Part shown: piece by piece, positions 1-64,000 of the stretch | Layout: every line of letters starts with the position of its first letter | Position numbering within the stretch: position 1 is the first letter of the stretch | Source of the DNA: Penicillus capitatus | Lineage: Eukaryota; Plantae; Chlorophyta | Assembly (NCBI GenBank): GCA_965649825.1 | Contig: OZ287713.1 | Coordinates: 56,644-120,643, forward strand | Direction: 5' to 3' | DNA: 64,000 bases | Notes under the pieces: generated by a model | The model's input: only the letters and a program-made list of their open reading frames with translations | Database searches by the model: none | Told to the model about the DNA's origin: nothing | Position numbers and translations under genes: made by a program

Positions 1-439
1 CTCGTGGACGTCGTCGATTCTACTGTGTGCTGTGAGACGAAATGGAACGTGGAAGACCGTACCTTCTCCGAGCCGCAAAAACATGAGCCGAGGCCAGAAT
101 TGCGGTAAATCATACCTAATAACAATGTGTTTCTTATGCTTACCCTCTAGGCCATATTTGCCGAGCATGCGTGTGGCGACGCCCCAGTACCGGCCGAGGA
201 CGTGCCGCACCCGCTACCCGAGGACGTCCCCGTTACGGCTCGGCGTCGTCCGCGTCCTAATTGGACTCGCGTTCCCTCTCCCCGCACATCAGAGGGCAAC
301 AATGAGTTCGCCGCCTCAGAGACCCGAACGAAGAGCAAAGACTGAGGCGCGTCAACGCATCCGGGTAAACCACCAACTCTTTTTTTCTTTTCTTACCTTT
401 CCTCAGGCCTACTACACAAGAAGATGTGAAAGACAAGCG

Positions 440-530
440 CCGCCTCCATCCCCCACCATTCCCCTTCCCCACCATTCCCCTTCCCCTCCATCCCCCTTCC
501 CCCACCATTTCCCCTTCCCCTCCACTCCCC
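440..530. repeat. C-rich low-complexity tract (CCCCTT/CCCACCATT units), G-run rich on the minus strand
   Basis: More than 10 runs of 3-5 C separated by short TT/ATT spacers. Confidence 0.85.
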
Positions 531-571
531 ATCGTCGGCATCGCGGACGCCGACATCGCCGCCGGCGGCAC

Positions 572-720
572 GAAGTCGAGGGAGGCGGGGACATCCCGAA
601 CAAAGTCGAGGGAGGCGGGGACATCCCGCACAAAGTCGAGGGAGGCGGGGACATCCCGCACAAAGTCGAGGGAGGCGGGGACCACCCGCACGAAGTCGAT
701 GGGGACGACCACCCGCAAGG
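572..720 (+). repeat. 30-bp tandem repeat AAGTCGAGGGAGGCGGGGACATCCCGCACA, four copies plus one degenerate copy
   Basis: Units at 573, 603, 633 and 663, with a decayed unit at 693. They translate as (VEGGGDIPHK)n or (SREAGTSRTK)n. Confidence 0.95.
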
Positions 721-1058
721 GCGAGATAGATCGAGGGCCGCCACCGCCCCCATGCCCGCACCCCGACGGCGACGGCGCCGACGCCGAACCCCCCGTGCCG
801 GCCGACGGCGCCGACGCCCTTCTTCGTAGACGTCGGCGTCATGAGTGCCGTCATTGGAATCGCACTCCCTCTCCCCGCACATCAGAGGGCAACAATGAGT
901 TCGCCGCCACAAGAAAACCCCGACCGAAGAGCGAAGAGCGAAGACAGAAGCGACGTGACGTCTACGATTACGTTCACTGCCGTCACAGATGAGTTCACCA
1001 CCTCGAAGACCCGAACAAAGAGCGAAGACAGAAGCGCGTCGGCGCATCCCGACGAAGA

Positions 1059-1760
1059 ATGAGCGGCGCAAGGCGAGGTCGAGGGCGTCGTACGAGTTAC
1101 CATTGGACTCGTTCGCCCTCTCCCCTCACATCGGAGGGCGACCGACGACAGACTTCCGGATCGGCATGGTGGGCATGGGGGTGGAGCTATGTGTTCCGGA
1201 CCCGAGTGCCGCCGGTGACGGCGCCGGCACCGGAGGAGGTCTGCGCGGGAGTCGCAGAGTGCCTGCCGGAACTGGTGGAGAAGGCGACCAAGCTGGGAAG
1301 ATTCGGCGCGAGCCAAATATGGATCATACTTACCGACCCGACAGTATGGTCAACGCAGATCAGCGACAAGCTTAAGGATCTGCTGGAATCCCTCCGTGAG
1401 GTGGAGCACGTCGCCATTGGGATCATCCTGTGGCTGGGGGTCGTAAACGGAGGAATCGCGGTCGGATTTCGGCTACGGCAACTACCGAGAGATGGCGTCG
1501 ACTGGGGCAAGAAAGGTGCCAGCATACCTGTGATACGCCTGCTGCAAGTGGGATACGACTGGCTGGCCCAGGCTGCGCCAAAGCGACGGGGCGACAAGAT
1601 GGACGCGCTCGTGGCGGCTGTCCACGGGCTCGCCGCTCGTCTCGAGGCGACCGAACCTAGGTTCGCCGCAGCGGCTGCGGCCACCGCACAAGCCTCACAG
1701 GACCGCCGCCGTCCGTTCTGCAGATGCTCAGCGCCACAGGACCATCCATCCGAGTACTGA
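1059..1760 (+). CDS. Hypothetical ORF (233 aa), no recognisable family
   Basis: Stop-free 700 nt with a helical-looking product. It overlaps antisense with the 2OG-oxygenase fragment, so it may be a shadow ORF or element-derived. Confidence 0.3.
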   Translation: MSGARRGRGRRTSYHWTRSPSPLTSEGDRRQTSGSAWWAWGWSYVFRTRVPPVTAPAPEEVCAGVAECLPELVEKATKLGRFGASQIWIILTDPTVWSTQISDKLKDLLESLREVEHVAIGIILWLGVVNGGIAVGFRLRQLPRDGVDWGKKGASIPVIRLLQVGYDWLAQAAPKRRGDKMDALVAAVHGLAARLEATEPRFAAAAAATAQASQDRRRPFCRCSAPQDHPSEY

Positions 1761-2029
1761 ACACTCGCACACTCGTACCTCTGCTTCACAGCATCTGGCA
1801 GTGTCTAGAAGACAGAGCGTCAAGGGGAGAGACAGGGTGGCATTAGACAGACGGCAAAGTCATAGGTGGCTCTCAGACACTGTGCACGCATTTCCAACAG
1901 TCCAGGGACGTTTGAGATGACGACGGCTCCACAGTGACGCGCTTTGTCGATGACTTGAAGCAGAGCTGCGCTTCCTTTGGTGTCATGGAGATTTTGAAAC
2001 GTCAAGTGCGGGACAGAGAAATCATCCAT
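1700..2029 (-). pseudogene. 5' fragment of a 2OG-Fe(II) oxygenase (isopenicillin N synthase-like) gene; recognisable homology stops after about 90 aa
   Basis: A GT-AG intron at 1805-1852 joins ...GAVVISNVPGLLEMRAQCLRATYDFA to TLPDAVKQRYECASVQYSDGWSCGAEHLQNGR. This matches the plant family pattern VKDVPG..LRQNLL..LAGLPEEVK.ELED...YNFGWSHGKEKLESG. Confidence 0.6.
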
Positions 2030-2059
2030 CGTGTGCGCAACGTCTTCCGATCGATCGTG

Positions 2060-3573
2060 ATGAATGCGCGATGGATGACGCGGCTCGAAGGCGTGCTACG
2101 ACAACTGGACGATCGACGTCTCAAACGATCGCATACGACGCAGCATCCGGAACGAGGGGATCCCCTCCACGTGTCCACACCGAAAGTCACGAACGTGATT
2201 CGAAGGGCTTGGGCTAGGTTGTGGAGGAGACGCCAGAAGGTCAATGCAGTTATACCGTGTTTGCTTCGAATGACTACCTGGGACTCGCTGCACATCCAGA
2301 AATTCGCGAAACTGCTGCGCAAGCTGCAAGAGCGTATGGTATGGGTCCCAGATCTTCGGCCCTTGTCACAGGATACACACATCTCCATGCGAAACTCGAG
2401 AGTAAACTGGCACAGCTGGTGTGCAAGGAATGTGCTCTGCTCTTTCCCACGGGTGGGTGATCGATGCATGGAGACGGCGTCGGAAGAGGCTGAGCGAGTG
2501 CGTGTTGGTCTGCGCACAGGATACGCGACGAACATGTCTGTGTTGGGAGTCTTGTCCGAGACAGAGCCTGTGTCCATCTTCTCGGACGCTCGAAACCATG
2601 CATCGATCATCGATGGCGCAAGACTGGCCGCACGGAACGGTGCAACAGTCCATATATACAGGTCACTCACTTAATGTGCGTCTTCATCTGTTCCAAGACG
2701 ATGTTGCAATTCTGCGTCAGGCATAACGATCTGGCACATCTGGAGGAGCTTCTTGCGCAATGCCCTCTGGAGCACAGAATCGTAGTGACAGAGAGTCTCT
2801 TCAGTATGGACGGCGATTTTGCTGATCTTAGAGTACGATGCACGAGTTCTTATCCTATCCCAACGACGGTGCTGCAGGGACTGATGCACCTTAAGCATCG
2901 CTACGGGTTCCTCTTTGTCGTCGACGAGGCCCATGCCGTGCTTGTCGCTGGCGACAATGGAGGCGGCATTAGTGAACGCGATGGTGTTCAAGCACATGTC
3001 ATCACACGTTGTCGCCGCTCAGATCGCCGATGGATGATGCATTTCAGGTGGACGTCATCGTTGGGACACTGAGCAAAGCGTTTGGCCTGATGGGCGGTTT
3101 TGTATGCACGAGTCGAATCGTGCGAACAATTTTGGCCTCGAGAGGTAGAGGACACATCTTCTCGACCTCTCTTCCACTGCCCATCGTTGCTGCCGCCATC
3201 CATGCCATCGATCTGTCACATCGCGAATCGTGGCGGCGGAAACATCTTCATCAACTCATGCATCGCCTGTGCACACATCTCGACCTCCCAGTGATCAGTT
3301 GGATCGTCCCGCTCATTATTGGATCGGCCGAAAAGGCGTTGAAAATCAGCCAAGCCGTGAAAGCCGATGGATTTTACATTCCAGCCATACGACCCCCCAC
3401 GGTACCTCCCGGAACATGTCGGTACGTCCAATCCATCTTTGCATGTTGACCCACTGACATTTTCTGTTTACAGACTTCGTATAAGCCTCTCGGCTGCACA
3501 TTCTCATCAAGACATCGACAAACTTGTCCATTCTTTAAAGCATCTGCAAGCACTGTCTGTCAAAAGAACTTGA
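2060..3573 (+). CDS. bioF: 8-amino-7-oxononanoate synthase (biotin synthesis), multi-exon
   Basis: Motifs FASNDYLGL, LLFPTGYATN, VTESLFSMDGDFA, VVDEAHA, VGTLSKA and IRPPTVP; short GT-AG introns, e.g. 2171-2217, 2453-2519, 2662-2720. Confidence 0.93.
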
Positions 3574-3617
3574 ATAATGTTCTGACGATCGAAATAGGAA
3601 AAATAAAAGCAACTGAC

Positions 3618-3622
3618 TGTAA
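3618..3622 (+). terminator. TGTAA green-algal polyadenylation signal downstream of bioF
   Basis: TGTAA about 45 nt after the stop. Similar signals follow SF3B1 (11177), DnaJ (11133-11137, minus strand) and PNG1 (19346). Confidence 0.45.
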
Positions 3623-3648
3623 CGGAAGAATCGTCAAGAATTGAGCAA

Positions 3649-4311
3649 TCATGCATTAGCTGCCTGCTTACTGGGAGTCTCTGGCGCCTCCAGTCCTGCC
3701 GCCGTCTCCGTCATCTCCTTGAAACGCGTCTTGATGGCCTCCACCGTCTCGAAATGTTCATCTTTTTTATCCTCCTTCTGAATCAGCTCACCCAAAGCGA
3801 ACGCCGTCCAATACGCGTTTTCGACATTGTACTCTTCATTCTCCGTCGTTCCAGTAAAAATCTCCGTCAGCTTCACAACGGGCATCTCAGCACCGAATGC
3901 TCGGGATTCCGCATGGGAAAAGAGAAAGACAAAGTTATCGAAACCGCATTGCGCGATCTGATAAAGAGCCAGAGCCGACGGCTCATGTACACAGAGGAAA
4001 ATGCAGTCCGCCGGGGCAGGACGTGTGTCAGGGGCGAGACTGAAGAATGCCTGTATGGCATTGAGTTCCGCCGTTGCGGTGGGGTCCTTTGTCTTCGTCT
4101 TATCGCGGCCACAAGCGACGAGCGAAAGATCCGCTTTGTGTAAAATAGCGACGCTGTAGAAGGCATCGCTTTGTTCGGCTGCCTCTGCTGCCAAACGCAC
4201 AAGGTCATCTTGTATCACTTTGAGCAAGCTTCCAATCAATGCTCCTTTGCGCATTGGACCCAGAGGACCGTAAGCGCTGCCGGAAGCAAACTTGCCAGTC
4301 TTGTTACCCAT
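3649..4311 (-). CDS. Nucleoside/guanine deaminase-like protein with a degenerate Zn site; N-terminal MGNKTGK
   Basis: Intronless. AILHKADLSLV, TAELNAI, FLCVHEPSALAL, GFDNFVFLFSHAESR and ENAYWTAF align by eye with the family pattern AAILRKSDLSLV/HGEVH/THEPCSLC/GFDNFYYLFSHEDSR/NAFW. Confidence 0.8.
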   Translation of the reverse strand: MGNKTGKFASGSAYGPLGPMRKGALIGSLLKVIQDDLVRLAAEAAEQSDAFYSVAILHKADLSLVACGRDKTKTKDPTATAELNAIQAFFSLAPDTRPAPADCIFLCVHEPSALALYQIAQCGFDNFVFLFSHAESRAFGAEMPVVKLTEIFTGTTENEEYNVENAYWTAFALGELIQKEDKKDEHFETVEAIKTRFKEMTETAAGLEAPETPSKQAANA

Positions 4312-4381
4312 GCCGGACGGAAGCGGAGATGCGAAGAGAAGATGGCAGAGCGAAGATAAATATACACCACAAATGGTCGTT

Positions 4382-5698
4382 CTAAGCAATCATGCTCTGT
4401 AAGGCGTATGTCAGAATTTCGCGCGCGCCTTGACGTTGACATTGAGGGACGATCTCTCGCGCTGTCTTTTCGTCGACCACGACCTCGATTGCAACAAAAT
4501 GCGAATCGAGCAGAGGTGAGATCGTCGGCGAGAGCGACGAAGGCACAAGGGAACAGATCTAAAAAGATGAACAAGACGACAGGGCAACGAACGAAGGGAC
4601 CTCACCTGATCGATATTCTCCCGTGGGGCATTCATCTTCAGCCCTACCCGACGACGTCCAGCAATGGCGCCTTTGAGCAGAAGAGCGATATCCTCGATCT
4701 TGCATCGCTTTTCGGGATCCGCCCAAGAGTCACGGTTCGCAATCAGACGTGCCGTTGTGTGCATGATCGTATCGATGATGCGTAGCTTGTTGGCTTGGAG
4801 ACTCGTCCCTGTCTCAGTAATGTCCACGATCGCCGAGACCCCAGGAACACGAGCCTTGACCTCTGTTGCTCCCCAGCTGAACTCCACCTTCTTCACACGG
4901 ATGCCTCTCTCATCGAAGAATCTAAGAAAGCCCTCGATGCGTGCTATGACGATGAAATAGACCTGCGTGTTGTGTTCACGAGTTCCGAGACAATGATGCC
5001 ATCTTCCAGATCGTCGACGGTTCGCACGGGGCTGTTCTCATCGACTGCGATGACCCATCGGGCTGAACGCGTTGTGGATTTGGAATAGAGCAGCTCGCAG
5101 ACTTCGACAACATCCGCATTGCTCTCGTTTATCCAATCCAAGCCACAGATCCCAACATCGAGCAGTCCATCTTCGATATAGCGCCTAAGCACAGCACATG
5201 TCGTGTGTGCAATGCAGAAAGCATCCTTTTACGGAATCTCTTGAGATCGAAAGAGCACGAGATTAATGCCGTCATCGTCAATGCCTGGGAAATAGCTGCG
5301 TTCTGACATCTTGAGCTTGAACCCTGTTTATGGCGCGCCTTGCCCCGAGACAACATCTGTGGGTGATGCTTACCTGCCCGTTGGAAAAGATCTTCCGTGC
5401 TTTGCTGAAGACTGCCCTTGGGGAATCCAAACTTTACAACGGAGGCATTTGTACTGTTGCTGTTGTTGCTGATCCATTGCTTCTCTATGTGCGTCGTTGC
5501 CCTGTCCTTCTTGGTCTTCTGTTCTGCTTCGACCGAAAAGCGTCTGACCGAACGGACGGATACTTTGCTTCTCCTTCTTTCGCTGCAACGTGCGCGTCTG
5601 TGTCGTCGACACGGGGTTCGAGTTCTGCATTGTGCGCGAAGGATGGATGGAGTTGCAGGTTTTGAGCAAGACGGACGCGCCGTCATCCGCATGGACAT
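4382..5698 (-). CDS. hisG: ATP phosphoribosyltransferase, long form, with a probable plastid transit peptide (start uncertain)
   Basis: Motifs [40 protein letters not shown] and C-terminal SPTISPL...VAIEVVVDE after splicing; 4 short GT-AG introns. Confidence 0.9.
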
Positions 5699-5830
5699 TG
5701 AGGTCATTCGAAATAACGATGGACATCGAAGGCGACATGACAGATTGTCACATCTGTTGCGCCGCCGCACGGGCGCGTGGAAACGCGGACGACGTCGAAC
5801 GCCTGTCGTCTAACAAAGACTGTCTGAACA

Positions 5831-7140
5831 ATGGACGCCTGGAATTTAGACGGTGGACCAAAGGCATGTGTCGCATTACACACTGACGCGTCACTCCGCC
5901 TTTCCTCGGTCAAGTGCGCGATGAAGTTCAGATGTGACAGTGCCATGTCCTCACACTCCTTCCACATGCGCAGGCTCCGAACGCGACGTGAACAAACGCA
6001 GAAGCTGTTACCAAACCCTCCGCGGGCTGGCCAAGAGTCGAGACATGGGCCTCCCTACTCATGCTTCATTTTCTGTGCGGTTCATCCATCCCGGTCAACC
6101 CACACTTTATCGGGGTCTTACGTCTCTGGTAAGGCGACTCTGCAGTGGCGTATCGATATTTTCCAAACTTCACTACAAAAAACAAAGACGTTTTCCAAAA
6201 GGGAGAAGACATGGAGAATGTAGAAACCCGGAATCCGTTAAACTACGCAGATCCTACAGATGCGTCAAGGTTTATCTACTTCCCCTCTAGCATATTACGA
6301 CCGTTTGTTTGTGCAACATATGCTTCGCAGCGTCTGTGAAGCGATGCCGTCTTCTTCTTCAGAACCGGAAGAGAGAAGAACAATAAATTCGCAAAGACGG
6401 AAAGTAAGTACTCTCATTCTCAAAAAGAACTTACCGAATGATGTGTGTGTCTCAGAGAACGCGGATTGATATAGACCGGAAGCACGCAGCAACGCTAGCA
6501 AACCTGTGTGCAAGGAACTCGGGAATAAACTCGCAGAAATCAAGGTAGGCGGCAACTTCGTTTCTTTGCAAGTGCCGTTCGACTAAGTGTGTTCGTAGCG
6601 TTTGTTCGAAGACATTGAAGGACTCCTGACGGAAGATTCGCCGCAACACAGCGAACCGCCACCGCTGCTCCGAGAGGGCTGGCCGCAACACGGCGAACCG
6701 CCAGCGCCGCTCCTGTCAGACGCGACCAGACATCGAAAAGCACCACCATCGAGGATGCCACGTGCTTCGCCGCCAAAAAATTTAGAAGAATAAGGTTTTT
6801 TTAACTGACCTGTGTGTGTAGAGACTCCGACTGCCCAATGCGTCGAAGACCTTTGATGTTGGATTGAGTAACGTGTGGTTCCAGACAACAGAAGACCATG
6901 TCAGAACCTTCTTTAGCGACTGTGGAGCCGTCGTGAGAGTCCGTTTAGGTAAGATATGCTAGTAATAAAGTGAAATGTGTGCTTTTTCCTTTAGATCTGA
7001 ACGCCGATGGACGACGAACCGGGCGTGGAAGAGTGTGCTTCGAGAAAGAGTCCGCAAGAAAACAAGCTTTGGAGACAAAGAACAATAGTCTTCCGAACAA
7101 TAGAAATATCTTTGTTCACAAAGTGAAGGACGAAATGTAA
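5831..7140 (+). CDS. RRM-domain RNA-binding protein; 5' exons uncertain
   Basis: Last exons give VGLSNVWFQTTEDHVRTFFSDCGAVVRVRL/DLNADGRRTGRGRVCFEKESARKQALETKNN..RNIFV (RNP2/RNP1-like), stop at 7138-7140. The upstream exon chain could not be fully resolved. Confidence 0.55.
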
Positions 7141-7341
7141 AATTCGCTTTCGAGTAAATGAACCTTTTAGCGTCATCTGATGATCTGTAACGCGATCGAC
7201 TCGTTTGCCGTTGACTGTTCTCTGTGAACGAGCCGTTAGCAGCTTACCGTTCCGACGGTAAACAAACTGTTTTTTAAATCGCTCATTTTTAATTAGAAAA
7301 TTTAACAATTCCTTGAATACTTATTCAGCGCGTTGATTTAC

Positions 7342-10300
7342 ATGGCGGAGAGCGACGCGTCGAACAAAAAGGGCGCTGAGTACGATACCGAACTCTATGA
7401 TTCGAAGGACAAGTTTTCAGGGTACGTCGACGCGATCGAGGTCGACGACAACGATGAGGATAACGACAACGATAACGACCGTGCAACGCAGCGTAAGAGA
7501 GAAAAACGCATCAAAGCGGCACAGCGGGAAGTACCTCAGATGGAAGACGAAGGGGCGGAACCCGAAGTGTGCAGCCCGTCACTGACAACACGGGCACAGC
7601 GACGTACGTGTGTGCATTCCTGTAGTTTCAGAGTTTCACGATGCCGCGCAAAATCATTGAACGCGAGACGGACTACCAGAAGCGCAAGTATGGACGACAG
7701 ATGTCACCGGAACGCCAGGATGCCTATGCGATGGGCGACCACACGCCAGACGCAAATGTCCGTTCGTATGCCGACACCATGAAGCAACAGATGTTGGATA
7801 TGGAACGCGAGAACACCATGCGCAACATCGCAGAGAAGAGACGGGACGAAACGGAAACGAAAAGGAGCCTCTGGGACAAACCGTACTCGGAAGAGTGACC
7901 ATACCTGTCACATCAGTATTGCATCTCTTTGTCGTTGTGGTTTAGGAAGCCGCGCAAGAATCGTGATTGGAATGATGTCGAGGCGACCCCGACGCCATCT
8001 GGGAGTCGTCGATGGGACACGACGCCTGGATTCGAAGAGACGCCCAAAAAGAACAGATGGGACGAGTCTCCTGCTCTTAAACGCAAAGATATTGACGAAG
8101 CTGCAGCCATGGCGACGAAGAAGTCGAGATCTCGCTGGGACGAGACGCCTGTTGCCAAGGGGGCTGCTCCCATGTTGGGTGCGACGCCAGTGTTGGGACC
8201 CGGCGATGCGACACCGATGATGACACCAAGCATGTTTAGTTTCACACCGATTCCCGGAATGGAGACCCCTTCGGCGGCTGGCATGCCCCAAGTGCCGTTG
8301 ACGCCAGAACAGTATCAACAGGCCAGATGGGAACGGGAGATAGAGGAACGCAACCGACCGTTGACAGATGAAGATCTGAATGCGATTCTGCCGGGCGAGG
8401 AGGAAGGTTACAAAGTGCTGGAAGCTCCAGCTGGATATCAGCCCGTACGTACTCCTGCCAGGAAACTCATGGGCACACCCAGTCCCTATGTTGGAGGTCC
8501 CATGTACAACATCCCCGAAGAAACAACGATGGCAGTGCCAGAAGTGCCCCCGACGCCAGAGGATTTACCAGACATGAAGCCGGAAGATGTCCAGATGTTT
8601 GGCAAACTGCTGCAGGATGTGGACGAGGAGGAACTGAGCGTCGAAGAAGCCAAGGAGCGCAAGATCATGAAACTCTTGCTCAAAGTGAAGAACGGCACAC
8701 CGCCGCAGCGCAAGTCTGCCTTGAGGCAGCTCACGGACAAGGCCAGAGAACTGGGGGCCGGTCCAATGTTCAATCAGATCCTGCCGCTGCTTATGCAGCC
8801 CACACTGGAAGACCAGGAACGTCACCTGCTGGTCAAAGTGATCGATCGTGTGATGTTCCGATTGGATGAATTGGTGCGTCCTTACGTGCACAAGATCCTT
8901 GTGGTCATTGAGCCACTGTTGATCGATGAAGACTACTATGCACGGGTCGAAGGACGCGAGATCATTGCCAACCTGTCGAAGGCTGCAGGACTGCCGTCGA
9001 TGATCGCAGCCATGAGGCCAGATATCGACAACATCGATGAGTACGTGCGAAACACGACGGCCAGGGCATTCAGTGTCGTGGCATCGGCGCTCGGCATTCC
9101 GAAGCTCATTCCCTTCCTCAAGGCTGTCTGTCTGTCCAAGAAATCGTGGCAGGCGCGCCACACGGGGATCAAAATCGTCCAGCAGATTGCCATTCTCGTG
9201 GGCGTCGCCGTCCTGCCCCATCTGAAATCCATGGTCGACATCATCAAACATGGACTGGAGGACGAGAACCAAAAGGTTAAGACCATCACGGCCCTGTCTC
9301 TCGCGGCCTTGGCTGAGGCCGCGGCGCCGTACGGCATTGAGAGCTTCGACGATGTGCTGGAGCCTCTGTGGAAGGGCATCCGGACGCTCCGTGGCAAAGT
9401 CCTGGCCGCCTTTCTCAAAGCCATCGGTTTCATTATCCCTCTCATGGACGCGCAGTATGCCAACGACTACACCCGAGAGGTCATGTTCGTTTTGCTGAGA
9501 GAGTTCCAGACGCCGGACGAAGAGATGAAGAAGATTGTACTGAAGGTCGTGAAGCAGTGTGTCCTGACAGAAGGCGTGGAGGCACAGTACATTAAGGACG
9601 ACATTCTCTCTGAATTCTTTCGCTGTTTCTGGGTGCGTCGTATGGCATTGGATCGCCGTAACTACCGTCAGTTGGTCGATACAACCGTTGCATTGGCAGA
9701 AAAGGTTGGCTGTTCTGAGATTGTGGGTCGCGTTGTCGAAGATCTGAAGGACGAATCGGAGCCTTACCGTCGCATGGTGGTCGAGACCATCGACAAGGTC
9801 ATCACCAAATTGGGCACCGCCGACCTCGATGCGCGATTGGAGGAGTTGCTGATCGATGGCATTCTCTATGCTTTCCAGGAGCAGATCAGCGACGACGCCC
9901 AGGTGATGTTGAATGGATTCGGCACCGTCATCAATTCCCTCAATCTCCGTTCCGCTCCTTACCTCCCCCAAATCTGTGGCACCATCAAATGGAGACTGAA
10001 CAACAAGGCGGCAAAGATCCGCCAACAGGCGGCCGATTTGATCTCGCGCATCGCCATCACGATGAAGGAGTGCAAAGAGACACAGCTCTTGGGACATCTG
10101 GGAGTGGTGCTGTACGAGTACTTGGGCGAAGAGTATCCAGAAGTGCTGGGTTCCATTCTGGGTGCACTGAAGAGTATCGTCAATGTGATGGGAATGGACA
10201 AAATGACGCCGCCCATCAAAGACCTGTTGCCACGTTTGACGCCCATTCTGAAGAACCGTCACGAAAAGGTCCAGGAGAATTGCATCGATCTGGTCGGTCG

Positions 10301-11093
10301 TATCGCCGATCGTGGACCCGAACATGTGCCTCCGAGAGAGTGGATGCGCATCTGTTTTGAGCTGCTGGAAATGCTGAATGCCCATAAGAAAGGCATTCGA
10401 CGCGCAACGGTCAACACCTTCGGCTACATTGCGAAGGCCATCGGTCCCCAAGACGTTCTGGTTACCCTGCTGAACAATCTCAAGGTCCAGGAGAGGCAGA
10501 ACCGTGTCTGCACGACAGTCGCCATCGCCATCGTGGCCGAGACCTGTTCTCCCTTTACCGTTCTCCCCGCTCTGATGAACGAGTACAAAGTCCCCGAGCT
10601 CAATGTCCAGAACGGTGTTCTCAAGGCGCTGTCCTTCATGTTCGAGTATATCGGCGAAATGGGTAAGGACTACATCTACGCCGTGACGCCTTTGCTTGAA
10701 GATGCGCTCATGGACCGAGATCTTGTCCATCGACAGACAGCTGCCTCTGTGGTACAGCACATTGCGTTGGGTGTGGCCGGACTGGGATGCGAAGACGCGC
10801 TGATGCATTTGCTCAACTACGTCTGGCCAAACATCTTCGAGACCTCTCCCCATGTCATCAACGCCGTCAGCGGCGCCGTCGATGGCATGCGTCTCTCATT
10901 GGGACCTGCCATTGTGCTCAACTATCTCCTTCAGGGTCTCTTTCATCCGGCCAGAAAAGTGAGAGAAGTCTACTGGAAGCTTTACAACAATCTCTACATC
11001 GGCGCACAAGATGCGCTCGTGGCATTCTATCCCATGTTCGAGGACGACACGTGCAACACTTATCGCCGCCACGAGTTGGACCTCTTTATCTGA
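7342..11093 (+). CDS. SF3B1: Splicing factor 3B subunit 1
   Basis: N-terminal RWD/TP repeats and highly conserved HEAT repeats ([30 protein letters not shown]); two short 5' introns, then one exon of about 3.1 kb. Confidence 0.98.
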
Positions 11094-11185
11094 AATGCCG
11101 GAAAGATATCAACCATTGTGTTTGTCTTACGTTTACATGAGTTGGGACGGTGTTTGTTTATAGATCATCTGCACGATGTAAACGT

Positions 11186-12160
11186 CTACCCTTCCGTATT
11201 TTCCAGCGCTTCTCGGATCTTTTCCTTCTGCAGCTCATCGAGCCTGTGCGGAAAGATGACATCGAATTGGATCAGCAGATCGCCATGTTTCATCGTCTTG
11301 CTGTTGGGCATACCCTTGCCGCGTTCCACATGTTTGCGCTGAGGTGATGCGACCGTCTTGATCGGAATGTGCAGCACGGTTCCGTCTAGATGCTTCAATT
11401 CCACGACTGTCCCGCAGAGGGCATCGACCAATGAGAGGCGCCGTTTGTGGATAAGATCATCTCCCGAGCGCGTGAAGACGTCGTGGGGTTTCTCCTCGAT
11501 GACGAAGACAATATCTGCCGGGATGATGCCCGGTCGCTCATCTCCCTTCTCCTCGAACGTAATTTTCGTCCCCTGTTTCCAACCGGGACGCACATTGATT
11601 TCGAGAATCTCTGAAACCTCCATGTTTTTGCCGGAGGCATCTCGCAGTTGACGCGAAATCTTCATTTTCTTCGTCGTTCCCGAATAGAGCTCCTCCAGTG
11701 TACATCTGAGAGGATTGGTGATGGGTGCTGCCTTGCGAGAACGTGGCCGGCCAAAAGGATCTCCACCGTGGACAAAGGAGTCAAATCCAGAAGGCATGCC
11801 ATTGAAGTGACTGCCGCATCGGCCGCCAAAGATGGTCGAAAAACCGTCATCGTTGCCGAAGAAGGATCTGAAGATGTCTTCGGCGGACGAGGGTGTGAAG
11901 GCGAAACCGCCGCCAGCTGCACCACCCATACCATTCTTGAGACCATCTTCGCCAAAGCGGTCGTAGATTTCGCGTTTCTGTGGGTCGGACAGCACTTCGA
12001 ATGCTTCGGAAATGTCTTTAAACTTCGCTTCTGCCTCGCTCTTGTTATCTTGGTTCTTATCCGGGTGCCATCGCATCGCCTGTTTGCGATAAGCTTTCTT
12101 CAATGCATTATCGTCGGCGTCTTTTGAAACGCCGAGTATCTGATAGTAATCCCTTCCCAT
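11186..12160 (-). CDS. Type II DnaJ/Hsp40 (DNAJB-like)
   Basis: J-domain with HPD, G/F-rich linker and C-terminal substrate-binding domain ([15 protein letters not shown]); intronless. Confidence 0.95.
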
Positions 12161-12281
12161 GAAACGATAAGCGGAACGAAATGCGCAAGACGCGACGTGG
12201 TTTCATTACAATCAAAATCGAAGATTCTCGACGTCTCAGGGAAGATGACGTGAACGTGACGTCAACATCACGAGATCACGT

Positions 12282-12965
12282 TCAATATCGAGCAGCAATG
12301 TCTCCGGTCTCCAGCTCTCCTCCAACGAGGCGCACTAAACAAAACGAACGCGATTTCGCTAAAGGGCAGATAGAGCATATCCATCGTGCTTGTTCGATTG
12401 GAAGGAGGTGTCGCTCGAGGATGCCGAGATCGAGTGGCGAATCGAGGCCTTCGTGTCGCATTTTTGCCTTGTCTGTGTAGACGACGGTTTCGATGGCATC
12501 GAGTTCGGCAGCTTCGTTGTGGGGTGCATTCAGCAGAGCAATGACATCCTCAGCGTGTTCTGCCAGCAGTTCTGGAATCGCGTCCGTCTAAAGAGAAGTG
12601 CACGCGTGTGTGCATGTGTTATTCGATCGCGCTCCTAACGGTTTACCTCTTCCACGGCTTCGGCCTTCTCCTCGTGCGGTTTCTGCTGCGATTGCTCTTC
12701 TCTGGACGTCTGTCTGCGAATGACGCGCGCCTGCGAGTAAACATCATTCTGCCTTGAGTACTTACTGTCCTTGATATCGCAGTTGTCCACGCTTCCGACG
12801 TGAGCGTCCTTCAAGAACGTCGCTGTTTTCGACGTCCCTCTTCTGTAACAATAAACAGACAGAAATAAAACAACCGTTCAAACACGACGCAATTTGTCGG
12901 CACCGGATTCTGTGATGCAATGCTCGGCTGTTCTTCACGATCCTCCTCGCGTTTTCTTCGTCCAT
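12282..12965 (-). CDS. Hypothetical spliced protein
   Basis: ATG at 12965, GT-AG-bounded segments, and a coding-like last exon (TDAIPELLAEHAEDVIALLNAPHNEAAELDAIE...); no family recognised. Confidence 0.4.
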
Positions 12966-13181
12966 GAAGGCAACGCTCTGTCTCCTGTCTCACATAATCT
13001 CACTCTCACACCCATTGCTGGGAACCTAACATGACCTCGACATTAGCATCGCCGCGATGCATCATGCGTTGACCGTCTGTTGTTGACATCGTCAACTCGA
13101 CCTCAGATCCCGTGTCGATTATGGCAAGGCGCATAAGGGAGTCAATACGTGTGAGCAAGAGAAATCGTTAACAATCGACGT

Positions 13182-16100
13182 TCAGAGTTGCTTTGCCGCA
13201 TCGGCCGTCGCATCGGGCTCTGCAACGGCCGTCGCATCGGGCTCTGCAACGGCCGTCTCATCGGGCTCTGCAACGGCCGTCTCATCGGGCTCTGCAACGG
13301 CCGTCGCGTCGGCCGTTGCTATTAGTTCGTCAAGTTCTTCATCTCTCTCTTTGATATCTTCATCCGAGTCATCCATATTGTTCATACTACTGAACCCTTC
13401 CAAACTCTCTTCCTCGTCGGTCGATGGAGGTCCAATCGGCGAGTCCAGCTCGACCACTTCTGGCTCATCCTCTTCTAAAAGATCTGGTTGCGGTATTAAG
13501 TCTTCAGGGGATGCCAGGAAATCGGCTCCGCCCATAGGAACCTCTGTGTTGAGAAGAGGACCTTTCTCTCGGACGATTTTGATCTCTTCTAGCAGTTCTG
13601 GTGTTGGCTGCAGTCCTTTGACCTCCATGTCCTCAATGATTTCTTCACAGGCGTCCGGGAATCCAGTCAGCAAACACAGTCTGCAGCAGGAATGAAGAAT
13701 ATCCAACATACGTCTCCTATATTCTACCACTCTTTTCTCCGGCTCCGGATCCGCCGCCCTACCACAAATGTCGCATCTGAATGATCATCGAAAGAAAATC
13801 ACTTGAATTCAACAGGTTTCTGTTGGATCATAATTCCCAGTTTCCAGGCAGCCATGGCACTTTTCTCGAGGCGATTCAAATCATCGATGGCTTCAAAGTC
13901 TTCCAGTGTTGGGAAGCTACCCAACAGCGATACCCTTTCACAGATGGCTATTGCTGCATTGGCGCCAGCAGTGTCGTCTGATCCCATATCTGAGTACTGC
14001 TGCGATTCCAGTGTATAAGTATCTGACCACTTCATAGGCTTCTTCTTTTTCGTGTCGTCGACCCGCAAGGCATCCATAAAGTCCTTTTCGTTTAGTTTCC
14101 TGAGATCTTCCAGTGTCTCTGCTTCCGCTTTCTCAACTGCGATGCATTGACACAGAATGAGATGCTCCGAAATCGAGTGATCTGAAACCTGTGAATCGGG
14201 GACGAGCCAGCAACGCCTCGGCTTCTTCCGCAGGCATCTTTTTCTTCGAGATCAGCTTGCCATTGGCATATTCATACCGTACATACTCGTAAGTTTCTGT
14301 CGGTTCCTATATGGAGCCGGTCAACGTGTGTGACACTATGTAGATGATTATCTTGCCTTTGCTGGACGACCATAAGGACGGGCTTTATTTTCCAATGGAC
14401 CCCCTCTCATGGTCTTCTGTCTCCGTCTCAGCGCTTTCCTTCGTTTCAGTTCATCCGCAATGGACGGATTCGCACGTCGTGCCTTTGTCACGGCGGCTTG
14501 GAGCTCCTTTCGTAAACCCTCTGTCGGCAGATCTCGAGCAATGCACTCGGCTATCAGATCTCCGATCTTCATTCTGCTCATCGACAGGATCATACCTAAC
14601 ACAGCAAAACGTCGAACAGGGAGTGAGATGTGCGGCCAGTCATTACCATCATCATCGACAGCGCACTTAGCATAGCCGATCTTCACACCATTGATCACTT
14701 CTGCTTGTCTGCCATCCTTCGTGAAGACAAAGCCATCGTGATAGGGCTTCTCTCCAACTTCAATGCGCTTCGCCTAAGAATTTATCGTCAAGGAAAAGAA
14801 CGGGAGGAGGAGGCAGAGATAACGAGGAGCTTTTCTTTGTGATGTTCGATCCATTGCGAGACAAATGTCCGACCATTGGCATCCGGGACCATTACGTCGT
14901 CTGGCAAAGCTGAACAGCGGTTGAAAGCCATAGAGAGCAAAACACTGTGCAGACGAATTGGGAGTTCAGCTTTGACAAGTCCCTCTGATCCACGAGAAAC
15001 GAACGGCTAAGAATTGGCAAAGAAAACAGAGTCTTACGGAAGAGTGGTGGCAAGACCCGCTGCTGCATGTAATCGAATTGTCTCTTCTCGTCCACGCCTG
15101 CTAACTGATTGCTCACAAACGTCTGCTGAGCGATCAGCACTTCTCCAATCTTCAACAGCGCTTTGACATAGATCAGCAGAGATTCGTCATCTGGATCGAT
15201 GTCCTGAGAATCTGTAAGAGATTGCCACACATTATCGAACAGTGCACGCGATTGAATGCCCTCCTGATCTACAGTGCCAGGTATCACTCTAAGTCGCACA
15301 GAAGACGTGTGCACCCCATCCGTTGACAATGGCGTGAAGAACAGAGTTGTATGTTGGCAGATCGAGAGATCGCGGCAGAGACATCAGCCACAGACTCATC
15401 TGTATATCTCCTTTCTCGCCGTAGTGCTCCAGTAATCCTGCTATGTGCTGCGGTTCGCAGTAAATGTCACTTCTCTCGTCTCTCTCAAAAACAAGGACTT
15501 CACTCAACTCTTCCAAAGCGTGTTCCTAACCACACTCCACATTTTTCAGCGATGCGTCTCGTGAAAGCCGCGGCAGACATAATGGTGATTTCGACAGTAG
15601 TAGTCAATGATGCAGGCATAGAGATGGCGATCGGGAGTGAAGGACTCTTGTCGACCTTCTTCCAAATACGCCACCGCTTTCGATTCGAATCCCTGACGAA
15701 ACAGCATTGTCACCAACATGATCCACCCTGCGTGCATCACACACGAGCTCGCCGAGAAGGATCTCTATGGCTCACAGACCTTTCTCTGCATCTGCATTGG
15801 CATTCGGCCGCAACATCGACGTAAAGACGGCTTCGGCGTTTTTTGTATTCTTTGACTTCATGAAGGCATAGATGAGCACAACGTAGCTCTCTGTCAGGGG
15901 ACGGGCACCTAGTCCAATAGACAAACAGGTTCGTCACACATTGCTCACACATTTGCGGATACCTGAGGCATGAGCGCGCCGAATGGCGGTCAGAGCACCG
16001 GCCGCTGATCTCTTTTTTACGTAAGCAAATACCAAAGCATGATAGGCGCAAGGTCCAGGCTGAAATCCATCGGCCACCATCTCTCGGATGACATCCTCTG

Positions 16101-16620
16101 CCGTAATCGTATCCCCTTTCTTCGCCGCCACGAACAGCTGACTGCATGTGTCACCATACTTTATCGGACACGCACATTCATCGTTAGAAAAAACAGACTT
16201 GTGATAAGCAGCACGTTGCGGAGAAGTCTCATCGATGTCGACATAATCAGCGACGGTCGTGCTGGGAGGTGCTTGGGAAGAAAGCTCGACGGATTTCTCA
16301 GCTGCCTTCTTACGCTCTTCTTCTCGCTGAATCTCTTTTTCTGTATACATTCAGAGGTGCATGTAGTAAGGGCGAAGGAGATCAGAAGGGCGAACGTTTC
16401 TCTTTGAGGTGCATCAGCTGCGAAAAGAAAGATGTATCGTCTCGAGGGTCTTCATCGGTCTGCAGTCCTGTCGCAAGGAGAGATTGGTCTGAAGGTCGGC
16501 GACGTTCTTGTTACCCTCGGTCGACTGCGTCGAGGTGTGCGAGACGATCTTCCGCGAAAGCCGTCGATTCCAAGAGGCAGTGGTATACGGAAACCGCTTT
16601 ATTGAGCAGGGCGTCGCCAT
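13182..16620 (-). CDS. PTAC3: pTAC3/PAP1-like PPR-like + SAP-domain plastid transcription protein
   Basis: LFVAAKKGDTITAEDVIREMVADGFQPGPCAYHALV...SGARPLTESY...GWIMLV parallels plant pTAC3 (LMERAR..D...DMIAAGLSPGPRSFHGLV..GQRPLPE..AWLILV). SAP-like MKIGDLIAECIARDLPTEGLRKEL; acidic tail; multi-exon. Confidence 0.8.
13203..13315 (-). repeat. 24-bp coding tandem repeat, about four copies (AVAEPDET/AT)
   Basis: GGGCTCTGCAACGGCCGTC(G/T)CATC repeated in the last exon of the pTAC3-like gene. Confidence 0.95.
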
Positions 16621-16775
16621 AACAAACACTCCAGCACAACAGGATCCCATACCATGCATCTTGAATACATGACCGGTGCGCGCACCGACAAATAGACAAT
16701 TCGCAAAAAGAATATATTTGTAGCCACGGACGATGAAATCGGTCCCTGACACTCTCAAGAGGGACATCTGTAAGG

Positions 16776-17647
16776 TCAATCCTCTTTGATTCCATTGGCC
16801 AGCTGTGAATAGGGAGCGACAGGTTTGCCGTTGGTTTTATTGTCAGCTGAAATGCTGTGCAGATCTTCAGCGTGACGCCCAGGAATGAGGCGTTTGCCCA
16901 GACGACTGACACTCTTGCCCATGAGAAAAATCAGTGACATCAATACTGCGCTAATAACCGTCATGAGCAGCACGCCATGAGGATGAGGTAGTTTGTTAAG
17001 AAAGCCGTAAGGAAAGCGCCCCGTCTTCATTTTTATCACACAAATCCAGCAACCGTAGCAAACAGCGAAGAATGCTGTCAGTCCATAGGATCGTGCGCTA
17101 AATCTACATACAGCACGCAGCCAAGTGCATCAGACTGTCTGCTATGGGTCAGACTGTGCCTGACCTTCGTGGATGAAACGTAAGAATATCAATCCATGCA
17201 ACAATTGAATTGAGAATGTGGGTCGATTTGTCGATCCACTGCAGTACTTCGTGCGGTCTGGCAACAATTCCACCAGGAGTGAGACATTCGATGGCATAGT
17301 AGAGCATGGTCACACAGTTGGCAAGCACAAACACGGCACATGAGATATCATCAACAAATTTCTTCAGCTTCTGGCGCTTTCCCTGTCACATCATGACATC
17401 TTTGCTGCATAACTGAGAGTCTGACGGTTAGTACATGCGGTGCCAGGTCGGCAAGGGTCGCGGCTATGAGCTGCACAAGCTGGACCGTGAAACTGCAGAT
17501 GGTTAAATAGCAGAAATATCCACCAAAACGCTTTCGCGTTTCGCGATGGATGCTCTCAGAAGAGACATGCCATATCCAGACGCGTGCAAAGTACGCTGCG
17601 GCTATGGCATGAAACAGCCAACGCACATCCCTCATCCGACGCGCCAT
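16776..17647 (-). CDS. FAR-17a/AIG1/ADTRP-family membrane protein
   Basis: RFGGYFCYLT, STHILNSIVAWID and GRFPYGFL motifs; hydrophobic helices; 2 introns. Confidence 0.85.
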
Positions 17648-17748
17648 CGTCGTCGGTGGCCTATGCGACATCCCTTTACACAAGCAAGATCCGCCGCCAC
17701 GGTCACTTCAACGAGGAGACATGGATATCGCCTCCCTTCGTGGTACTC

Positions 17749-19320
17749 ATGCTGCCAAATAATAATGCAAATGAATACGACACATATCAGCGTCGTCTCA
17801 TGCTGCGCGATAGAATTCAGGGATACTTAAAAACGGCCTTGCGTTACGAAGATGAAGAGACAAAAGCAAAGGCAATGTCGGTGATACCCTTTGAACGACT
17901 CCATTCCGAAGCACGCGATGCCAAAGAAATGGCGAAAGAGTTTGGTAACGGACAGGTGCTGGAGGACGAAGACTACCTCGTGGAAAGTCTGACCTACTGG
18001 TTCAAGGGAGAGTTCTTCGAGTGGGTGACATCGCCCTCATGCTGGAACTGCGGCCAGAACCAAACCCGAGCGATCCAGACAACATTGCCGACACCCGACG
18101 AAGCTCGACACGACGCCTCACGCGTTGAGGTGTATCAGTGCCTTCAATGTGGGGCACAGATTCGTTTTCCGCGATACAATGACCCAGGAAAGCTCATGCA
18201 AACGCGCAGAGGGCGATGTGGGGAATGGGCGAATGCTTTTACATGTCTTTGTCGTTGTCTCGATATCGAAGCTCGATTCGTTGTTGATTGGACAGATCAT
18301 GTTTGGACTGAGTATTACTCTCGGGCACGAGGACGGTGGATCCATGTTGACTGCTGCGAATGTGTAACGGACAAACCAAAGCTCTATGAAAAGGGATGGG
18401 GAAAGAAACTGAGTTATGTGTTGGCCTTTGACCGCTATGGCGCAGTTGATGTGACCCGGAGATATGTTATGGACTGGAATGCTACACTCAAGCGTCGGCG
18501 AGAAGTGGATGAAGGGACATTGGAGGCGATGCTGAAGGAGATCACTGCAGGACAACGGAAAAAACTATCGCCAGCTATGTTGCCGAAACTGAACGAACGA
18601 GACAAAGCAGAAAGAATAGAGTTCTTGAACAGCGATTCATCGAAGGATGAGAACGAGTCCTTACCTGGCCGAACGACAGGATCTGCGGAATGGAGACAAC
18701 AGAGAGGAGAGAGCGGAACAGTATTACCTCAAAGAGCTCTGAGAATATCGACAGGTCGGTTCAGACGCATTCAGGTGTCCGATGCATCTGGAGTGGAGCA
18801 GTCACTTGCCGTTCTGGCTTCTGGAGAGAAAGCACCAGACGAAACGGTACAGCAGCTGTTCGATGGACGTCCAGATTCGAAGTGGCTGGACTTTGGTGGT
18901 GGAGGCCAGCAAGGGAGTGCATGGATCGAGCTGTGTCTGCCGAAGGATGTGGAGGGTTGGACGGTGACCCGTTACGCAATGGTCTCAGCGAATGATTGTC
19001 CTCAAAGAGATCCAGCAGAGTGGGAACTCCAAGGAATGGTCTGCGATTCGCCGATCGAGTGGAAGAGAGTAGATCACCGTGATGGCATCCGGTTTGAGAG
19101 CAGACATGAGAGGAAGGAATTCCAGATTGAAACGCGTTTGCCATGTCGCCGATACCGCCTGTGCATTTGGAGAACGCGAGATCCATCGTCTGCCGATGCT
19201 GTACAGCTGGCGCAGCTTGAATTGTTTCCAAACAAGGAAACCATCAAGACAGAGCCATTGCAGCTGCCAGATCGAATGCAACAATTACTTGATCTTTACA
19301 CGGGACGCAGTTCGTCTTAA
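17749..19320 (+). CDS. PNG1: Peptide:N-glycanase with a C-terminal discoidin/F5-8-like domain (start approximate)
   Basis: WFKGEFFEW, CWNC and CLQC Zn motifs, RFPRYNDP.KL, triad GRCGEW/DHVWTE/HVD, LPGRTTGSAEWR; intronless. Confidence 0.93.
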   Translation: MLPNNNANEYDTYQRRLMLRDRIQGYLKTALRYEDEETKAKAMSVIPFERLHSEARDAKEMAKEFGNGQVLEDEDYLVESLTYWFKGEFFEWVTSPSCWNCGQNQTRAIQTTLPTPDEARHDASRVEVYQCLQCGAQIRFPRYNDPGKLMQTRRGRCGEWANAFTCLCRCLDIEARFVVDWTDHVWTEYYSRARGRWIHVDCCECVTDKPKLYEKGWGKKLSYVLAFDRYGAVDVTRRYVMDWNATLKRRREVDEGTLEAMLKEITAGQRKKLSPAMLPKLNERDKAERIEFLNSDSSKDENESLPGRTTGSAEWRQQRGESGTVLPQRALRISTGRFRRIQVSDASGVEQSLAVLASGEKAPDETVQQLFDGRPDSKWLDFGGGGQQGSAWIELCLPKDVEGWTVTRYAMVSANDCPQRDPAEWELQGMVCDSPIEWKRVDHRDGIRFESRHERKEFQIETRLPCRRYRLCIWRTRDPSSADAVQLAQLELFPNKETIKTEPLQLPDRMQQLLDLYTGRSSS

Positions 19321-19559
19321 ATGCATTGGTTCGGACGAACATCAGTGTAATTGACGAACAATCTTGTCGGTGGCCTGTCTTGATACACCGGCACGGCAAC
19401 ATGGTTCTTCTGGTTGTACAGCGTCGATGTTGCACTCGTTTGTTTCATACGTCTTAGGAAACCATTGGTCAAGAGTTACAACCTTAGTGCCCATAAATTC
19501 CAACCTTTGCAGCAGAGTGTTTTTTTGGTTTAATTGCTTTTACATCTCCATTTTAGTAA

Positions 19560-20760
19560 GATCAGGAGAGCGGCCAACAGTTAGTGTAACAATCAATGTA
19601 ACATGTCCACAAGGACCACACATTAGCAAGAAGAAACGGAGAGAGGTGAGGTGGTGAGGTGAGGTGAGGTGATGAGGTGTTTCCATGGGGTGCACTAGTA
19701 GTAAGAAGAAAGGTACGGATTGGTAACACCATGTAGTCGAGCGTAGCATACGGGGTCTTCCGTTCTACAAACAGCTTCTCGTGTAATGTCTTGGAAATGC
19801 ATACTTTCACATTTCGGCTCGGGATCCACTTATGCAGAGGCTGTCCGGATTGGTCGCGCTTCCTGCGATTCAATCTGTGCGGGGCCGCGAGGTGCAATTC
19901 TTGAAGTTCAACAGCCATCGGGCGGCATTTTGATTGGCGATAGCAGCAATAGCCGCTTCAGCTTCGATGTCTGTGTCCACATTGGTAATGACGACGGAGG
20001 TCTTGTCTTTGGTAGACGAGAAGTACGGGTCATTAACTTCGAAGGTGCCGATGCCGTCCAACTCCAGACTCCAACTGGCGTCACCGCAGTCCAAGCTTCG
20101 GTCGAGCGCTGTCTCGAACGTCTTAAGCTGTTCGGCCCGGATTTGCACGTAGAATCTGCAACCGTGATCTGCCCGGATGTCCTCTATGTATTCCTTCAAG
20201 TTTAGAATCTTCAGCTTTCGTTCCAGACTGATGCCGAGTTGGCGGAACGACGGGCGTTCTCCCTTCAGGGTCGCTGGTCAGAGGTGGAAGCTTCGTTCAT
20301 CGCATCTTATCTGGGCCTTGATCGCTTGGGTTTGCTTGCGAATCTCGCAGGTTTGGCCGATGTGTTGCTTCTGGAGGGAGATGGTGTTGAGGGCGTCCCC
20401 TGCGGCATGGTCGAGCAGGCGGCGTCGCAGTATGAGCGGGTCGTGGTTGCTGGCACTTGGCTGGCCTTGGGAGTTGGGGGAATCGGCTGAGAGGTCTGGG
20501 AGTATGAGACCAGGGAACGATGGAATCTGAGGCAGGTCTGTTTCTCATCGAGACGGTTGGTGGCTTGTTGGCAGAAGCCTCGGCGCACTATCTGGTCGGT
20601 TGGGAAGATCTCGAGGAGGGATGACAGGTTGCTCTGCATGTCGGCGAGGTCTTGGGCGAGCGCTAGCAAGAGATCCGAGGGGTGGTCGTTGCTTGGTTGC
20701 GGACGATCTGTAAGAGACAGGACGGCTGTTGCTGCGACACAATCGATGATGCAAAAGATC
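19560..20760 (-). mobile_element. Decayed non-LTR retrotransposon ORF1/gag-like remnant
   Basis: Broken frames (stops near 20307 and 20260, frameshift near 19915) give SVVITNVDTDI..., ELQELHLAAPHRLNRRK...IPSRNVKV and a decayed C-x2-C-x-G-H motif near 19590-19625. No RT is visible. Confidence 0.5.
19643..19679 (+). repeat. (GTGAG)n microsatellite
   Basis: gaggtgaggtggtgaggtgaggtgaggtgatgaggtg. Confidence 0.9.
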
Positions 20761-20766
20761 TAACGT

Positions 20767-21144
20767 AGTATTTACAGATAATCATCATCATTTAAAGGGA
20801 TTATAGTGGCAGTGCATAACGCATATCAGCCACTTGAGTATTTACAGATAAGCAACACGAGTTAATAAATTAGTGTCAAAAGGAAATTTCGGATGGGTGT
20901 ATCATAACGGTTTCCGCCCCGCGGGCTGAATACGTCGCCAGCTTCGCGATGTGACGGTGGTCCGCGTGGATCAAAGGAATTTAGCTGACGTGTATAATAA
21001 TAACGTTGGCGGTTTTACATGACTTTTGTTTGTTTAAACATATCAGCCATGCAGGGTGTCGTTTAGGGCCCTAGTAAGCAGTCCACCCTGGTAACTGCCA
21101 ACTGCCAAAAACCATCTTGTTATGAAGTACTAGCTGACGTGTAT
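20767..21144. repeat. AT-rich spacer with three pairs of short direct repeats
   Basis: AGTATTTACAGATAA at 20767 and 20837; CATATCAGCCA at 20822 and 21039; TAGCTGACGTGTAT at 20982 and 21131. Confidence 0.8.
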
Positions 21145-21904
21145 GCCTATTCTCTAGCATCTGCTTTTGCTAAGTTCTCGTTCTTTCATTTGGCGCCGCG
21201 GCATTTGTTGCAAGCGTAGTGCCGCCGATTGACTTTGGCGCCCAATTGGCAGAAACAGGAGGAAAGAACGAACGGCGGAAGAAACGTCGACGACTTGATT
21301 CACCGACGCCGAAGACAGACTTGATCTCAGACCTCTAAAACGGCGACAGGAAACGCGAATCGCCGAAAGAGCGACGGTTGTGAGAAATGAAAGCATCAAG
21401 CAAGTCTCTGTCTCAATCGCGAATACAGATGAAAGCTTGGAGAAACACGAATGGAGAGAAAACTGTCCGTCTTGTGCAGATACGCCGCTCTCCGATAACA
21501 GATCCTTATGATCTCGATCTCCGAGGCCTCTGATATACAAGACATCTGGATGTATGCATCGCCCTCTGCTTTGAAGTATAGACTTCGTTTGGCGACTCTT
21601 ATCTCTGTGTTGGTAAAATGCTGTCTGCCGATCGCTTCGGCGACAAGAGCAGGTCTCTCCTAAGAGTTGTGGGCAGAATCCCTACAGAGATGAGCGACCT
21701 ACTTCCTGTAATAACGCCAATCACTCCACAATGGGCAGCCTGGAGACGGCGATCCACAACGACAGCCCAAGAGTGTCTCCTTTCCGGACAAGAGCGTCCT
21801 TAGTGTTCGGGCATTAAAATCTCGAACGTCTTCGTCATGAAATGCACAAGAATGAAACAAATTGTTCTTCGCAGGTCCATCCTTCAGAATTTTGCAGATC
21901 CCTT

Positions 21905-23901
21905 TCACTTATAGCTTTCTAGGGTGATGGCCGACTTCTTGGTCGGCTGATACCCCCACAGCCTCTGGCTGATGATCTGATCTCGCACCAGGTTTGGCAC
22001 CAGGGCTTCCCACTCCTCCGTTCCCTGCGCACTATCACCGTCACTTACACAGATCTCTTCGCGGCTTCTACCTTCTGAATGCTCTCCACGACTTGCTTGG
22101 AGACATCCCCCGTCGACAGAACCTTCTGGTCGTACGTGTCGATGGGTACAATCGTCCCGCGCTGGTAGATGTAGTCATACAGCAGCTGCACGGCTAGAGC
22201 ACTTGGCATCGAAACGGATTGCGCCTTGCACAGCGACGGCCTTACATGGATCGACCTTGATGTCTTTGGCAGTGATCAGCTTCCCGGTTGATTGATCGAC
22301 GGTCGGGTACACGTAGAGCTTCTGATCGAACTTGAGCAGCCGGCCAAAGTTCTCGAGGATACCGCCCGGCAGGTCCTTGTAGTACGTAGGATTGAAGAGC
22401 TCCTTGATGGCGGGGACGCCCAAAGCGATAACTATGGCCTTCTCCGAGTAGCGACGCATGTAGGCCGCGAGGCTGAAGTATCGCTGAAAGCTGGAGAGCA
22501 TAACGATGTAGCCCATCGAACTCAGCGCCTCGATGCGCGTGACAAACCCGGCCTCGTCCACCCCTGCACACCAGAGAGTGAGAAACGGCTGCGTAAGATG
22601 GAGTGAAGGCACCGATCTCGGATGTCCAGTCCAGGAGATCGCCGCTGTCCATCATGTCCTTCGTCGTCATCTCCAGCACGACCTCCGTGTCCTCGCGGTA
22701 GACGCAGCTCTCATAGGGAGTCAATGCGTCTTCAGGATTGCAGAAGAACTGCGAAGCGGCACTCATCAGCATATCGTTGTGGAGCAGAGTGAATGGCCTG
22801 AACACATCTCTCTGGAGATCCGTGTGCACAGAAGAGTCCACCTGAAACGTCCACGAAGCATGAGCACGTTCTTCTTGTACAACACTTCCTGGGGGATCAT
22901 TGGATCGCCGGAAGGGTTGAAGATTGCTGCGTCTGCCAAGCCGTACTGCACTAGACGCAGGGACACCAGTCTCTTGTCCACCTTCTCGAAATCAGCTCCT
23001 GCAAAGTGCATCGCATCGATCTCTATCTGATCTCGGTTCAAATCGTCCAGCAACTCCTACGGCAGAACGGACTCGTGCATTTGACGAGCTCTCTGTCTTC
23101 TGCACCTTGATCATGTTGTAGGGATCTTCGTGATGTGTCAGAGCTGCGTGGATAAGGTTGACGCCGAGGATGCCGAGCGACTCCTGCTGCTGTTGGGCTG
23201 TCGGTTCTAGCATCCGGCAGTGAATCATGACAGAACAGGGTTCTTTTTTGGGCGCCCCCTGATACTTGATGCCCAACCATCCGTGGCATTCATTGTCCCG
23301 TTTGTACGCTTTGGCCACCACCGTGTCGGCAAAGGCGAAGAACTGTGTGTTGTCTCCACGATCGTTGTTCAGCGTCAACTGGCATTGCAGGAATTCGTAT
23401 TCCAGCATGGATTCCAACCTCTCCCTTGTCACATATCGCTTGCTGCGGCCATACATACTATCTGATATCGTCATGTCATAGGCCGAGACAGACTTGGCCA
23501 CCTGACAGACCACTGACCCTTTCGAGGAGACATACTCTTTTGCATCAATGGCTCACTGTTCCGGCGGCTCCTCCCACATAAAAGAACCAGCGTGCGACCT
23601 CCTGTCCAGCGCCGATTTCGGCGAGTGTTCCATACCATTTGGTGTTGAGATTGATGTCCAATGCCTTTGTAAACGTCACATCATCTCAGCGTCGCCTCTT
23701 GCTCTCACTTTTTTGGCAGTCTTGGAAAATCGGCGATCCTCTCCGCTGCCAGAATCCGTCGAGGAAGCGTTGGCCTGGGTACAGCGCCGAGGGTGAGCGC
23801 ATTTGTCCATGTCTCATGAGATCAGGACTTGAATAGGCGATCGTTCCGTCACCGGGGCGCCACGCAGCTCGACGTGTGGTGACGTTCGGCGTCGCAGACA
23901 T
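21905..23901 (-). CDS. Conserved bacterial-type nucleotidyltransferase-like protein of unknown function (family variously labelled NMN/NaMN adenylyltransferase-like)
   Basis: Spliced product KALDINLNTKWYGTLAEIGAGQEVARWFFYVGGAAGTVAKSVSAYDM...RYVTRERL..ML.YE...ECHGWLG...LGILGVNL...EVLYKK..RGRFRP; about 7 short GT-AG introns. Confidence 0.8.
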
Positions 23902-24060
23902 AGCCCACCCTGCCAGGAACGCCGGTATTTGTCGATGCTTCCTTTCCGCGTCGCATCGAAGACCGACGACGCCGTCGACGGTAAGACGACGCGGTGAGCG
24001 ACGACGGATTTAACGCGATGCATTGTATTGGCAAACGCGCAAATGCAAAAGATAACGACA

Positions 24061-24626
24061 ATGAACGAATCCCAGCGCGCTCTTTCACTTCATCAGCCAT
24101 GGGCTTCGCTCCTCGTCCACGGCATCAAACGCGTCGAAGGGCGTCACTGGAGGACGGAGTTCAGAGGACGCCTCTGGATTCATGCCACAAACAGGAAACC
24201 GGATCCCGAAGTCGTGACGCAACTTGAGAACCTCTACCGAGTCATCTTCGCGATGGAGGGGCAGTCGGAGATTCAGTTCCCTGACTACCCACAGGGTGTC
24301 CTCGTTGGCTGTGTGGATGTTGTCGATTGCCGTACAGCTTCGGAAGTGGAAAGATCGCCAACGGTGCCTCAGAATCTCAAACTGGAGGTGTGATCTCGAA
24401 TACCCGTTGTTTGTTCGTGCATGACCGTTGGTTGTTGTGCATGAAGGTGGGGACCTATCCTATATGCTTTCTATGTGATCGGGCAATGCATCTTAAAGAT
24501 CCCATTAAGCTACGTGGATATCCGAAGTTTTGGAACGTTCCGAAAGAGATTGCGGCCGAAGCTGAAGGAAAACTGAGACAAGCGGAGCTCGTTAACCCGT
24601 CATTTCGTTGGGCACATGTCGAATAA
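24061..24626 (+). CDS. ASCH-domain protein (ASC-1 homology)
   Basis: ALSLHQPWASLLVHGIKRVEGR.W.T.FRG.LWIHA, YPQGVLVGCVDVVDC and LRGYPKFW; one intron. Confidence 0.9.
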
Positions 24627-26925
24627 GGCTAAGAGTGAGAAACGGAGGTCCCGTATGTGCAATGACAGCGCATTTGATAGATACGCAATGCATACACAGT
24701 ATATGTCTTGCACACATCGCCCTACCTGCTCGATTTTAGGAATCGCGCCTCGTCAATACCTTTGACGAGGTTGCTAGATAAGGGCGTCTCGGAAACCTAA
24801 ACCGAGTGCCGTCGTCTCAATCTGCACCGACCTGCTTCGGAAGGTTATCTGCAGATTCGATGAAAGACGCGCTTCGTAAGTTCCAGGCATCTGCAGCTAA
24901 CCGCGTTGCTGACGCTAGATACGCCAACCTTCACGTTTCACGATGTCTCCCGCGTGCGGTCTCTTGATTTCGTCGCGTTCGGGAATATGTTTGGCGCACC
25001 GCGCGTGATGGATGCGATCGTCGACATCTTATGAATGGTGCCGCCCGCGTTCGTGTTGTGGTATGAACACTCCGCCATCGCTATCTGCGTGCGTTCGCAG
25101 CACTCGGGGCGCCATTTTGATTTCCGTTTCATTGTTCTCTCGAAGCGCCAAGCAGTTTCAACAATTTTACTGTACTTCGATGGGGACGCCTCCGCGGTCG
25201 CAGCGTACGGATTGGCGGATCCTATGGATCATGGCACGTTATCGCAAACTGATTTCAATGTGCTGCATTACAAGAAACGTCGTTGCCGCTGCCTTTAACG
25301 TACTGCGTCCTCAAAACCGGCGAAGCCTCGATAGCACCGTTTCTACGATGTGATTGAAAACGGAATGCGTTTCGAGGTTTCTCGAGTTGGGACGTGGCGA
25401 ACGTCTCGCGGCAGATGTGACGGATCCCTTTCTTTTTCTCTCGACTGTCTTCGACGGCCATCACGCACAACGCCTCACGCATCTGCGAAAACATCGAACT
25501 CAGAGGGACGCTACGAGGACCGAGATTTCGGCCAAAGCGCGTGAGACACAAGATACCGTTGCGTCAATTCACGACCTCATCTCTATCAGCCAATGGGCAC
25601 CAGGCTTACTGGATCTTTCGTGGTTGACGAGATCACGACCCTTCGTGAATTGTGAAGTCATCGCACGATGTATGACAGTCACAGTGGTGTATTCCTGAAA
25701 GCGCAATCAATGCCAACGGACGAGAGGGCCACGTGTTACAAACTGTTTCCCTCGGTAGTCAACACTCATCAATCACAGCATGGTGTCACGTTTCATCGGC
25801 TCTTCTCACTACCCACTTATTCCCTGCCCTTAGAAACAGGCAGTCAGTCCCATTGTCTTCGCTTCGCATGCGTCGAACGCAGCATCGTTGTCGGCCGAGC
25901 ACGCTGTCTCGTTGTTCTTCACTGCGAATACCCTCCTGAACAATGGATGGAGCTTTTCGCATGGTATGGGCCGCGTGTCGCCTTCTTTTCTCCATGACAC
26001 GACACGGATTGCCGAAATACGGCGTCTTTTCGTGAGAAAACCTGTAGAAGACTGTAACCATGCGTACTCTACTACAGAACGCAGTCTATCCGTCGTTTAG
26101 CATATAGTGACAAATCGCCCTAGCTCGTGTGGACATAACATCTCGACAGTTTCCATGCTTCGACTTTTTCCGTCTGGCTAAGATTGCCGTAACACAGTTA
26201 AGACGAAATAAACATTTCCAACGTTTTGCAGTGCACGTAGAGTCACCGTCTGTCAGACAAATGAACAGCGGACTAGAGGCTTTCTTTTGTGGCGTCAACA
26301 TGGATGTGACCAAAGACGCGCCTCGCGCCGGCGACATTCCGCTGTTTTGTGCATGTCTGGCGTTCAGTCTTGGCTGTTGGTTGTGGTACGAGAGGTCAGT
26401 CGCGGCCCGTTCTGCCGCTTTCCGCGTAAAAGGTGAAGGGCGAACGATGTGGCTGCCCATCTGTGCGCTGTCCGGCTATGCGCTGTTGTTTGTCGGATAC
26501 GCCGTTAAGGAGAACGCATGTCTTCCTCTGGAGATCTTTTAGTCACCGAGTCGCAGAAGAGGCAATAAAACGGGAAATGGACCTGAAGCATCTTCCTCTC
26601 CCAAGCTCCGGTTCAATACGTGGGCAATTCTAGCCAAACAGCATTACTGTTTCTCCCTTATGTTTCCTGTGTCGTCTGGAACGAGGTCTGGCAACTGTAA
26701 TGTATCGCAGAGGCATTTACTCAAGGGGCAATGTGCAATCATCGTGCATTGATAATAAAGCAGGATGAAGCAGCGCCCAGAATGTTCGACGTCTGCATCT
26801 CCTGTATGCGAATTCCGAACGTTCTCGAAACTGTAATGTTCCACTTTCAGATGTACCCAGAAACGTCATCGGCATAGGCATTCCCTCTAAGGACACAGAA
26901 AGCCATCGCTTTCTCCCTCGACCAC

Positions 26926-27652
26926 TTAGCTGTAGTACTTAAGCATGGATTTGGACTTGATGTCGAGCATGGCTTCCTGAACGGCACCCGGCTTCACGGC
27001 AGGTATCCCAACTCCCAAACACGAACAGATGCCTTTGACTTTGTCCAAGTAAGTCACTGTCACTGTCCCCTGCGATGTGACAGCGCGAAGGTGAGGATAG
27101 ACGAGGGTAAGGGGATGGCGGCCGTACATAGCTCTCCGAGACTGTATCCCGCGTTCGCATCTTGTCCGATGTTGTCGAGTGTCCTTCACTGACACCTGTA
27201 TCTCTCTCCGTGCCTTCGGGAAGGTAAGGGACATCTGTTGTGGATGGATGACGCGGATAGGGTCTTAGTTCTTCATATCTGATGCCCTCCAGCAGTCACA
27301 ATAGTTAAGCGCCAGACATCGGGCGGCATACCCATGGGCATAGGTGCATCGTTCATCGTAGGGACATCGTCCAAGCGTCGCGTATTTTTCACAGAGTTTT
27401 GTCTTGTAGAAATCTTTTGGGCCTTCTTTCATCTCTCGCCATCTCTGAGGCCCCTCCATTGGAGCCATACCGAGAGCGCCCTCGCCTCCTACCTTCATCT
27501 CTGTCGACCCCGGGACATCGTGAGCAAATTTGCATCGATCTCCGAAAGCACAGCGACCGTCTCGCCGCCAACTACACAACACCCAACACGTCACATCGAA
27601 TCCACTCGCAAGGCACACGCTTGTTGCAGATCCCTTGACGCGGAAAGTTCAT
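26926..27652 (-). CDS. Tandem CCCH zinc-finger protein (TIS11/TTP-like)
   Basis: C-x8-C-x5-C-x3-H fingers: CNNWRRDGRCAFGDRCKFAH (needs GC-AG intron 27572-27620) and YKTKLCEKYATLGRCPYDERCTYAH. Confidence 0.8.
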
Positions 27653-27760
27653 CGTCCCTCTCGATGTCGTACGATTCTTATCCCTCCCTCATCCGATGAT
27701 GCATCTGACGCTCCATTGTCGTCATCGATGTCGAACGGATCTGCCATTCGCATGCGTGAA

Positions 27761-30090
27761 ATGTCGAGCACCAAACCAGACTTGTTCAAAATCGCAAGGT
27801 CGTACATCGAACACCTTCTCGATGCCGTTCCTGGATACAAAGCGCTGTTGGTGGACAAGGAGACGCTTCGAATTGTCAGCACTGTATTGACACAGACAGA
27901 ACTCGGAGCTCGCGATGTCTTCTGCACCGAACGGCTTGACACACATGACGCTGCGGAGCACCATGAACTCAAAGTGTGACGCTGTGCACGCAAGGGGCTC
28001 AACGGGAGCTTCGTCGACCAGGCGATTTGTTTTCTCCGGCCAACGCGTGATAACATTACGCATATGAAGAGAGAGCTGAAGAAGCCGAGATTTCAACAGT
28101 ACTATATGTGTAATGTCACACATCTGTCACATCAGTCATACATTGCATTCCATTGCAGTCTTTTCCAACATCGTCAAGGAGACGTTGTTGACGGACTTGG
28201 CTGAAGCGGACGCCGAGAGTGAACTGGTGACGCGCGTTCAGGTCTGATCCCTGATACACGTATGGATGCGACAGCGCGCACGGTGGATGTTTGCCTTTCT
28301 CAGGAGCACTATGCAGACTATGTAGTACTGGACGGACATCATTTCTGCATCCCCATCAAACAGCCCAGTCTCTTCATGAGCCAGGGATTTGGATCTTTCG
28401 ATGGACGCGGCAACACAAACGAGTGATTTGATCAACTGCCTTGGCCACGTCCTCTATGCGCGAAAACGTGATGCAGGATGGAGAGTGTGGATCGAATGGT
28501 GCAAGGACTGTCGGCTTTGTTACTCTCCCTGCGTCGCCGTCCCGTCATCCGCCACCAGAGCGGATCCGATGTTGCCGTACGGTTAGCCATGTCCATCTAT
28601 CATCTCATATACAGTGAGGTGCGATGATGGAAGCCGGTCAGAATGTGTGCGAGTGTGGTTGGTGGTCACCAGGAGCGTCTGCATTTTGATTTTGGTCTTC
28701 GAGGAAACGAGAGCCCTCCTGTGTTGCTCATTCTCGATCGCAAAGACGATCCAGTGACGCCGCTTCTCACACAGTGGACATATCAAGCCATGGTGCACGA
28801 ACTGATCGGCATTCAGGACAACAAACTCAAACTCAACAAGCCAAATGTATGATCCTATATTGAGTCCTTTGCTCGACCAATGCCATCGTGTGATAGATTC
28901 CGAAAGATCATGCAGAGTGCGTGGTGTCGGCTTCTGTTGATCCCTTCTTTGAGAAGCATATGTATGCCAACTATGGCGATCTGGGCCTGGCGGTGAAGGA
29001 ACTGATGGACAGTTTCCAGGGCAGCGCCGTCAACTCACATCAGCTCAAGACCATTGAAGACATGAGGCGCTTTCTGCTGAACTATGGAGACTTCAGTCAG
29101 CAGCAGCGCAATGTCTCACGTCACGTCAACATCGTCAGCGTCCTCTCGGACGAAATCGGCAAACGATCCCTTATGGAAACCTCAGAAGTGCCTATGCATG
29201 CTTTCTGCGTTTGGAGCGTCAGCGTTGCTCCTTCTGTGCTAAGGTCGAACAGGATTTGGCATGCGCCACCGGTACATCTGCATCGATCGCCCAAGATGCC
29301 GTCATCAAGGTGCGTTGCCAGAAATCGCCGTCCGTGGATATCGTTACCGTACATGTGGACGACAGATCTTGCTGAACTCCGGAGCGACGTTGATGGATAA
29401 ACTCCGACTGGTCATGCTCTACGCCTTGCGTTTCGAAAACGATCGGGAGCGCATCCGACAGCTGACCTACCGTCTAGGACTGGAAGGCGTCGACGATCAG
29501 CTCATTCAATCCGTCAACATCCTGCTCAGATATGCAGGAAAGAGCAGGTTGGACGCTAAGTGCCAATGGTGGTATGACGGATGAATGGCTGCGATAGGCG
29601 ACGTGGAGATCTCTACGGAACACGGTCTGTCTTCTCCTATGCAAGGAAAATGGCAAAGACGTTCAAGGGCATCGAGAATGTGTACACCCAGCACGCACCG
29701 CTGTTGAGTGAGACATTGCGATTGCTGACGAGCAACGATCTCTCTTCCAGAGACTATCCCTACGCTTCACAATCCGGGGTACTTCGATCCATCCTCACAG
29801 AACAGCAGCCTCTTCACGATGTCCCGTAGACGGAATTGCCGCATTGGCAGGCGCAATACAAGCACAGCCCGCCGCAAGAAGTGATCGTCTTCATTGTGGG
29901 CGGCACCACGTACGAAGAGGCCAAGGCGATGCATGAGCTGAACGAACGGGCGGAGTCGAATGTGAAAGTGTGGTTGGGCGGCACCAACGTCCTCAATTCC
30001 TCGCACTTTATCGAGCTGCTGATACGCGGTTCCAAGGAACCGGGATCCCATATGGCGCCTTTGGAGATCATGAGAGAGGTTTCGTTGTGA
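27761..30090 (+). CDS. VPS45: Vacuolar protein sorting 45 (Sec1/Munc18 family)
   Basis: [60 protein letters not shown] and [10 protein letters not shown]; about 9 GT-AG introns. Confidence 0.95.
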
Positions 30091-30156
30091 AAAGCGCATA
30101 GACTCTGACGGTTAACATTGGGAAAATCTTCTCAAAACAAACACAAGCGTCCACTT

Positions 30157-31437
30157 TCACGATGCTCCAGCCACAATCTCCAAAATCTCCTTCGTAATCT
30201 GTGCTTGCCGAGCTTTGTTGTATTTCAAACTGAGGACGCGTTTGAGCTCCGCTGCGTTGTCTGATGCGGTATTCATGGCATTCATTCGCGCCGCCAGCTC
30301 AGACGCCAGGGCCTCTTGCAGCGCACGGAGCAGGACAGAATTCATGTACAGTGGCAGCAAAGCATCGATAATCTGAACAGGATCTTGCTCAAAGATCAAA
30401 CTCGCATCCAACATACCCACATCACGCAACACCGTTTCTCTCGTCACCTGTCAGGCAGACGTCGTGCGAAAGGGGCCTGTGTGTCGAAGGAGTCTTACGG
30501 AAAGCTCTCCTTCGACGGTGGTGAGTTTGAAAATCTCGTCCTCTGCCGCATCGACGCAGTTTCCACCGATGTCGCAGATTTCGCCCCGGGGAGTCAGGGG
30601 AAGCATCGTTTGGATGATGGGCGTAGATGCGATAAGGGAGACGAATTTTGTGTAGACCAATTCAACTTTGTCCACTTCCTCCGAGACAAATTCCGCAAAG
30701 ATCTCGTCGGCAATGCTCTGCGCTTCTTTGGTCGTAGGCGTCTGTCCCAGTTCAAAGATCTTTTGGATGTTGTACTGGGGGCGACGCTTAAAGTACTGCG
30801 ATCCTTTTCTTCCGACGCAAATCAGCTGGACATCAATCCCAATAGACGTGAGCTCCTGATGTCGCTCTTCCACCTAGAATCGATGATGTGACAGGCGCGA
30901 GATACCATGCAGGTGCCTGCCTTCTTGATGACAAAGTTATTGTATCCACCACAGAGACCACGGTCGCCTGTCAAACAGATGAGGGAGACTCTCTTGACGG
31001 GGCGAATGGAGGTGAGGGGCGAATCGACGTCTTCGTCACGCAGACGGAGGTTGACGCCGTAAAGGACCTGTGGAGATGTTGAGTGGAGACAGGACAGAGC
31101 ACAAGAGCGACGAACTTTGACGAGATTCTCGGAGAAGGGACGGCCGTTCACGACAGCCTCTTGTGCACGACGGACCTTGGCTGCTGCAACGAGTTTCATG
31201 GCGTCCGTGATCTTCTGTGTGTTCCTTACGGAACTGATACGATCGCGTGTTTCTTTCAGTCCTGCTCGGACGACCTGGAGAACGGCGACTGTATTGTGCG
31301 CCGTAGGTTTGGGGAGAGGGTACCAGTGTGTTTCCTCTCGCGTCGGCGGTGGTCGAACGGGAACGCGATAGGAGTTTGTTCCCGGCGAAGCTCGAGCATC
31401 CCTGAGACGACGCGGCAGATCGCATGGAAAACGCCAT
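30157..31437 (-). CDS. atpC: Chloroplast ATP synthase gamma subunit with transit peptide
   Basis: [31 protein letters not shown], redox loop [29 protein letters not shown] and [16 protein letters not shown]. Confidence 0.97.
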
Positions 31438-32642
31438 GGCTGGGAAAGGCGAGCAAGACACGGGGAAACGCCGACTGGTCTGTGTTAATGGATCTCGTCA
31501 CTTGGCGAATTTGTACGACAATAGATTTGAGATCATTACGGCGAAAGGAATCGCTGTCCGAACGGACGAGGCTGATGCATTCTTCTTCGTTCGAAGTTTC
31601 TGAGATCATCAGTTTCGTGATTTCTCAGGTTGTCTCTAGTATGTTCCTCTGAGCGGAATGGAGGGGGCACGTGTTGTCTGGGCAGCACGCAAGGATGACT
31701 AACAGAGCAGGTCGTACGGCTTGGGAGCGTACGGACAGAAGTCGATTCGTAATGGATGGTTCGGCTGGTTTCGCTGTCTTATATCGATAGAGAGGGCATT
31801 GGTGATGTATATTGTTGGCCGGGCCTGCTTCTGTGCTTTCCTATCGTCGAAGAAGCTGTTTTCGGCTGTGGTTAATTCGGAAGTAGGCGAAACGTAAAGA
31901 CATATGGCTACGATAGATAAAGCGATGGGTGTTTTTGTCATTGCATCGGAACAAGACGTCTAGCAGCCAGATGCAGGATTTCATTGCATTAACTGTCCTG
32001 CAGACTCGGAATCTGCATCTGGAAACGGATGTCGCAGACAGGCTGTCATCTCATTTTGACATGTTTGGCTTTTTTCAAGCCATTGATTGAATCCTAACCG
32101 CCTCCACCGTCGTCACTGGGGAGATTTTGATGCATGATCGAGCACCGGTCTTTCTTCCTGTGGCACGTATATCGGCGCGTTTCGAATGGATCCGATCCTC
32201 GGTCTGAAACGCGCCAGTTCATTTCAAGACTTCTTAAGTTTCCCTCAAAACCAACCTGCGTTAAGTGGGGAGAACAGACATTTCGTTTTTGTGTGAAAAA
32301 TTGCCACTCAAAAGACAGTTGATTTAACAAAGCAAAGACGGCAAGCAACACTTCATAGACGAGAAGCAGGGATGGTTGGTCTCCCAAAGCCGTTTTGATA
32401 TCTCTTAGTCGATAGAGAAGTCCTCGGTTTTTTATTTTGATGAAAATGTGACGTATGTGTATCAGGGAACTGTCATGGAAAGGATGATAGAGATTTAAGC
32501 GACATGAAATTCACGTGTATCATACAGATCTGAAAAGACAGCGTGAGAATAGCAGAATAGCAAACCACAAATGATTAGACCTGAAGAAACTTCACACAAC
32601 TGTGGTGTAGGGAAGTTGTCGGGTACAAGAAAAATCGGAACT

Positions 32643-35600
32643 TCAAACAGCATTGAGCCCGATATTTGCGAGAGACAAAGAGAATCGACCGCAGTCCCTC
32701 ATCCACTGGGGAACGTTACGCCATCCCGACTCCAGGACACGTTTGAACTTCTGGTATATCATCGTGCTATCATGTGTTACTATGTTGCAGAAGATGGTAT
32801 GCTCCAGTAGTGAGGTTTGTTCACGTGTATCTCTCGTGACGAACTTCATCGTTAATTTTACAGAAACGAACCTCACGGTCGCATCTCCAAACATTGGACA
32901 TGCGACGTTGAGCAAATCAGAAGGATCAAAGCTTCCTGGATCCAGCAGAGCAACCACCTTGTTTCCCTCATACAGACGGTCTTCTTCCTGGATCATTTCG
33001 AGTTGAGCTCTACTACCGTCTTTAAGAGTCGCTTCAACACTCAGAACTTCGCGAATAGGAGAGTTGCCGCCTCTTATGGGGTGGAGATAAATACTCACAC
33101 GGTGTTTCTGTCGGCACTTCAGAATAAAAATGGGATCTTGCGGAAGAAAATCGTCTGCCATCGTTGGTACTTCCCGGGCCTCGCAGCAATGAAAGGGAAT
33201 GCCTTGGATATCATTATCAGAGATGAGCTCTACGACATCGATGGCAACTGCTAGATTGGCCAGATCCATGTGTTGCAGTGTCAGAGTGACACATCTCAGT
33301 ATCTCATCAAATTTTTGCTCATCCTAGAGCCATCGACCCATCTGTCTTTAAGAACAGAAATCAGATGATCGCTTACATTCTTGCGTCCTGCAGCCATCTG
33401 AGATGTATCCAGACCAGAGTCGAAGATCCCCTTCGTCCTCGCTTTGGCTGCTGTCTGTCTTTCCATCGGTTTGATTCGAAGCAGATTTTTGACGAGACTT
33501 TTTTCCTGTTTTTCTTCGAGGCATTCAATCGTCGAGTTGATATGCTCAGCAGACTGGCGATCTCTTACATCCTCCAGCGACGAACAATCGCCATAGAAAC
33601 GCGTCCCTAGAGGCAAATAATGCAAGACCATGTGTAAAATGACAAGTGGAGAGAGTATGCACCTTTCAGCATCTCGAAGGCGATGATTCCGAACGACCAC
33701 ATGTCTGCAAAGGCGTCCACTGCGATCTCCTTTTTGCCATTGAAAGCAGCTTCAATGATTTCCGGTGCTGCGTAAGCTGGAGTCGCATGGATCTGTTCGC
33801 CTTCCCATGTAGTCGCCGCCGAATCAAAGTCTATTAATTTCCATTTGTACACGTCATTGAAAAAAATGACGTTGCTCGGTTTAAGATCGCGATGCACCAC
33901 ATTGTGGCTGTGTATGTCGACGAGAGCAGCCAGAATCTAGAACGGACAAGATTTTCAAAGAAAATGCCCAACGAAGAACGCAGAAGTGCACCTGGTCCAA
34001 AACAGATCGCCTGTCCATTTTGCTTGGTCGTGCTTTCTTCATCCAATATTCGAGAGTGTCATGTCCTCGTTCAAAGACCAAACAAGGCGGATATTCACAG
34101 TATTCAATGTTGTTCAATAATCTGAAGAGGGCGTTTTCTACGTGCATGGGAATGTATTGTGATGTGCTTGCTTGCAAACATGATCGCTGTGTCTTAGTTT
34201 GCGATGCATCTTCAAGGAATTATCATATAGAAGTCGATTGGTATAGAACTTCAGAACGACGGGGTCTCCTGTATTGATATTTTCAGCGAAGAATACATGC
34301 GCCTTCCTATTCACACTCTTCGATTTTATTAAGTAACTGCAGACCAAGGAATAAGAGAACATACGAGAACAAATCGAGCGAACCTTTGGGCAAAGTATGT
34401 CTCCTTGGTAAGAGTGTTCAACGCGTCCAGTGAACCGGATTGTGTGACTTCGGTCCTAAGAGTGAGCCATTAAGCGAGGAGGGCAACGATTTAGGACAAA
34501 TCACATACGCGCTTAAACAGCGTCGTAGGCCACGGACGTTCGGTGCAGAACAAGGCGATTCTATGACAGCACAGTTTTCGTTATTCTTTTGTTTTGCATG
34601 GATCGTGTACCGTATGGAGGTGGCGGGTTCGAATACGGGGAGGGTTCGTTTGGGGGGTATTCATGGTTGTAAGGACTGAATGGCTCTAATACCAGGCTCG
34701 CACTGGAGGTTCTGGATCTACCCAAACGCGGGGAGGCTTCAGTCGAAGAGTGCTCTAAGCTGCGAGGACTTGATGACTCATCTTCAGTATCTGAATCCCC
34801 CTCCAAGGACACCGATCCTTTACTGTCTAAACATCCATTCTGGTCTCGATCTGTTTCCCCTCCAAGTGGAGGTTCCGCAGCTGTGTGTTTTGGCTGTTCC
34901 CTGTCGCAGTTTGCTTTGATGCTGTATGCGATGACGAGGCGCCGGAACAGATTGGCGTTGAACATTTTCATGCGGATGCGATAGGTTCTCACATGCCTTC
35001 GACGCACCAGAACCACTTCTTTGTCTGAGGAACTGCACCAACGAATGTGCTGCATCTTCATGGATAGCTGACATTGAGTGAAGTCTTGATCAAAAAAATC
35101 GATACTGCGAGGGGTGACGACTGCAGAAGAAGTTTTTTCTTCTGACAGCTTTCTGTGATTGCATTCGACAAGTTGAACACTGAAGGAAGTGCTTTCGCCG
35201 TAGCGCTGTGTGTGGATCATCTCAAGAAACCACCTTCGAGGATCTTCTGGTATCATAAGGCTCTTCTTGGCAAAATAGTCCCGTGCTTCCTTTGCCCAGT
35301 CTATGTATTTTTCCCCAGCAAAACATTGCGATAGAAGTGACGAAGAGCGCTGAACAGTTACTGCTTTGGGAACGCATCCTCGAATCTTGTTAAATAACCC
35401 TGTCTCGCTAGAAAAGGCATCTGATCCATACTCGAAGAGAATTTGCGCTATGCAAAGCTTAAGAACATCATCCACAATGACAGGGAAATGCGTGTTGAGG
35501 TACTCTTGTCTTAACTGGCGATATGACAAGCGGACATAGTCCGCATTCAGCATCTCCGCTTTTGCTTCCCTGAAGAGAATCTGTTTGAAATGCACTCTGA

Positions 35601-36569
35601 CCTGATGGCCATCTTCTTGGATGCCACCAGCGCTCAGCACTGCTGCCAGGTGAGCGTCACTGTCCAGATAAATATCTTCATCCAAAAAGAGCGTGAAGTT
35701 TTTCCAGTTTTGGATACCGACCGACCAGGCTGCCTGTTCGACGCCATCTGCGACAAGTGTCTTTCGATCATAGGCTACTTCGACGGATCTGTCATCCGCA
35801 GACAGCACATGACAGACGGTGATCTCATCTGACTTGATCCGTCTGTTCGATGATTGTTTTTTCATGACATCAATTAATGCATGATGTTTCCTTATCGCGT
35901 CGAGGATTGCGCAGGCCAGCATCCGCACCATGGGATCTTCCTTTGCATCAGATGAAATGCGCTCTATGTATGGCATTAAGCAATGCGCCAAATCCTGCAA
36001 TCAAAAATTTCAGTTTGATGGCAGCGATGGATGCTGTTTACCGTTGAACATGCCAAGCGCTCGGCAAGGATTCTGAACAGCTTCCAGACGCTCCATTTCT
36101 GATAATGCGTGACATTACCTCTCGTCTGTTTCAGAAGCTGCAGGTAGAGCTCATCTCTGAGGTCTTCGATCCCTTGGGTTCGGCGTGCAATAGAGTTGAC
36201 GATTTCTCCGTGGCGGGCCCTGTTTGAAAAACCTCTTGGCAGATTCGTCCATTCAAGGATGTCGTCAAACATTTCGACAGCAGCTCCTGTCTCAGCTGGA
36301 CCCATGTGAATAAGGGTAGTTGACATGAGAGACTGTTGAAGCAAACCCTTTATCCGTCAGTTCTCGTTTGGAACGAGTTTTTGCTCACCGAGGAAGGTCG
36401 CAGTCTGGCAGATAATGAACGGGCGAGTTTATCGGACGACCCTTCAGATGTAGCAGGAAAACTAGTTATCTGCAAATATCGCCCGTACAAAATTAGAGCT
36501 TTCGAAAAGCGAGCTTACGCCGAGGTCGCACAGTAACCCATCAACGTCGTCGGCGATTCCCGCAGACAT
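32643..36569 (-). CDS. MyTH4-FERM + protein kinase + unknown C-terminal domain fusion protein
   Basis: MyTH4 (LRDELYLQLLKQTRGN..W), FERM (FKQILFRE...LSYRQL..EYL...FPV..DD..KLC..QIL) and kinase (VVLKFY, HRDLKPSN, LIDFD, TPAYAAPE, ADMWSFG) are linked in frame by 47-53 nt introns. Confidence 0.82.
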
Positions 36570-38004
36570 GGTTTCGCGTGTCGTCCACTGGACAGAAAAA
36601 ATCGTCGCCAATAACGTACAAGATAACCGACACTTCACCTGCTGTCGTGGGGGAAATGGCCAACCTGATATTTGAGCAAGGAAACACGGAGCAGGCAGGA
36701 CGTGAATAGCAAAAGTGTAAACGAAGGCACACAATTTTCTTGTGGTACGTTACAATTTCACCCTTTATCTCAGCACGTACGACACTTATGTATGTGCATC
36801 ACGGTTGTGTAACCGCTCTGTTTATGTCAGCGCCGCACACTCCACTGTTATCATCTCTGTTCACGTTTTCGAAATCACGCTATCCAGCGGTGGGTATCCT
36901 TTCCTGAAGCAACTTCAGGATGTTGCTACTGTTTAGTATTTTGAAGTTACCTGGAATAGCTAGTTAGTCTCTATGAACGAAAGGAGAAGAAAGAAACTGG
37001 ATAATGACAACGGATGAAGCAACCAGAGTTTACCTGTCCGCAGAGGTAGGTTACAAACGAAACGATTACAGTTCCGCCTTCACCAGCAACCGATGCCCAT
37101 TCCAGTTCAAACGGCGGTTGCCGCTGCCATCCGTATATCTTTGACAAGAGTTCTTTGCACCAAGACAGTCCAAGAAACACGCAAAGGTATAATGAAAAGA
37201 ACTGATGACTTCTGGTGACTTACTGGGTGTATGCCTTAGCTGAAAACAATGCACGTATGAAGAGTTGGGTCGATGGACGCACTGAAATCACCGAATCCGG
37301 CAATCGGTTTGGATGACTCGATTTTGCAGCTTGGGACAGATTTGGAATAAGAAGTCTCCTTATGTCAGCTCTATCTCATGCACTGTCTCCATCTATCCAT
37401 CAGCAGACCCAGATGCACATTAAAACGCATCTCTCATTGCGTTACGGAAAGAGAACCTGGAAGTGCGAACGGCATAGGTATTCGATGCTTTTTAGGAAGG
37501 GCAGTTCCCAGGTAAACAGCATTCGATGGTGACACATCCGCAAACCTCACGCAACGGTATCCTTGATTCCTTTCTACAAGTGCTCAAATGCGCCATCTCT
37601 GTCAAGCTGACAAGCTAAGTGAGCACTCTCCATGCTGTATGTCTAAAGAATGACAGATTCTCCTTCCTCTACGTGGAAAACTGCAGCATTCCAATACTCC
37701 ATGTATCGGCGCACATACAACAGTTGTATCAACATCCAGTGTACGTATTAATGCATTCCTCGAAGCTTCCAGAAGAGTATTGCAATGCCCACATGGAGAA
37801 ACTTGTTTAGCTGAGTTCCTTTTTGCTGCCGTACACTTTAGACGTGACATGATCCAGCCATCACATCATGACGTGACTGCTAGAACCTCGTACTCGAATC
37901 AACCGAGATGTGACATCTGTGTCGGACACGGACAGAATTGCAAGACCATCAACGCATTTCGCTCAGTCGTTTTGTTCAAACCTCAGACGTTGCATCGTAT
38001 AGAC

Positions 38005-38904
38005 ATGACGGAATCCAATTCTCTCGTACCGAAGAGACAGGACATCATCTATCTCGATGTCGGCGGAAGTCCGTTCAAGATACTGAAGTCGACGATATCG
38101 CGCTACCCCGACTCGCTACTTGGACGAATGCTAAAGGAGTTCCACAACCTCGGAGAACAAGACGATCCTCTATTCATCGACAGATCCCCGACCGCGTTTC
38201 CCTGGATACTCGAAATCTATCGGTAACGGCTACAATCAAACAAGACAGGCTGACAGTGGGTATTGCGCAGAGATGGTGACCACGCACGTTGCGTTCCCGA
38301 TATGTCGCCTGGGTTTCTCCGCCGGGAATTGGACTTTTATCAACTTCCAGTACAGGCCGCTTTAGACGCTGAGTCGCTGACGGAAGAAACGCATTCTACA
38401 ACGGAGCCAAATTTTGATACGTCAGACATCTTGTCCATCGCCGAAGTCAATCACGAGATTGCACGTTGGGGTTTGGTGGATCTGTGGCCAATCGATGTCT
38501 TCGTCTATCATCACTTCGAAAGAGGAAGCAACGAGAAGCTTCTGCGAAAGCTCTTTCTTCGTCCATCACTCAGCACTTACGGTTCTCTCCCCTGCAACGC
38601 AAGAGAACACGTCAAATTCAGCGATGTCCTCTACGGAAGACGTCCCCTATACAGCAGGGAACGATTTGGGAACTATATTCAAGCCTTCGAAGTCGATCAG
38701 GCGTCGGATAGCCAACAAGACGGCGACGGCGAAGACGATGAAGATGATTTCACTGCGCTGGTGAAGGTGAATCTTACACAAGAAGCCGCCAGCCTTAACA
38801 GAGAAGCAGCCCGGTCTGGATGGGCCATTGAAGTGAGACGCGACGAAGCTCCTAGCTTTCGAAAGAACTTGCAGTTCCATCATCTCGTCATCTATCCTCT
38901 TTAG
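38005..38904 (+). CDS. BTB/POZ (KCTD-type) domain protein
   Basis: IYLDVGG..F...STISRYPDSLLGRM..FIDRSP..F..ILEIYR|DG...LRRELDFYQLP; intron 38223-38270. Confidence 0.88.
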
Positions 38905-39229
38905 AGACCGGAAACAACCAGTTGCGACGTAAAACAGTGATTGGCGTAGAATAGAGTGTAAATGGTAAACAGTGCGCTGTTCCATAACAAGCTGACGCGA
39001 CACAAGACGTGACAGCGGAGCAGATGTGGACAGTCCTTTCCATTCGCCTTCACTCAACGAGCTCTCGACGCTTCGACGCACGTTAGCTGCAAACGATCTT
39101 GGAATCGAAGAATGCAAACGGTGGAGCATTCATACAAAAACGGATCGTTTGAACATGGCCCGGCGATGTAACCGCGAACAGGGCCTGTCAAATAGATAGC
39201 TTGTAACCATGCTACCTCGACGCGTTGGA

Positions 39230-40431
39230 TTACTCCCACTGTTGTCTGTCAACGCATGGGGCGGTCAGTTCTGCGTATGTTTTCTCGGAAGCGGCAAGGA
39301 GCTTTTTGACGCCGTCGAAGGTCGATAGCCGGATTCCTATAGGTGTTTGATCGCTGCGTTCACGGAGGGCGGCTCTCACCTTTGTTGGGCAGATTCTTGA
39401 TCGCGTTTGGGACAAAGCCGCGGTAGAGGCCTCCAAACCCGTCCTCCTTCACGATGGAGCTCGTGATTCGGCGATACGACGCCCCCTCCGACCCCAACTG
39501 CGCCACACGCCTGTGACATTGCCTGCATCGCGGACGGACTCCGAAACACGAAGGCGCACCGAATGGTGTCGAGTGGGTAGCAGAAGGACGTTGCGATCAG
39601 CGCCGCCATGAAGCCTCGGAGGAAGGAGGGAATCGACCTCGGCAGGAGATCGTAAGACGCCAGTTCCAGCGCCATGTACGGTGCGATCCCGAGCACAGCT
39701 GGCTTGACTCCTCGATAAAACGCCGGCACTCCTCCTTCCCTGAACAGCGTCCCGAAGGCCATTCTCACCGTCGTCACCTCCGGATCCACCGCCAATCGAA
39801 ACCGGACCGTGTCCAACGGGTACGTCGCCTGTGAGCACAGATCTTGCGCTCGGTCACGCGGACGGAGATTCGGCGGCTTACGAAGGTCGAGCACATTCCT
39901 GCCGCCGCGCCGGCGATGAGGCGCCGCACGACGGGGAGGTTTCCGTCCTCATCCCGCAGCAATCGCTTGAAGATCTCGTACGAGCCAAGCTGCACGGCGC
40001 TGTAGGGAACCACGCGGAGAAGCTGCACACTCCATCACTGGACACTCGCGCTTCGGCTTCGTGCATGGAGTGCTTACCTGCGGCAGATTGCCTTTCCAGA
40101 ATCCGAGGATGCCTTCCTCCTGACAGATTGCCCAGAGGGCCCGCAGGAGTCCTCCCCTCAGGGCAGCCTCGCGGACAGCGCCTTTCTGCAGACCGCCTCT
40201 CACTTGCAGCAGAATCTTGACGCGGTCCAGTGGGGCGACGATCGTCTTCCCGAAAGCTCCGGCGAACGCTCCGGCAGCGAACAGGACAATGGGCGTCGGC
40301 ACCAGCGACAGGATTGAAATCGGCCGTTGCAGGAGGACGGACAGAGGCGGCCGTGCAGTTGTCGTTGCGGCGAGGGTGCGTATCACGCGTCGTTGCGATC
40401 GAAGCGCCTCTCTGCTGCGCCCTCTGCCCAT
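39230..40431 (-). CDS. Mitochondrial carrier family protein, thylakoid/envelope ADP,ATP carrier (TAAC)-like
   Basis: Three carrier repeats (APLDRVK, YPLDTVR, YPLDTIR), GFWKGNLPQ.LRVVPYSAVQL and LGIAPY; N-terminal extension. Confidence 0.88.
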
Positions 40432-40503
40432 GAAATCGGAACCCTAGCGGCGACGAGCATCAACGTCGGTTTATCAGTCGTACAGGCGACCATTGATAGA
40501 AAA

Positions 40504-41374
40504 ATGGCACAGAACGACGAGTCCTCTGCACAACCTTCGGCAGCGACACTCGACACGCAGACACGCCTGCAGCTCGCCTACGCCGCTTTCGGCAGGCTCA
40601 AAGACTATGGAACAAGCGTCCTGAAAGAAGTGACACCCTCCCAGTGGTCGAGTGTCGTACAGGAAATGCGCCTGCACTAGAGGAAACCTTGGTCGGAGCT
40701 CCTGGACCGCTCTTCTTTTGCGAGACCTCCTTCGACGACAGAGGCACGGCTCGTCCAGCGAGGGAGAGGGCGTGGATGCATGTGCTTCTAGGCGGTGTCC
40801 CGCTTTCGGCAGAACCTGCACTACTTTCGAATCAACTACCTGATCATTCTGCTCTCCACCATCGTCCTCTGCATGATCATGAGTCCGCAGTCGCTCCTCG
40901 TGCTGCTGGCGCTGTTCGGTTCATGGATTTATATGTTCATCGTCCGAACGGCTCCCCTGACAATCGCCGGAAGAACTCTCGGGTGCGTCCCATCATCGCA
41001 TTGCATTCTCCGTCTCACTCGGCCGCAGGGAGCGCGACAAGCTGATCGGCATGACAGCGCTCTCCGTCATCGTCGTATTCTTCCTGACCAAGTAAGCGGC
41101 GCCACGGATGCGACACATCTGTCTCATGTTTGCGAAGCGTGGGGACGGTCTTGCTATCCTCAGTGATACTGGGCTGCGGCGTCATCGCTCTGCACGGAGC
41201 CACACGCGTTCCGGACGACCTCTTTATCGACGACAGTCAAGTGAGCGGCTACCCTTCATCGCGCAGAGCACCGCCGGTCACTCTTTCGCTGTGGTGATGC
41301 AGACGGCCCCAAGCATCTGGTCCATCCTCAAGGGAGAGCAGACTGGCCAAGCACAGATCTCCACCGTCGTCTGA
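40504..41374 (+). CDS. PRA1: PRA1 (prenylated Rab acceptor) family protein
   Basis: RKPWSELLDRSSFARP....AVSRFRQNLHYFRINY and ALHGATRVPDDLFID; multi-exon, including GC-AG intron 40744-40791. Confidence 0.9.
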
Positions 41375-41813
41375 TGCTTTCGTGATGTGTGAGTGACAAT
41401 AACGCTCGCGCCACTTCGCGTACTGTGCGTTCGTGCGCTGCAATGTAACGAATGCATCTCCAATCTGGCTGACTTAACATCTGCCTTTATCAACAACTTA
41501 GGATGTCTACATAGATGTCGCCGTTTGACGCACGACAGCTTTCTGCGGAATGCAGTGGTTGGATGCATATCATTGAAACCGACCAACGATGCCACTCCTT
41601 CTACATGAAACGAAATCACCGGATCCAATCGTTAAAGGCAAGACGGTGCTGTCGAAGACATGAGCATGGTAAAGATAACTGTGACGGCTAAACGTTTCAA
41701 CTGGAGAGTAGAAAACGAACAAAGAAAGAATGAGTTCAATGGGGACGCAAACGTGCGAATCCTGTTGGAGTGTTTTGCAGCAGTGAGGGACTGCAGATCG
41801 CGTGGCAGTGCAT

Positions 41814-42224
41814 TCAGCGGAGGGTCTTCTTCCACTCGGCCGGCTGAATCATTCCCGGGCCGTACTCTTCGAGGAGCTCCTTTTCCGCCTGTTTGTGGGC
41901 CCACGTCTCGAGGCGACTGTCCGGCGCGGCCATCATTCCAATAACGAGAGCCAGTCCACCACCACCGTAGGTCAGGTAGCTGTTGCATGTCCACAGACGG
42001 CGTCGGAAGGGGGCGGAGAGAGGGAGGGAGGAAGCTTACTACATCATCTCCCAGCCCTCCCATCGGCGTTTCATCCCTGGCGGTGGGGGCGTTTCGCCAA
42101 AGAGGAATCCGTTACGCCCCGTCTGTTGGCCGGGTGCCCAGAAGCTGCCGCCGGGCCATGTCGCGGCGCCTCGGCTGCGGAATGTCCTCAAGGCGCTGAG
42201 AGGGAGGCGTCGGAGAAACGACAT
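41814..42224 (-). CDS. NDUFB11: NADH:ubiquinone oxidoreductase ESSS subunit (NDUFB11-like)
   Basis: GRNGFLFGETPPPPGMKRRWEGWE, then after one intron a single TM segment and ETWAHKQA. Confidence 0.85.
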
Positions 42225-42518
42225 AACGTATCGGACAGTTCGCAGCGAAAAACGAATCGCACGATCAATCCGCTATCGCTCAGTCAGATCATCATTCTGC
42301 TCGCTGCGCGTGCGTACGTGCATAATGCACAGACAAACGTTCGTCAAGAACGGCGTCCCTTGCTCGCATCAACGATGTCAATTAATCGACAACGACGTGT
42401 CTGTGTCACACCGGTCTTGAATACATTTCCATGTTCGAATCATGTAATCCCTCCCCCCTTTGCAGCCGGTGCGTGTGTTCAAGGAATCCAAATGGCAGCA
42501 CGGGTGCTGACTTGTCCC

Positions 42519-42995
42519 TCAGGCCGGGAGGTAGTTCCTCTCTCCCGTCAGTGGCACCTGGACCACGTAGCATATGAGGGGCACACCATTGAGGTCTGAT
42601 GCGCGTATGACAGCATTGTAGACGCCGCGTACGAAGAAGAGCGGAACGACCCGGGAGTACTTAATAGTCACTTCTTCGCCTTTGCGGAAGTTGCATTCGT
42701 CCTTGAGGCCCAGAATCTCGCAGAAATCGCCGTTCTCGGTGTAGAACGGCACGAACCTGCGAAATGCGCGGCGCTTCACAACGACGCTGTACGTCCCTCC
42801 TGATACGTCTCGGGTCGAGACTCCTGTGACCGTGAAACGCATTTCGTTTCCTCGTGTTATCTTGTCGTCTTCCAGGTACACTGTCCCCGATGCCACCGCG
42901 GGGGAACCACAGTCTTCCATCTTCAACTCCGTACGCGCGAGTGCACCCGTCGCCAACGCGCAGAGAACGAGAAATGAATAGAAGGCACGCAGCAT
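42519..42995 (-). CDS. ML-domain (MD-2/NPC2-like lipid-recognition) secreted protein
   Basis: Signal peptide, EDCGS, DFCEIL..CNF.KGE, VPLFFVRGVY and LICY; intronless. Confidence 0.85.
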   Translation of the reverse strand: MLRAFYSFLVLCALATGALARTELKMEDCGSPAVASGTVYLEDDKITRGNEMRFTVTGVSTRDVSGGTYSVVVKRRAFRRFVPFYTENGDFCEILGLKDECNFRKGEEVTIKYSRVVPLFFVRGVYNAVIRASDLNGVPLICYVVQVPLTGERNYLPA

Positions 42996-43085
42996 TGCAG
43001 AAGTGTTCTTCCTGAGTCAAAAATAACAGAAGCTCAAATGACAGCCAGGTACCAACAGCACTAGTGGTAGCAAATAAACCACGTA

Positions 43086-43568
43086 TTAAACGACGAATTT
43101 TAGGGATGATGTGCTTTTAATCAAATCCAAAGGAAAACGGACGCAGGTAATGAGATTCTTTTCAGAGTCCCAGACTTCAAACGTCGCCTCGTAACGTCCT
43201 TTCGGTGCAAATGGGGGAACGATATGTGAGAAGACAAACGTCATGACCCGTCCTGATGTCAATGAACAGTCGTCTTCCGTGATGAGTTGACAGATGTTTG
43301 CTTCTGGGAGTTTGAGCGTAATCGGTCGACCGAAGACATTCCTTGTTGCGCTCAGGCGATAGGTGGCTTCGCCGATGTCTTTGGAGACAACGGCGGTCGA
43401 GGTGGCCGTCACCCTTCGGCCTCTCTTCAGGACATCGGGTTCCTGCGAAATGCTGACGATTTTGAGGACAGTCGAACCACAGTCGGTTATTTTCATTTCG
43501 ACGCTCGCATGGACGCACTTCGCCATGCAGAGGCACGCGACGACGCAGAGAAAGAAAACACGCGACAT
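43086..43568 (-). CDS. ML-domain secreted protein, tandem paralogue
   Basis: Signal peptide, TDCGS, NICQL...CSL, VPPFAPKGRY and LITCV; intronless. Confidence 0.85.
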   Translation of the reverse strand: MSRVFFLCVVACLCMAKCVHASVEMKITDCGSTVLKIVSISQEPDVLKRGRRVTATSTAVVSKDIGEATYRLSATRNVFGRPITLKLPEANICQLITEDDCSLTSGRVMTFVFSHIVPPFAPKGRYEATFEVWDSEKNLITCVRFPLDLIKSTSSLKFVV

Positions 43569-43669
43569 CTTCGAACCGGTGCACGGCGAATGGTTTCGTC
43601 AATAAATACGATGACTGTCCCATCATGACTCTTTATTTGTAAGCATGATAGTCGATTTGGCGGTGCGAG

Positions 43670-46600
43670 ATGGCGAAGAGCAAAGAAACACGGATTGCCC
43701 CGCCAAGTGAAACCTGTCCACCTGAGACTGTCCACCGCGAAATAGGATGTCCTTCCAGGGTGGCAGCATCCGTTCGTCAATGTCTTCCGGCATTTCTGCG
43801 TTGACCGAAGCGAGACTGCCCTGACGAGTGATGTGAAGAGTGTCATGGTAGCAGGACGGGCAGACTGTGGGGCCGGTGCAGAGACTGCTGTTTGCTTCTC
43901 AGGACAAGACGATCGGCAAACGCGTCTGGCAGCTTCAGGGCGCCGTAAGCGTCGCGACGTACATTCGACTGCCGACGTCGCCGTCCGAATCCCTCGGCCT
44001 CGAAGGTCGCTTCTGCTACATCCAAGTGCGGTCGCCTGTCTCTTCGCCTCGTCACGCACCACCCTCTGCAGGTGTTCGTCTACAGCGGACTGGAGTTTCT
44101 GCTGCATCTGGATGTGCAGGACGTCCACGGTAATGTCCACGGCGTCGCGCTGAGCAATGCGTTCCGACGAAGATCGAAAAAGGTGCGACGCGATGCGTTC
44201 GATACAGATGATTGCAACACTGACCATGGCAGCGCAACATGCGTGGCCTTCAAGTGCCGCTGATTCTGGAAGATAGTGCGCATGAGGCTTGGATAACGCT
44301 GGCTGTCGACCTCAGGTCGATCCTGGGATCGTGCACCCAGGTGCCCTTCAAGTGCCTGCGCGGATTTCAGATCTGTGCCAATCTCATAGTCAGAGGACTT
44401 TACACGTCGGATATCCAGATGCGACCCGAGGTGAGAAGACAGTCACTTTCTTCGATGCGTGAAGAGTCTGCGCTCACTACAGTCGCTACCGAAGGATATG
44501 GTGTTCTCGATGGCACACGACCCGTCCCTCTTCAGAATGATATGGGTTCCGAAGGAGCCGGCGGCGGAAACTCAGGAAAGGGACGTTCCGTACCAGCTCG
44601 GTCGCGGATCGAGTTCAGTCCCGCGACAAGCGGATTCCGGACGCATGCGCCACGCCCTCCCATCGAGGACGGAAACGAAACGGCAGCACTCTCGGCCTGT
44701 CGTAAGCCCGAACGTCTTAGAGAAGGCGTCGCCCGTAGCGGTATCGCACATTGCGAGGCCGGACCTCTGTTTTGTCAATGGCTTCACCGGCGAGTACACG
44801 AACATGCTTTTACGGGTGCCGAACTCGGACGAAGTCCTCTTCGCCGCAGGCTCCCTTCTCGTTGCCATGAACAGTATCAAACGAGCATTCGACGTGCTCA
44901 GTCCCAGCGAGTTGCCTGTTGCAGGAGCGAAGCAACAGCGTTTTTTCATTGGGCACTCTGCGCGGATCTGTTGCTTGTCGATGGACAGCGAGGGGAGGCT
45001 GCTAGCCTCAGGACAGGAGGGGACACATCCGCTGATTCGTTTGTGGGACGTACCGACTGGCAACTGCCGCGCCTTAGTCAGCGGGCACCATTCCGGGCTC
45101 GTATGCCTGGATCTGTCCCTCGACGCTCAGAGATTAATCGCCGTGGGGCTCGACGAACAGAAACGGCAGGAAGTGAGAGTATGGAACGTTCGCCGCGGTC
45201 GTGGATCTTCTCTGGCCGTGACCGTGGTGTTGCACTGCGTCAGTTTGGCAAACATCAAGTGCATTCAATGGAGTCCGTTTGATGCCGACCGTCTACTGAG
45301 CTGCGGCCGTGACAACATCCGCATGCACCGGATCAGGGACGGAAAGCTCAGATCCATGCCCATTCACTTCTCCGACCCTCCTGAGAACCAGAGTCCGTCG
45401 TCGCAACGAACGTACACGTGCATCGCGTTCAACGCTAGCGTTCCTGTGCGGCGATGGATCTTCGTCGGATCCGCTTGCGGGGCTGTGTTCCAGATAGACT
45501 ACGACAGGTGAGTGGCGAAGCTTGAGTCCGGAGGGACCACTGTCTGCTGACAGGTGCTGCCCAGTCGCGAGCTACAAGCTGCAGAAAGACGCCATCAACT
45601 GCATGGCGATGAGTGACGGCTTCTGCGTCGTCGGCTCCGATGATGGTTTCCTGCGCGTCTGGCCACTGGATTTCGTCGACTACCTTCTTGAGGTCGCCCG
45701 CACTCGACGATGCTCGACGACTCAACAAACTAACGTTCGTCTGTAGGCCGAGAACGAGGCGCCGGTGACGTCCGTGGGTCTCTCGACAGACGGTCTCCAG
45801 ATCTGCGCCGGAACCGAGAGTGGCACGCTGACACTGCTGGACATTGTCTCCCACACACACGAAACGCTTCTGCGCTCGCACAAGGACTGCATCAACAGCC
45901 TGTCTCTACTGCCCGACAGCTCGGAGGAATCGCGCTCTCTTCGTTTCCTAACGGGAAGCGCAGACGGGACCATGCGGCTGTGGGAGCTAGCACGGCCGAC
46001 GGCGCACTGGCACAAAACGGCACCCGACAACGACGTCATGGCAGTCTATCTGGACAACGGATCACCGGACAGCTTCGAATCTCACCCGTGCGAGCACTTC
46101 GTGTGCGAGCAGTCCTATGAGTTCCGCTGTCCGGATGACTTCATCCTCTCCACGGCGGCGACCTCAGACGGACGGCACATCGCCGCGGGATTCGAGAGCT
46201 CCTGGGTTCGCATCTTCAACCTCGAGCAATCGACTATCGTTCAGGCAATGTCTCCTATACGCGCCAGAGCGAGAAGCACTCTTTCTGGACTGTAGGAGTT
46301 CCGGCAGCACAGTGGCGGTATCGTCAACGTCGCGTTTACAGAAGACGTCTCTAAGCTGTTTGTGCTGGACAGAGGCGGCGTCCTTGTTGCCTACGATGCG
46401 ATTAACGGCTACCGACCGGCCAAACAGTTGTTCCTGTCCGGCGACGGGTCGCCTTCGGTCTTTGCAATGAATAAAACCACTCGCAGCTGCGTGGCGACCA
46501 CAGTCACCCAACACGGAGCCGTATCTCTGCTCGTCCTCTGCACAGACACGCTTCGACTGCAGAGAGAGATTCGGACGGACGCAAGGAGCTGCTCTCAGAT

Positions 46601-48187
46601 GAAGGTATCGAAGAGCGGTGAAGAGATATGGCTGATCGATGCACTGGCGTCAAGCCTGATGGTCATCGCAGTGTCCACTGGGGAGGTCATCGCGCAATGG
46701 AAGCATCGACACCTCTGCTGCTCGCCGTGCTTCTGCCTTGACGAAGAGCGCCGATTCTTTGTAACAGGAGACAGCGAAGGAATTCTGCGATTCTGGCCGA
46801 TGCTGCTTGCAGACGAGGCGAAGGAGATCTGCAAGCTGTGCAGTCACCCGTCAGAAATCACAGGTCCTACACCGTCTTTTATTCTGATCGTCGATAAATC
46901 GATGGCGGGCACGCAGATGTCAGGATCTGTGGCGATTTTCTGATCTCCGTCGGAAGAGGCGACAGTCTGTTTGTCTGGCAATTCCGCGACGCTCTTTCAC
47001 CAGAGGCGAAGACTCCACAGTGGGATGAAGTCGGACACGACGAGACAACACCCGCCGTCGCCACCGAGCAAGCGATAACGATCGAAAGGCGACCAGGTGA
47101 ACGACGGGCTTTACATGTCGAAGTGCACGTCTCGGGGGTTTCTCAGCAACTGCAGCCGAACTTCGCATGGCGCCCATCGGCTGGAGTCTTCGCTTGTGTT
47201 GCGGAGGAAGGGTTGGTTCTCGAAACAGCAGACCGCTCGGAGCGTCATTGTCTGCAGCATCATGCTACAGCCATCGGCGCCTTGTGTCTTTCTGAAGACG
47301 GGTTACTCCTCGCTTCCGCCTCGACCGACGCCGAGATCAGCGGCTATGTCGATATCTGCATCTGGCACACAGAGACGCAACGCCTGACGGCTCTCCTACA
47401 GCACCACAAGACACAGATTCAGGTGACCTCACCTAGTCGCGTATTTACCGCGAATCTGTCCGCTTCTGCAGTCTCTGGCCTTCTCCTTCGACAGCGTCTG
47501 GCTCGTGTCCCTCACTTGCGGAGCGCCAGCCTTCGTCGTTGTATGGGATGTTGCCTCTCAATCGCCGGTGGCTGTTGCTCAGAGCGATCTACCCTGCAAG
47601 GAGCTCTATTTTCTGAAACGCCCTTCGGAACCAAAAATCGTCACCGTAGCAGCCGCGAAGATACTTCTCTGGGAGCTTCGAGTAGACGGACTGCACCAAA
47701 CCGACCTTTTTGACGCGAAACAGATTGCAAGAGGAATCCGTTGCAGCTGCCTTGCCGATCTTGACCGACTCTACTGCGTCACCGAGTCGGGACAACTGAT
47801 GTCTCTTCAGGTAAGAAACGCAAGGGCCGACAAATCGAAGGTGTTCTGATCTGGTCCAGGATGGAGTGCTGAGTGAAGTCGAATGGGACACGGGTGGCGA
47901 AAAGATAACCGCTGTTGCGTCATCTAGTCACGGACTCGTTTGTGGGACCGCAACGGGTCGTCTGCTGTGCTTCCGGTGATCCCGTCGCCTCACGCTCTCT
48001 TTGCTTCTTCTGTATATTCAGGATGAAAGAGGGGAAGGCGGAGGTCGAATCGACCGATTGCGTTTCGGTAAGGTCGGCGGTGCTGTCGATTCAGATCGAT
48101 CCGACTTTTGGCACGGGAAAGATGAGCACTGCAGATGCCACCATTTGGCACGTCGCTTTCGACGACCCGTCAGTCCTGTGTCCATAA
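43670..48187 (+). CDS. WDR90: WDR90/POC16-like: CFA20-like N-terminal domain plus WD40 repeats (ends approximate)
   Basis: WQHPFVNVF, YIRLP...LGLEGRFCYIQV, QRFFIGHSARICCL, LLASGQEG...IRLWD, LLSCGRDNIR, VVGSDDGFLRVWPLDF..LLEAENE and HETLLRSH; more than 12 short introns. Confidence 0.85.
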
Positions 48188-49380
48188 ACCCGTGTTGTCC
48201 GTCCAGAAAGAGTCAACGGCGCAACCATTCTAACATGATGATGCACTGCATCTCCAGTTGTTCTTTGACACTCGTTAACGGAATCTTGTCTTTTCCGATA
48301 CGCGAACTGTTCTTTCATCGTCATCTCGCACATTTCGGTCATTGACACTGGTCCAATCGACATCTCAATGGTCTCCTGGAATAGAGATCTATTCATCCCT
48401 GGGTGACTATCGAATTGGTAATAAAATGTAGAAGAAGAATGCGGCTTACCCTATTCGGTCAAATCCTTTACGTTTTCCTAATCTTTGTTCACAGAGCCGC
48501 ATGAAGCATATTGTTGTAAGCGTCAAAAAACGAAAGCCCATTCTCATTGTTTCGTGAGTGTCGCATTTCTCTTTTCCACGACGCCAAGTCCCACGACAAC
48601 CGTTTCGACAAAGCTAGATATCGATTTTGTTTTTCCGCAAACATTTTGTTGTCTTTTTTCAATCTCGTCGCTAGAGGACCGGACAGACAAGGATGCGAAT
48701 ATCGCTGGATGTTAACGCCCGAGTTAACTCGAACAAGCTAACACGCTTGTATCGACAAGGGCTCTTTGGGTCGGTTTATAGTAAAGTCAGCGAAAGAAAG
48801 ATGTTTAGAGGTCTACGCATTGTACGTCCGTAGAGTGGGCGCCTCGCGTTTTCTGTCTATCGTGTTAATGAAGACAACGTTTCCAGTATCGAGGTCTTGT
48901 TCGAGCAGTTGACCAAAGAACTCGATTCTCGCGGAAAGAGTCTGACAAAGGGTCTCTAAGCAAAACTCTCTGGCTCACGGCGTCGGGTGACGACCCCCTT
49001 AGTGCGTCGTCAAGTTCGACGTCGACGGGGAGGCACGGACCCTGGAGCTTCTCGACGATGCCCAGCGTCTGACGAAGGGCGATTCGGATGTGGAAACGGA
49101 ACGTCGAGCTCCGGGCGTGCGAAGAGAACTTCATCAAGATTCTCACGAACGGCGAACGGCGCAAACGGTAGTGATCGTCGGCGCGAACAAGACGATGCGT
49201 TACACGTACGTGTCTGTATGTCTCCAGGCGTTCATGCTTGGGAAGCTAAAAATACGTTGAGATATGTCGACGACATTGAGGCTGACGCCAATACTCGCGG
49301 CGGCACGACCAAAAGCGAAACTCTAGTGTCTTCTCGCGAAATCGCCAGCAGGCAATCGGCGTAGAGCTCTTCCTTCCTCA

Positions 49381-50045
49381 TTACGAGCGCTGTTTGTGTT
49401 TTCTTCGTATTTCCTCTTGATGCTCTGTGTGCGCCGTCTTCGTCAGAAACTCTTGCTTCTCCAAGTACTGTTCAGTGCTCTTATGGTGTGCGCTAAGCTC
49501 CTCCTCGTCCGTTGCGTGCGTGGCTTTGAATGCGCGCCAGTCTTGTTTACTGGAGTCCAATACCGTCGGCTACAGAGCAGAGGCAGATCTCAACCGTGTG
49601 ACAGCGGAAGGGGGAGAGATCATTGCCTTCTTTTTCTTCTGAAGCGTCTCTAGCAAAGCATCGACGCCACCAAGCGATCGCTTCTGCGCTTTCTTCTCAT
49701 CCTGTCGCAGCCAGAAGAGTGAGACACACAGTTGGACACCACCTTCCTTGAACTACGCGCCTGCTCGGTAGCAGCCTCTTCGGTGAGCGAGACCGGCTTC
49801 GGCGCGGCAACCGTCTCCACGTGCACGATGCCCGGAATCTCGGCGTCCAACGTCGAAGCGGTGTTTTTCGTCCCACCGGCATCAGTCGACGTCGCCCTTC
49901 GCTTCGGACGTCGCGGTGTGTCGTAGCTCACATTCCAGTTGACGTTCTGCGGCGGAGGCTTTCTCTGCTTCAGTCGTTGTTCAGATCGACGCTTCAGGCT
50001 CTGCCACAGGGCGTCGATCTTTGCAGACTTTTCAGCATCGGCCAT
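49381..50045 (-). CDS. CFDP1: BCNT/CFDP1 (SWR1 complex Swc5-like) protein
   Basis: Spliced C-terminus GGVDALLETLQKKKK|PTVLDSSKQDWRAFK...EEELSAHHKSTEQYLEKQEFL is a BCNT-C domain. Confidence 0.82.
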
Positions 50046-50358
50046 TGCTACAGACCTCTTGCTCGTTTCTCTAATGCCATAAATTGGTCTTCATTAACTG
50101 CACCTTGCACCAAACGTTTGTCTAACCTTTTGGCCACGTCCGACTCGGACTCCACGCTTTTCCTCGGCAACGCCACAATTTCTTCGTTCGCATCGGTGGA
50201 CGAGAGTTTGGCTACGGGAAATGAAGCCATAGGTGACGACGCTACCGAACAACGCGTCGTCGCTGCTTAGGTCATCATGCAAACATTAAGTCGCTAATGT
50301 TTTATCGTTGTATCATTGACTGCTCTTTCCTTGCCGACTATTGCTCGCTGCCGTCAAA

Positions 50359-52484
50359 ATGGAAGTTCATTACCAATACGCGAAGCTGCGCAAGGAGTTT
50401 GGTCGGCATCCGCGATTTGTCGACGAGGTCATCCAGCCGCGATCGATCGCTCGAGGGCTGACGTGACGTCTAAGGGGGCGGTGCTGCTGGCCGATTTTCG
50501 TCCTAATGAAGACGATTTCCAAGATCACATTGACCGAAATCCAATGACAACGATCACCAACTGCATCCCAGATATCTCTGAACACGATGTCTGAAGATTC
50601 TCGTCGTGGCAGAGACGGACTCTTCGATCTCTTCGCCCTTAGGCCAACACGGCTGCCGTTGTGTTTGCGAACAAGGGAATCCATCACGTAGAGGGCGGCT
50701 GGCCAAAAGATGTCGATTACACTGAGGCGGAGCACGTGATACGGTAAAGCGACGGTCCCTCTTCCAAAAGAGGTGTTAACTACCGATCTGCAGATACCAC
50801 AAGAAAACGGAGAAAGACGAGGAGTATATCCAGACCGTCTGTCAGTTGGCCCAGGTGGTCGAGACAGTCATCAAACAGAACAATGCGATCGACATCTACG
50901 AAGATCTCTTCCACGTCTCCCTCCGTGACCAGGGGGATGCGTGTTCGAAAGGTGTGGACGACAGGATGCGAAGGAAGACTACGTTTCGGGCGAGCCGGCT
51001 GCCAGAACGCTGACGACACTGAGAGATCCGTCGCCGATACCTCGAGGCGTCACCTACCTGAATTTTCATCCAGACGGATCGAGGAGATTGGCCGTGGCCT
51101 ACTCAGTGGTCGACTTCCAGAGGACGCCTCCCGGAATGCCGATCCAGAGCTACGTCTGGGACATGAGCAACCCGAACGCACCGGAGATGGCGTTACAGCC
51201 CAGCAGTCAACTGCTCTGTCTGAAATTCAATCTCAAAGACAGCAGTCTGCTGGGTGGCGGTATGTACAACGGCCAGTTTGGCTTCTTCGATATCCGCAGA
51301 GGAGCGTCGCTTGTCGAAGTGCGCCCGTTCTCTTCGTCGGCAGCCGGGTCTCTCATCGTAGTGGCGTCCAGGTGACGCCGATCGAAGCCTGCCATCGGGA
51401 TCCGATCTACGATTTCGCCTGGCTGCAGTGCAAGACAGGGACAGAGGCGCTGACGGTATCGACAGACGGCAATGCTTACTGGTAGAAACGGGCACACTTT
51501 TTACGCACACCACGATCTTTCGGGTCTCTTTCACCACGAAGGTGGGATATTCGAAAGCTCCAAGAGCCACTGGAGCAACTATCGCTCAAAGAGAAGAACG
51601 GAGAGACGCTGCTCGGTGGCGTCTGCCTTGAATACGATCCTGCTGCTGGTCTCACCAAGTTCATGATCGGAACGGAACAAGGTCGGTCGGTGTGTACGGC
51701 GATGGACTGTTGGCTTCTGAATGCGCTCGGTCTCTTCAGGGTTGGTTCTGAACTGCAATCGCAAGGCAAAGAACCCAAACGATCGCGTGGGTTCGGTGTT
51801 CCACGGTCATCACGCGCCGATCTACGGACTCCGGCGTAATCCTTTCTTCCCAAAGTACTTTCTGTCGATGGGCGACTGGTCGGCGCGCCTCTGGAACGAA
51901 GATCTGAAGACGCCGTTGATCCACACCGCCTATACGCAGACCGATATTCGAGGAGGCGCATGGAGTCCGACAAGACCAGCTGTCTTCTATCTCATCCGTG
52001 CAGACGGCTCGCTCGACATTTGGGATCTCTGCTACAAGTCCACAGCCCCGACTCTCAGTGTCCGACGACTCGGTCGCGCATCTTCGAGGGGACGATTCTG
52101 TCATGCAGGTTCACGTCAAGAGTACGGGTCTGTCATCTTTTGCCATGCACGAGAGTGGAGCACTTTGCGCCGCGGGATCAGCAGACGGAGATGCGACGAT
52201 TCTGGAACTCAGTTCGAACTTTGTCGCAGCCTCTTCGACCGAAAAGCAGGTAGGCGTTCATCGGACGTCTCTCTTCGTGCACGAGAGATTCTTTCGCGTA
52301 GGCATTGGCGGCGCTGTTTGAACGGGAGACGCTTCGGGAGAAGAATCTCGACAAGGCGAACCGCGAAATGAAGATCCGTGCGCGGAAGGAGGCAAACAAA
52401 AAGGACGAGTCGACTGAAGCGGCTGATCCAACGGAACTCGAGCGACTTGAAGAGCAATTCCAGGGATTCGAAGGCAATACTTAG
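50359..52484 (+). CDS. DNAI2: Axonemal outer-arm dynein intermediate chain 2 (IC2/ODA6-like)
   Basis: MEVHYQYAKLRKEFGRHP, HVEGGWPKDVDYTEAEH, IKQNNAIDIYE, GGMYNGQ, HRDPIYD and YFLSMGDWSARLW; WD40 repeats. Confidence 0.95.
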
Positions 52485-53419
52485 CGCCATCTGCCGAACA
52501 GTTGCCGTAGGCGGCCGGTGTCGGACGACAACACTTTCGCAAACGGACACGTCTAATCAGATTACGTAATCGTACTTCTGCTTAAGTATATAAGCACGCA
52601 AGCGCGATCGCATCAAGACGAGTAAGGACGGACTTTACGAAAGCAGGCTCGATTTGCTAGTGTTTCGGCGAGATATGGACCTAGCGCGTTTAGGTGCTCC
52701 TCTTGTCGCGTTTCATTGTGTTTGCCGTCTCTCTTGTCTCCTTCCTTACTTGCAATCCTAACTGGCAGATTGTTTTTTTGTGGGCGTATGCAAACGTCGC
52801 GTCGGACGATGGGACTAAATTGTAAACGTCGACCTGTCGGCCGAGTCCGGGCCGGATGGCGAACCGCGCAGGGAAACTCGTCGGCAATGTGTTGATACGT
52901 GCACTTGGTAATATGCGAACGATAGCGCTTTTTCGCAAATATTAAAACAATAGTGGAAACTTTGTAACAATTGGGAAACTGTTTGTTCAGACCCCCATTT
53001 TATATTCGAGCATGACGTCATAATCTCGTCATGCTTTACGTCATCATTATCCTTCGGCTTGGCTACTCCTCTCCTGTCCTTCAGCATCATGACAGTGTAT
53101 TTACATAGCTAGACGAAACAACAAAGCAGTTCCCGCTTTAAATACCCCGGACCATGGAACGTCACGTCATCACGTAAACCTCTCGTCTTCATCACGTCAA
53201 GGGCTCTCACACTGAATGGTCTGCTGTCGTGGCACCACGGAGACGGTTGACGCGACAGCAGCGACCATTCAAATACGCGCTGACTGGACGCAAGGTTCGA
53301 GCGATCCTTAACAACCGCTTTATCAAGATCGAGATTACGTAAATATTAGAGAAAAAAGAGTAGTGAGACCAGAGGCGGAGTTTGGCACTCTTCATATACA
53401 TGACCTCAACTGTCACGTC

Positions 53420-53960
53420 AGACGCGTAGATTTGATGCATCTGATGCAATGTAAGCGTCGAGGTAGGATGCTACAACACTGATGATTACCGACGAGGCAG
53501 AGATCCATACAAGGGCGCGTTTAAGTCGCGTACTCATGATGTGTGACCCAGAAGGGGACAGCCGTCCAAATGGTACGACAGCGAAGCTAACAGCTGTCCC
53601 CTGACAGTAAGTATTAAGTAACCGCGCGATTGGTGCGTTTCGTTTTCGCGGTGGCGAGCTCCGCGTCTTGGACGGCCCACTGACATGGGCACACAGTTTT
53701 CTATGAAGAAAACTTGTCGACACATCTGGAATACAACATGTGTAGTCACCATCTCTGCGCAATGCTAACTATCAGTCTGTCTCTTTTGATTGTGGCCATC
53801 GCCTGTGGATCTCAAGTATCGAAGGAAACGCTTTCGGGGATCTGTCGATGAATATAGAAACGCCTTTACACCCCGTCTGAAACAGAGTAGTGCAAGGCTC
53901 AAAATCGACGCTTCGTACCGCATGGTGACGCGACTTTCTAAGCAGTAAAGTCAGCATGCC
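53420..53960 (-). pseudogene. Degenerate paralogue of the BTB/KCTD gene at 38005
   Basis: FIDRSPKAFPSILEIHR|DGDYTCCIPDVSTSFLHRKL versus FIDRSPTAFPWILEIYR|DGDHARCVPDMSPGFLRREL. The same 48-nt intron is present, but the BTB N-terminal half is not intact and the 3' part is divergent. Confidence 0.7.
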
Positions 53961-54441
53961 CCTGGAGATAGAGAAAAGAGGTCACTTTACTGTCCGCAAA
54001 CCGTTTTCCCGAGGCGGGCTCTCGATTACTAAAAGAGGTCGACAGAAAGTCACATTAAATGTTTATACAAGAATGTGCGATCATTTGTTTATTTCAGAAT
54101 GCACTTTTGCACTTTGAGAAATTGATGAATGCCTAACTATGGACTTCGGCGCTATGAAGAACTAATTCTCACGAAAAAGAAAAAAGTGACGATCTCGGAT
54201 CGGCGAAACGCACATTAGTTTCATGGATGGACTTTTCTGCCAGATTTCCGACTTCGCATTGCCGACTACGATGAGCGCGATAGTGCGAGTTCAGACAACC
54301 GTGCTTTTTGTAAAGGATGGAGGTTTTCGTGTTGACAAACCCGGTAGGCGTCAGTCACATCAAGCAAGATATGACCATCCGCAGTTCGACCTGCATTTAC
54401 GCCTCTCGCGTGTACGGCATCCCACTGCACGCTTCTAAGCG

Positions 54442-54947
54442 ATGGGGAACAAGAAAAACAAACAGCGCCGTCGAAGGGAGTTCGAATCTCGTCACGTGGA
54501 TCAGCTTTGGCGAGATGTTCGCAAACCTCCGACGGACGTCGTTTCCGGCACCACCGGACCGATCGGCACGACCGACAAGTACCGACGCAACGCACGCGCT
54601 CGTTCCTCACGTTCTCGTGTCCAGAGCCAAACTGGACGAAGACATCCCGGGCAGCGGCAAACACTACTGCATCCCCTGCGGGTTCTCCTCCAGTCCACTC
54701 AATGCTTATTTATCACTGACCTCTCGACGCTGTTCTTGACAGACGTTATTTCACCGACGGGGAGAGCCTTTCGCGTCACGAGACATCCAAGCTTCACAAG
54801 AAACGCGTCAAGCTTCTGAGACATGGCATCCCTCCGCACGACAGCGCCGCCGCCGGCGAGGCTGCCGGGAAGGGACCTGTCGACAATGGCCCACGACTTC
54901 GTCCGCATCGCACCGTCACACCGTCCACGCATTTAACAGCCACCTAA
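54442..54947 (+). CDS. ZNF593: Zinc finger protein 593 / Bud20 (60S export factor)
   Basis: RHVDQLWRD, LDEDIPGSGKHYCIPCGRYF....L..H.TSKLHKKRVK; 2 introns. Confidence 0.92.
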
Positions 54948-55016
54948 CTTCGCAAACACATCACCGTTTCCTTCGTCGACCAGGCGAGTCGTCACACGAA
55001 CAGTCGCCATCCTCAA

Positions 55017-58000
55017 ATGTCCGTCGTACGGTGGTGACATGCAACCCTCGACGTCATCCAGTGCGCTCTTTCGTTCGAGCAGCGATCGAAAAGGTGTTCC
55101 CCGTCGCATCACGCGTCTGGCGCAATGCGTCGAAGCATTCGCCAGCGAACGAGGCGGCGGCGACGCCATCAACAGGTCACACTGTCCGCGACGACTCCAT
55201 CCGCGACAAGCTCTTTTGCTGCAGCATCCTGGTCGCCAACAACGGCCTGGCAGCGGTGAAGTTTATCCGGAGTGTGCGAATGTGGGCCGTTCGTGCGTTC
55301 GGCGACGATCGAGCCGTCACGCTGGTGGCCATGGCAACGCCTGAAGATATCCGAATCAACGCCGAGCACGTTCAGCTGGCGGATCAGTTCGTCGAAGTGC
55401 CGGGCGGAACGAACAATAACAACTATGCCAATGTCCGCCTCATTCTGCAAACGGCAGAGCGAGCAGAGGTCGACGCCGTATGGCCAGGATGGTGATTATC
55501 ACTCCTCGCATCTCTGGGCTTCCCACGAGGGCGGGGCTGTCGTGCAGGGGACACGCATCCGAGAATCCGGATCTCCCGAGGGCTCTGAGCGAAACGCAGC
55601 GTGGAATTCGATTCCTGGGACCGCCGTCCGGGGCGATGGCGGCACTTGGAGACAAGGTTGAGCTCCCCCACCTCATGTCGTGCTCACCAGGTGCCTCGGT
55701 CTCAGGTCGGTTCGACGATTCTGGCTCAGGCGGCCGGCGTGCCCACGTACCCCTGGAGCGGAACCGGAGTGCAGATCTCCTACGAGGAATGCGACGGCGT
55801 CATTCCGAAGGAGATCTACGAGCGCGCCTGCCTCCAGGCAGAGAATGCCGTGCATCGTTGTCGGGCCATCGGCTACCCCGTCATGCTCAAGGCCTCGTGG
55901 GGAGGCGGAGGAAAAGGGATACGGACGGTGAGATCGGACGCCGAAGTGGAAACGCTTCTGCGACAGGTCCGAGCGAAGATGCATCTCTCCTGAATGCGAC
56001 TGGCGCTACTGCGTGCTAGGTCGAAGGAGAGGTGCCCGGCTCGCCCATCTTCGCCATGAAGCTGGCATCCAGATGTCGACATCTGGAGGTTCAGCTGCTC
56101 TGCGACCGCCACGGAAGTGTCTGCTCTCTCTTCTCCCGGGATTGCAGTCTCCAGCGCCGTCATCAGAAGATCGTCGAGGAGGGACCTGTCCTCGGTGTCG
56201 CATCGGCCATCCTGGACCAGATGGAAAGGTGCATCTTCACGCTGCGAAGTGGCCCTGCGGAATAACAGCGCGTCTGGCTGCAGATCTGCCCGTGCCCTGG
56301 CGAGGTCGGTGGGGTACGTCGGCGCAGCAACGGTCGAATACCTGTACAGCGTGGAGGAGGGGCGCTACTACTTCCTGGAGCTCAATCCGCGGCTCCAGGT
56401 AGAGCACCCGGTCACCGAGGGCATCACGGGAGTGAATCTGCCTGCGTGTCAAGTGATGGTCGGTATGGGCATCCCGCTGCATCGCATTCCCGACATTCGC
56501 GTCCTCTACCACGAAGACCCTCAAGGAGACAGTCCCATCGACTTCGAGGCCCACGAGAGGCGGAGTCCGGATGGGTACGTCGTGGCCGTGCGCCTGACCT
56601 CGGAGAACGCCAACGATGGATTCAAACCGACGTCCGGCGACGTCGACGAAGTGCACTTTCGACCGACGTCGGACGTCTGGGGGTACTTCTCGGTGAAGTC
56701 CGGAGGGGGAATTCACGAGTTCTCGGACTCGCAGTTCGGCCACCTCTTTGCAAAGGGCCCGACGCGGCAGGAGGCCATCCGATCGATGCTCATGGCGTTA
56801 AAGGAGGTGAAGATTCGGGGTGAGATACGCACGACGGTCGACTACATCATCGACATGATCCAGGAGCCGGACTTCCTCGAGCAGCGCATCCACACGGCAT
56901 GGCTGGACAACCGCATCGCCCGACAGGTGACGGAGATGCAGAGAGTGCCCCTCTGAGTTCGTCTCCTGTCTTCAGATCACGTCCAAACGTCCCCCCTGGC
57001 ACCTGGCGCTGGTCTCCGGGGCCGTCGTCAGAGGAATGGAAGCCTTCGCCGAGAGGTCGGCCGAATACCTGGAGATGTTGAAGAGGGGCCAGATACCACC
57101 GTCGTCGCTCAGTCTCACGCGGCTGGAGGAGGAACTGGTGCTGGACGCGACGAAGTACAGCGTGGCGTTGCTCAAACAGGGTCCCCATCGTTATCGGGTG
57201 CTGCTGAACGGCTCGTCTCTGGACTGCGTGGCGAGGAGGCAGGCCGACAGCGGCGTCTTGCTGCAGGTTGACGGACAGAAGCACGCCGTCTACGCGGAGA
57301 ACGAGGCGATGGGCGTTCGGCTGTCCATCGATTCGTGGACGTGTCTCCTGGCGAACGAGTCCGATCCTTCGCAGGTCTTGGCGCCCTCCGCTGGAAAGAT
57401 CCGTCGCTACCTGGTCGAGGACGGAACGCGTCTGGAGCCGGGCGATCCCTACGCCGAGCTCGAGGTGATGAAGATGCTGATGCCGCTGCTGGCGCCTGCG
57501 GCCGGAACTGTGCGCTTTCAGCTGCTAGAAGGCGCCGTCCTGAACTGCGGAGAGCTCATCGCCAGGTCCGTCCATCCAGCGGCAGGGACGAGAGGAGACT
57601 GCTGTTGCGCCTAGGTTGGAGCTGGACGATCCCAACGCCGTCTCGAGAGTCGCGGTCAGCGAAGAGAAGTTTCCGGAAGAGCTCGGTCCTCCGCAGGTTA
57701 TCAGCGAACGCGTCGATGATCGATTTGCCCTGGCCCACGAGGCCGCTGCCGATCTCCTGGCCGGATACGAGCGCGACGTGCCTGCCACGGTCGCGGAGCT
57801 TCTGAGCTGTCTGGACACCGAAGACCTGGCCTTCCTCTCATGGTCGAGGAGATTCTCCGTGGCGCAGTCTCGGATGCCGGATCGCCTGAGGCGGACCCTG
57901 GAAACGATCATGCAGCGCCACGACAACTCCACCTTCGACATTGTCCCGGACGTCGCTGGCACGGAGTTCCCGGCCAGCGACCTGCTCCGGTGCATGAAGC

Positions 58001-61000
58001 AGCATATGGATGTCGAACCGTCCGCAGAGCGCCCCGCCCTCGAAGCCACACTCGAGCCACTCTTGTCCCTTGCCCGAGAGCACGAGGGCGGAGACTACAT
58101 CCGACACATCACTCAGAAGCTCCTCGAGCAGTACCTCTTCGTCGAGGAGAAATTCCAGCACCAAAGCTTGGCCACCACAGAACGCGACATCATCTACGGC
58201 CTCCGACAGGTACGGAGATCACCCACCTGTCTCTCGGCAATGGCTCGGCGGTGCTGATCAGGAGCACGGGGACGACCTTCAAGGCGTGCTGGATTTGGTG
58301 ATGTCCCATCAGGCCCTCGAGAGGAGGTCGGAGTTCGTGCTGCATCTGCTGGCTCACGTCGTCCTTCCTTCGCCTGCAAGCTACCGTCCCCATCTGCGCC
58401 GCCTGTCGGCCCTCCACTCCTCCAACGCCGCCCAGATCCTGAAGAAGGCGCAGCTCCTTCTCGAACAGAGTCTGTTGGCCGATCTGAAACAAGCCGTCCG
58501 TCGCTGCCTGTCTGGACTGGATCTCTTCTCTGCCGGCCCGGATCGGAGAGGACCGTCCGTCTCCAGAAAGGACACTCGGACGGAGGGCCTCTACAAGGGG
58601 CTCGGCAGCGGAAGCCCGGCTCCGTCCACAATGGCTCAGGTGGAGATGCAGAAGATGGAGATGCTGGTCGAAGCTCCAGCCGCCGTCGACGACGCTCTTG
58701 CCTCGCTCCTGAGCCTTCCTCGAGTCCGCGTCCCCGAGGAGACACGATCCGCTTCGGATCACGTGGCGACGGCGGGCGTCGAGCACCGTACACTGATGGT
58801 CTACATCCAGCGAACGTATCATCACCGAATCCTCGAGGAGCCCAGAATAGTGCAGCACAGTCATTGCACAGTCGCCTCCTGGGTGTACGGCGATGTCTAC
58901 GAGAAGGAGGTCGAGCACCACGGGGTCATGATTGTGCTCGAGCAACTGAGGCACCTCAAAGAGGGAATGGACTGTGCCAGACAAGCACTGGGCCAGCGCA
59001 ACAGAACGACGACGTCCGGGTGTCTCCACATCGCACTGACAGGAGAATCGGGTGACCGATTCCGTCTCTTCGGCGAGGCGGAAGATCTCTGCCGCGGCGA
59101 CATCGACGAGAGAGATGAGGCGAACGATCCCTTCGACGAAGACGAACGTGTTCGGTCGAGTCTGACAGACGAGGACATCACGCAACTGGCCTCCTCTCTG
59201 CGAGCACTGATCCAGACGATAACGGCCGAATGCAGAGCGATGGACTTCGACACGGTCTGCGTCGTCATCCAGACGGCAAAGCTCCCTGTGCGCAAGGGAT
59301 ACAGATGGGATGTCAGCCGTCAGCGCTACGCATCGCACTTCACTCTCCAGTGAGAATCGGATCTCTCCTGCGACGATCGACGGGTGTGCTTCGCAGGCAG
59401 GTGGAGGGTCCAGTGGCCGAGGCACTGGAGCTCTGCAAGCTGGAGCATCTGCCGTTGCACCACGCTCCCTCCCGGAATCGCCAGTGGCACATCTACACAG
59501 TCGAAGAGAGAGCAGGGCGCGGAACGGTCATCAAGAGGCTCTATCTCCGCGGACGGATTCATCAGATTGGCAACACCCCTGAATTCCTGACGGCCTCCTA
59601 CCGGGGCATAGCGGCGGACCTCGCTGCTGCGGTGGTGGACGAGATCGGGGGGACTCTCTCCCGATGTCTCGAGGAACTGCTGCGCGTGCAGCACGGACAG
59701 GATGACGACGGTGCGACGTCCATCGACTGGTCGCACATCTTCCTGTCGCTCTTGCCTTCCGTGGATATCGGAGGAGATGCGACTGGCAGTGTGGTGGCCG
59801 CTCTGCGCTCTGCATGCGCCCGGCGGACGAACCGACTCGCAGGCGATCTGCGCACCGCCTCCGTGGCCCAGTTCGAGTTGAGAATCTGCGCGGCCGGAGA
59901 AGCCGGTCCGTGGAGAGTTATCGCGTCCCTTCCCACGGGACACGAGGCCGGAGACGAACACGTGGACGTCTACCGCGAAGAACGATCTCCGGAAGGGCTT
60001 CGATACCGAGCCGTCTCGCAGCCGCCCGGCGCGTTGCATGGCCGCCCTGTTCTGCAGCCGTACGGGGCCCTGAGTGCTCTGCAGCAGAAGCGCCTGTTGG
60101 CTCGGAGACACGGCACCACGTACTGCTACGATTTCCCTGCAGTTTTCGCAAACGCTCTGAGAGAGATCTGGACGGAGAGAGCTGTGGCAGGAGAGCCGTG
60201 CTCTACGCCGCCGCCCGGTGCACTCGTGGAAGCAGCGGAGCTCGGATTCGATGGACAGGACTCCCACGCGTCGCCCTACGCTTGGAAGCTGCGGAGGCTG
60301 CCTGAAGGATCTGAGCGTCTCGCTGTCGGCATGGTCGCGTGGACGATGACGGTCAGATCTCCGGAAGCTCCTGATGGACGCTCGCTCGTTGCCATCGCCA
60401 ACGACATCACCCACCATTTCGGTGCATTCGGGCCGAAGGAGGATGCGCTCTTTCGATCCGCCGTGGAGCACGCGCTGGACCATCGCCTTCCGGTCGTCTA
60501 CATCGCTGCCAACTCTGGAGCCCGCGTCGGTCTCGCCACGGATGTCGGGGAAAAGCTGAAAGTACAGTGCGCGCAGGCCGGAACTCGATTCACGTGCGAC
60601 GGCTTTCTGTGCAGGTCGAGTGGACGTCGCCCGAAGACCCTCTCAGAGGACCTGCTTACCTGTACCTGGAGGACGCCGATTACCAGCAGCTGACGAGCGG
60701 CGGCGGCGAGGGGCGCAACGCTCCTGCGGTCGTGGCCGAAAAGAAGAAGGGCCATTGGAGGATCACCGATGTCGTCGGGAGCGAAGACGGCATCGGCGTG
60801 GAATGCCTCTCGGGCAGCGGGGCCATCGCGGGATCCTTTGCGGAGGCATTCCGGAGAGGGATCACCATGACGCTGGTGACGGGTCGGACGGTGGGGATCG
60901 GCGCCTACCTGGCCCGGCTGGGACGACGATGCGTCCAGTCGCAGCAGCCCATCATCCTAACGGGGTACCAGGCGTTGAACAAACTGCTCGGCCGCGAGGT

Positions 61001-62438
61001 CTACTCTTCGCAGCTCCAGTTGGGCGGTCCCCGCATCATGGGCGTCAACGGCGTCTCCCATCACGTCGTCTCGGACGATCTGCACGGCGTCAAGACGATT
61101 CTGAAGTGGCTCTCGTACACTCCGTGCCTGCTCGGCGGATGGCCCAGCCGCTGTCCGACCGCAGATCCAGTCGATCGGGGGATCGATTACACTCCGGACG
61201 AGGACGGTAAGCTGGATCCGCGGCGAGCCATCGCGGGGTGGACCTCCGACCTTCGGTGGGTGTCTGGACTCTTTGACCGGGGAAGCTGGTTGGAAGTTCA
61301 GGAGGGATGGGCGCAGACGGTGGTGACGGGACGCGCTCGACTTGGCGGAATTCCTGTCGGCGTCATCGCCGTGGAGACGCAGACGGTGTTCAAGACCGTC
61401 CCTGCGGATCCCGGAATGGCCGAATCCGCCGAGCAGCGGCTGCCTCAAGCAGGCCAGGTGTGGTTTCCCGATTCCGCTCTGAAGACGGCCCACGCCATGG
61501 AGGAATTCAACCTGGAGAGCCTGCCGCTGATCATTCTGGCGAACTGGCGCGGGTTTTCCGGCGGACAGCGCGACCTCTTCGAAGGCGTCCTTCAGGCAGG
61601 GTCCCTCATCGTCGAGCACCTGCGCGCCTTCAGGCAACCCGTCTTCGTCTACCTGCCTCCGAAGTGCGAGCTCAGAGGCGGTGCCTGGGTGGTGGTCGAC
61701 TCGAAGATCAACGACGCCATGGTGGAGATGTACGCCGATCCCTCCGCCAGGGGGAACGTGCTGGAGCCCGAAGGCATCGTGGAGATCAAGTTCCGGAAGG
61801 CGGATCTGCTGAGGACGATGCATCGACTGGATCCGGAGTTGAAGGCCATGGATCAGCGGGGAGCCGCCCGTGCGGACATCGCAGAGCGGGAACAGCTGCT
61901 GCTGCCAGTCTACCACCAGGTCGCCCTCCGTTTCGCCGAAATGCACGACACGCCGCGCAGAATGCAAGAGAAGGGTGTGATCCGGGGCGTCGTTCAGTGG
62001 AGGCAGGCACGAGCCTTTCTGTGCCAGAGACTCAGGCGCAGACTTGGCGAGGAACGCATCTTCCGAGACATGGGCGCATCGGACTCGCGCCTCTCCCGGT
62101 CGGCGATGAAGGAGATGCTGAGAGCATGGTACATGCAATCGGGCGATGGTCAGGGGGAGGACGACTGGGACAAGGATGACGCGGCGCAGAAGTGGATGGA
62201 ATCCGAGAGCGGTCGCAACAGAGTCTCGGCCGGGCTCATGTCTCTCCGTTCCGCTGTCGCCTCTCGCCAAGTGCACGAGATGCTTTCATCTGCCGAAGGG
62301 ACTGCCGGTCTGATCGACGCACTGAGAGCCGCCGCACAGCGGGATCCGCAGATCAGAGACCTGCTGCAGAATATGCAGTGCCCGGGGCCCGCATTGCGCG
62401 GAAACGATGTCGAACCTGTGGAACATCGGGACGGTTAA
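55017..62438 (+). CDS. ACC1: Homomeric acetyl-CoA carboxylase (BC-BCCP-CT), probably cytosolic
   Basis: [41 protein letters not shown], biotin motif [28 protein letters not shown] and [12 protein letters not shown]; no obvious transit peptide. Confidence 0.97.
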
Positions 62439-62652
62439 ATCGTGCAGTGAATACAAGCATCTCGTACGTAGCATTCGCCAACGTTCGTTTTCCGGTTTTC
62501 GGCTTTTAATCATCGTGCGATACCTTTCCCCGAACCTCCTGTAGACAGGGTTCGCGAAGGCGGTGGGTATTACTTCTTTACACGGGTCCATCCATCGTGC
62601 TAAAGGCATTCTTTATTGGCCTTCTGCGGCAATTCACTTGCGGTTTGCCCCC

Positions 62653-63651
62653 ATGGAGATTGTGCACGAACCGGCAGTCCGCGGCCGCTTAAACGCCCTT
62701 GTACAAATGTTCGAGAATCAGTCGAAGTCGGAGGAGCCGACGAGCACTGCACCGGCTGCTCGTCAGAAGAAGCTTCCATCCTCTAAGCTCCAGCCTGCAC
62801 GAGTATGTGAGCCGAGCCATGCGGCCGAGGCAGACGGAGAGAAGCGCCACGTGGACACGTCGTGCTCAGTGAACTCGCTAATAAAGACATTCAACTCCCG
62901 GGAAGGAACGGGGAGTTCGCTCGCCGCGGCAAAGAGGTGTTCGCTGAGTGGAGAGCAGCGTCGAAGATCAGGAGTTCTTCAGCATCTCGCCCCCGAATCG
63001 ATTGAGCGGCATCCCGAGGTGAAGGCCCTCCTGGATGACGTCTTCGGCAGGATCGAGCAACGCTTCATCAGGATGCGCAGCTTTGATTCGCGGTGCAGTT
63101 CTGAGAGAGACCTCATCGATGACGCAGGGAGCTCCATGACAGACACAACGGACATCGATTCCTGTCTATCCGCAGCGGAGACGCATTCCTCGAGCGGCAG
63201 CAAGATCGGGGCGATCTGGAACCAGGATGCGCTTCAGCATCTGGACGGCTGTTCCAGGACAGACGCAGCCGGGTCGGATGTTCACCACATCTGCACAAAG
63301 AAGCTGCGCGACTACATGGACGTGCTGAGCGCACGCATGGCCTGCTCCCGGGATGCCAAGCCGTCCGCGACGGACGAAAGCGCAGCCGTCTTCAGCGATG
63401 CCGTTAAGCTGGCGATGTCGAAGCTGAACGGCGACGCCACCAGGGATGCCTCGATGGCCGACAAGTCCGTGGACGTTTCTGTCCGAACCTGCAAGGCGCT
63501 GATCGAGATGACCGTCTTCAGAGAAGAAGCCCTCAAGCCGACGATCAACGTCGTCAACCGGGCACCGTGTGTCATGGAACACGACGACCTGAGCGACGTC
63601 GACGCTCGCGTGCTCTTCGCGGCCGACCGCCTCTGTACGACGTCTCCTTAG
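62653..63651 (+). CDS. Hypothetical protein (about 330 aa)
   Basis: Long ORF with coding-like bias; no family recognised; may splice further downstream. Confidence 0.55.
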   Translation: MEIVHEPAVRGRLNALVQMFENQSKSEEPTSTAPAARQKKLPSSKLQPARVCEPSHAAEADGEKRHVDTSCSVNSLIKTFNSREGTGSSLAAAKRCSLSGEQRRRSGVLQHLAPESIERHPEVKALLDDVFGRIEQRFIRMRSFDSRCSSERDLIDDAGSSMTDTTDIDSCLSAAETHSSSGSKIGAIWNQDALQHLDGCSRTDAAGSDVHHICTKKLRDYMDVLSARMACSRDAKPSATDESAAVFSDAVKLAMSKLNGDATRDASMADKSVDVSVRTCKALIEMTVFREEALKPTINVVNRAPCVMEHDDLSDVDARVLFAADRLCTTSP

Positions 63652-64000
63652 ATAGCAGCGTCCGAATTGTACCATCCTCTCCTCGATCTGGGCAGAGGAC
63701 TCCCATTTTCCCCGTCTGCAAGATAAGGGTGCTCACTCAAAGTAACCGAGATGCACCTCAAAGCGGTTTTCGTCGCGGTCTCAGTCCGCCACACGGTTTC
63801 GTGTCAATTCTTCGTCTCTTGATTCTGTTTTCCTTTACGTTTTTGTCCGTGAGCTTTCGCTATTCCTCGATATCGGTCGACAAGAGAATTTCGTCAGACA
63901 TCAATGTTCAAGGCTCCTCTTTTCCGCTTCAAGATCTATAAACACATGCACGGCCTGAGGAGATCTCTGTCAGTCGGCTGTCGGGCTGGTTGGTTGAGGA

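Follow-up and report, generated by a model that had tools for sequence, protein, structure and literature searches.

The window, meaning the whole stretch of 64,000 nucleotides that was analysed, has a eukaryotic host, as seen from its gene for the spliceosomal protein SF3b1 and from the introns in neighbouring genes. The nearest named sequence to this SF3b1 is that of Caulerpa (87%), and judged by such sequence affinity, which resolves to order level, the host is a Bryopsidales-like green alga. Positions 3649 to 4311 on the minus strand hold a complete, intronless coding sequence of 220 codons plus a TGA stop, running from an ATG at 4311-4309 to the TGA at 3651-3649. It encodes a guanine-deaminase-like protein of the cytidine-deaminase (CDA) fold without zinc ligands, beginning MGNKTGK. 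The open reading frame is unbroken and aligns collinearly with its orthologues from the first residue to the last, with conservation reaching the stop codon. An identical protein is present in a public collection (P0402, on a 303 kb ENA metagenome contig). Two overlapping open reading frames, at 3754-4143 on the plus strand and 3873-4208 on the minus strand, lack any Pfam match and are regarded as spurious. Upstream on the same strand lies the last exon of a gene for ATP phosphoribosyltransferase (HisG), at 4382 to 4558, which encodes the C-terminal regulatory domain (Pfam HisG_C, E=1.3e-13) and ends with a TAG at 4384-4382; its exon/intron boundary was read directly from the sequence. The spacer from the HisG stop to the ATG of the window protein (4312 to 4381, minus strand) is 70 nt long and contains no ATG, no AG dinucleotide and no TGTAA.

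The relationship to deaminases is barely visible at the level of Pfam: PF00383 matches the window protein with 18.2 bits (E=0.0023), below the 25-bit gathering cut-off, and its orthologues with 20.7-25.8 bits or with no match. The direct comparison is far stronger, with a phmmer E-value of 2.4e-25 against an active bacterial member (P0004), and an exhaustive search collected 150 relatives, 56 representatives having E-values below 1e-10. The AlphaFold2 model (pLDDT 85.2, pTM 0.82) matches ADAT2, TadA, the guanine deaminase NE0047, guanosine deaminase (GSDA) and yeast cytosine deaminase (yCD) with a Foldseek probability of 1.0, and the CDA alpha/beta fold is kept in this predicted structure. A single-sequence search of PDB sequences gave no match to the window protein. 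The family profile does match the Bacillus subtilis GuaD (BsGDA) structures 1WKQ and 1TIY (E=1e-8, the best among solved structures), and CDA-fold guanine deaminases are also among the top Foldseek matches, with identity between the window protein and solved structures only 13-21%. GuaD and NE0047 have the same fold and belong to the same helix-4 division of the deaminase superfamily. The window protein differs from GuaD in having T-A-E and P-S-A-L-A at the zinc-binding motifs, an extra 20-residue extension that begins M-G, and a longer C-terminal helical tail.

The direct parent is a subfamily of 'nucleoside deaminases' of ∼200 residues, with the motifs NPLWHGE, THEPCSLCLSAITWAGFDNFYYLF and IPHD, found in Alphaproteobacteria and other bacteria, ascomycete fungi and a cryptophyte. 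Identity to the window protein is 28-42% over the full length, including the C-terminal Y..N.FW segment; the shared residues include H109-E110-P111, the G-F-D-N-F segment, Y161, N165 and W168. Neither the window protein nor this active parent family is covered by an NCBIfam model, and the JGI annotation of its proteins as 'TadA' is a mislabel. The genes of active bacterial members adjoin those of a ureidoglycolate lyase and a cupin, and the cluster in Pseudaminobacter adds xanthine dehydrogenase, HIU hydrolase and allantoinase/OHCU decarboxylase. This purine-catabolism context suggests guanine as a putative substrate of the active members.

The zinc site is where the window protein departs from its parent. 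In GuaD, the H-x-E and P-C-x-x-C motifs bind the catalytic zinc, with His53 as a zinc ligand (10.64898/2026.04.09.715363). The corresponding H-G-E and P-C-x-x-C are present in nearly all of ∼190 relatives, and the His, both Cys and the Glu are each found in 100% of 176 active members; at these positions the window protein reads T, S, A and E. T80-A81-E82 (4066 to 4074, minus strand) stands in for H-G-E, with the ligand His replaced by Thr and the catalytic Glu present, and P111-S-A-L-A115 (3967 to 3981, minus strand), directly preceded by the retained H109-E110, stands in for P-C-x-x-C, with Cys112 replaced by Ser and Cys115 by Ala. The alignment to the active members thus upholds the preliminary description, which had read TAE and PSALA as the loss of His and both Cys with Glu kept, and the model and the collinear orthologues agree with its further claim that the fold motifs and an intact intronless reading frame are preserved.

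The same ligand losses are common to a small eukaryotic clade that includes a protein of Caulerpa lentillifera, and together with the retained Glu they are conserved in orthologues at 55%, 56%, ∼40% and ∼31-36% identity. Within the clade, position 112 is S, A, N or C and position 115 is A, S or G, all of them small residues, and the catalytic Glu is invariant in all seven members, long branches notwithstanding. The changes extend beyond the metal site. The family Asn (97% conserved) is replaced by D70 (4102 to 4104, minus strand), which sits inside a clade-specific basic loop, G-R-D-K-T-K-T-K-D-P, at residues 68-77. This N70 belongs with G81, S117, W121 and the I-P-H-D loop to the family-invariant features that the window protein, like most of the clade, has replaced; from the alignment and by analogy with other CDA-fold deaminases, the Asn is taken to bind substrate and all of these residues to line the ancestral substrate pocket. 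The loop equivalent to I-P-H-D is variable even within the clade (AEMP, DDGET, AGKTG, THQSS). Retained are E82, H109-E110-P111, G123-F124, F131, Y161, N165 and W168, and L116 and the G-F-D-N-F segment, which follow the former P-C-x-x-C helix, are invariant in active and inactive members alike. D70, T80 and E82 are all invariant in the five Bryopsidales-type sequences, which are only 37-56% identical. Since the D70 and T80 replacements are fixed in this subclade, the active site seems to have been rebuilt and not to have decayed at random.

Purifying selection on the gene is strong. The dN/dS ratio is 0.082 and 0.076 against two orthologues of 94% identity, compared with 0.042 for the last exon of HisG and 0.002 for SF3b1; for deep orthologue pairs dS is saturated and dN is only ∼0.35. 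Neutral evolution of this copy is not seen. Because the ligand loss is conserved in orthologues and omega is 0.08, the gene behaves, on comparative grounds, as a pseudoenzyme and not as a pseudogene, in line with what had been proposed for it.

The eukaryotic clade that lacks the zinc ligands looks monophyletic in neighbour-joining trees of long branches, with bootstrap values of 80-85% for all seven sequences and 100% for the five from Bryopsidales; branch lengths in the clade are roughly double those of active members. When metagenomes were scanned with peptide patterns specific to the clade, all matches were active bacterial relatives, and no further member with the M-G start emerged. A Tara Oceans eukaryotic transcript (P0141; MGMSQCV, HSG, ELSPLDM) was considered as an eighth member and set aside, as the grouping appeared in 0 of 200 bootstraps; it may be an independent case. 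One match of the metagenome scan (L013/L020), with intact H-G-E and P-C-x-x-C and the N-terminus MGNRDAS, had the appearance of a myristoylated active intermediate. The contig that carries it is bacterial (CysG lies upstream and MazG 15 nt downstream), which makes its M-G either coincidental or not the true start.

The second distinctive feature of the clade is at the N-terminus. Codons 1-7 of the window protein (MGNKTGK; 4291 to 4311, minus strand) are a candidate N-myristoylation signal, with Gly2, a small residue at position 6 and Lys7, matching PROSITE PS00008; GNKTGK fits the N-myristoyltransferase consensus G-{EDRKHPFYW}-x(2)-[STAGCN]-{P}. An M-G start that matches PS00008 occurs in six of six full-length clade members and in 3 of 191 other family members (Fisher p=1e-9, with the sequences counted as independent). 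The clade N-terminus reads M-G-[NAG]-x-x-[GST]-K with Lys7 invariant in all six, and conservation breaks off over the dozen or so residues that follow. The bacterial relatives lack this extension of ∼20 residues, for which disorder is predicted (pLDDT below 50 for residues 1-13), and by these alignments the presumed loss of catalysis coincides with the gain of the M-G extension in a eukaryotic clade that looks monophyletic. The comparative evidence favours this start: reading upstream from the MGN codon, the in-frame stop is reached before any other in-frame ATG, and the corresponding codon is the first in-frame ATG after a stop in three orthologue contexts and in two distant members examined. 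The Caulerpa gene model begins MGNKSSK. Conservation starts exactly at M-G, with upstream regions unrelated between species. The longer N-termini listed for P0001, P0403 and P0003 are artefacts of a prokaryotic gene caller, which took an alternative frame of the last HisG exon for P0001 and P0403 and a GTG start for P0003. The reading of MGNKTGK as compatible with N-myristoylation is thereby strengthened, and both the ligand loss and the M-G start are conserved in orthologues, including that of Caulerpa lentillifera.

The close spacing to HisG recurs in relatives, at 71 nt (L005), 69 nt (L001) and 183 nt (L006). In the window the two genes are in different frames (an offset of 73 nt); in L001 and L006 the frame is shared, with stop codons in between. 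These frame differences and stops rule out a HisG read-through fusion. The first TGTAA, a weak candidate for a chlorophyte poly(A) signal, is found downstream of both stops, at 3468 to 3472 on the minus strand. No TGTAA occurs between the HisG stop and the stop of the window protein, which carries little weight because the chance expectation for this outcome is ∼65% for a 5-mer over 730 nt. The unusual 70-nt spacing hints at a bicistronic transcript of HisG and the pseudo-deaminase.

The reading that best accommodates these observations, with a probability of roughly 0.55, is that a former guanine-deaminase-like enzyme has become a myristoylated, non-catalytic adaptor or regulator that is weakly or reversibly tethered. 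N-myristoyltransferase is generally regarded as universal in eukaryotes. The host enzyme would modify Gly2 after removal of Met1, and the acyl chain, carried on the flexible linker of ∼20 residues, would then tether the folded domain to a membrane or to a partner protein. K4 and K7 would be the sole helpers in this tethering, which would be weak or reversible: a second membrane signal is absent, with no Cys in the first 12 residues. As the only aids are two nearby Lys and there is no palmitoylatable Cys, any membrane binding through myristate would be weak or switchable, and the term 'membrane-anchored' used in the preliminary description may be too strong. The protein would act without deamination, as an adaptor or regulator, and probably as a dimer, pairing with another copy or with a catalytic relative at the interface typical of the CDA fold. 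We infer lipidation, membrane binding and absence of activity alike from sequence comparison. Some observations pull the other way. Retention of E82, H109 and E110 and the invariance of D70 and T80 could reflect a remodelled site that still functions, and the ATG lies only 70 nt behind the HisG stop, which complicates the transcript structure and the route by which this start codon would be reached.

One alternative, which we regard as possible though unlikely, gives the dead protein a role like that of ADAT3: bound in a heterodimer to an active paralogue or to a different CDA-fold enzyme, it would recruit or control this partner, perhaps at a membrane. Guanine deaminases of the CDA fold are obligate dimers, and in Tad3/ADAT3 an inactive paralogue serves an active one (Iyer et al. 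2011, PMC3239186), which gives the idea a precedent. ADAT2/ADAT3 structures are among the best structural matches, and the invariance of L116 and G-F-D-N-F across active and inactive members speaks for the same idea. Like the window protein, Tad3 belongs to this fold division and is kept by selection; it is catalytically dead and does its work within a dimer. The pattern of loss in Tad3 is the opposite one, however, with the zinc ligands kept and the Glu lost; Tad3 is also pan-eukaryotic, acts on tRNA and is not known to be myristoylated. Moreover, the search matches include no active paralogue from green algae, the eukaryotic active forms being fungal and cryptophyte.

Of comparable standing is a ligand sensor, in which the pocket would bind a purine or a new small molecule without turnover and the myristoyl group would place or switch the sensor at a membrane. 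It draws on the retained E82, H109, E110, Y161, N165 and W168, and on D70 and T80, whose invariance across Bryopsidales at 37-56% identity suggests a remodelled site. The disappearance of the 97%-conserved Asn, G81, S117, W121 and the I-P-H-D loop tells against it, as does the lack of conservation of the loop equivalent to I-P-H-D even inside the clade. Because of these losses, retention of the ancestral purine ligand is doubtful. The sensor half of the earlier proposal, a pseudoenzyme repurposed as ligand sensor or scaffold, is therefore not supported as stated, and a role as scaffold is plausible; at the level of sequence, the losses weaken the sensor and favour a non-catalytic adaptor or regulator.

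Continued enzymatic activity, from a rebuilt site that works without a metal or with a different one, is improbable; the candidate residues for such a site are D70, E82, H109, E110, C103 and C107. The general-acid/base Glu is indeed invariant in all seven clade members and several nearby polar residues are conserved, but all three zinc ligands are replaced by non-coordinating residues, and positions 112 and 115 vary. To our knowledge, every characterised deaminase of the CDA fold needs the zinc site formed by His/Cys-Cys-Cys for water activation.

Slightly less probable again is a more elaborate proposal for siphonous algae, a myristoyl-switch metabolite sensor at the membrane, expressed from a bicistronic mRNA with HisG, that would couple histidine and purine metabolism. 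Its ligand, related to purines or some other metabolite, would be held by a remodelled pocket of D70, T80, E82, H109 and E110 with the basic loop RDKTKTK.

Least credible of all is that the M-G terminus is not real, through an upstream exon, a HisG fusion or an unexpressed relic frame: 70 nt to the same-strand HisG stop leaves very little room for a promoter, but read-through is excluded by frame or stops, the spacer has no AG acceptor, conservation begins at M-G downstream of regions unrelated between species, the Caulerpa model starts with MGNKSSK, and an omega of 0.08 rules out a relic.

Inactive proteins of the deaminase fold are already known, with Tad3/ADAT3 as the best example. Others include the inactive deaminase-Tudor protein of Ectocarpus, PITG_06599-like proteins, versions in Perkinsus and plant RibD copies (Iyer et al. 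2011, PMC3239186). Like the window protein, these are lineage-specific and predicted to be inactive, and are thought to have binding or regulatory functions; they differ in belonging to other clades (CDD/CDA-derived, RibD and toxin-derived). No GuaD-like protein and no N-myristoylation signal is described among them. The literature searched contains no description of a guanine-deaminase-like pseudoenzyme that has lost three zinc ligands, kept the Glu and acquired a conserved lipidation signal.

The ∼176 full-length members of the parent family keep the zinc ligands, the conserved Asn and the IPHD loop and lack the M-G extension. Set against them, the clade would be a clean natural case in which an enzyme became a non-enzyme and also changed its cellular address, and it comes from the Bryopsidales (Caulerpa and its relatives), an algal order that has received little study. 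The tight and conserved spacing to HisG makes the locus a candidate for nuclear bicistronic expression beyond the algal classes where this is documented. For the parent family, which is functionally uncharacterised, its place in Alphaproteobacterial purine-degradation gene clusters makes the assignment as guanine deaminases testable.

The pseudo-deaminase ORF runs on the minus strand from the ATG at 4311-4309 to the TGA at 3651-3649, and its 220 codons translate as MGNKTGKFASGS...PSKQAANA. An identical 220-aa protein is already present in the public protein collection, its source being a 303 kb ENA metagenome contig. The product is a deaminase homologue. Pfam PF00383 matches it weakly (18.2 bits, short of the gathering score of 25 bits), and a single-sequence search of PDB sequences gave no match. 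A bacterial relative with intact H-G-E and P-C-S-L-C motifs (P0004) matches at E=2.4e-25, and HMMER, run exhaustively over 1.84 billion cluster representatives, finds 150 relatives, 56 of them at <1e-10. The family profile retrieves the B. subtilis guanine deaminase (1wkq, 1tiy) at E=1e-8, followed by guanosine deaminase and TadA. The AlphaFold2 model, for which 53 aligned sequences were used, has high confidence (pLDDT 85.2, pTM 0.82) with residues 1-13 disordered, and Foldseek assigns it a probability of 1.0 against ADAT2, TadA, the Nitrosomonas guanine deaminase NE0047, Arabidopsis guanosine deaminase and yeast cytosine deaminase.

The active relatives, ~200 aa in length, are annotated as 'nucleoside deaminase' or, by JGI, as 'TadA'; NCBIfam has no model for them. 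In two of three bacterial contexts examined their gene is the final gene of a purine-degradation cluster (L010 1-6594; L002 762-2709), the third context being uninformative. In Pseudaminobacter salicylatoxidans (L010) the deaminase follows xanthine dehydrogenase, HIU hydrolase, allantoinase/OHCU decarboxylase, a cupin and ureidoglycolate lyase, and on a metagenomic contig a cupin gene and ureidoglycolate lyase precede it. This context, together with the GuaD profile match, suggests that the active members are CDA-type guanine deaminases, probably an unrecognised clade. Eukaryotic representatives also occur, in ascomycetes (Hirsutella, Biscogniauxia) and a cryptophyte. There is precedent for the entry of CDA-type guanine deaminases into eukaryotes, as with nematode gda-1 and gda-2 (preprint 10.64898/2026.04.09.715363).

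Across 176 full-length active members, the Zn-ligand His, both Zn-ligand Cys and the catalytic Glu are each 100% conserved. In the window protein the His is T80 and the two Cys are S112 and A115, and the Glu is kept as E82: T80-A81-E82 (4074-4066, minus strand) stands in place of HxE and P111-S-A-L-A115 (3981-3967, minus strand) in place of PCxxC. The loss is common to the orthologues. The corresponding motifs are TAE and PSPMA in P0002 (55% identity), TAE and PAAMA in P0003 (56%), TSE and PNAIS in the Caulerpa protein P0005 (~40%), TAE and PNPMA in the fragment P0006, PAE and PNCLG in P0007, and SPE and PCCVS in P0011. In neighbour-joining trees these seven sequences group in 80-85% of bootstraps and the five of Bryopsidales type in 100%, with mean distances from clade to active members about twice those among active members. 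They appear to form a single clade; long-branch attraction may play a part, and a shared N-terminal extension, which lies outside the tree data, points the same way. A degenerate family member from the Tara Oceans eukaryotic transcript catalogue (P0141, ERR1712087) has H-S-G for H-G-E, E-L-S-P-L-D-M for E-P-C-x-x-C, and the N-terminus MGMSQCV, with Gly2 plus a Cys at position 6. Because it falls outside the clade, it may have lost catalysis separately and, in parallel, have an acylation-type N-terminus.

The clade has lost further family-invariant positions as well: N70 (Asn in 97% of active members, by our reading the Asn that binds substrate in this fold), G81, S117, W121 and the I-P-H-D loop. 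P77, E82, H109-E110-P111, L116, G123-F124, F131, Y161 and N165 are kept. The replacements D70 and T80 are invariant among the five Bryopsidales-type sequences, and four of them largely share a basic loop, G-R-D-K-T-K-T-K-D-P, which suggests that the former active site was remodelled and did not erode at random. We infer that the protein is without deaminase activity. One alternative is that it partners an active enzyme, as ADAT3 does, but Tad3/ADAT3 lacks the Glu and keeps the Zn ligands, whereas the window protein keeps the Glu and has lost the ligands. A sensor with a remodelled pocket is another alternative, a ligand sensor being one of the roles suggested in the preliminary description. 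It is disfavoured by the replacement of N70, W121 and the IPHD loop, and regains some support because D70, T80 and E82 do not vary. A rebuilt enzyme is a further, less likely alternative, all three ligands being replaced.

The window is eukaryotic nuclear DNA, because it contains spliceosomal SF3b1 (intronless, 7929-11093, plus strand) and intron-containing genes. Among named sequences, the SF3b1 of Caulerpa lentillifera (order Bryopsidales, Ulvophyceae) is the closest, at 87% identity as against 80-83% for other chlorophytes, and the Caulerpa gene model EukProt g8450.t1 is an orthologue of the pseudo-deaminase; on sequence likeness, the host is called a Bryopsidales-like green alga. G+C is uneven across the window, at 0.61-0.64 near the ends (1-2000, 56001-62000) versus 0.46-0.47 in the middle (32001-38000). 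An aminotransferase class I/II gene, read as 8-amino-7-oxononanoate synthase-like, converges on the ORF from the plus strand, with its stop at 3573, 75 nt from the ORF stop. Upstream lies the last exon of HisG (ATP phosphoribosyltransferase; minus strand, TAG 4384-4382; HisG_C domain, E=1.3e-13). The order DnaJ (11186-12160, minus strand), SF3b1, HisG, pseudo-deaminase is kept on the contig of the 55% orthologue.

The pseudo-deaminase gene is under purifying selection and is not decaying. Against two 94%-identical orthologues, dN/dS is 0.082 (L005; dS 0.216, dN 0.018) and 0.076 (L028; dS 0.234, dN 0.018). Between the window and L005, the HisG last exon gives 0.042 (dS 0.374, dN 0.0156) and SF3b1 0.002 (dS 0.426, dN 0.0009). 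Against the 55-56% orthologues dN is ~0.35, with synonymous sites saturated. The ORF is collinear with all orthologues, has no frame breaks, and shares with them the C-terminal K-x-A-A-N-A stop. The pseudoenzyme claim of the preliminary description is thus well supported by comparison, and its sequence details (TAE, PSALA, the MG start, the intact ORF) are all correct and, given the orthologues, far beyond chance. L005 (814 kb) and L028 (1.23 Mb) come from the same ENA sample (ERZ26696514), which looks alga-rich; their near-identical copies of the locus differ by a dS of 0.02 mutually and ~0.22 from the window, and the SF3b1 of L005 is 99.9% identical to that of the window. They represent either two haplotypes or closely related strains within a sister lineage. 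The C-terminal tail (3652-3690, minus strand; residues ~208-220) contains T-P-S-K, a T-P-x-K proline-directed CDK-like phosphorylation consensus, which recurs as TPSK in P0002 and TPNK in P0006 and is absent from P0003 and the Caulerpa protein.

The N-terminus reads M-G-[N/A/G]-[K/N/G]-x-[G/T/S]-K in all six full-length clade members, and beyond M-G-x-x-x-x-K their residues diverge freely (F/L/P/Q/T/D at position 8). The putative myristoylation signal noted earlier is well supported by this comparison: PROSITE PS00008, G-{EDRKHPFYW}-x(2)-[STAGCN]-{P}, fits 6/6 of them versus 3/191 other family members. The pattern by itself is no evidence, since a bacterial homologue whose active site is intact (L013 95-757; L020 2773-3258; neighbours MazG and CysG) begins MGNRDAS and fits it by chance. 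Bacterial relatives start ~20 residues later, and the clade extension is predicted to be disordered. A wrongly placed N-terminus is improbable: a mechanical ORF list starts at a TTG at 4389, but no in-frame ATG precedes the MGN codon after the upstream stop, and in each genomic context the MG codon supplies the first in-frame ATG past a stop. At the MGN start, position -3 is a purine and position +4 is G. The longer database N-termini are artefacts of prokaryotic gene calling on eukaryotic DNA, being the HisG last exon in another frame in P0001 (88 residues) and P0403 (98) and a GTG start in P0003 (27 residues). These false extensions mask the MG terminus in public protein sets.

A multi-exon HisG lies close upstream on the same strand in 4/4 related contigs compared, with 70 nt from its stop to the pseudo-deaminase ATG in the window (4312-4558, minus strand, including the HisG last exon), 71 nt in L005 (8193-8265), 69 nt in L001 (7931-8001) and 183 nt in L006 (331-515). 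HisG read-through or a simple spliced fusion is unlikely, because the frames differ (window) or are common with stop codons between (L001, L006), and no AG acceptor occurs in the 70-nt spacer. The spacer also contains no ATG and no TGTAA, the chlorophyte poly(A) signal. TGTAA is enriched in the window (76 matches versus 52.7 expected; at least 76 in 0/100 shuffles) and occurs 45-85 nt past the stops of the aminotransferase, SF3b1 and DnaJ genes (3618-3622 and 11177-11181, plus strand; 11133-11137, minus strand), consistent with a poly(A) signal. The first TGTAA past the HisG stop is at 3472, 177 nt beyond the pseudo-deaminase stop, an absence expected by chance in ~65% of cases. HisG and the pseudo-deaminase are candidates for a bicistronic nuclear mRNA, or else for an extremely compact promoter. 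Other green algae have documented bicistronic transcripts (PMC7896298), but for ribosomes to pass a long HisG ORF of several exons by leaky scanning would be unusual.

Inactive deaminase-fold proteins as such are already known, Tad3/ADAT3 among them and several from protists and algae (Iyer et al. 2011, PMC3239186); full-text searches of a limited literature collection turned up no pseudoenzyme that is N-myristoylated or guanine-deaminase-like. Given how methionine aminopeptidase and N-myristoyltransferase generally act, Gly2 of the window protein would be exposed and then acylated, on a flexible clade-specific extension. A second membrane signal appears weak, because no clade member has a Cys in its first 12 residues and lysines there number at most two; we expect membrane binding to be reversible or partner-assisted rather than a firm anchor, and a contribution from the clade-specific basic loop is speculation. 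The protein is probably dimeric, because dimerisation is obligate for guanine deaminases of the CDA fold (Iyer et al. 2011, PMC3239186) and L116 and the G-F-D-N-F that follows the former PCxxC helix are invariant. The pseudo-deaminase would serve as a non-catalytic adaptor or regulator.

Follow-up and report, generated by a model that had tools for sequence, protein, structure and literature searches.

Frequent GC-AG introns among ultra-short introns with weak donor sites in a 64-kb segment of the Penicillus capitatus genome

GC-AG introns and the genes that carry them

The stretch of DNA analysed here (the window) comprises 64,000 nucleotides of Penicillus capitatus contig OZ287713.1, in whose genes an intron occurs roughly once per 300-600 nt, with a tightly constrained length (44-61 nt). 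Introns with GC...AG ends were found in several of these genes (a slash marks the splice junction). On the minus strand, the intron at 27572-27620 (CAA/GCGTGT..GTGTAG, 49 nt, phase 2) interrupts the first of the zinc fingers in a tandem-CCCH protein, that at 30874-30920 (AAG/GCAGGC..TTCTAG, 47 nt, phase 0) lies in atpC (chloroplast ATP synthase gamma, about 30157-31440, four introns), that at 34122-34171 (CAA/GCAAGC..CTTCAG, 50 nt, phase 2) in the part of a protein kinase gene that encodes the N-lobe and that at 49570-49626 (AAG/GCAATG..CTGTAG, 57 nt, phase 0) in a BCNT/CFDP1 gene (49381-50045). On the plus strand, the intron at 40744-40791 (GAG/GCACGG..TTCTAG, 48 nt, phase 0) belongs to a PRA1-family gene (40504 to about 41300, five introns) and that at 46245-46295 (CAG/GCAATG..CTGTAG, 51 nt, phase 0) to a WDR90/POC16-like gene (about 43.8-48 kb). 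These six had been proposed at the same coordinates in the initial annotation, and each was recovered with GC...AG ends, a length of 47-57 nt and an open spliced frame, as the best-supported splice of its gene. The junctions quoted there were reproduced by splicing, and the PRA1, WDR90 and CFDP1 introns do have lengths divisible by three and end in an in-frame TAG. A seventh, probable GC-AG intron, absent from that list, was located at 14307-14356 on the minus strand (AAG/GCAAGA, 50 nt, phase 0) in a SAP-domain, repeat-rich gene (13182-16350).

The seven introns are not of the U12 type, which is marked by a /ATCCTT donor box and a TCCTTAAC branch site; none has a U12 box, the donors being GCGTGT, GCAGGC, GCAAGC, GCACGG, GCAATG (twice) and GCAAGA. 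Judged by their sequence, the seven sites are ordinary major-spliceosome (U2-type) introns with a GC donor, a known minor type and neither a new element nor a new mechanism.

Some further candidates were rejected as GC introns. The segment 45434-45493 was considered coding because it is in frame, stop-free and 92% conserved, and 22194-22224 was really a 52-nt GT intron. Sequence inspection of a 31-nt 'intron' in the ACCase gene revealed a 49-nt GT intron (56927-56975), an assignment that we take to be supported also by the length of the plant ACCase motif. The candidates 49702-49760, 50406-50455 and 12335-12389 obtained from our gene finder were ambiguous.

Support for the GC donors from protein families and related genomes

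According to the initial annotation, the nearest GT alternatives to these donors were out of phase or gave introns of 39 nt or less. This was wrong for four genes, each with a GT-AG alternative of ordinary length that stays in phase and free of stops (57 nt in WDR90, 58 nt in CCCH, 45 nt in CFDP1 and 60 nt in PRA1). Pfam scores or orthologous introns rule out every one of these. Only in the kinase gene is a usable GT alternative lacking, the options being a 20-nt GT-AG intron or a GT-TG intron. The GC isoform always obtained the top Pfam score (PRA1, BCNT, Pkinase, ATP-synt and zf-CCCH), and for five of the seven introns (atpC, CCCH, SAP-domain gene, PRA1 and WDR90) the position is common to relatives, as either a GT-AG or a GC-AG intron. 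The orthologous GT-AG introns, at the same codon position in atpC, CCCH and the SAP-domain gene, are those of the relatives L001 and L002. For the kinase and CFDP1 junctions the support consists of continuity of the Pfam profile, together with an alignment to a human protein in the case of CFDP1.

In the CCCH gene the GC splice restores the spacing of the finger (C-x8-C-x5-C-x3-H), as had been claimed, and gave 40.1 bits against zf-CCCH compared with 38.1 bits for a 34-nt GT intron and 27.5 bits for the 58-nt GT intron. At exactly this position the relative L001 carries a GT-AG intron of 42 nt (AACAA/GTTTCA..GGATAG/TTGGCG, compared with AACAA/GCGTGT..GTGTAG/TTGGCG in the window). The atpC junction IKK/VEER aligned without gap to homologues, in agreement with the initial annotation, and the GC form scored 264.1 bits against ATP-synt compared with 259.8 and 252.6 bits for the GT alternatives. 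A GT-AG intron occurs at the same codon position in L001 (AAA/GTACGA), L002 reads IKKV at this point, and an independent assembly (L003) is 100% identical, GC included. For the kinase, the Pkinase profile runs across the junction with 90.6 bits compared with 88.4, 83.8 and 84.8 bits for the alternatives, a small margin of 2-7 bits, and both the GT-TG and the GT-CG options scored below GC-AG.

The GC form of PRA1 scored 138.9 bits compared with 130.8 bits for a 39-nt and 120.4 bits for the 60-nt GT intron. In the relative L004 the GC donor is kept (GAG/GCAGGG) in an intron of 46 nt, a 2-nt indel (48 compared with 46 nt) that identifies the segment as non-coding. Two non-synonymous changes between the two genomes fall in the 9 nt by which the exon would grow under the GT alternative. 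The WDR90 donor is likewise kept in L004 (CAG/GCAAGC, 53 nt) and in the distant relative L005 (ACA/GCTAAG, 44 nt), where the GT alternative is absent and the junction is the same as in the window (TIIT/EF in the window versus TIVQ/EF). The codons lost under the GT(-6) alternative change only synonymously in L004 (GTT to GTG). For CFDP1, 71 residues were aligned to 71 positions of the BCNT profile with 58.7 bits, compared with 49.0, 39.5 and 45.4 bits for the GT alternatives, and human CFDP1 (PDB 9nfv_P) aligned through the junction without gap. When JGI metagenomes were scanned with the dynein intermediate chain for relatives spanning the CFDP1 and kinase genes, only matches of 32-33% were obtained. 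In the SAP-domain gene the read-through frame is closed and the sole GT-AG alternatives are 71-104 nt, which is beyond the 44-61 nt range. A 48-nt GT-AG phase-0 intron is present at the corresponding K/E junction in L001, an orthology that is weaker than for the other genes because the flanks are of low complexity. A search for transcripts yielded no transcriptome of this organism, and its one candidate, a long-ORF contig (P0251, from ERR4592246), looked spliced but retained an in-frame intron and was set aside as apparently unspliced genomic DNA of another species. Across the protein-family profiles and the intron positions of related genomes, the GC sites emerge as the only predicted splice choices that fit both.

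GC-AG introns were present in all four related genomes sampled, with 7 in the window, at least 1 of about 17 in L001, 2/7 in L005 and 2 in L004 that are shared with the window. The Sec1 gene of L001 has a GC-AG donor (GAA/GCCAGA) where the window has GT, as does a second site in WDR90 of L005 (AAG/GCAAGT). Given that relatives carry GC-AG introns of their own, the raised frequency seems to be characteristic of the clade. In the aligned sequences an orthologous site can have GC in one relative and GT in another, and some GC donors persist over deep divergence.

Frequency of GC-AG introns and the donor signal

The 7 GC-AG introns compare with about 60 modelled GT-AG introns (roughly 100 introns in the window), corresponding to a frequency of 7-10%, or about one in twelve, with an approximate denominator since gene models span about two thirds of the 64 kb. 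In animals, fungi and plants about 1% or less of introns are GC-AG and 98-99% are GT-AG (PMC7072748). With at least six genuine cases, several times the usual rate, the excess over about 1% pointed out in the initial annotation is upheld. It is this frequency, not the type of intron, that is unusual. A literature search on GC-AG introns in Bryopsidales or Mamiellophyceae returned nothing relevant.

The case for GC-AG introns rests on homology and on the relatives, because our ab initio gene finder called 5-12 introns whichever decoy dinucleotide was offered as the donor, with the highest score gain for GC (+44 compared with +33 or less). No GA or GG donor class was detected in this low-power decoy run. 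Counting the open reading frames bridged per dinucleotide had no power, since even GT was not enriched.

Among 60 GT donors, the information outside the GT itself was low, with 0.60 bits for A at -2, 0.37 bits for G at -1, 0.24 bits for G at +5 and about 1.9 bits in total. This low donor information, combined with intron lengths of 44-61 nt, suggests that recognition leans little on U1 pairing. At the other positions of CAG/GTAAGT the GC donors matched better than the GT donors (mean 4.4 and 3.0 of 7, respectively; Mann-Whitney test, p = 0.003), a difference possibly biased by consensus-like GC sites being easier to notice, and A at +3 was present in 5/6 GC donors compared with 19/60 GT donors (p = 0.02). 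A better consensus elsewhere in the donor is the compensation pattern of ordinary GC-AG introns. The 'relaxed 5' splice-site recognition' proposed in the initial annotation therefore has to be divided: the donors are indeed highly degenerate and intron length is tight, whereas a specific relaxation at +2 is countered by the compensation in the GC donors and by GT still making up about 90% or more of donors. Rfam scans of the window and related loci identified no U1 snRNA or other snRNAs, and no U1C or LUC7 gene was found in these sequences.

In having GC at +1/+2, a 3' AG, positions shared with GT-AG introns of relatives and a remaining donor consensus better than that of GT introns, the introns of the window resemble the canonical U2-type GC-AG introns of animals, fungi and plants, which in plants are often conserved as GC across species (PMC7072748). 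They differ in a local frequency that is roughly 7-10 times higher and in being ultra-short (47-57 nt) in a genome with almost consensus-free GT donors. Numerous short introns with weak splice signals are also known from the low-GC 'big outlier chromosome' (BOC1) region of Mamiellophyceae (PMC3491373, PMC3879977). The likeness extends to intron length (40-65 nt in BOC1), heterogeneous G+C content and shuffled synteny with relatives, and the GC profile and the 50-nt introns led us to consider that the window was such a region. This was ruled out by intron composition, by the ACCase gene and by the affinity of SF3b1. Mean intron G+C content was 54.5% for the GT type and 53.7% for the GC type, which is the level of the window and exons and above the 43% below which BOC1 introns fall, and ten short introns occur in the ACCase gene at 57-64% G+C (62% overall), so that they are not confined to a low-GC region as in BOC1. 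The best named match of SF3b1 was Caulerpa lentillifera (Bryopsidales, 84%), with no mamiellophyte among the top 120 matches and a grouping with Caulerpa and core chlorophytes, so that the host is probably a siphonous ulvophyte of this order. In addition, the non-canonical sites of BOC1 are TG and CG acceptors, whereas those of the window are GC donors.

Non-GT donors well above 1-2% as a lineage trait are shared with several other groups. Dinoflagellates use GC and GA donors, and the copepod Eurytemora and Oikopleura have GA-AG introns. The window differs from these in that GC is the only class demonstrated, with a low-power test for GA and GG, and in that its frequency is lower and the lineage belongs to Viridiplantae.

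Origin of the raised GC-AG frequency

The most probable explanation, in our view, is that U2-type GC-AG introns have been enriched through drift under short-intron definition in a nuclear genome with weak donors. U1 snRNA would still pair with the donor, while what identifies an intron would probably be above all its short, fixed length (intron definition), and donor strength would matter little. Because donor strength is little needed under intron definition, a T-to-C change at +2 would be cheap when positions -2, -1, +3, +4 and +5 pair well. Such mutations would be fixed by drift more often than they are in most other eukaryotes, leading to the local 7-10% GC-AG. Reversions and new gains of GC would both occur within the time that separates these species.

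An alternative is that the spliceosome of this lineage is itself altered, in the 5' end of U1 snRNA relative to the canonical ACUUACCU, in U1C/LUC7 or in the contacts of U6/Prp8 with +2, such that C at +2 nearly equals U. This agrees with GC-AG introns in all four related genomes, with the interchange of GT and GC at orthologous sites and with the extreme degeneracy of the donors, but we consider it unlikely. The GC donors are compensated in the classical manner at other positions, no other non-canonical donor class stood out in the low-power decoy test, and the fact that GT accounts for about 90% or more of donors despite a sequence of 53% G+C indicates that +2 is still under strong selection.

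That the seven introns are real and merely a local fluctuation around an ordinary genome-wide fraction of 1-2% appears distinctly improbable. Only 64 kb were sampled, the window had been flagged because something in it looked unusual, and a true rate of 3% would still give seven or more among 100 introns with a probability of 0.03 (95% confidence interval for 7/100, 2.9-13.9%). The corresponding binomial probability is 7×10−5 at a rate of 1% and 0.004 at 2% (overall range 7×10−5 to 5×10−3), however, the seven introns are in seven different genes spread over 35 kb, and independent lineages have GC-AG introns at other positions (L001 Sec1 and the second WDR90 site of L005). It is very hard to believe that some of the six were mis-assigned and that the cell instead splices at GT donors close by, as cryptic short introns or alternative ends of exons, or at acceptors other than AG. 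In-phase GT-AG alternatives do occur in five genes, and the Pfam differences are small, at 2 bits for CCCH, 4 bits for atpC and 2-7 bits for the kinase. The alternatives, however, fall outside 44-61 nt (20-39 nt), or delete or insert conserved residues, or are impossible in relatives that keep the junction (WDR90 in L005, CCCH and atpC in L001).

If the rate holds genome-wide, the window would represent a plant-lineage case of how far donor recognition can degrade when introns are uniformly tiny. The GT/GC turnover observed among the relatives would lend itself to measuring selection at +2. Given that seven of about 20 genes in the window carry a GC-AG intron, gene finders that forbid GC donors or penalize them heavily are expected to give wrong models for roughly one in three to five genes, both in this organism and in its relatives. 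We regard it as possible, if somewhat short of an even chance, that a whole clade of marine Bryopsidales-like algae, which the present analysis knows solely through metagenome contigs of 43-60% G+C (43, 47, 53 and 60% across the relatives), uses near-consensus-free donors, with 5-10% or more GC-AG introns genome-wide and frequent GT/GC turnover at orthologous sites. If this is true clade-wide, no higher GC-AG usage has been described in Viridiplantae, as far as we could find, and the clade would provide a natural system for studying how short-intron definition replaces U1 pairing, perhaps alongside a changed U1 5' end or U1C.

Introns with GC donors and their alternatives

The six intervals that the initial annotation had read as GC-AG introns are located in the genes for a tandem-CCCH zinc-finger protein (CCCH; 27572-27620, minus strand), chloroplast ATP synthase gamma (atpC; 30874-30920, minus), a large kinase (34122-34171, minus), PRA1 (40744-40791, plus), WDR90 (46245-46295, plus) and CFDP1 (49570-49626, minus). 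Read on the gene strand, each of the six has GC at its start and AG at its end and measures 47-57 nt, and joining the flanks at the quoted junctions gave a single open frame in 6/6 cases. The introns of PRA1, WDR90 and CFDP1 were, as described, divisible by three in length with an in-frame TAG at the end. The assertion that the GT alternatives were out of phase or at most 39 nt long did not hold. A listing of all G[TC]..AG pairs that are in phase and free of stops gave GT-AG alternatives of 57 nt (WDR90), 58 nt (CCCH), 45 nt (CFDP1) and 60 nt (PRA1) in addition to shorter ones of 20-39 nt, and only the kinase was left with no usable GT option, TG or CG acceptors included.

Four related contigs were recovered for comparison, and the window sequence is also present in other ENA metagenome assemblies. 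L004, from a close relative (83-86% nucleotide identity, 60% G+C), covers 39.1-48.6 kb and 54.2-60.9 kb of the window; L001 is distant (~70% exon identity, 43% G+C) and covers 9.6-18.5 kb and, inverted, 22.1-31.3 kb; L005, also distant (47% G+C), bears WDR90, and L002 contains atpC only.

In atpC, the IKK|VEER junction aligned to homologues without a gap and the Pfam score of the GC isoform was 264.1 bits versus 259.8 and 252.6 bits; the GC donor was the same in an independent assembly (L003), and the site has GT in L001 (AAA|GTACGA) and in L002. The GC splice in CCCH regained the C-x8-C-x5-C-x3-H spacing, and a 34-nt GT alternative leading to C-x7-C had a Pfam score just 2 bits lower; the choice was settled for GC because L001 has a GT-AG intron at exactly the same position, between AACAA and TTGGCG. 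For PRA1, the GC isoform scored 138.9 bits in Pfam versus 130.8 and 120.4, the GC donor is kept in L004 (with an intron 2 nt shorter), and the 9 nt that the exon would gain under the GT alternative contain two non-synonymous changes relative to L004. In WDR90, L004 keeps CAG|GCAAGC with only synonymous differences in the two disputed codons, and L005 has ACA|GCTAAG at that junction, with an intron of 44 nt and no GT anywhere near. Only with the GC splice did CFDP1 place 71 residues on the 71 positions of the BCNT profile (58.7 bits versus at most 49.0), and the alignment with human CFDP1 was gapless over the junction. The Pkinase profile was unbroken over the kinase junction, where the GC splice ranked top (90.6 bits) and the second best was another GC-AG pair.

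A simple gene finder, written for the purpose and self-trained on the window, gave a seventh, probable GC-AG intron at 14307-14356 (minus strand; AAG|GCAAGA, 50 nt), for which the GT alternatives are 71-104 nt only; in L001 the matching K|E junction holds a GT-AG intron of 48 nt. The remaining GC introns called by the gene finder were false or ambiguous.

Frequency and turnover

The seven GC-AG introns compare with about 60 modelled GT-AG introns (10%), and they represent 7% (95% confidence interval 2.9-13.9%) of what are probably about 100 introns in the window. In surveys of animals, fungi and plants, GT-AG introns account for 98-99% and GC-AG introns for about 1% or less (PMC7072748). The probability of observing at least 7 in 100 is 7×10−5 if the true rate is 1% and 0.004 if it is 2%, and within the 64 kb sampled the excess of GC-AG among these introns, as predicted from DNA, is genuine and unusual on statistical grounds.

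The trait is shared by related genomes. The Sec1 gene of L001 has its own GC-AG intron at a site with GT in the window (GAA|GCCAGA, with no GT alternative), and 2/7 introns in L005 WDR90 are GC-AG, one of them at a site where the window has CAG|GTGAGT. Comparison of the window with L004 showed no change of donor type in any of the roughly 23 GT introns that were aligned or in either of the two GC introns. L005 WDR90 also contains an extra 49-nt GT-AG intron (4555-4603, around residue 343 of the model used) where the window has an unbroken 1025-nt exon, which indicates intron gain or loss within the clade.

Gene content and synteny of the window

The gene finder modelled SF3b1, a DnaJ protein, a repeat-rich SAP-domain protein, Rad4, a Sec1/VPS45 homologue, the ATP synthase gamma (with the green-lineage CDIxGxC redox motif), the large kinase, a mitochondrial carrier, PRA1, an ML-domain protein, WDR90/POC16, BCNT/CFDP1, a dynein intermediate chain and a homomeric acetyl-CoA carboxylase (ACCase). 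The modelled GT-AG introns are very dense and all 44-61 nt long. Lengths divisible by three were under-represented (11/59, P = 0.01 versus one-third expected), and 7 of these 11 contain an in-frame stop. Such depletion, known from other short-intron eukaryotes and tied there to nonsense-mediated decay, fits with selection exposing retained introns to this pathway. One GT-AG intron (15909-15962, minus) has a donor, CAG|GTATCCGC, similar to the U12-type /GTATCCTT box; the region near its 3' end contains no branch site of the TCCTTAAC type, and the likeness is probably due to chance.

The G+C content is uneven, with 46% at 32-38 kb and 61-64% at either end (1-2000 and 56000-62000), and ranges from 43% to 60% over orthologous genes of the related genomes. 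A 24-nt tandem repeat (4.8 copies, 13198-13312, minus) encodes (T/D)AVAEPD(E/A) repeats at the C-terminus of the SAP-domain protein, and two more arrays (451-530 and 568-699; units of 16/34 nt and 30 nt) lie in the GC-rich first kb, which has no clear gene model.

L001 5-8704 and 9979-17829 correspond to window 9565-18477 and 22070-31280, and gene order is the same except that the 22-31 kb block (a conserved gene at 21.9-23.5 kb, CCCH, Sec1 and atpC) is inverted relative to the SF3b1-DnaJ-Rad4 block. Between WDR90 and ACCase, which align at 83-86% with L004, this close relative has about 1.2 kb (12825-14062) in place of the roughly 5.6 kb (48574-54226) that holds CFDP1 and the dynein intermediate chain in the window. 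L004 has two neighbouring ML-domain (E1_DerP2_DerF2) genes at 6751-7807 and one was modelled in the window (42519-42995, minus); within 41.3-43.8 kb, a second, unmodelled copy may lie near 41.6-42.1 kb.

Donor information and mechanism

The 60 GT donors are very degenerate, with about 1.9 bits outside GT (-2A 0.60, -1G 0.37, +5G 0.24), and intron length is tightly constrained. This fits with introns being recognised as short units, for which U1 pairing would be of little help. The GC donors, however, matched CAG|GTAAGT better at the seven remaining positions (4.4 matches versus 3.0 for GT donors, p = 0.003) and more often had A at +3 (5/6 versus 19/60, p = 0.02), the compensation familiar in GC-AG introns elsewhere, which argues that U1 pairing still counts and that the change at +2 is tolerated, not overlooked.

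The simplest interpretation is that these would be ordinary U2-type GC-AG introns, which may have drifted to a raised equilibrium frequency because donor constraint in the lineage is weak, with GT and GC replacing each other over the divergence times of these species. Less probably, U1 or U1C is altered in this lineage; no spliceosomal RNA or U1 protein genes were found in the window or the related loci. Origin from the low-GC outlier-chromosome region of Mamiellophyceae, which has 40-65-nt introns with weak signals (PMC3491373, PMC3879977), was rejected given that the introns have the same G+C content as exons (54.5%), that short introns also fill the GC-rich ACCase gene, and that the best 120 matches of SF3b1 include no mamiellophytes, the best being Caulerpa lentillifera (84% identity) with trebouxiophytes, chlorophyceans and land plants below it at 76-80%. 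The most probable host is a Bryopsidales-like alga, and it may belong to an Ostreobium lineage, given the 52.4% G+C of O. quekettii.

GC-AG introns are a familiar class of element, and the mechanism here is probably conventional. The main value of the finding is a caution for gene annotation in this clade and a lead toward a genome-wide count.
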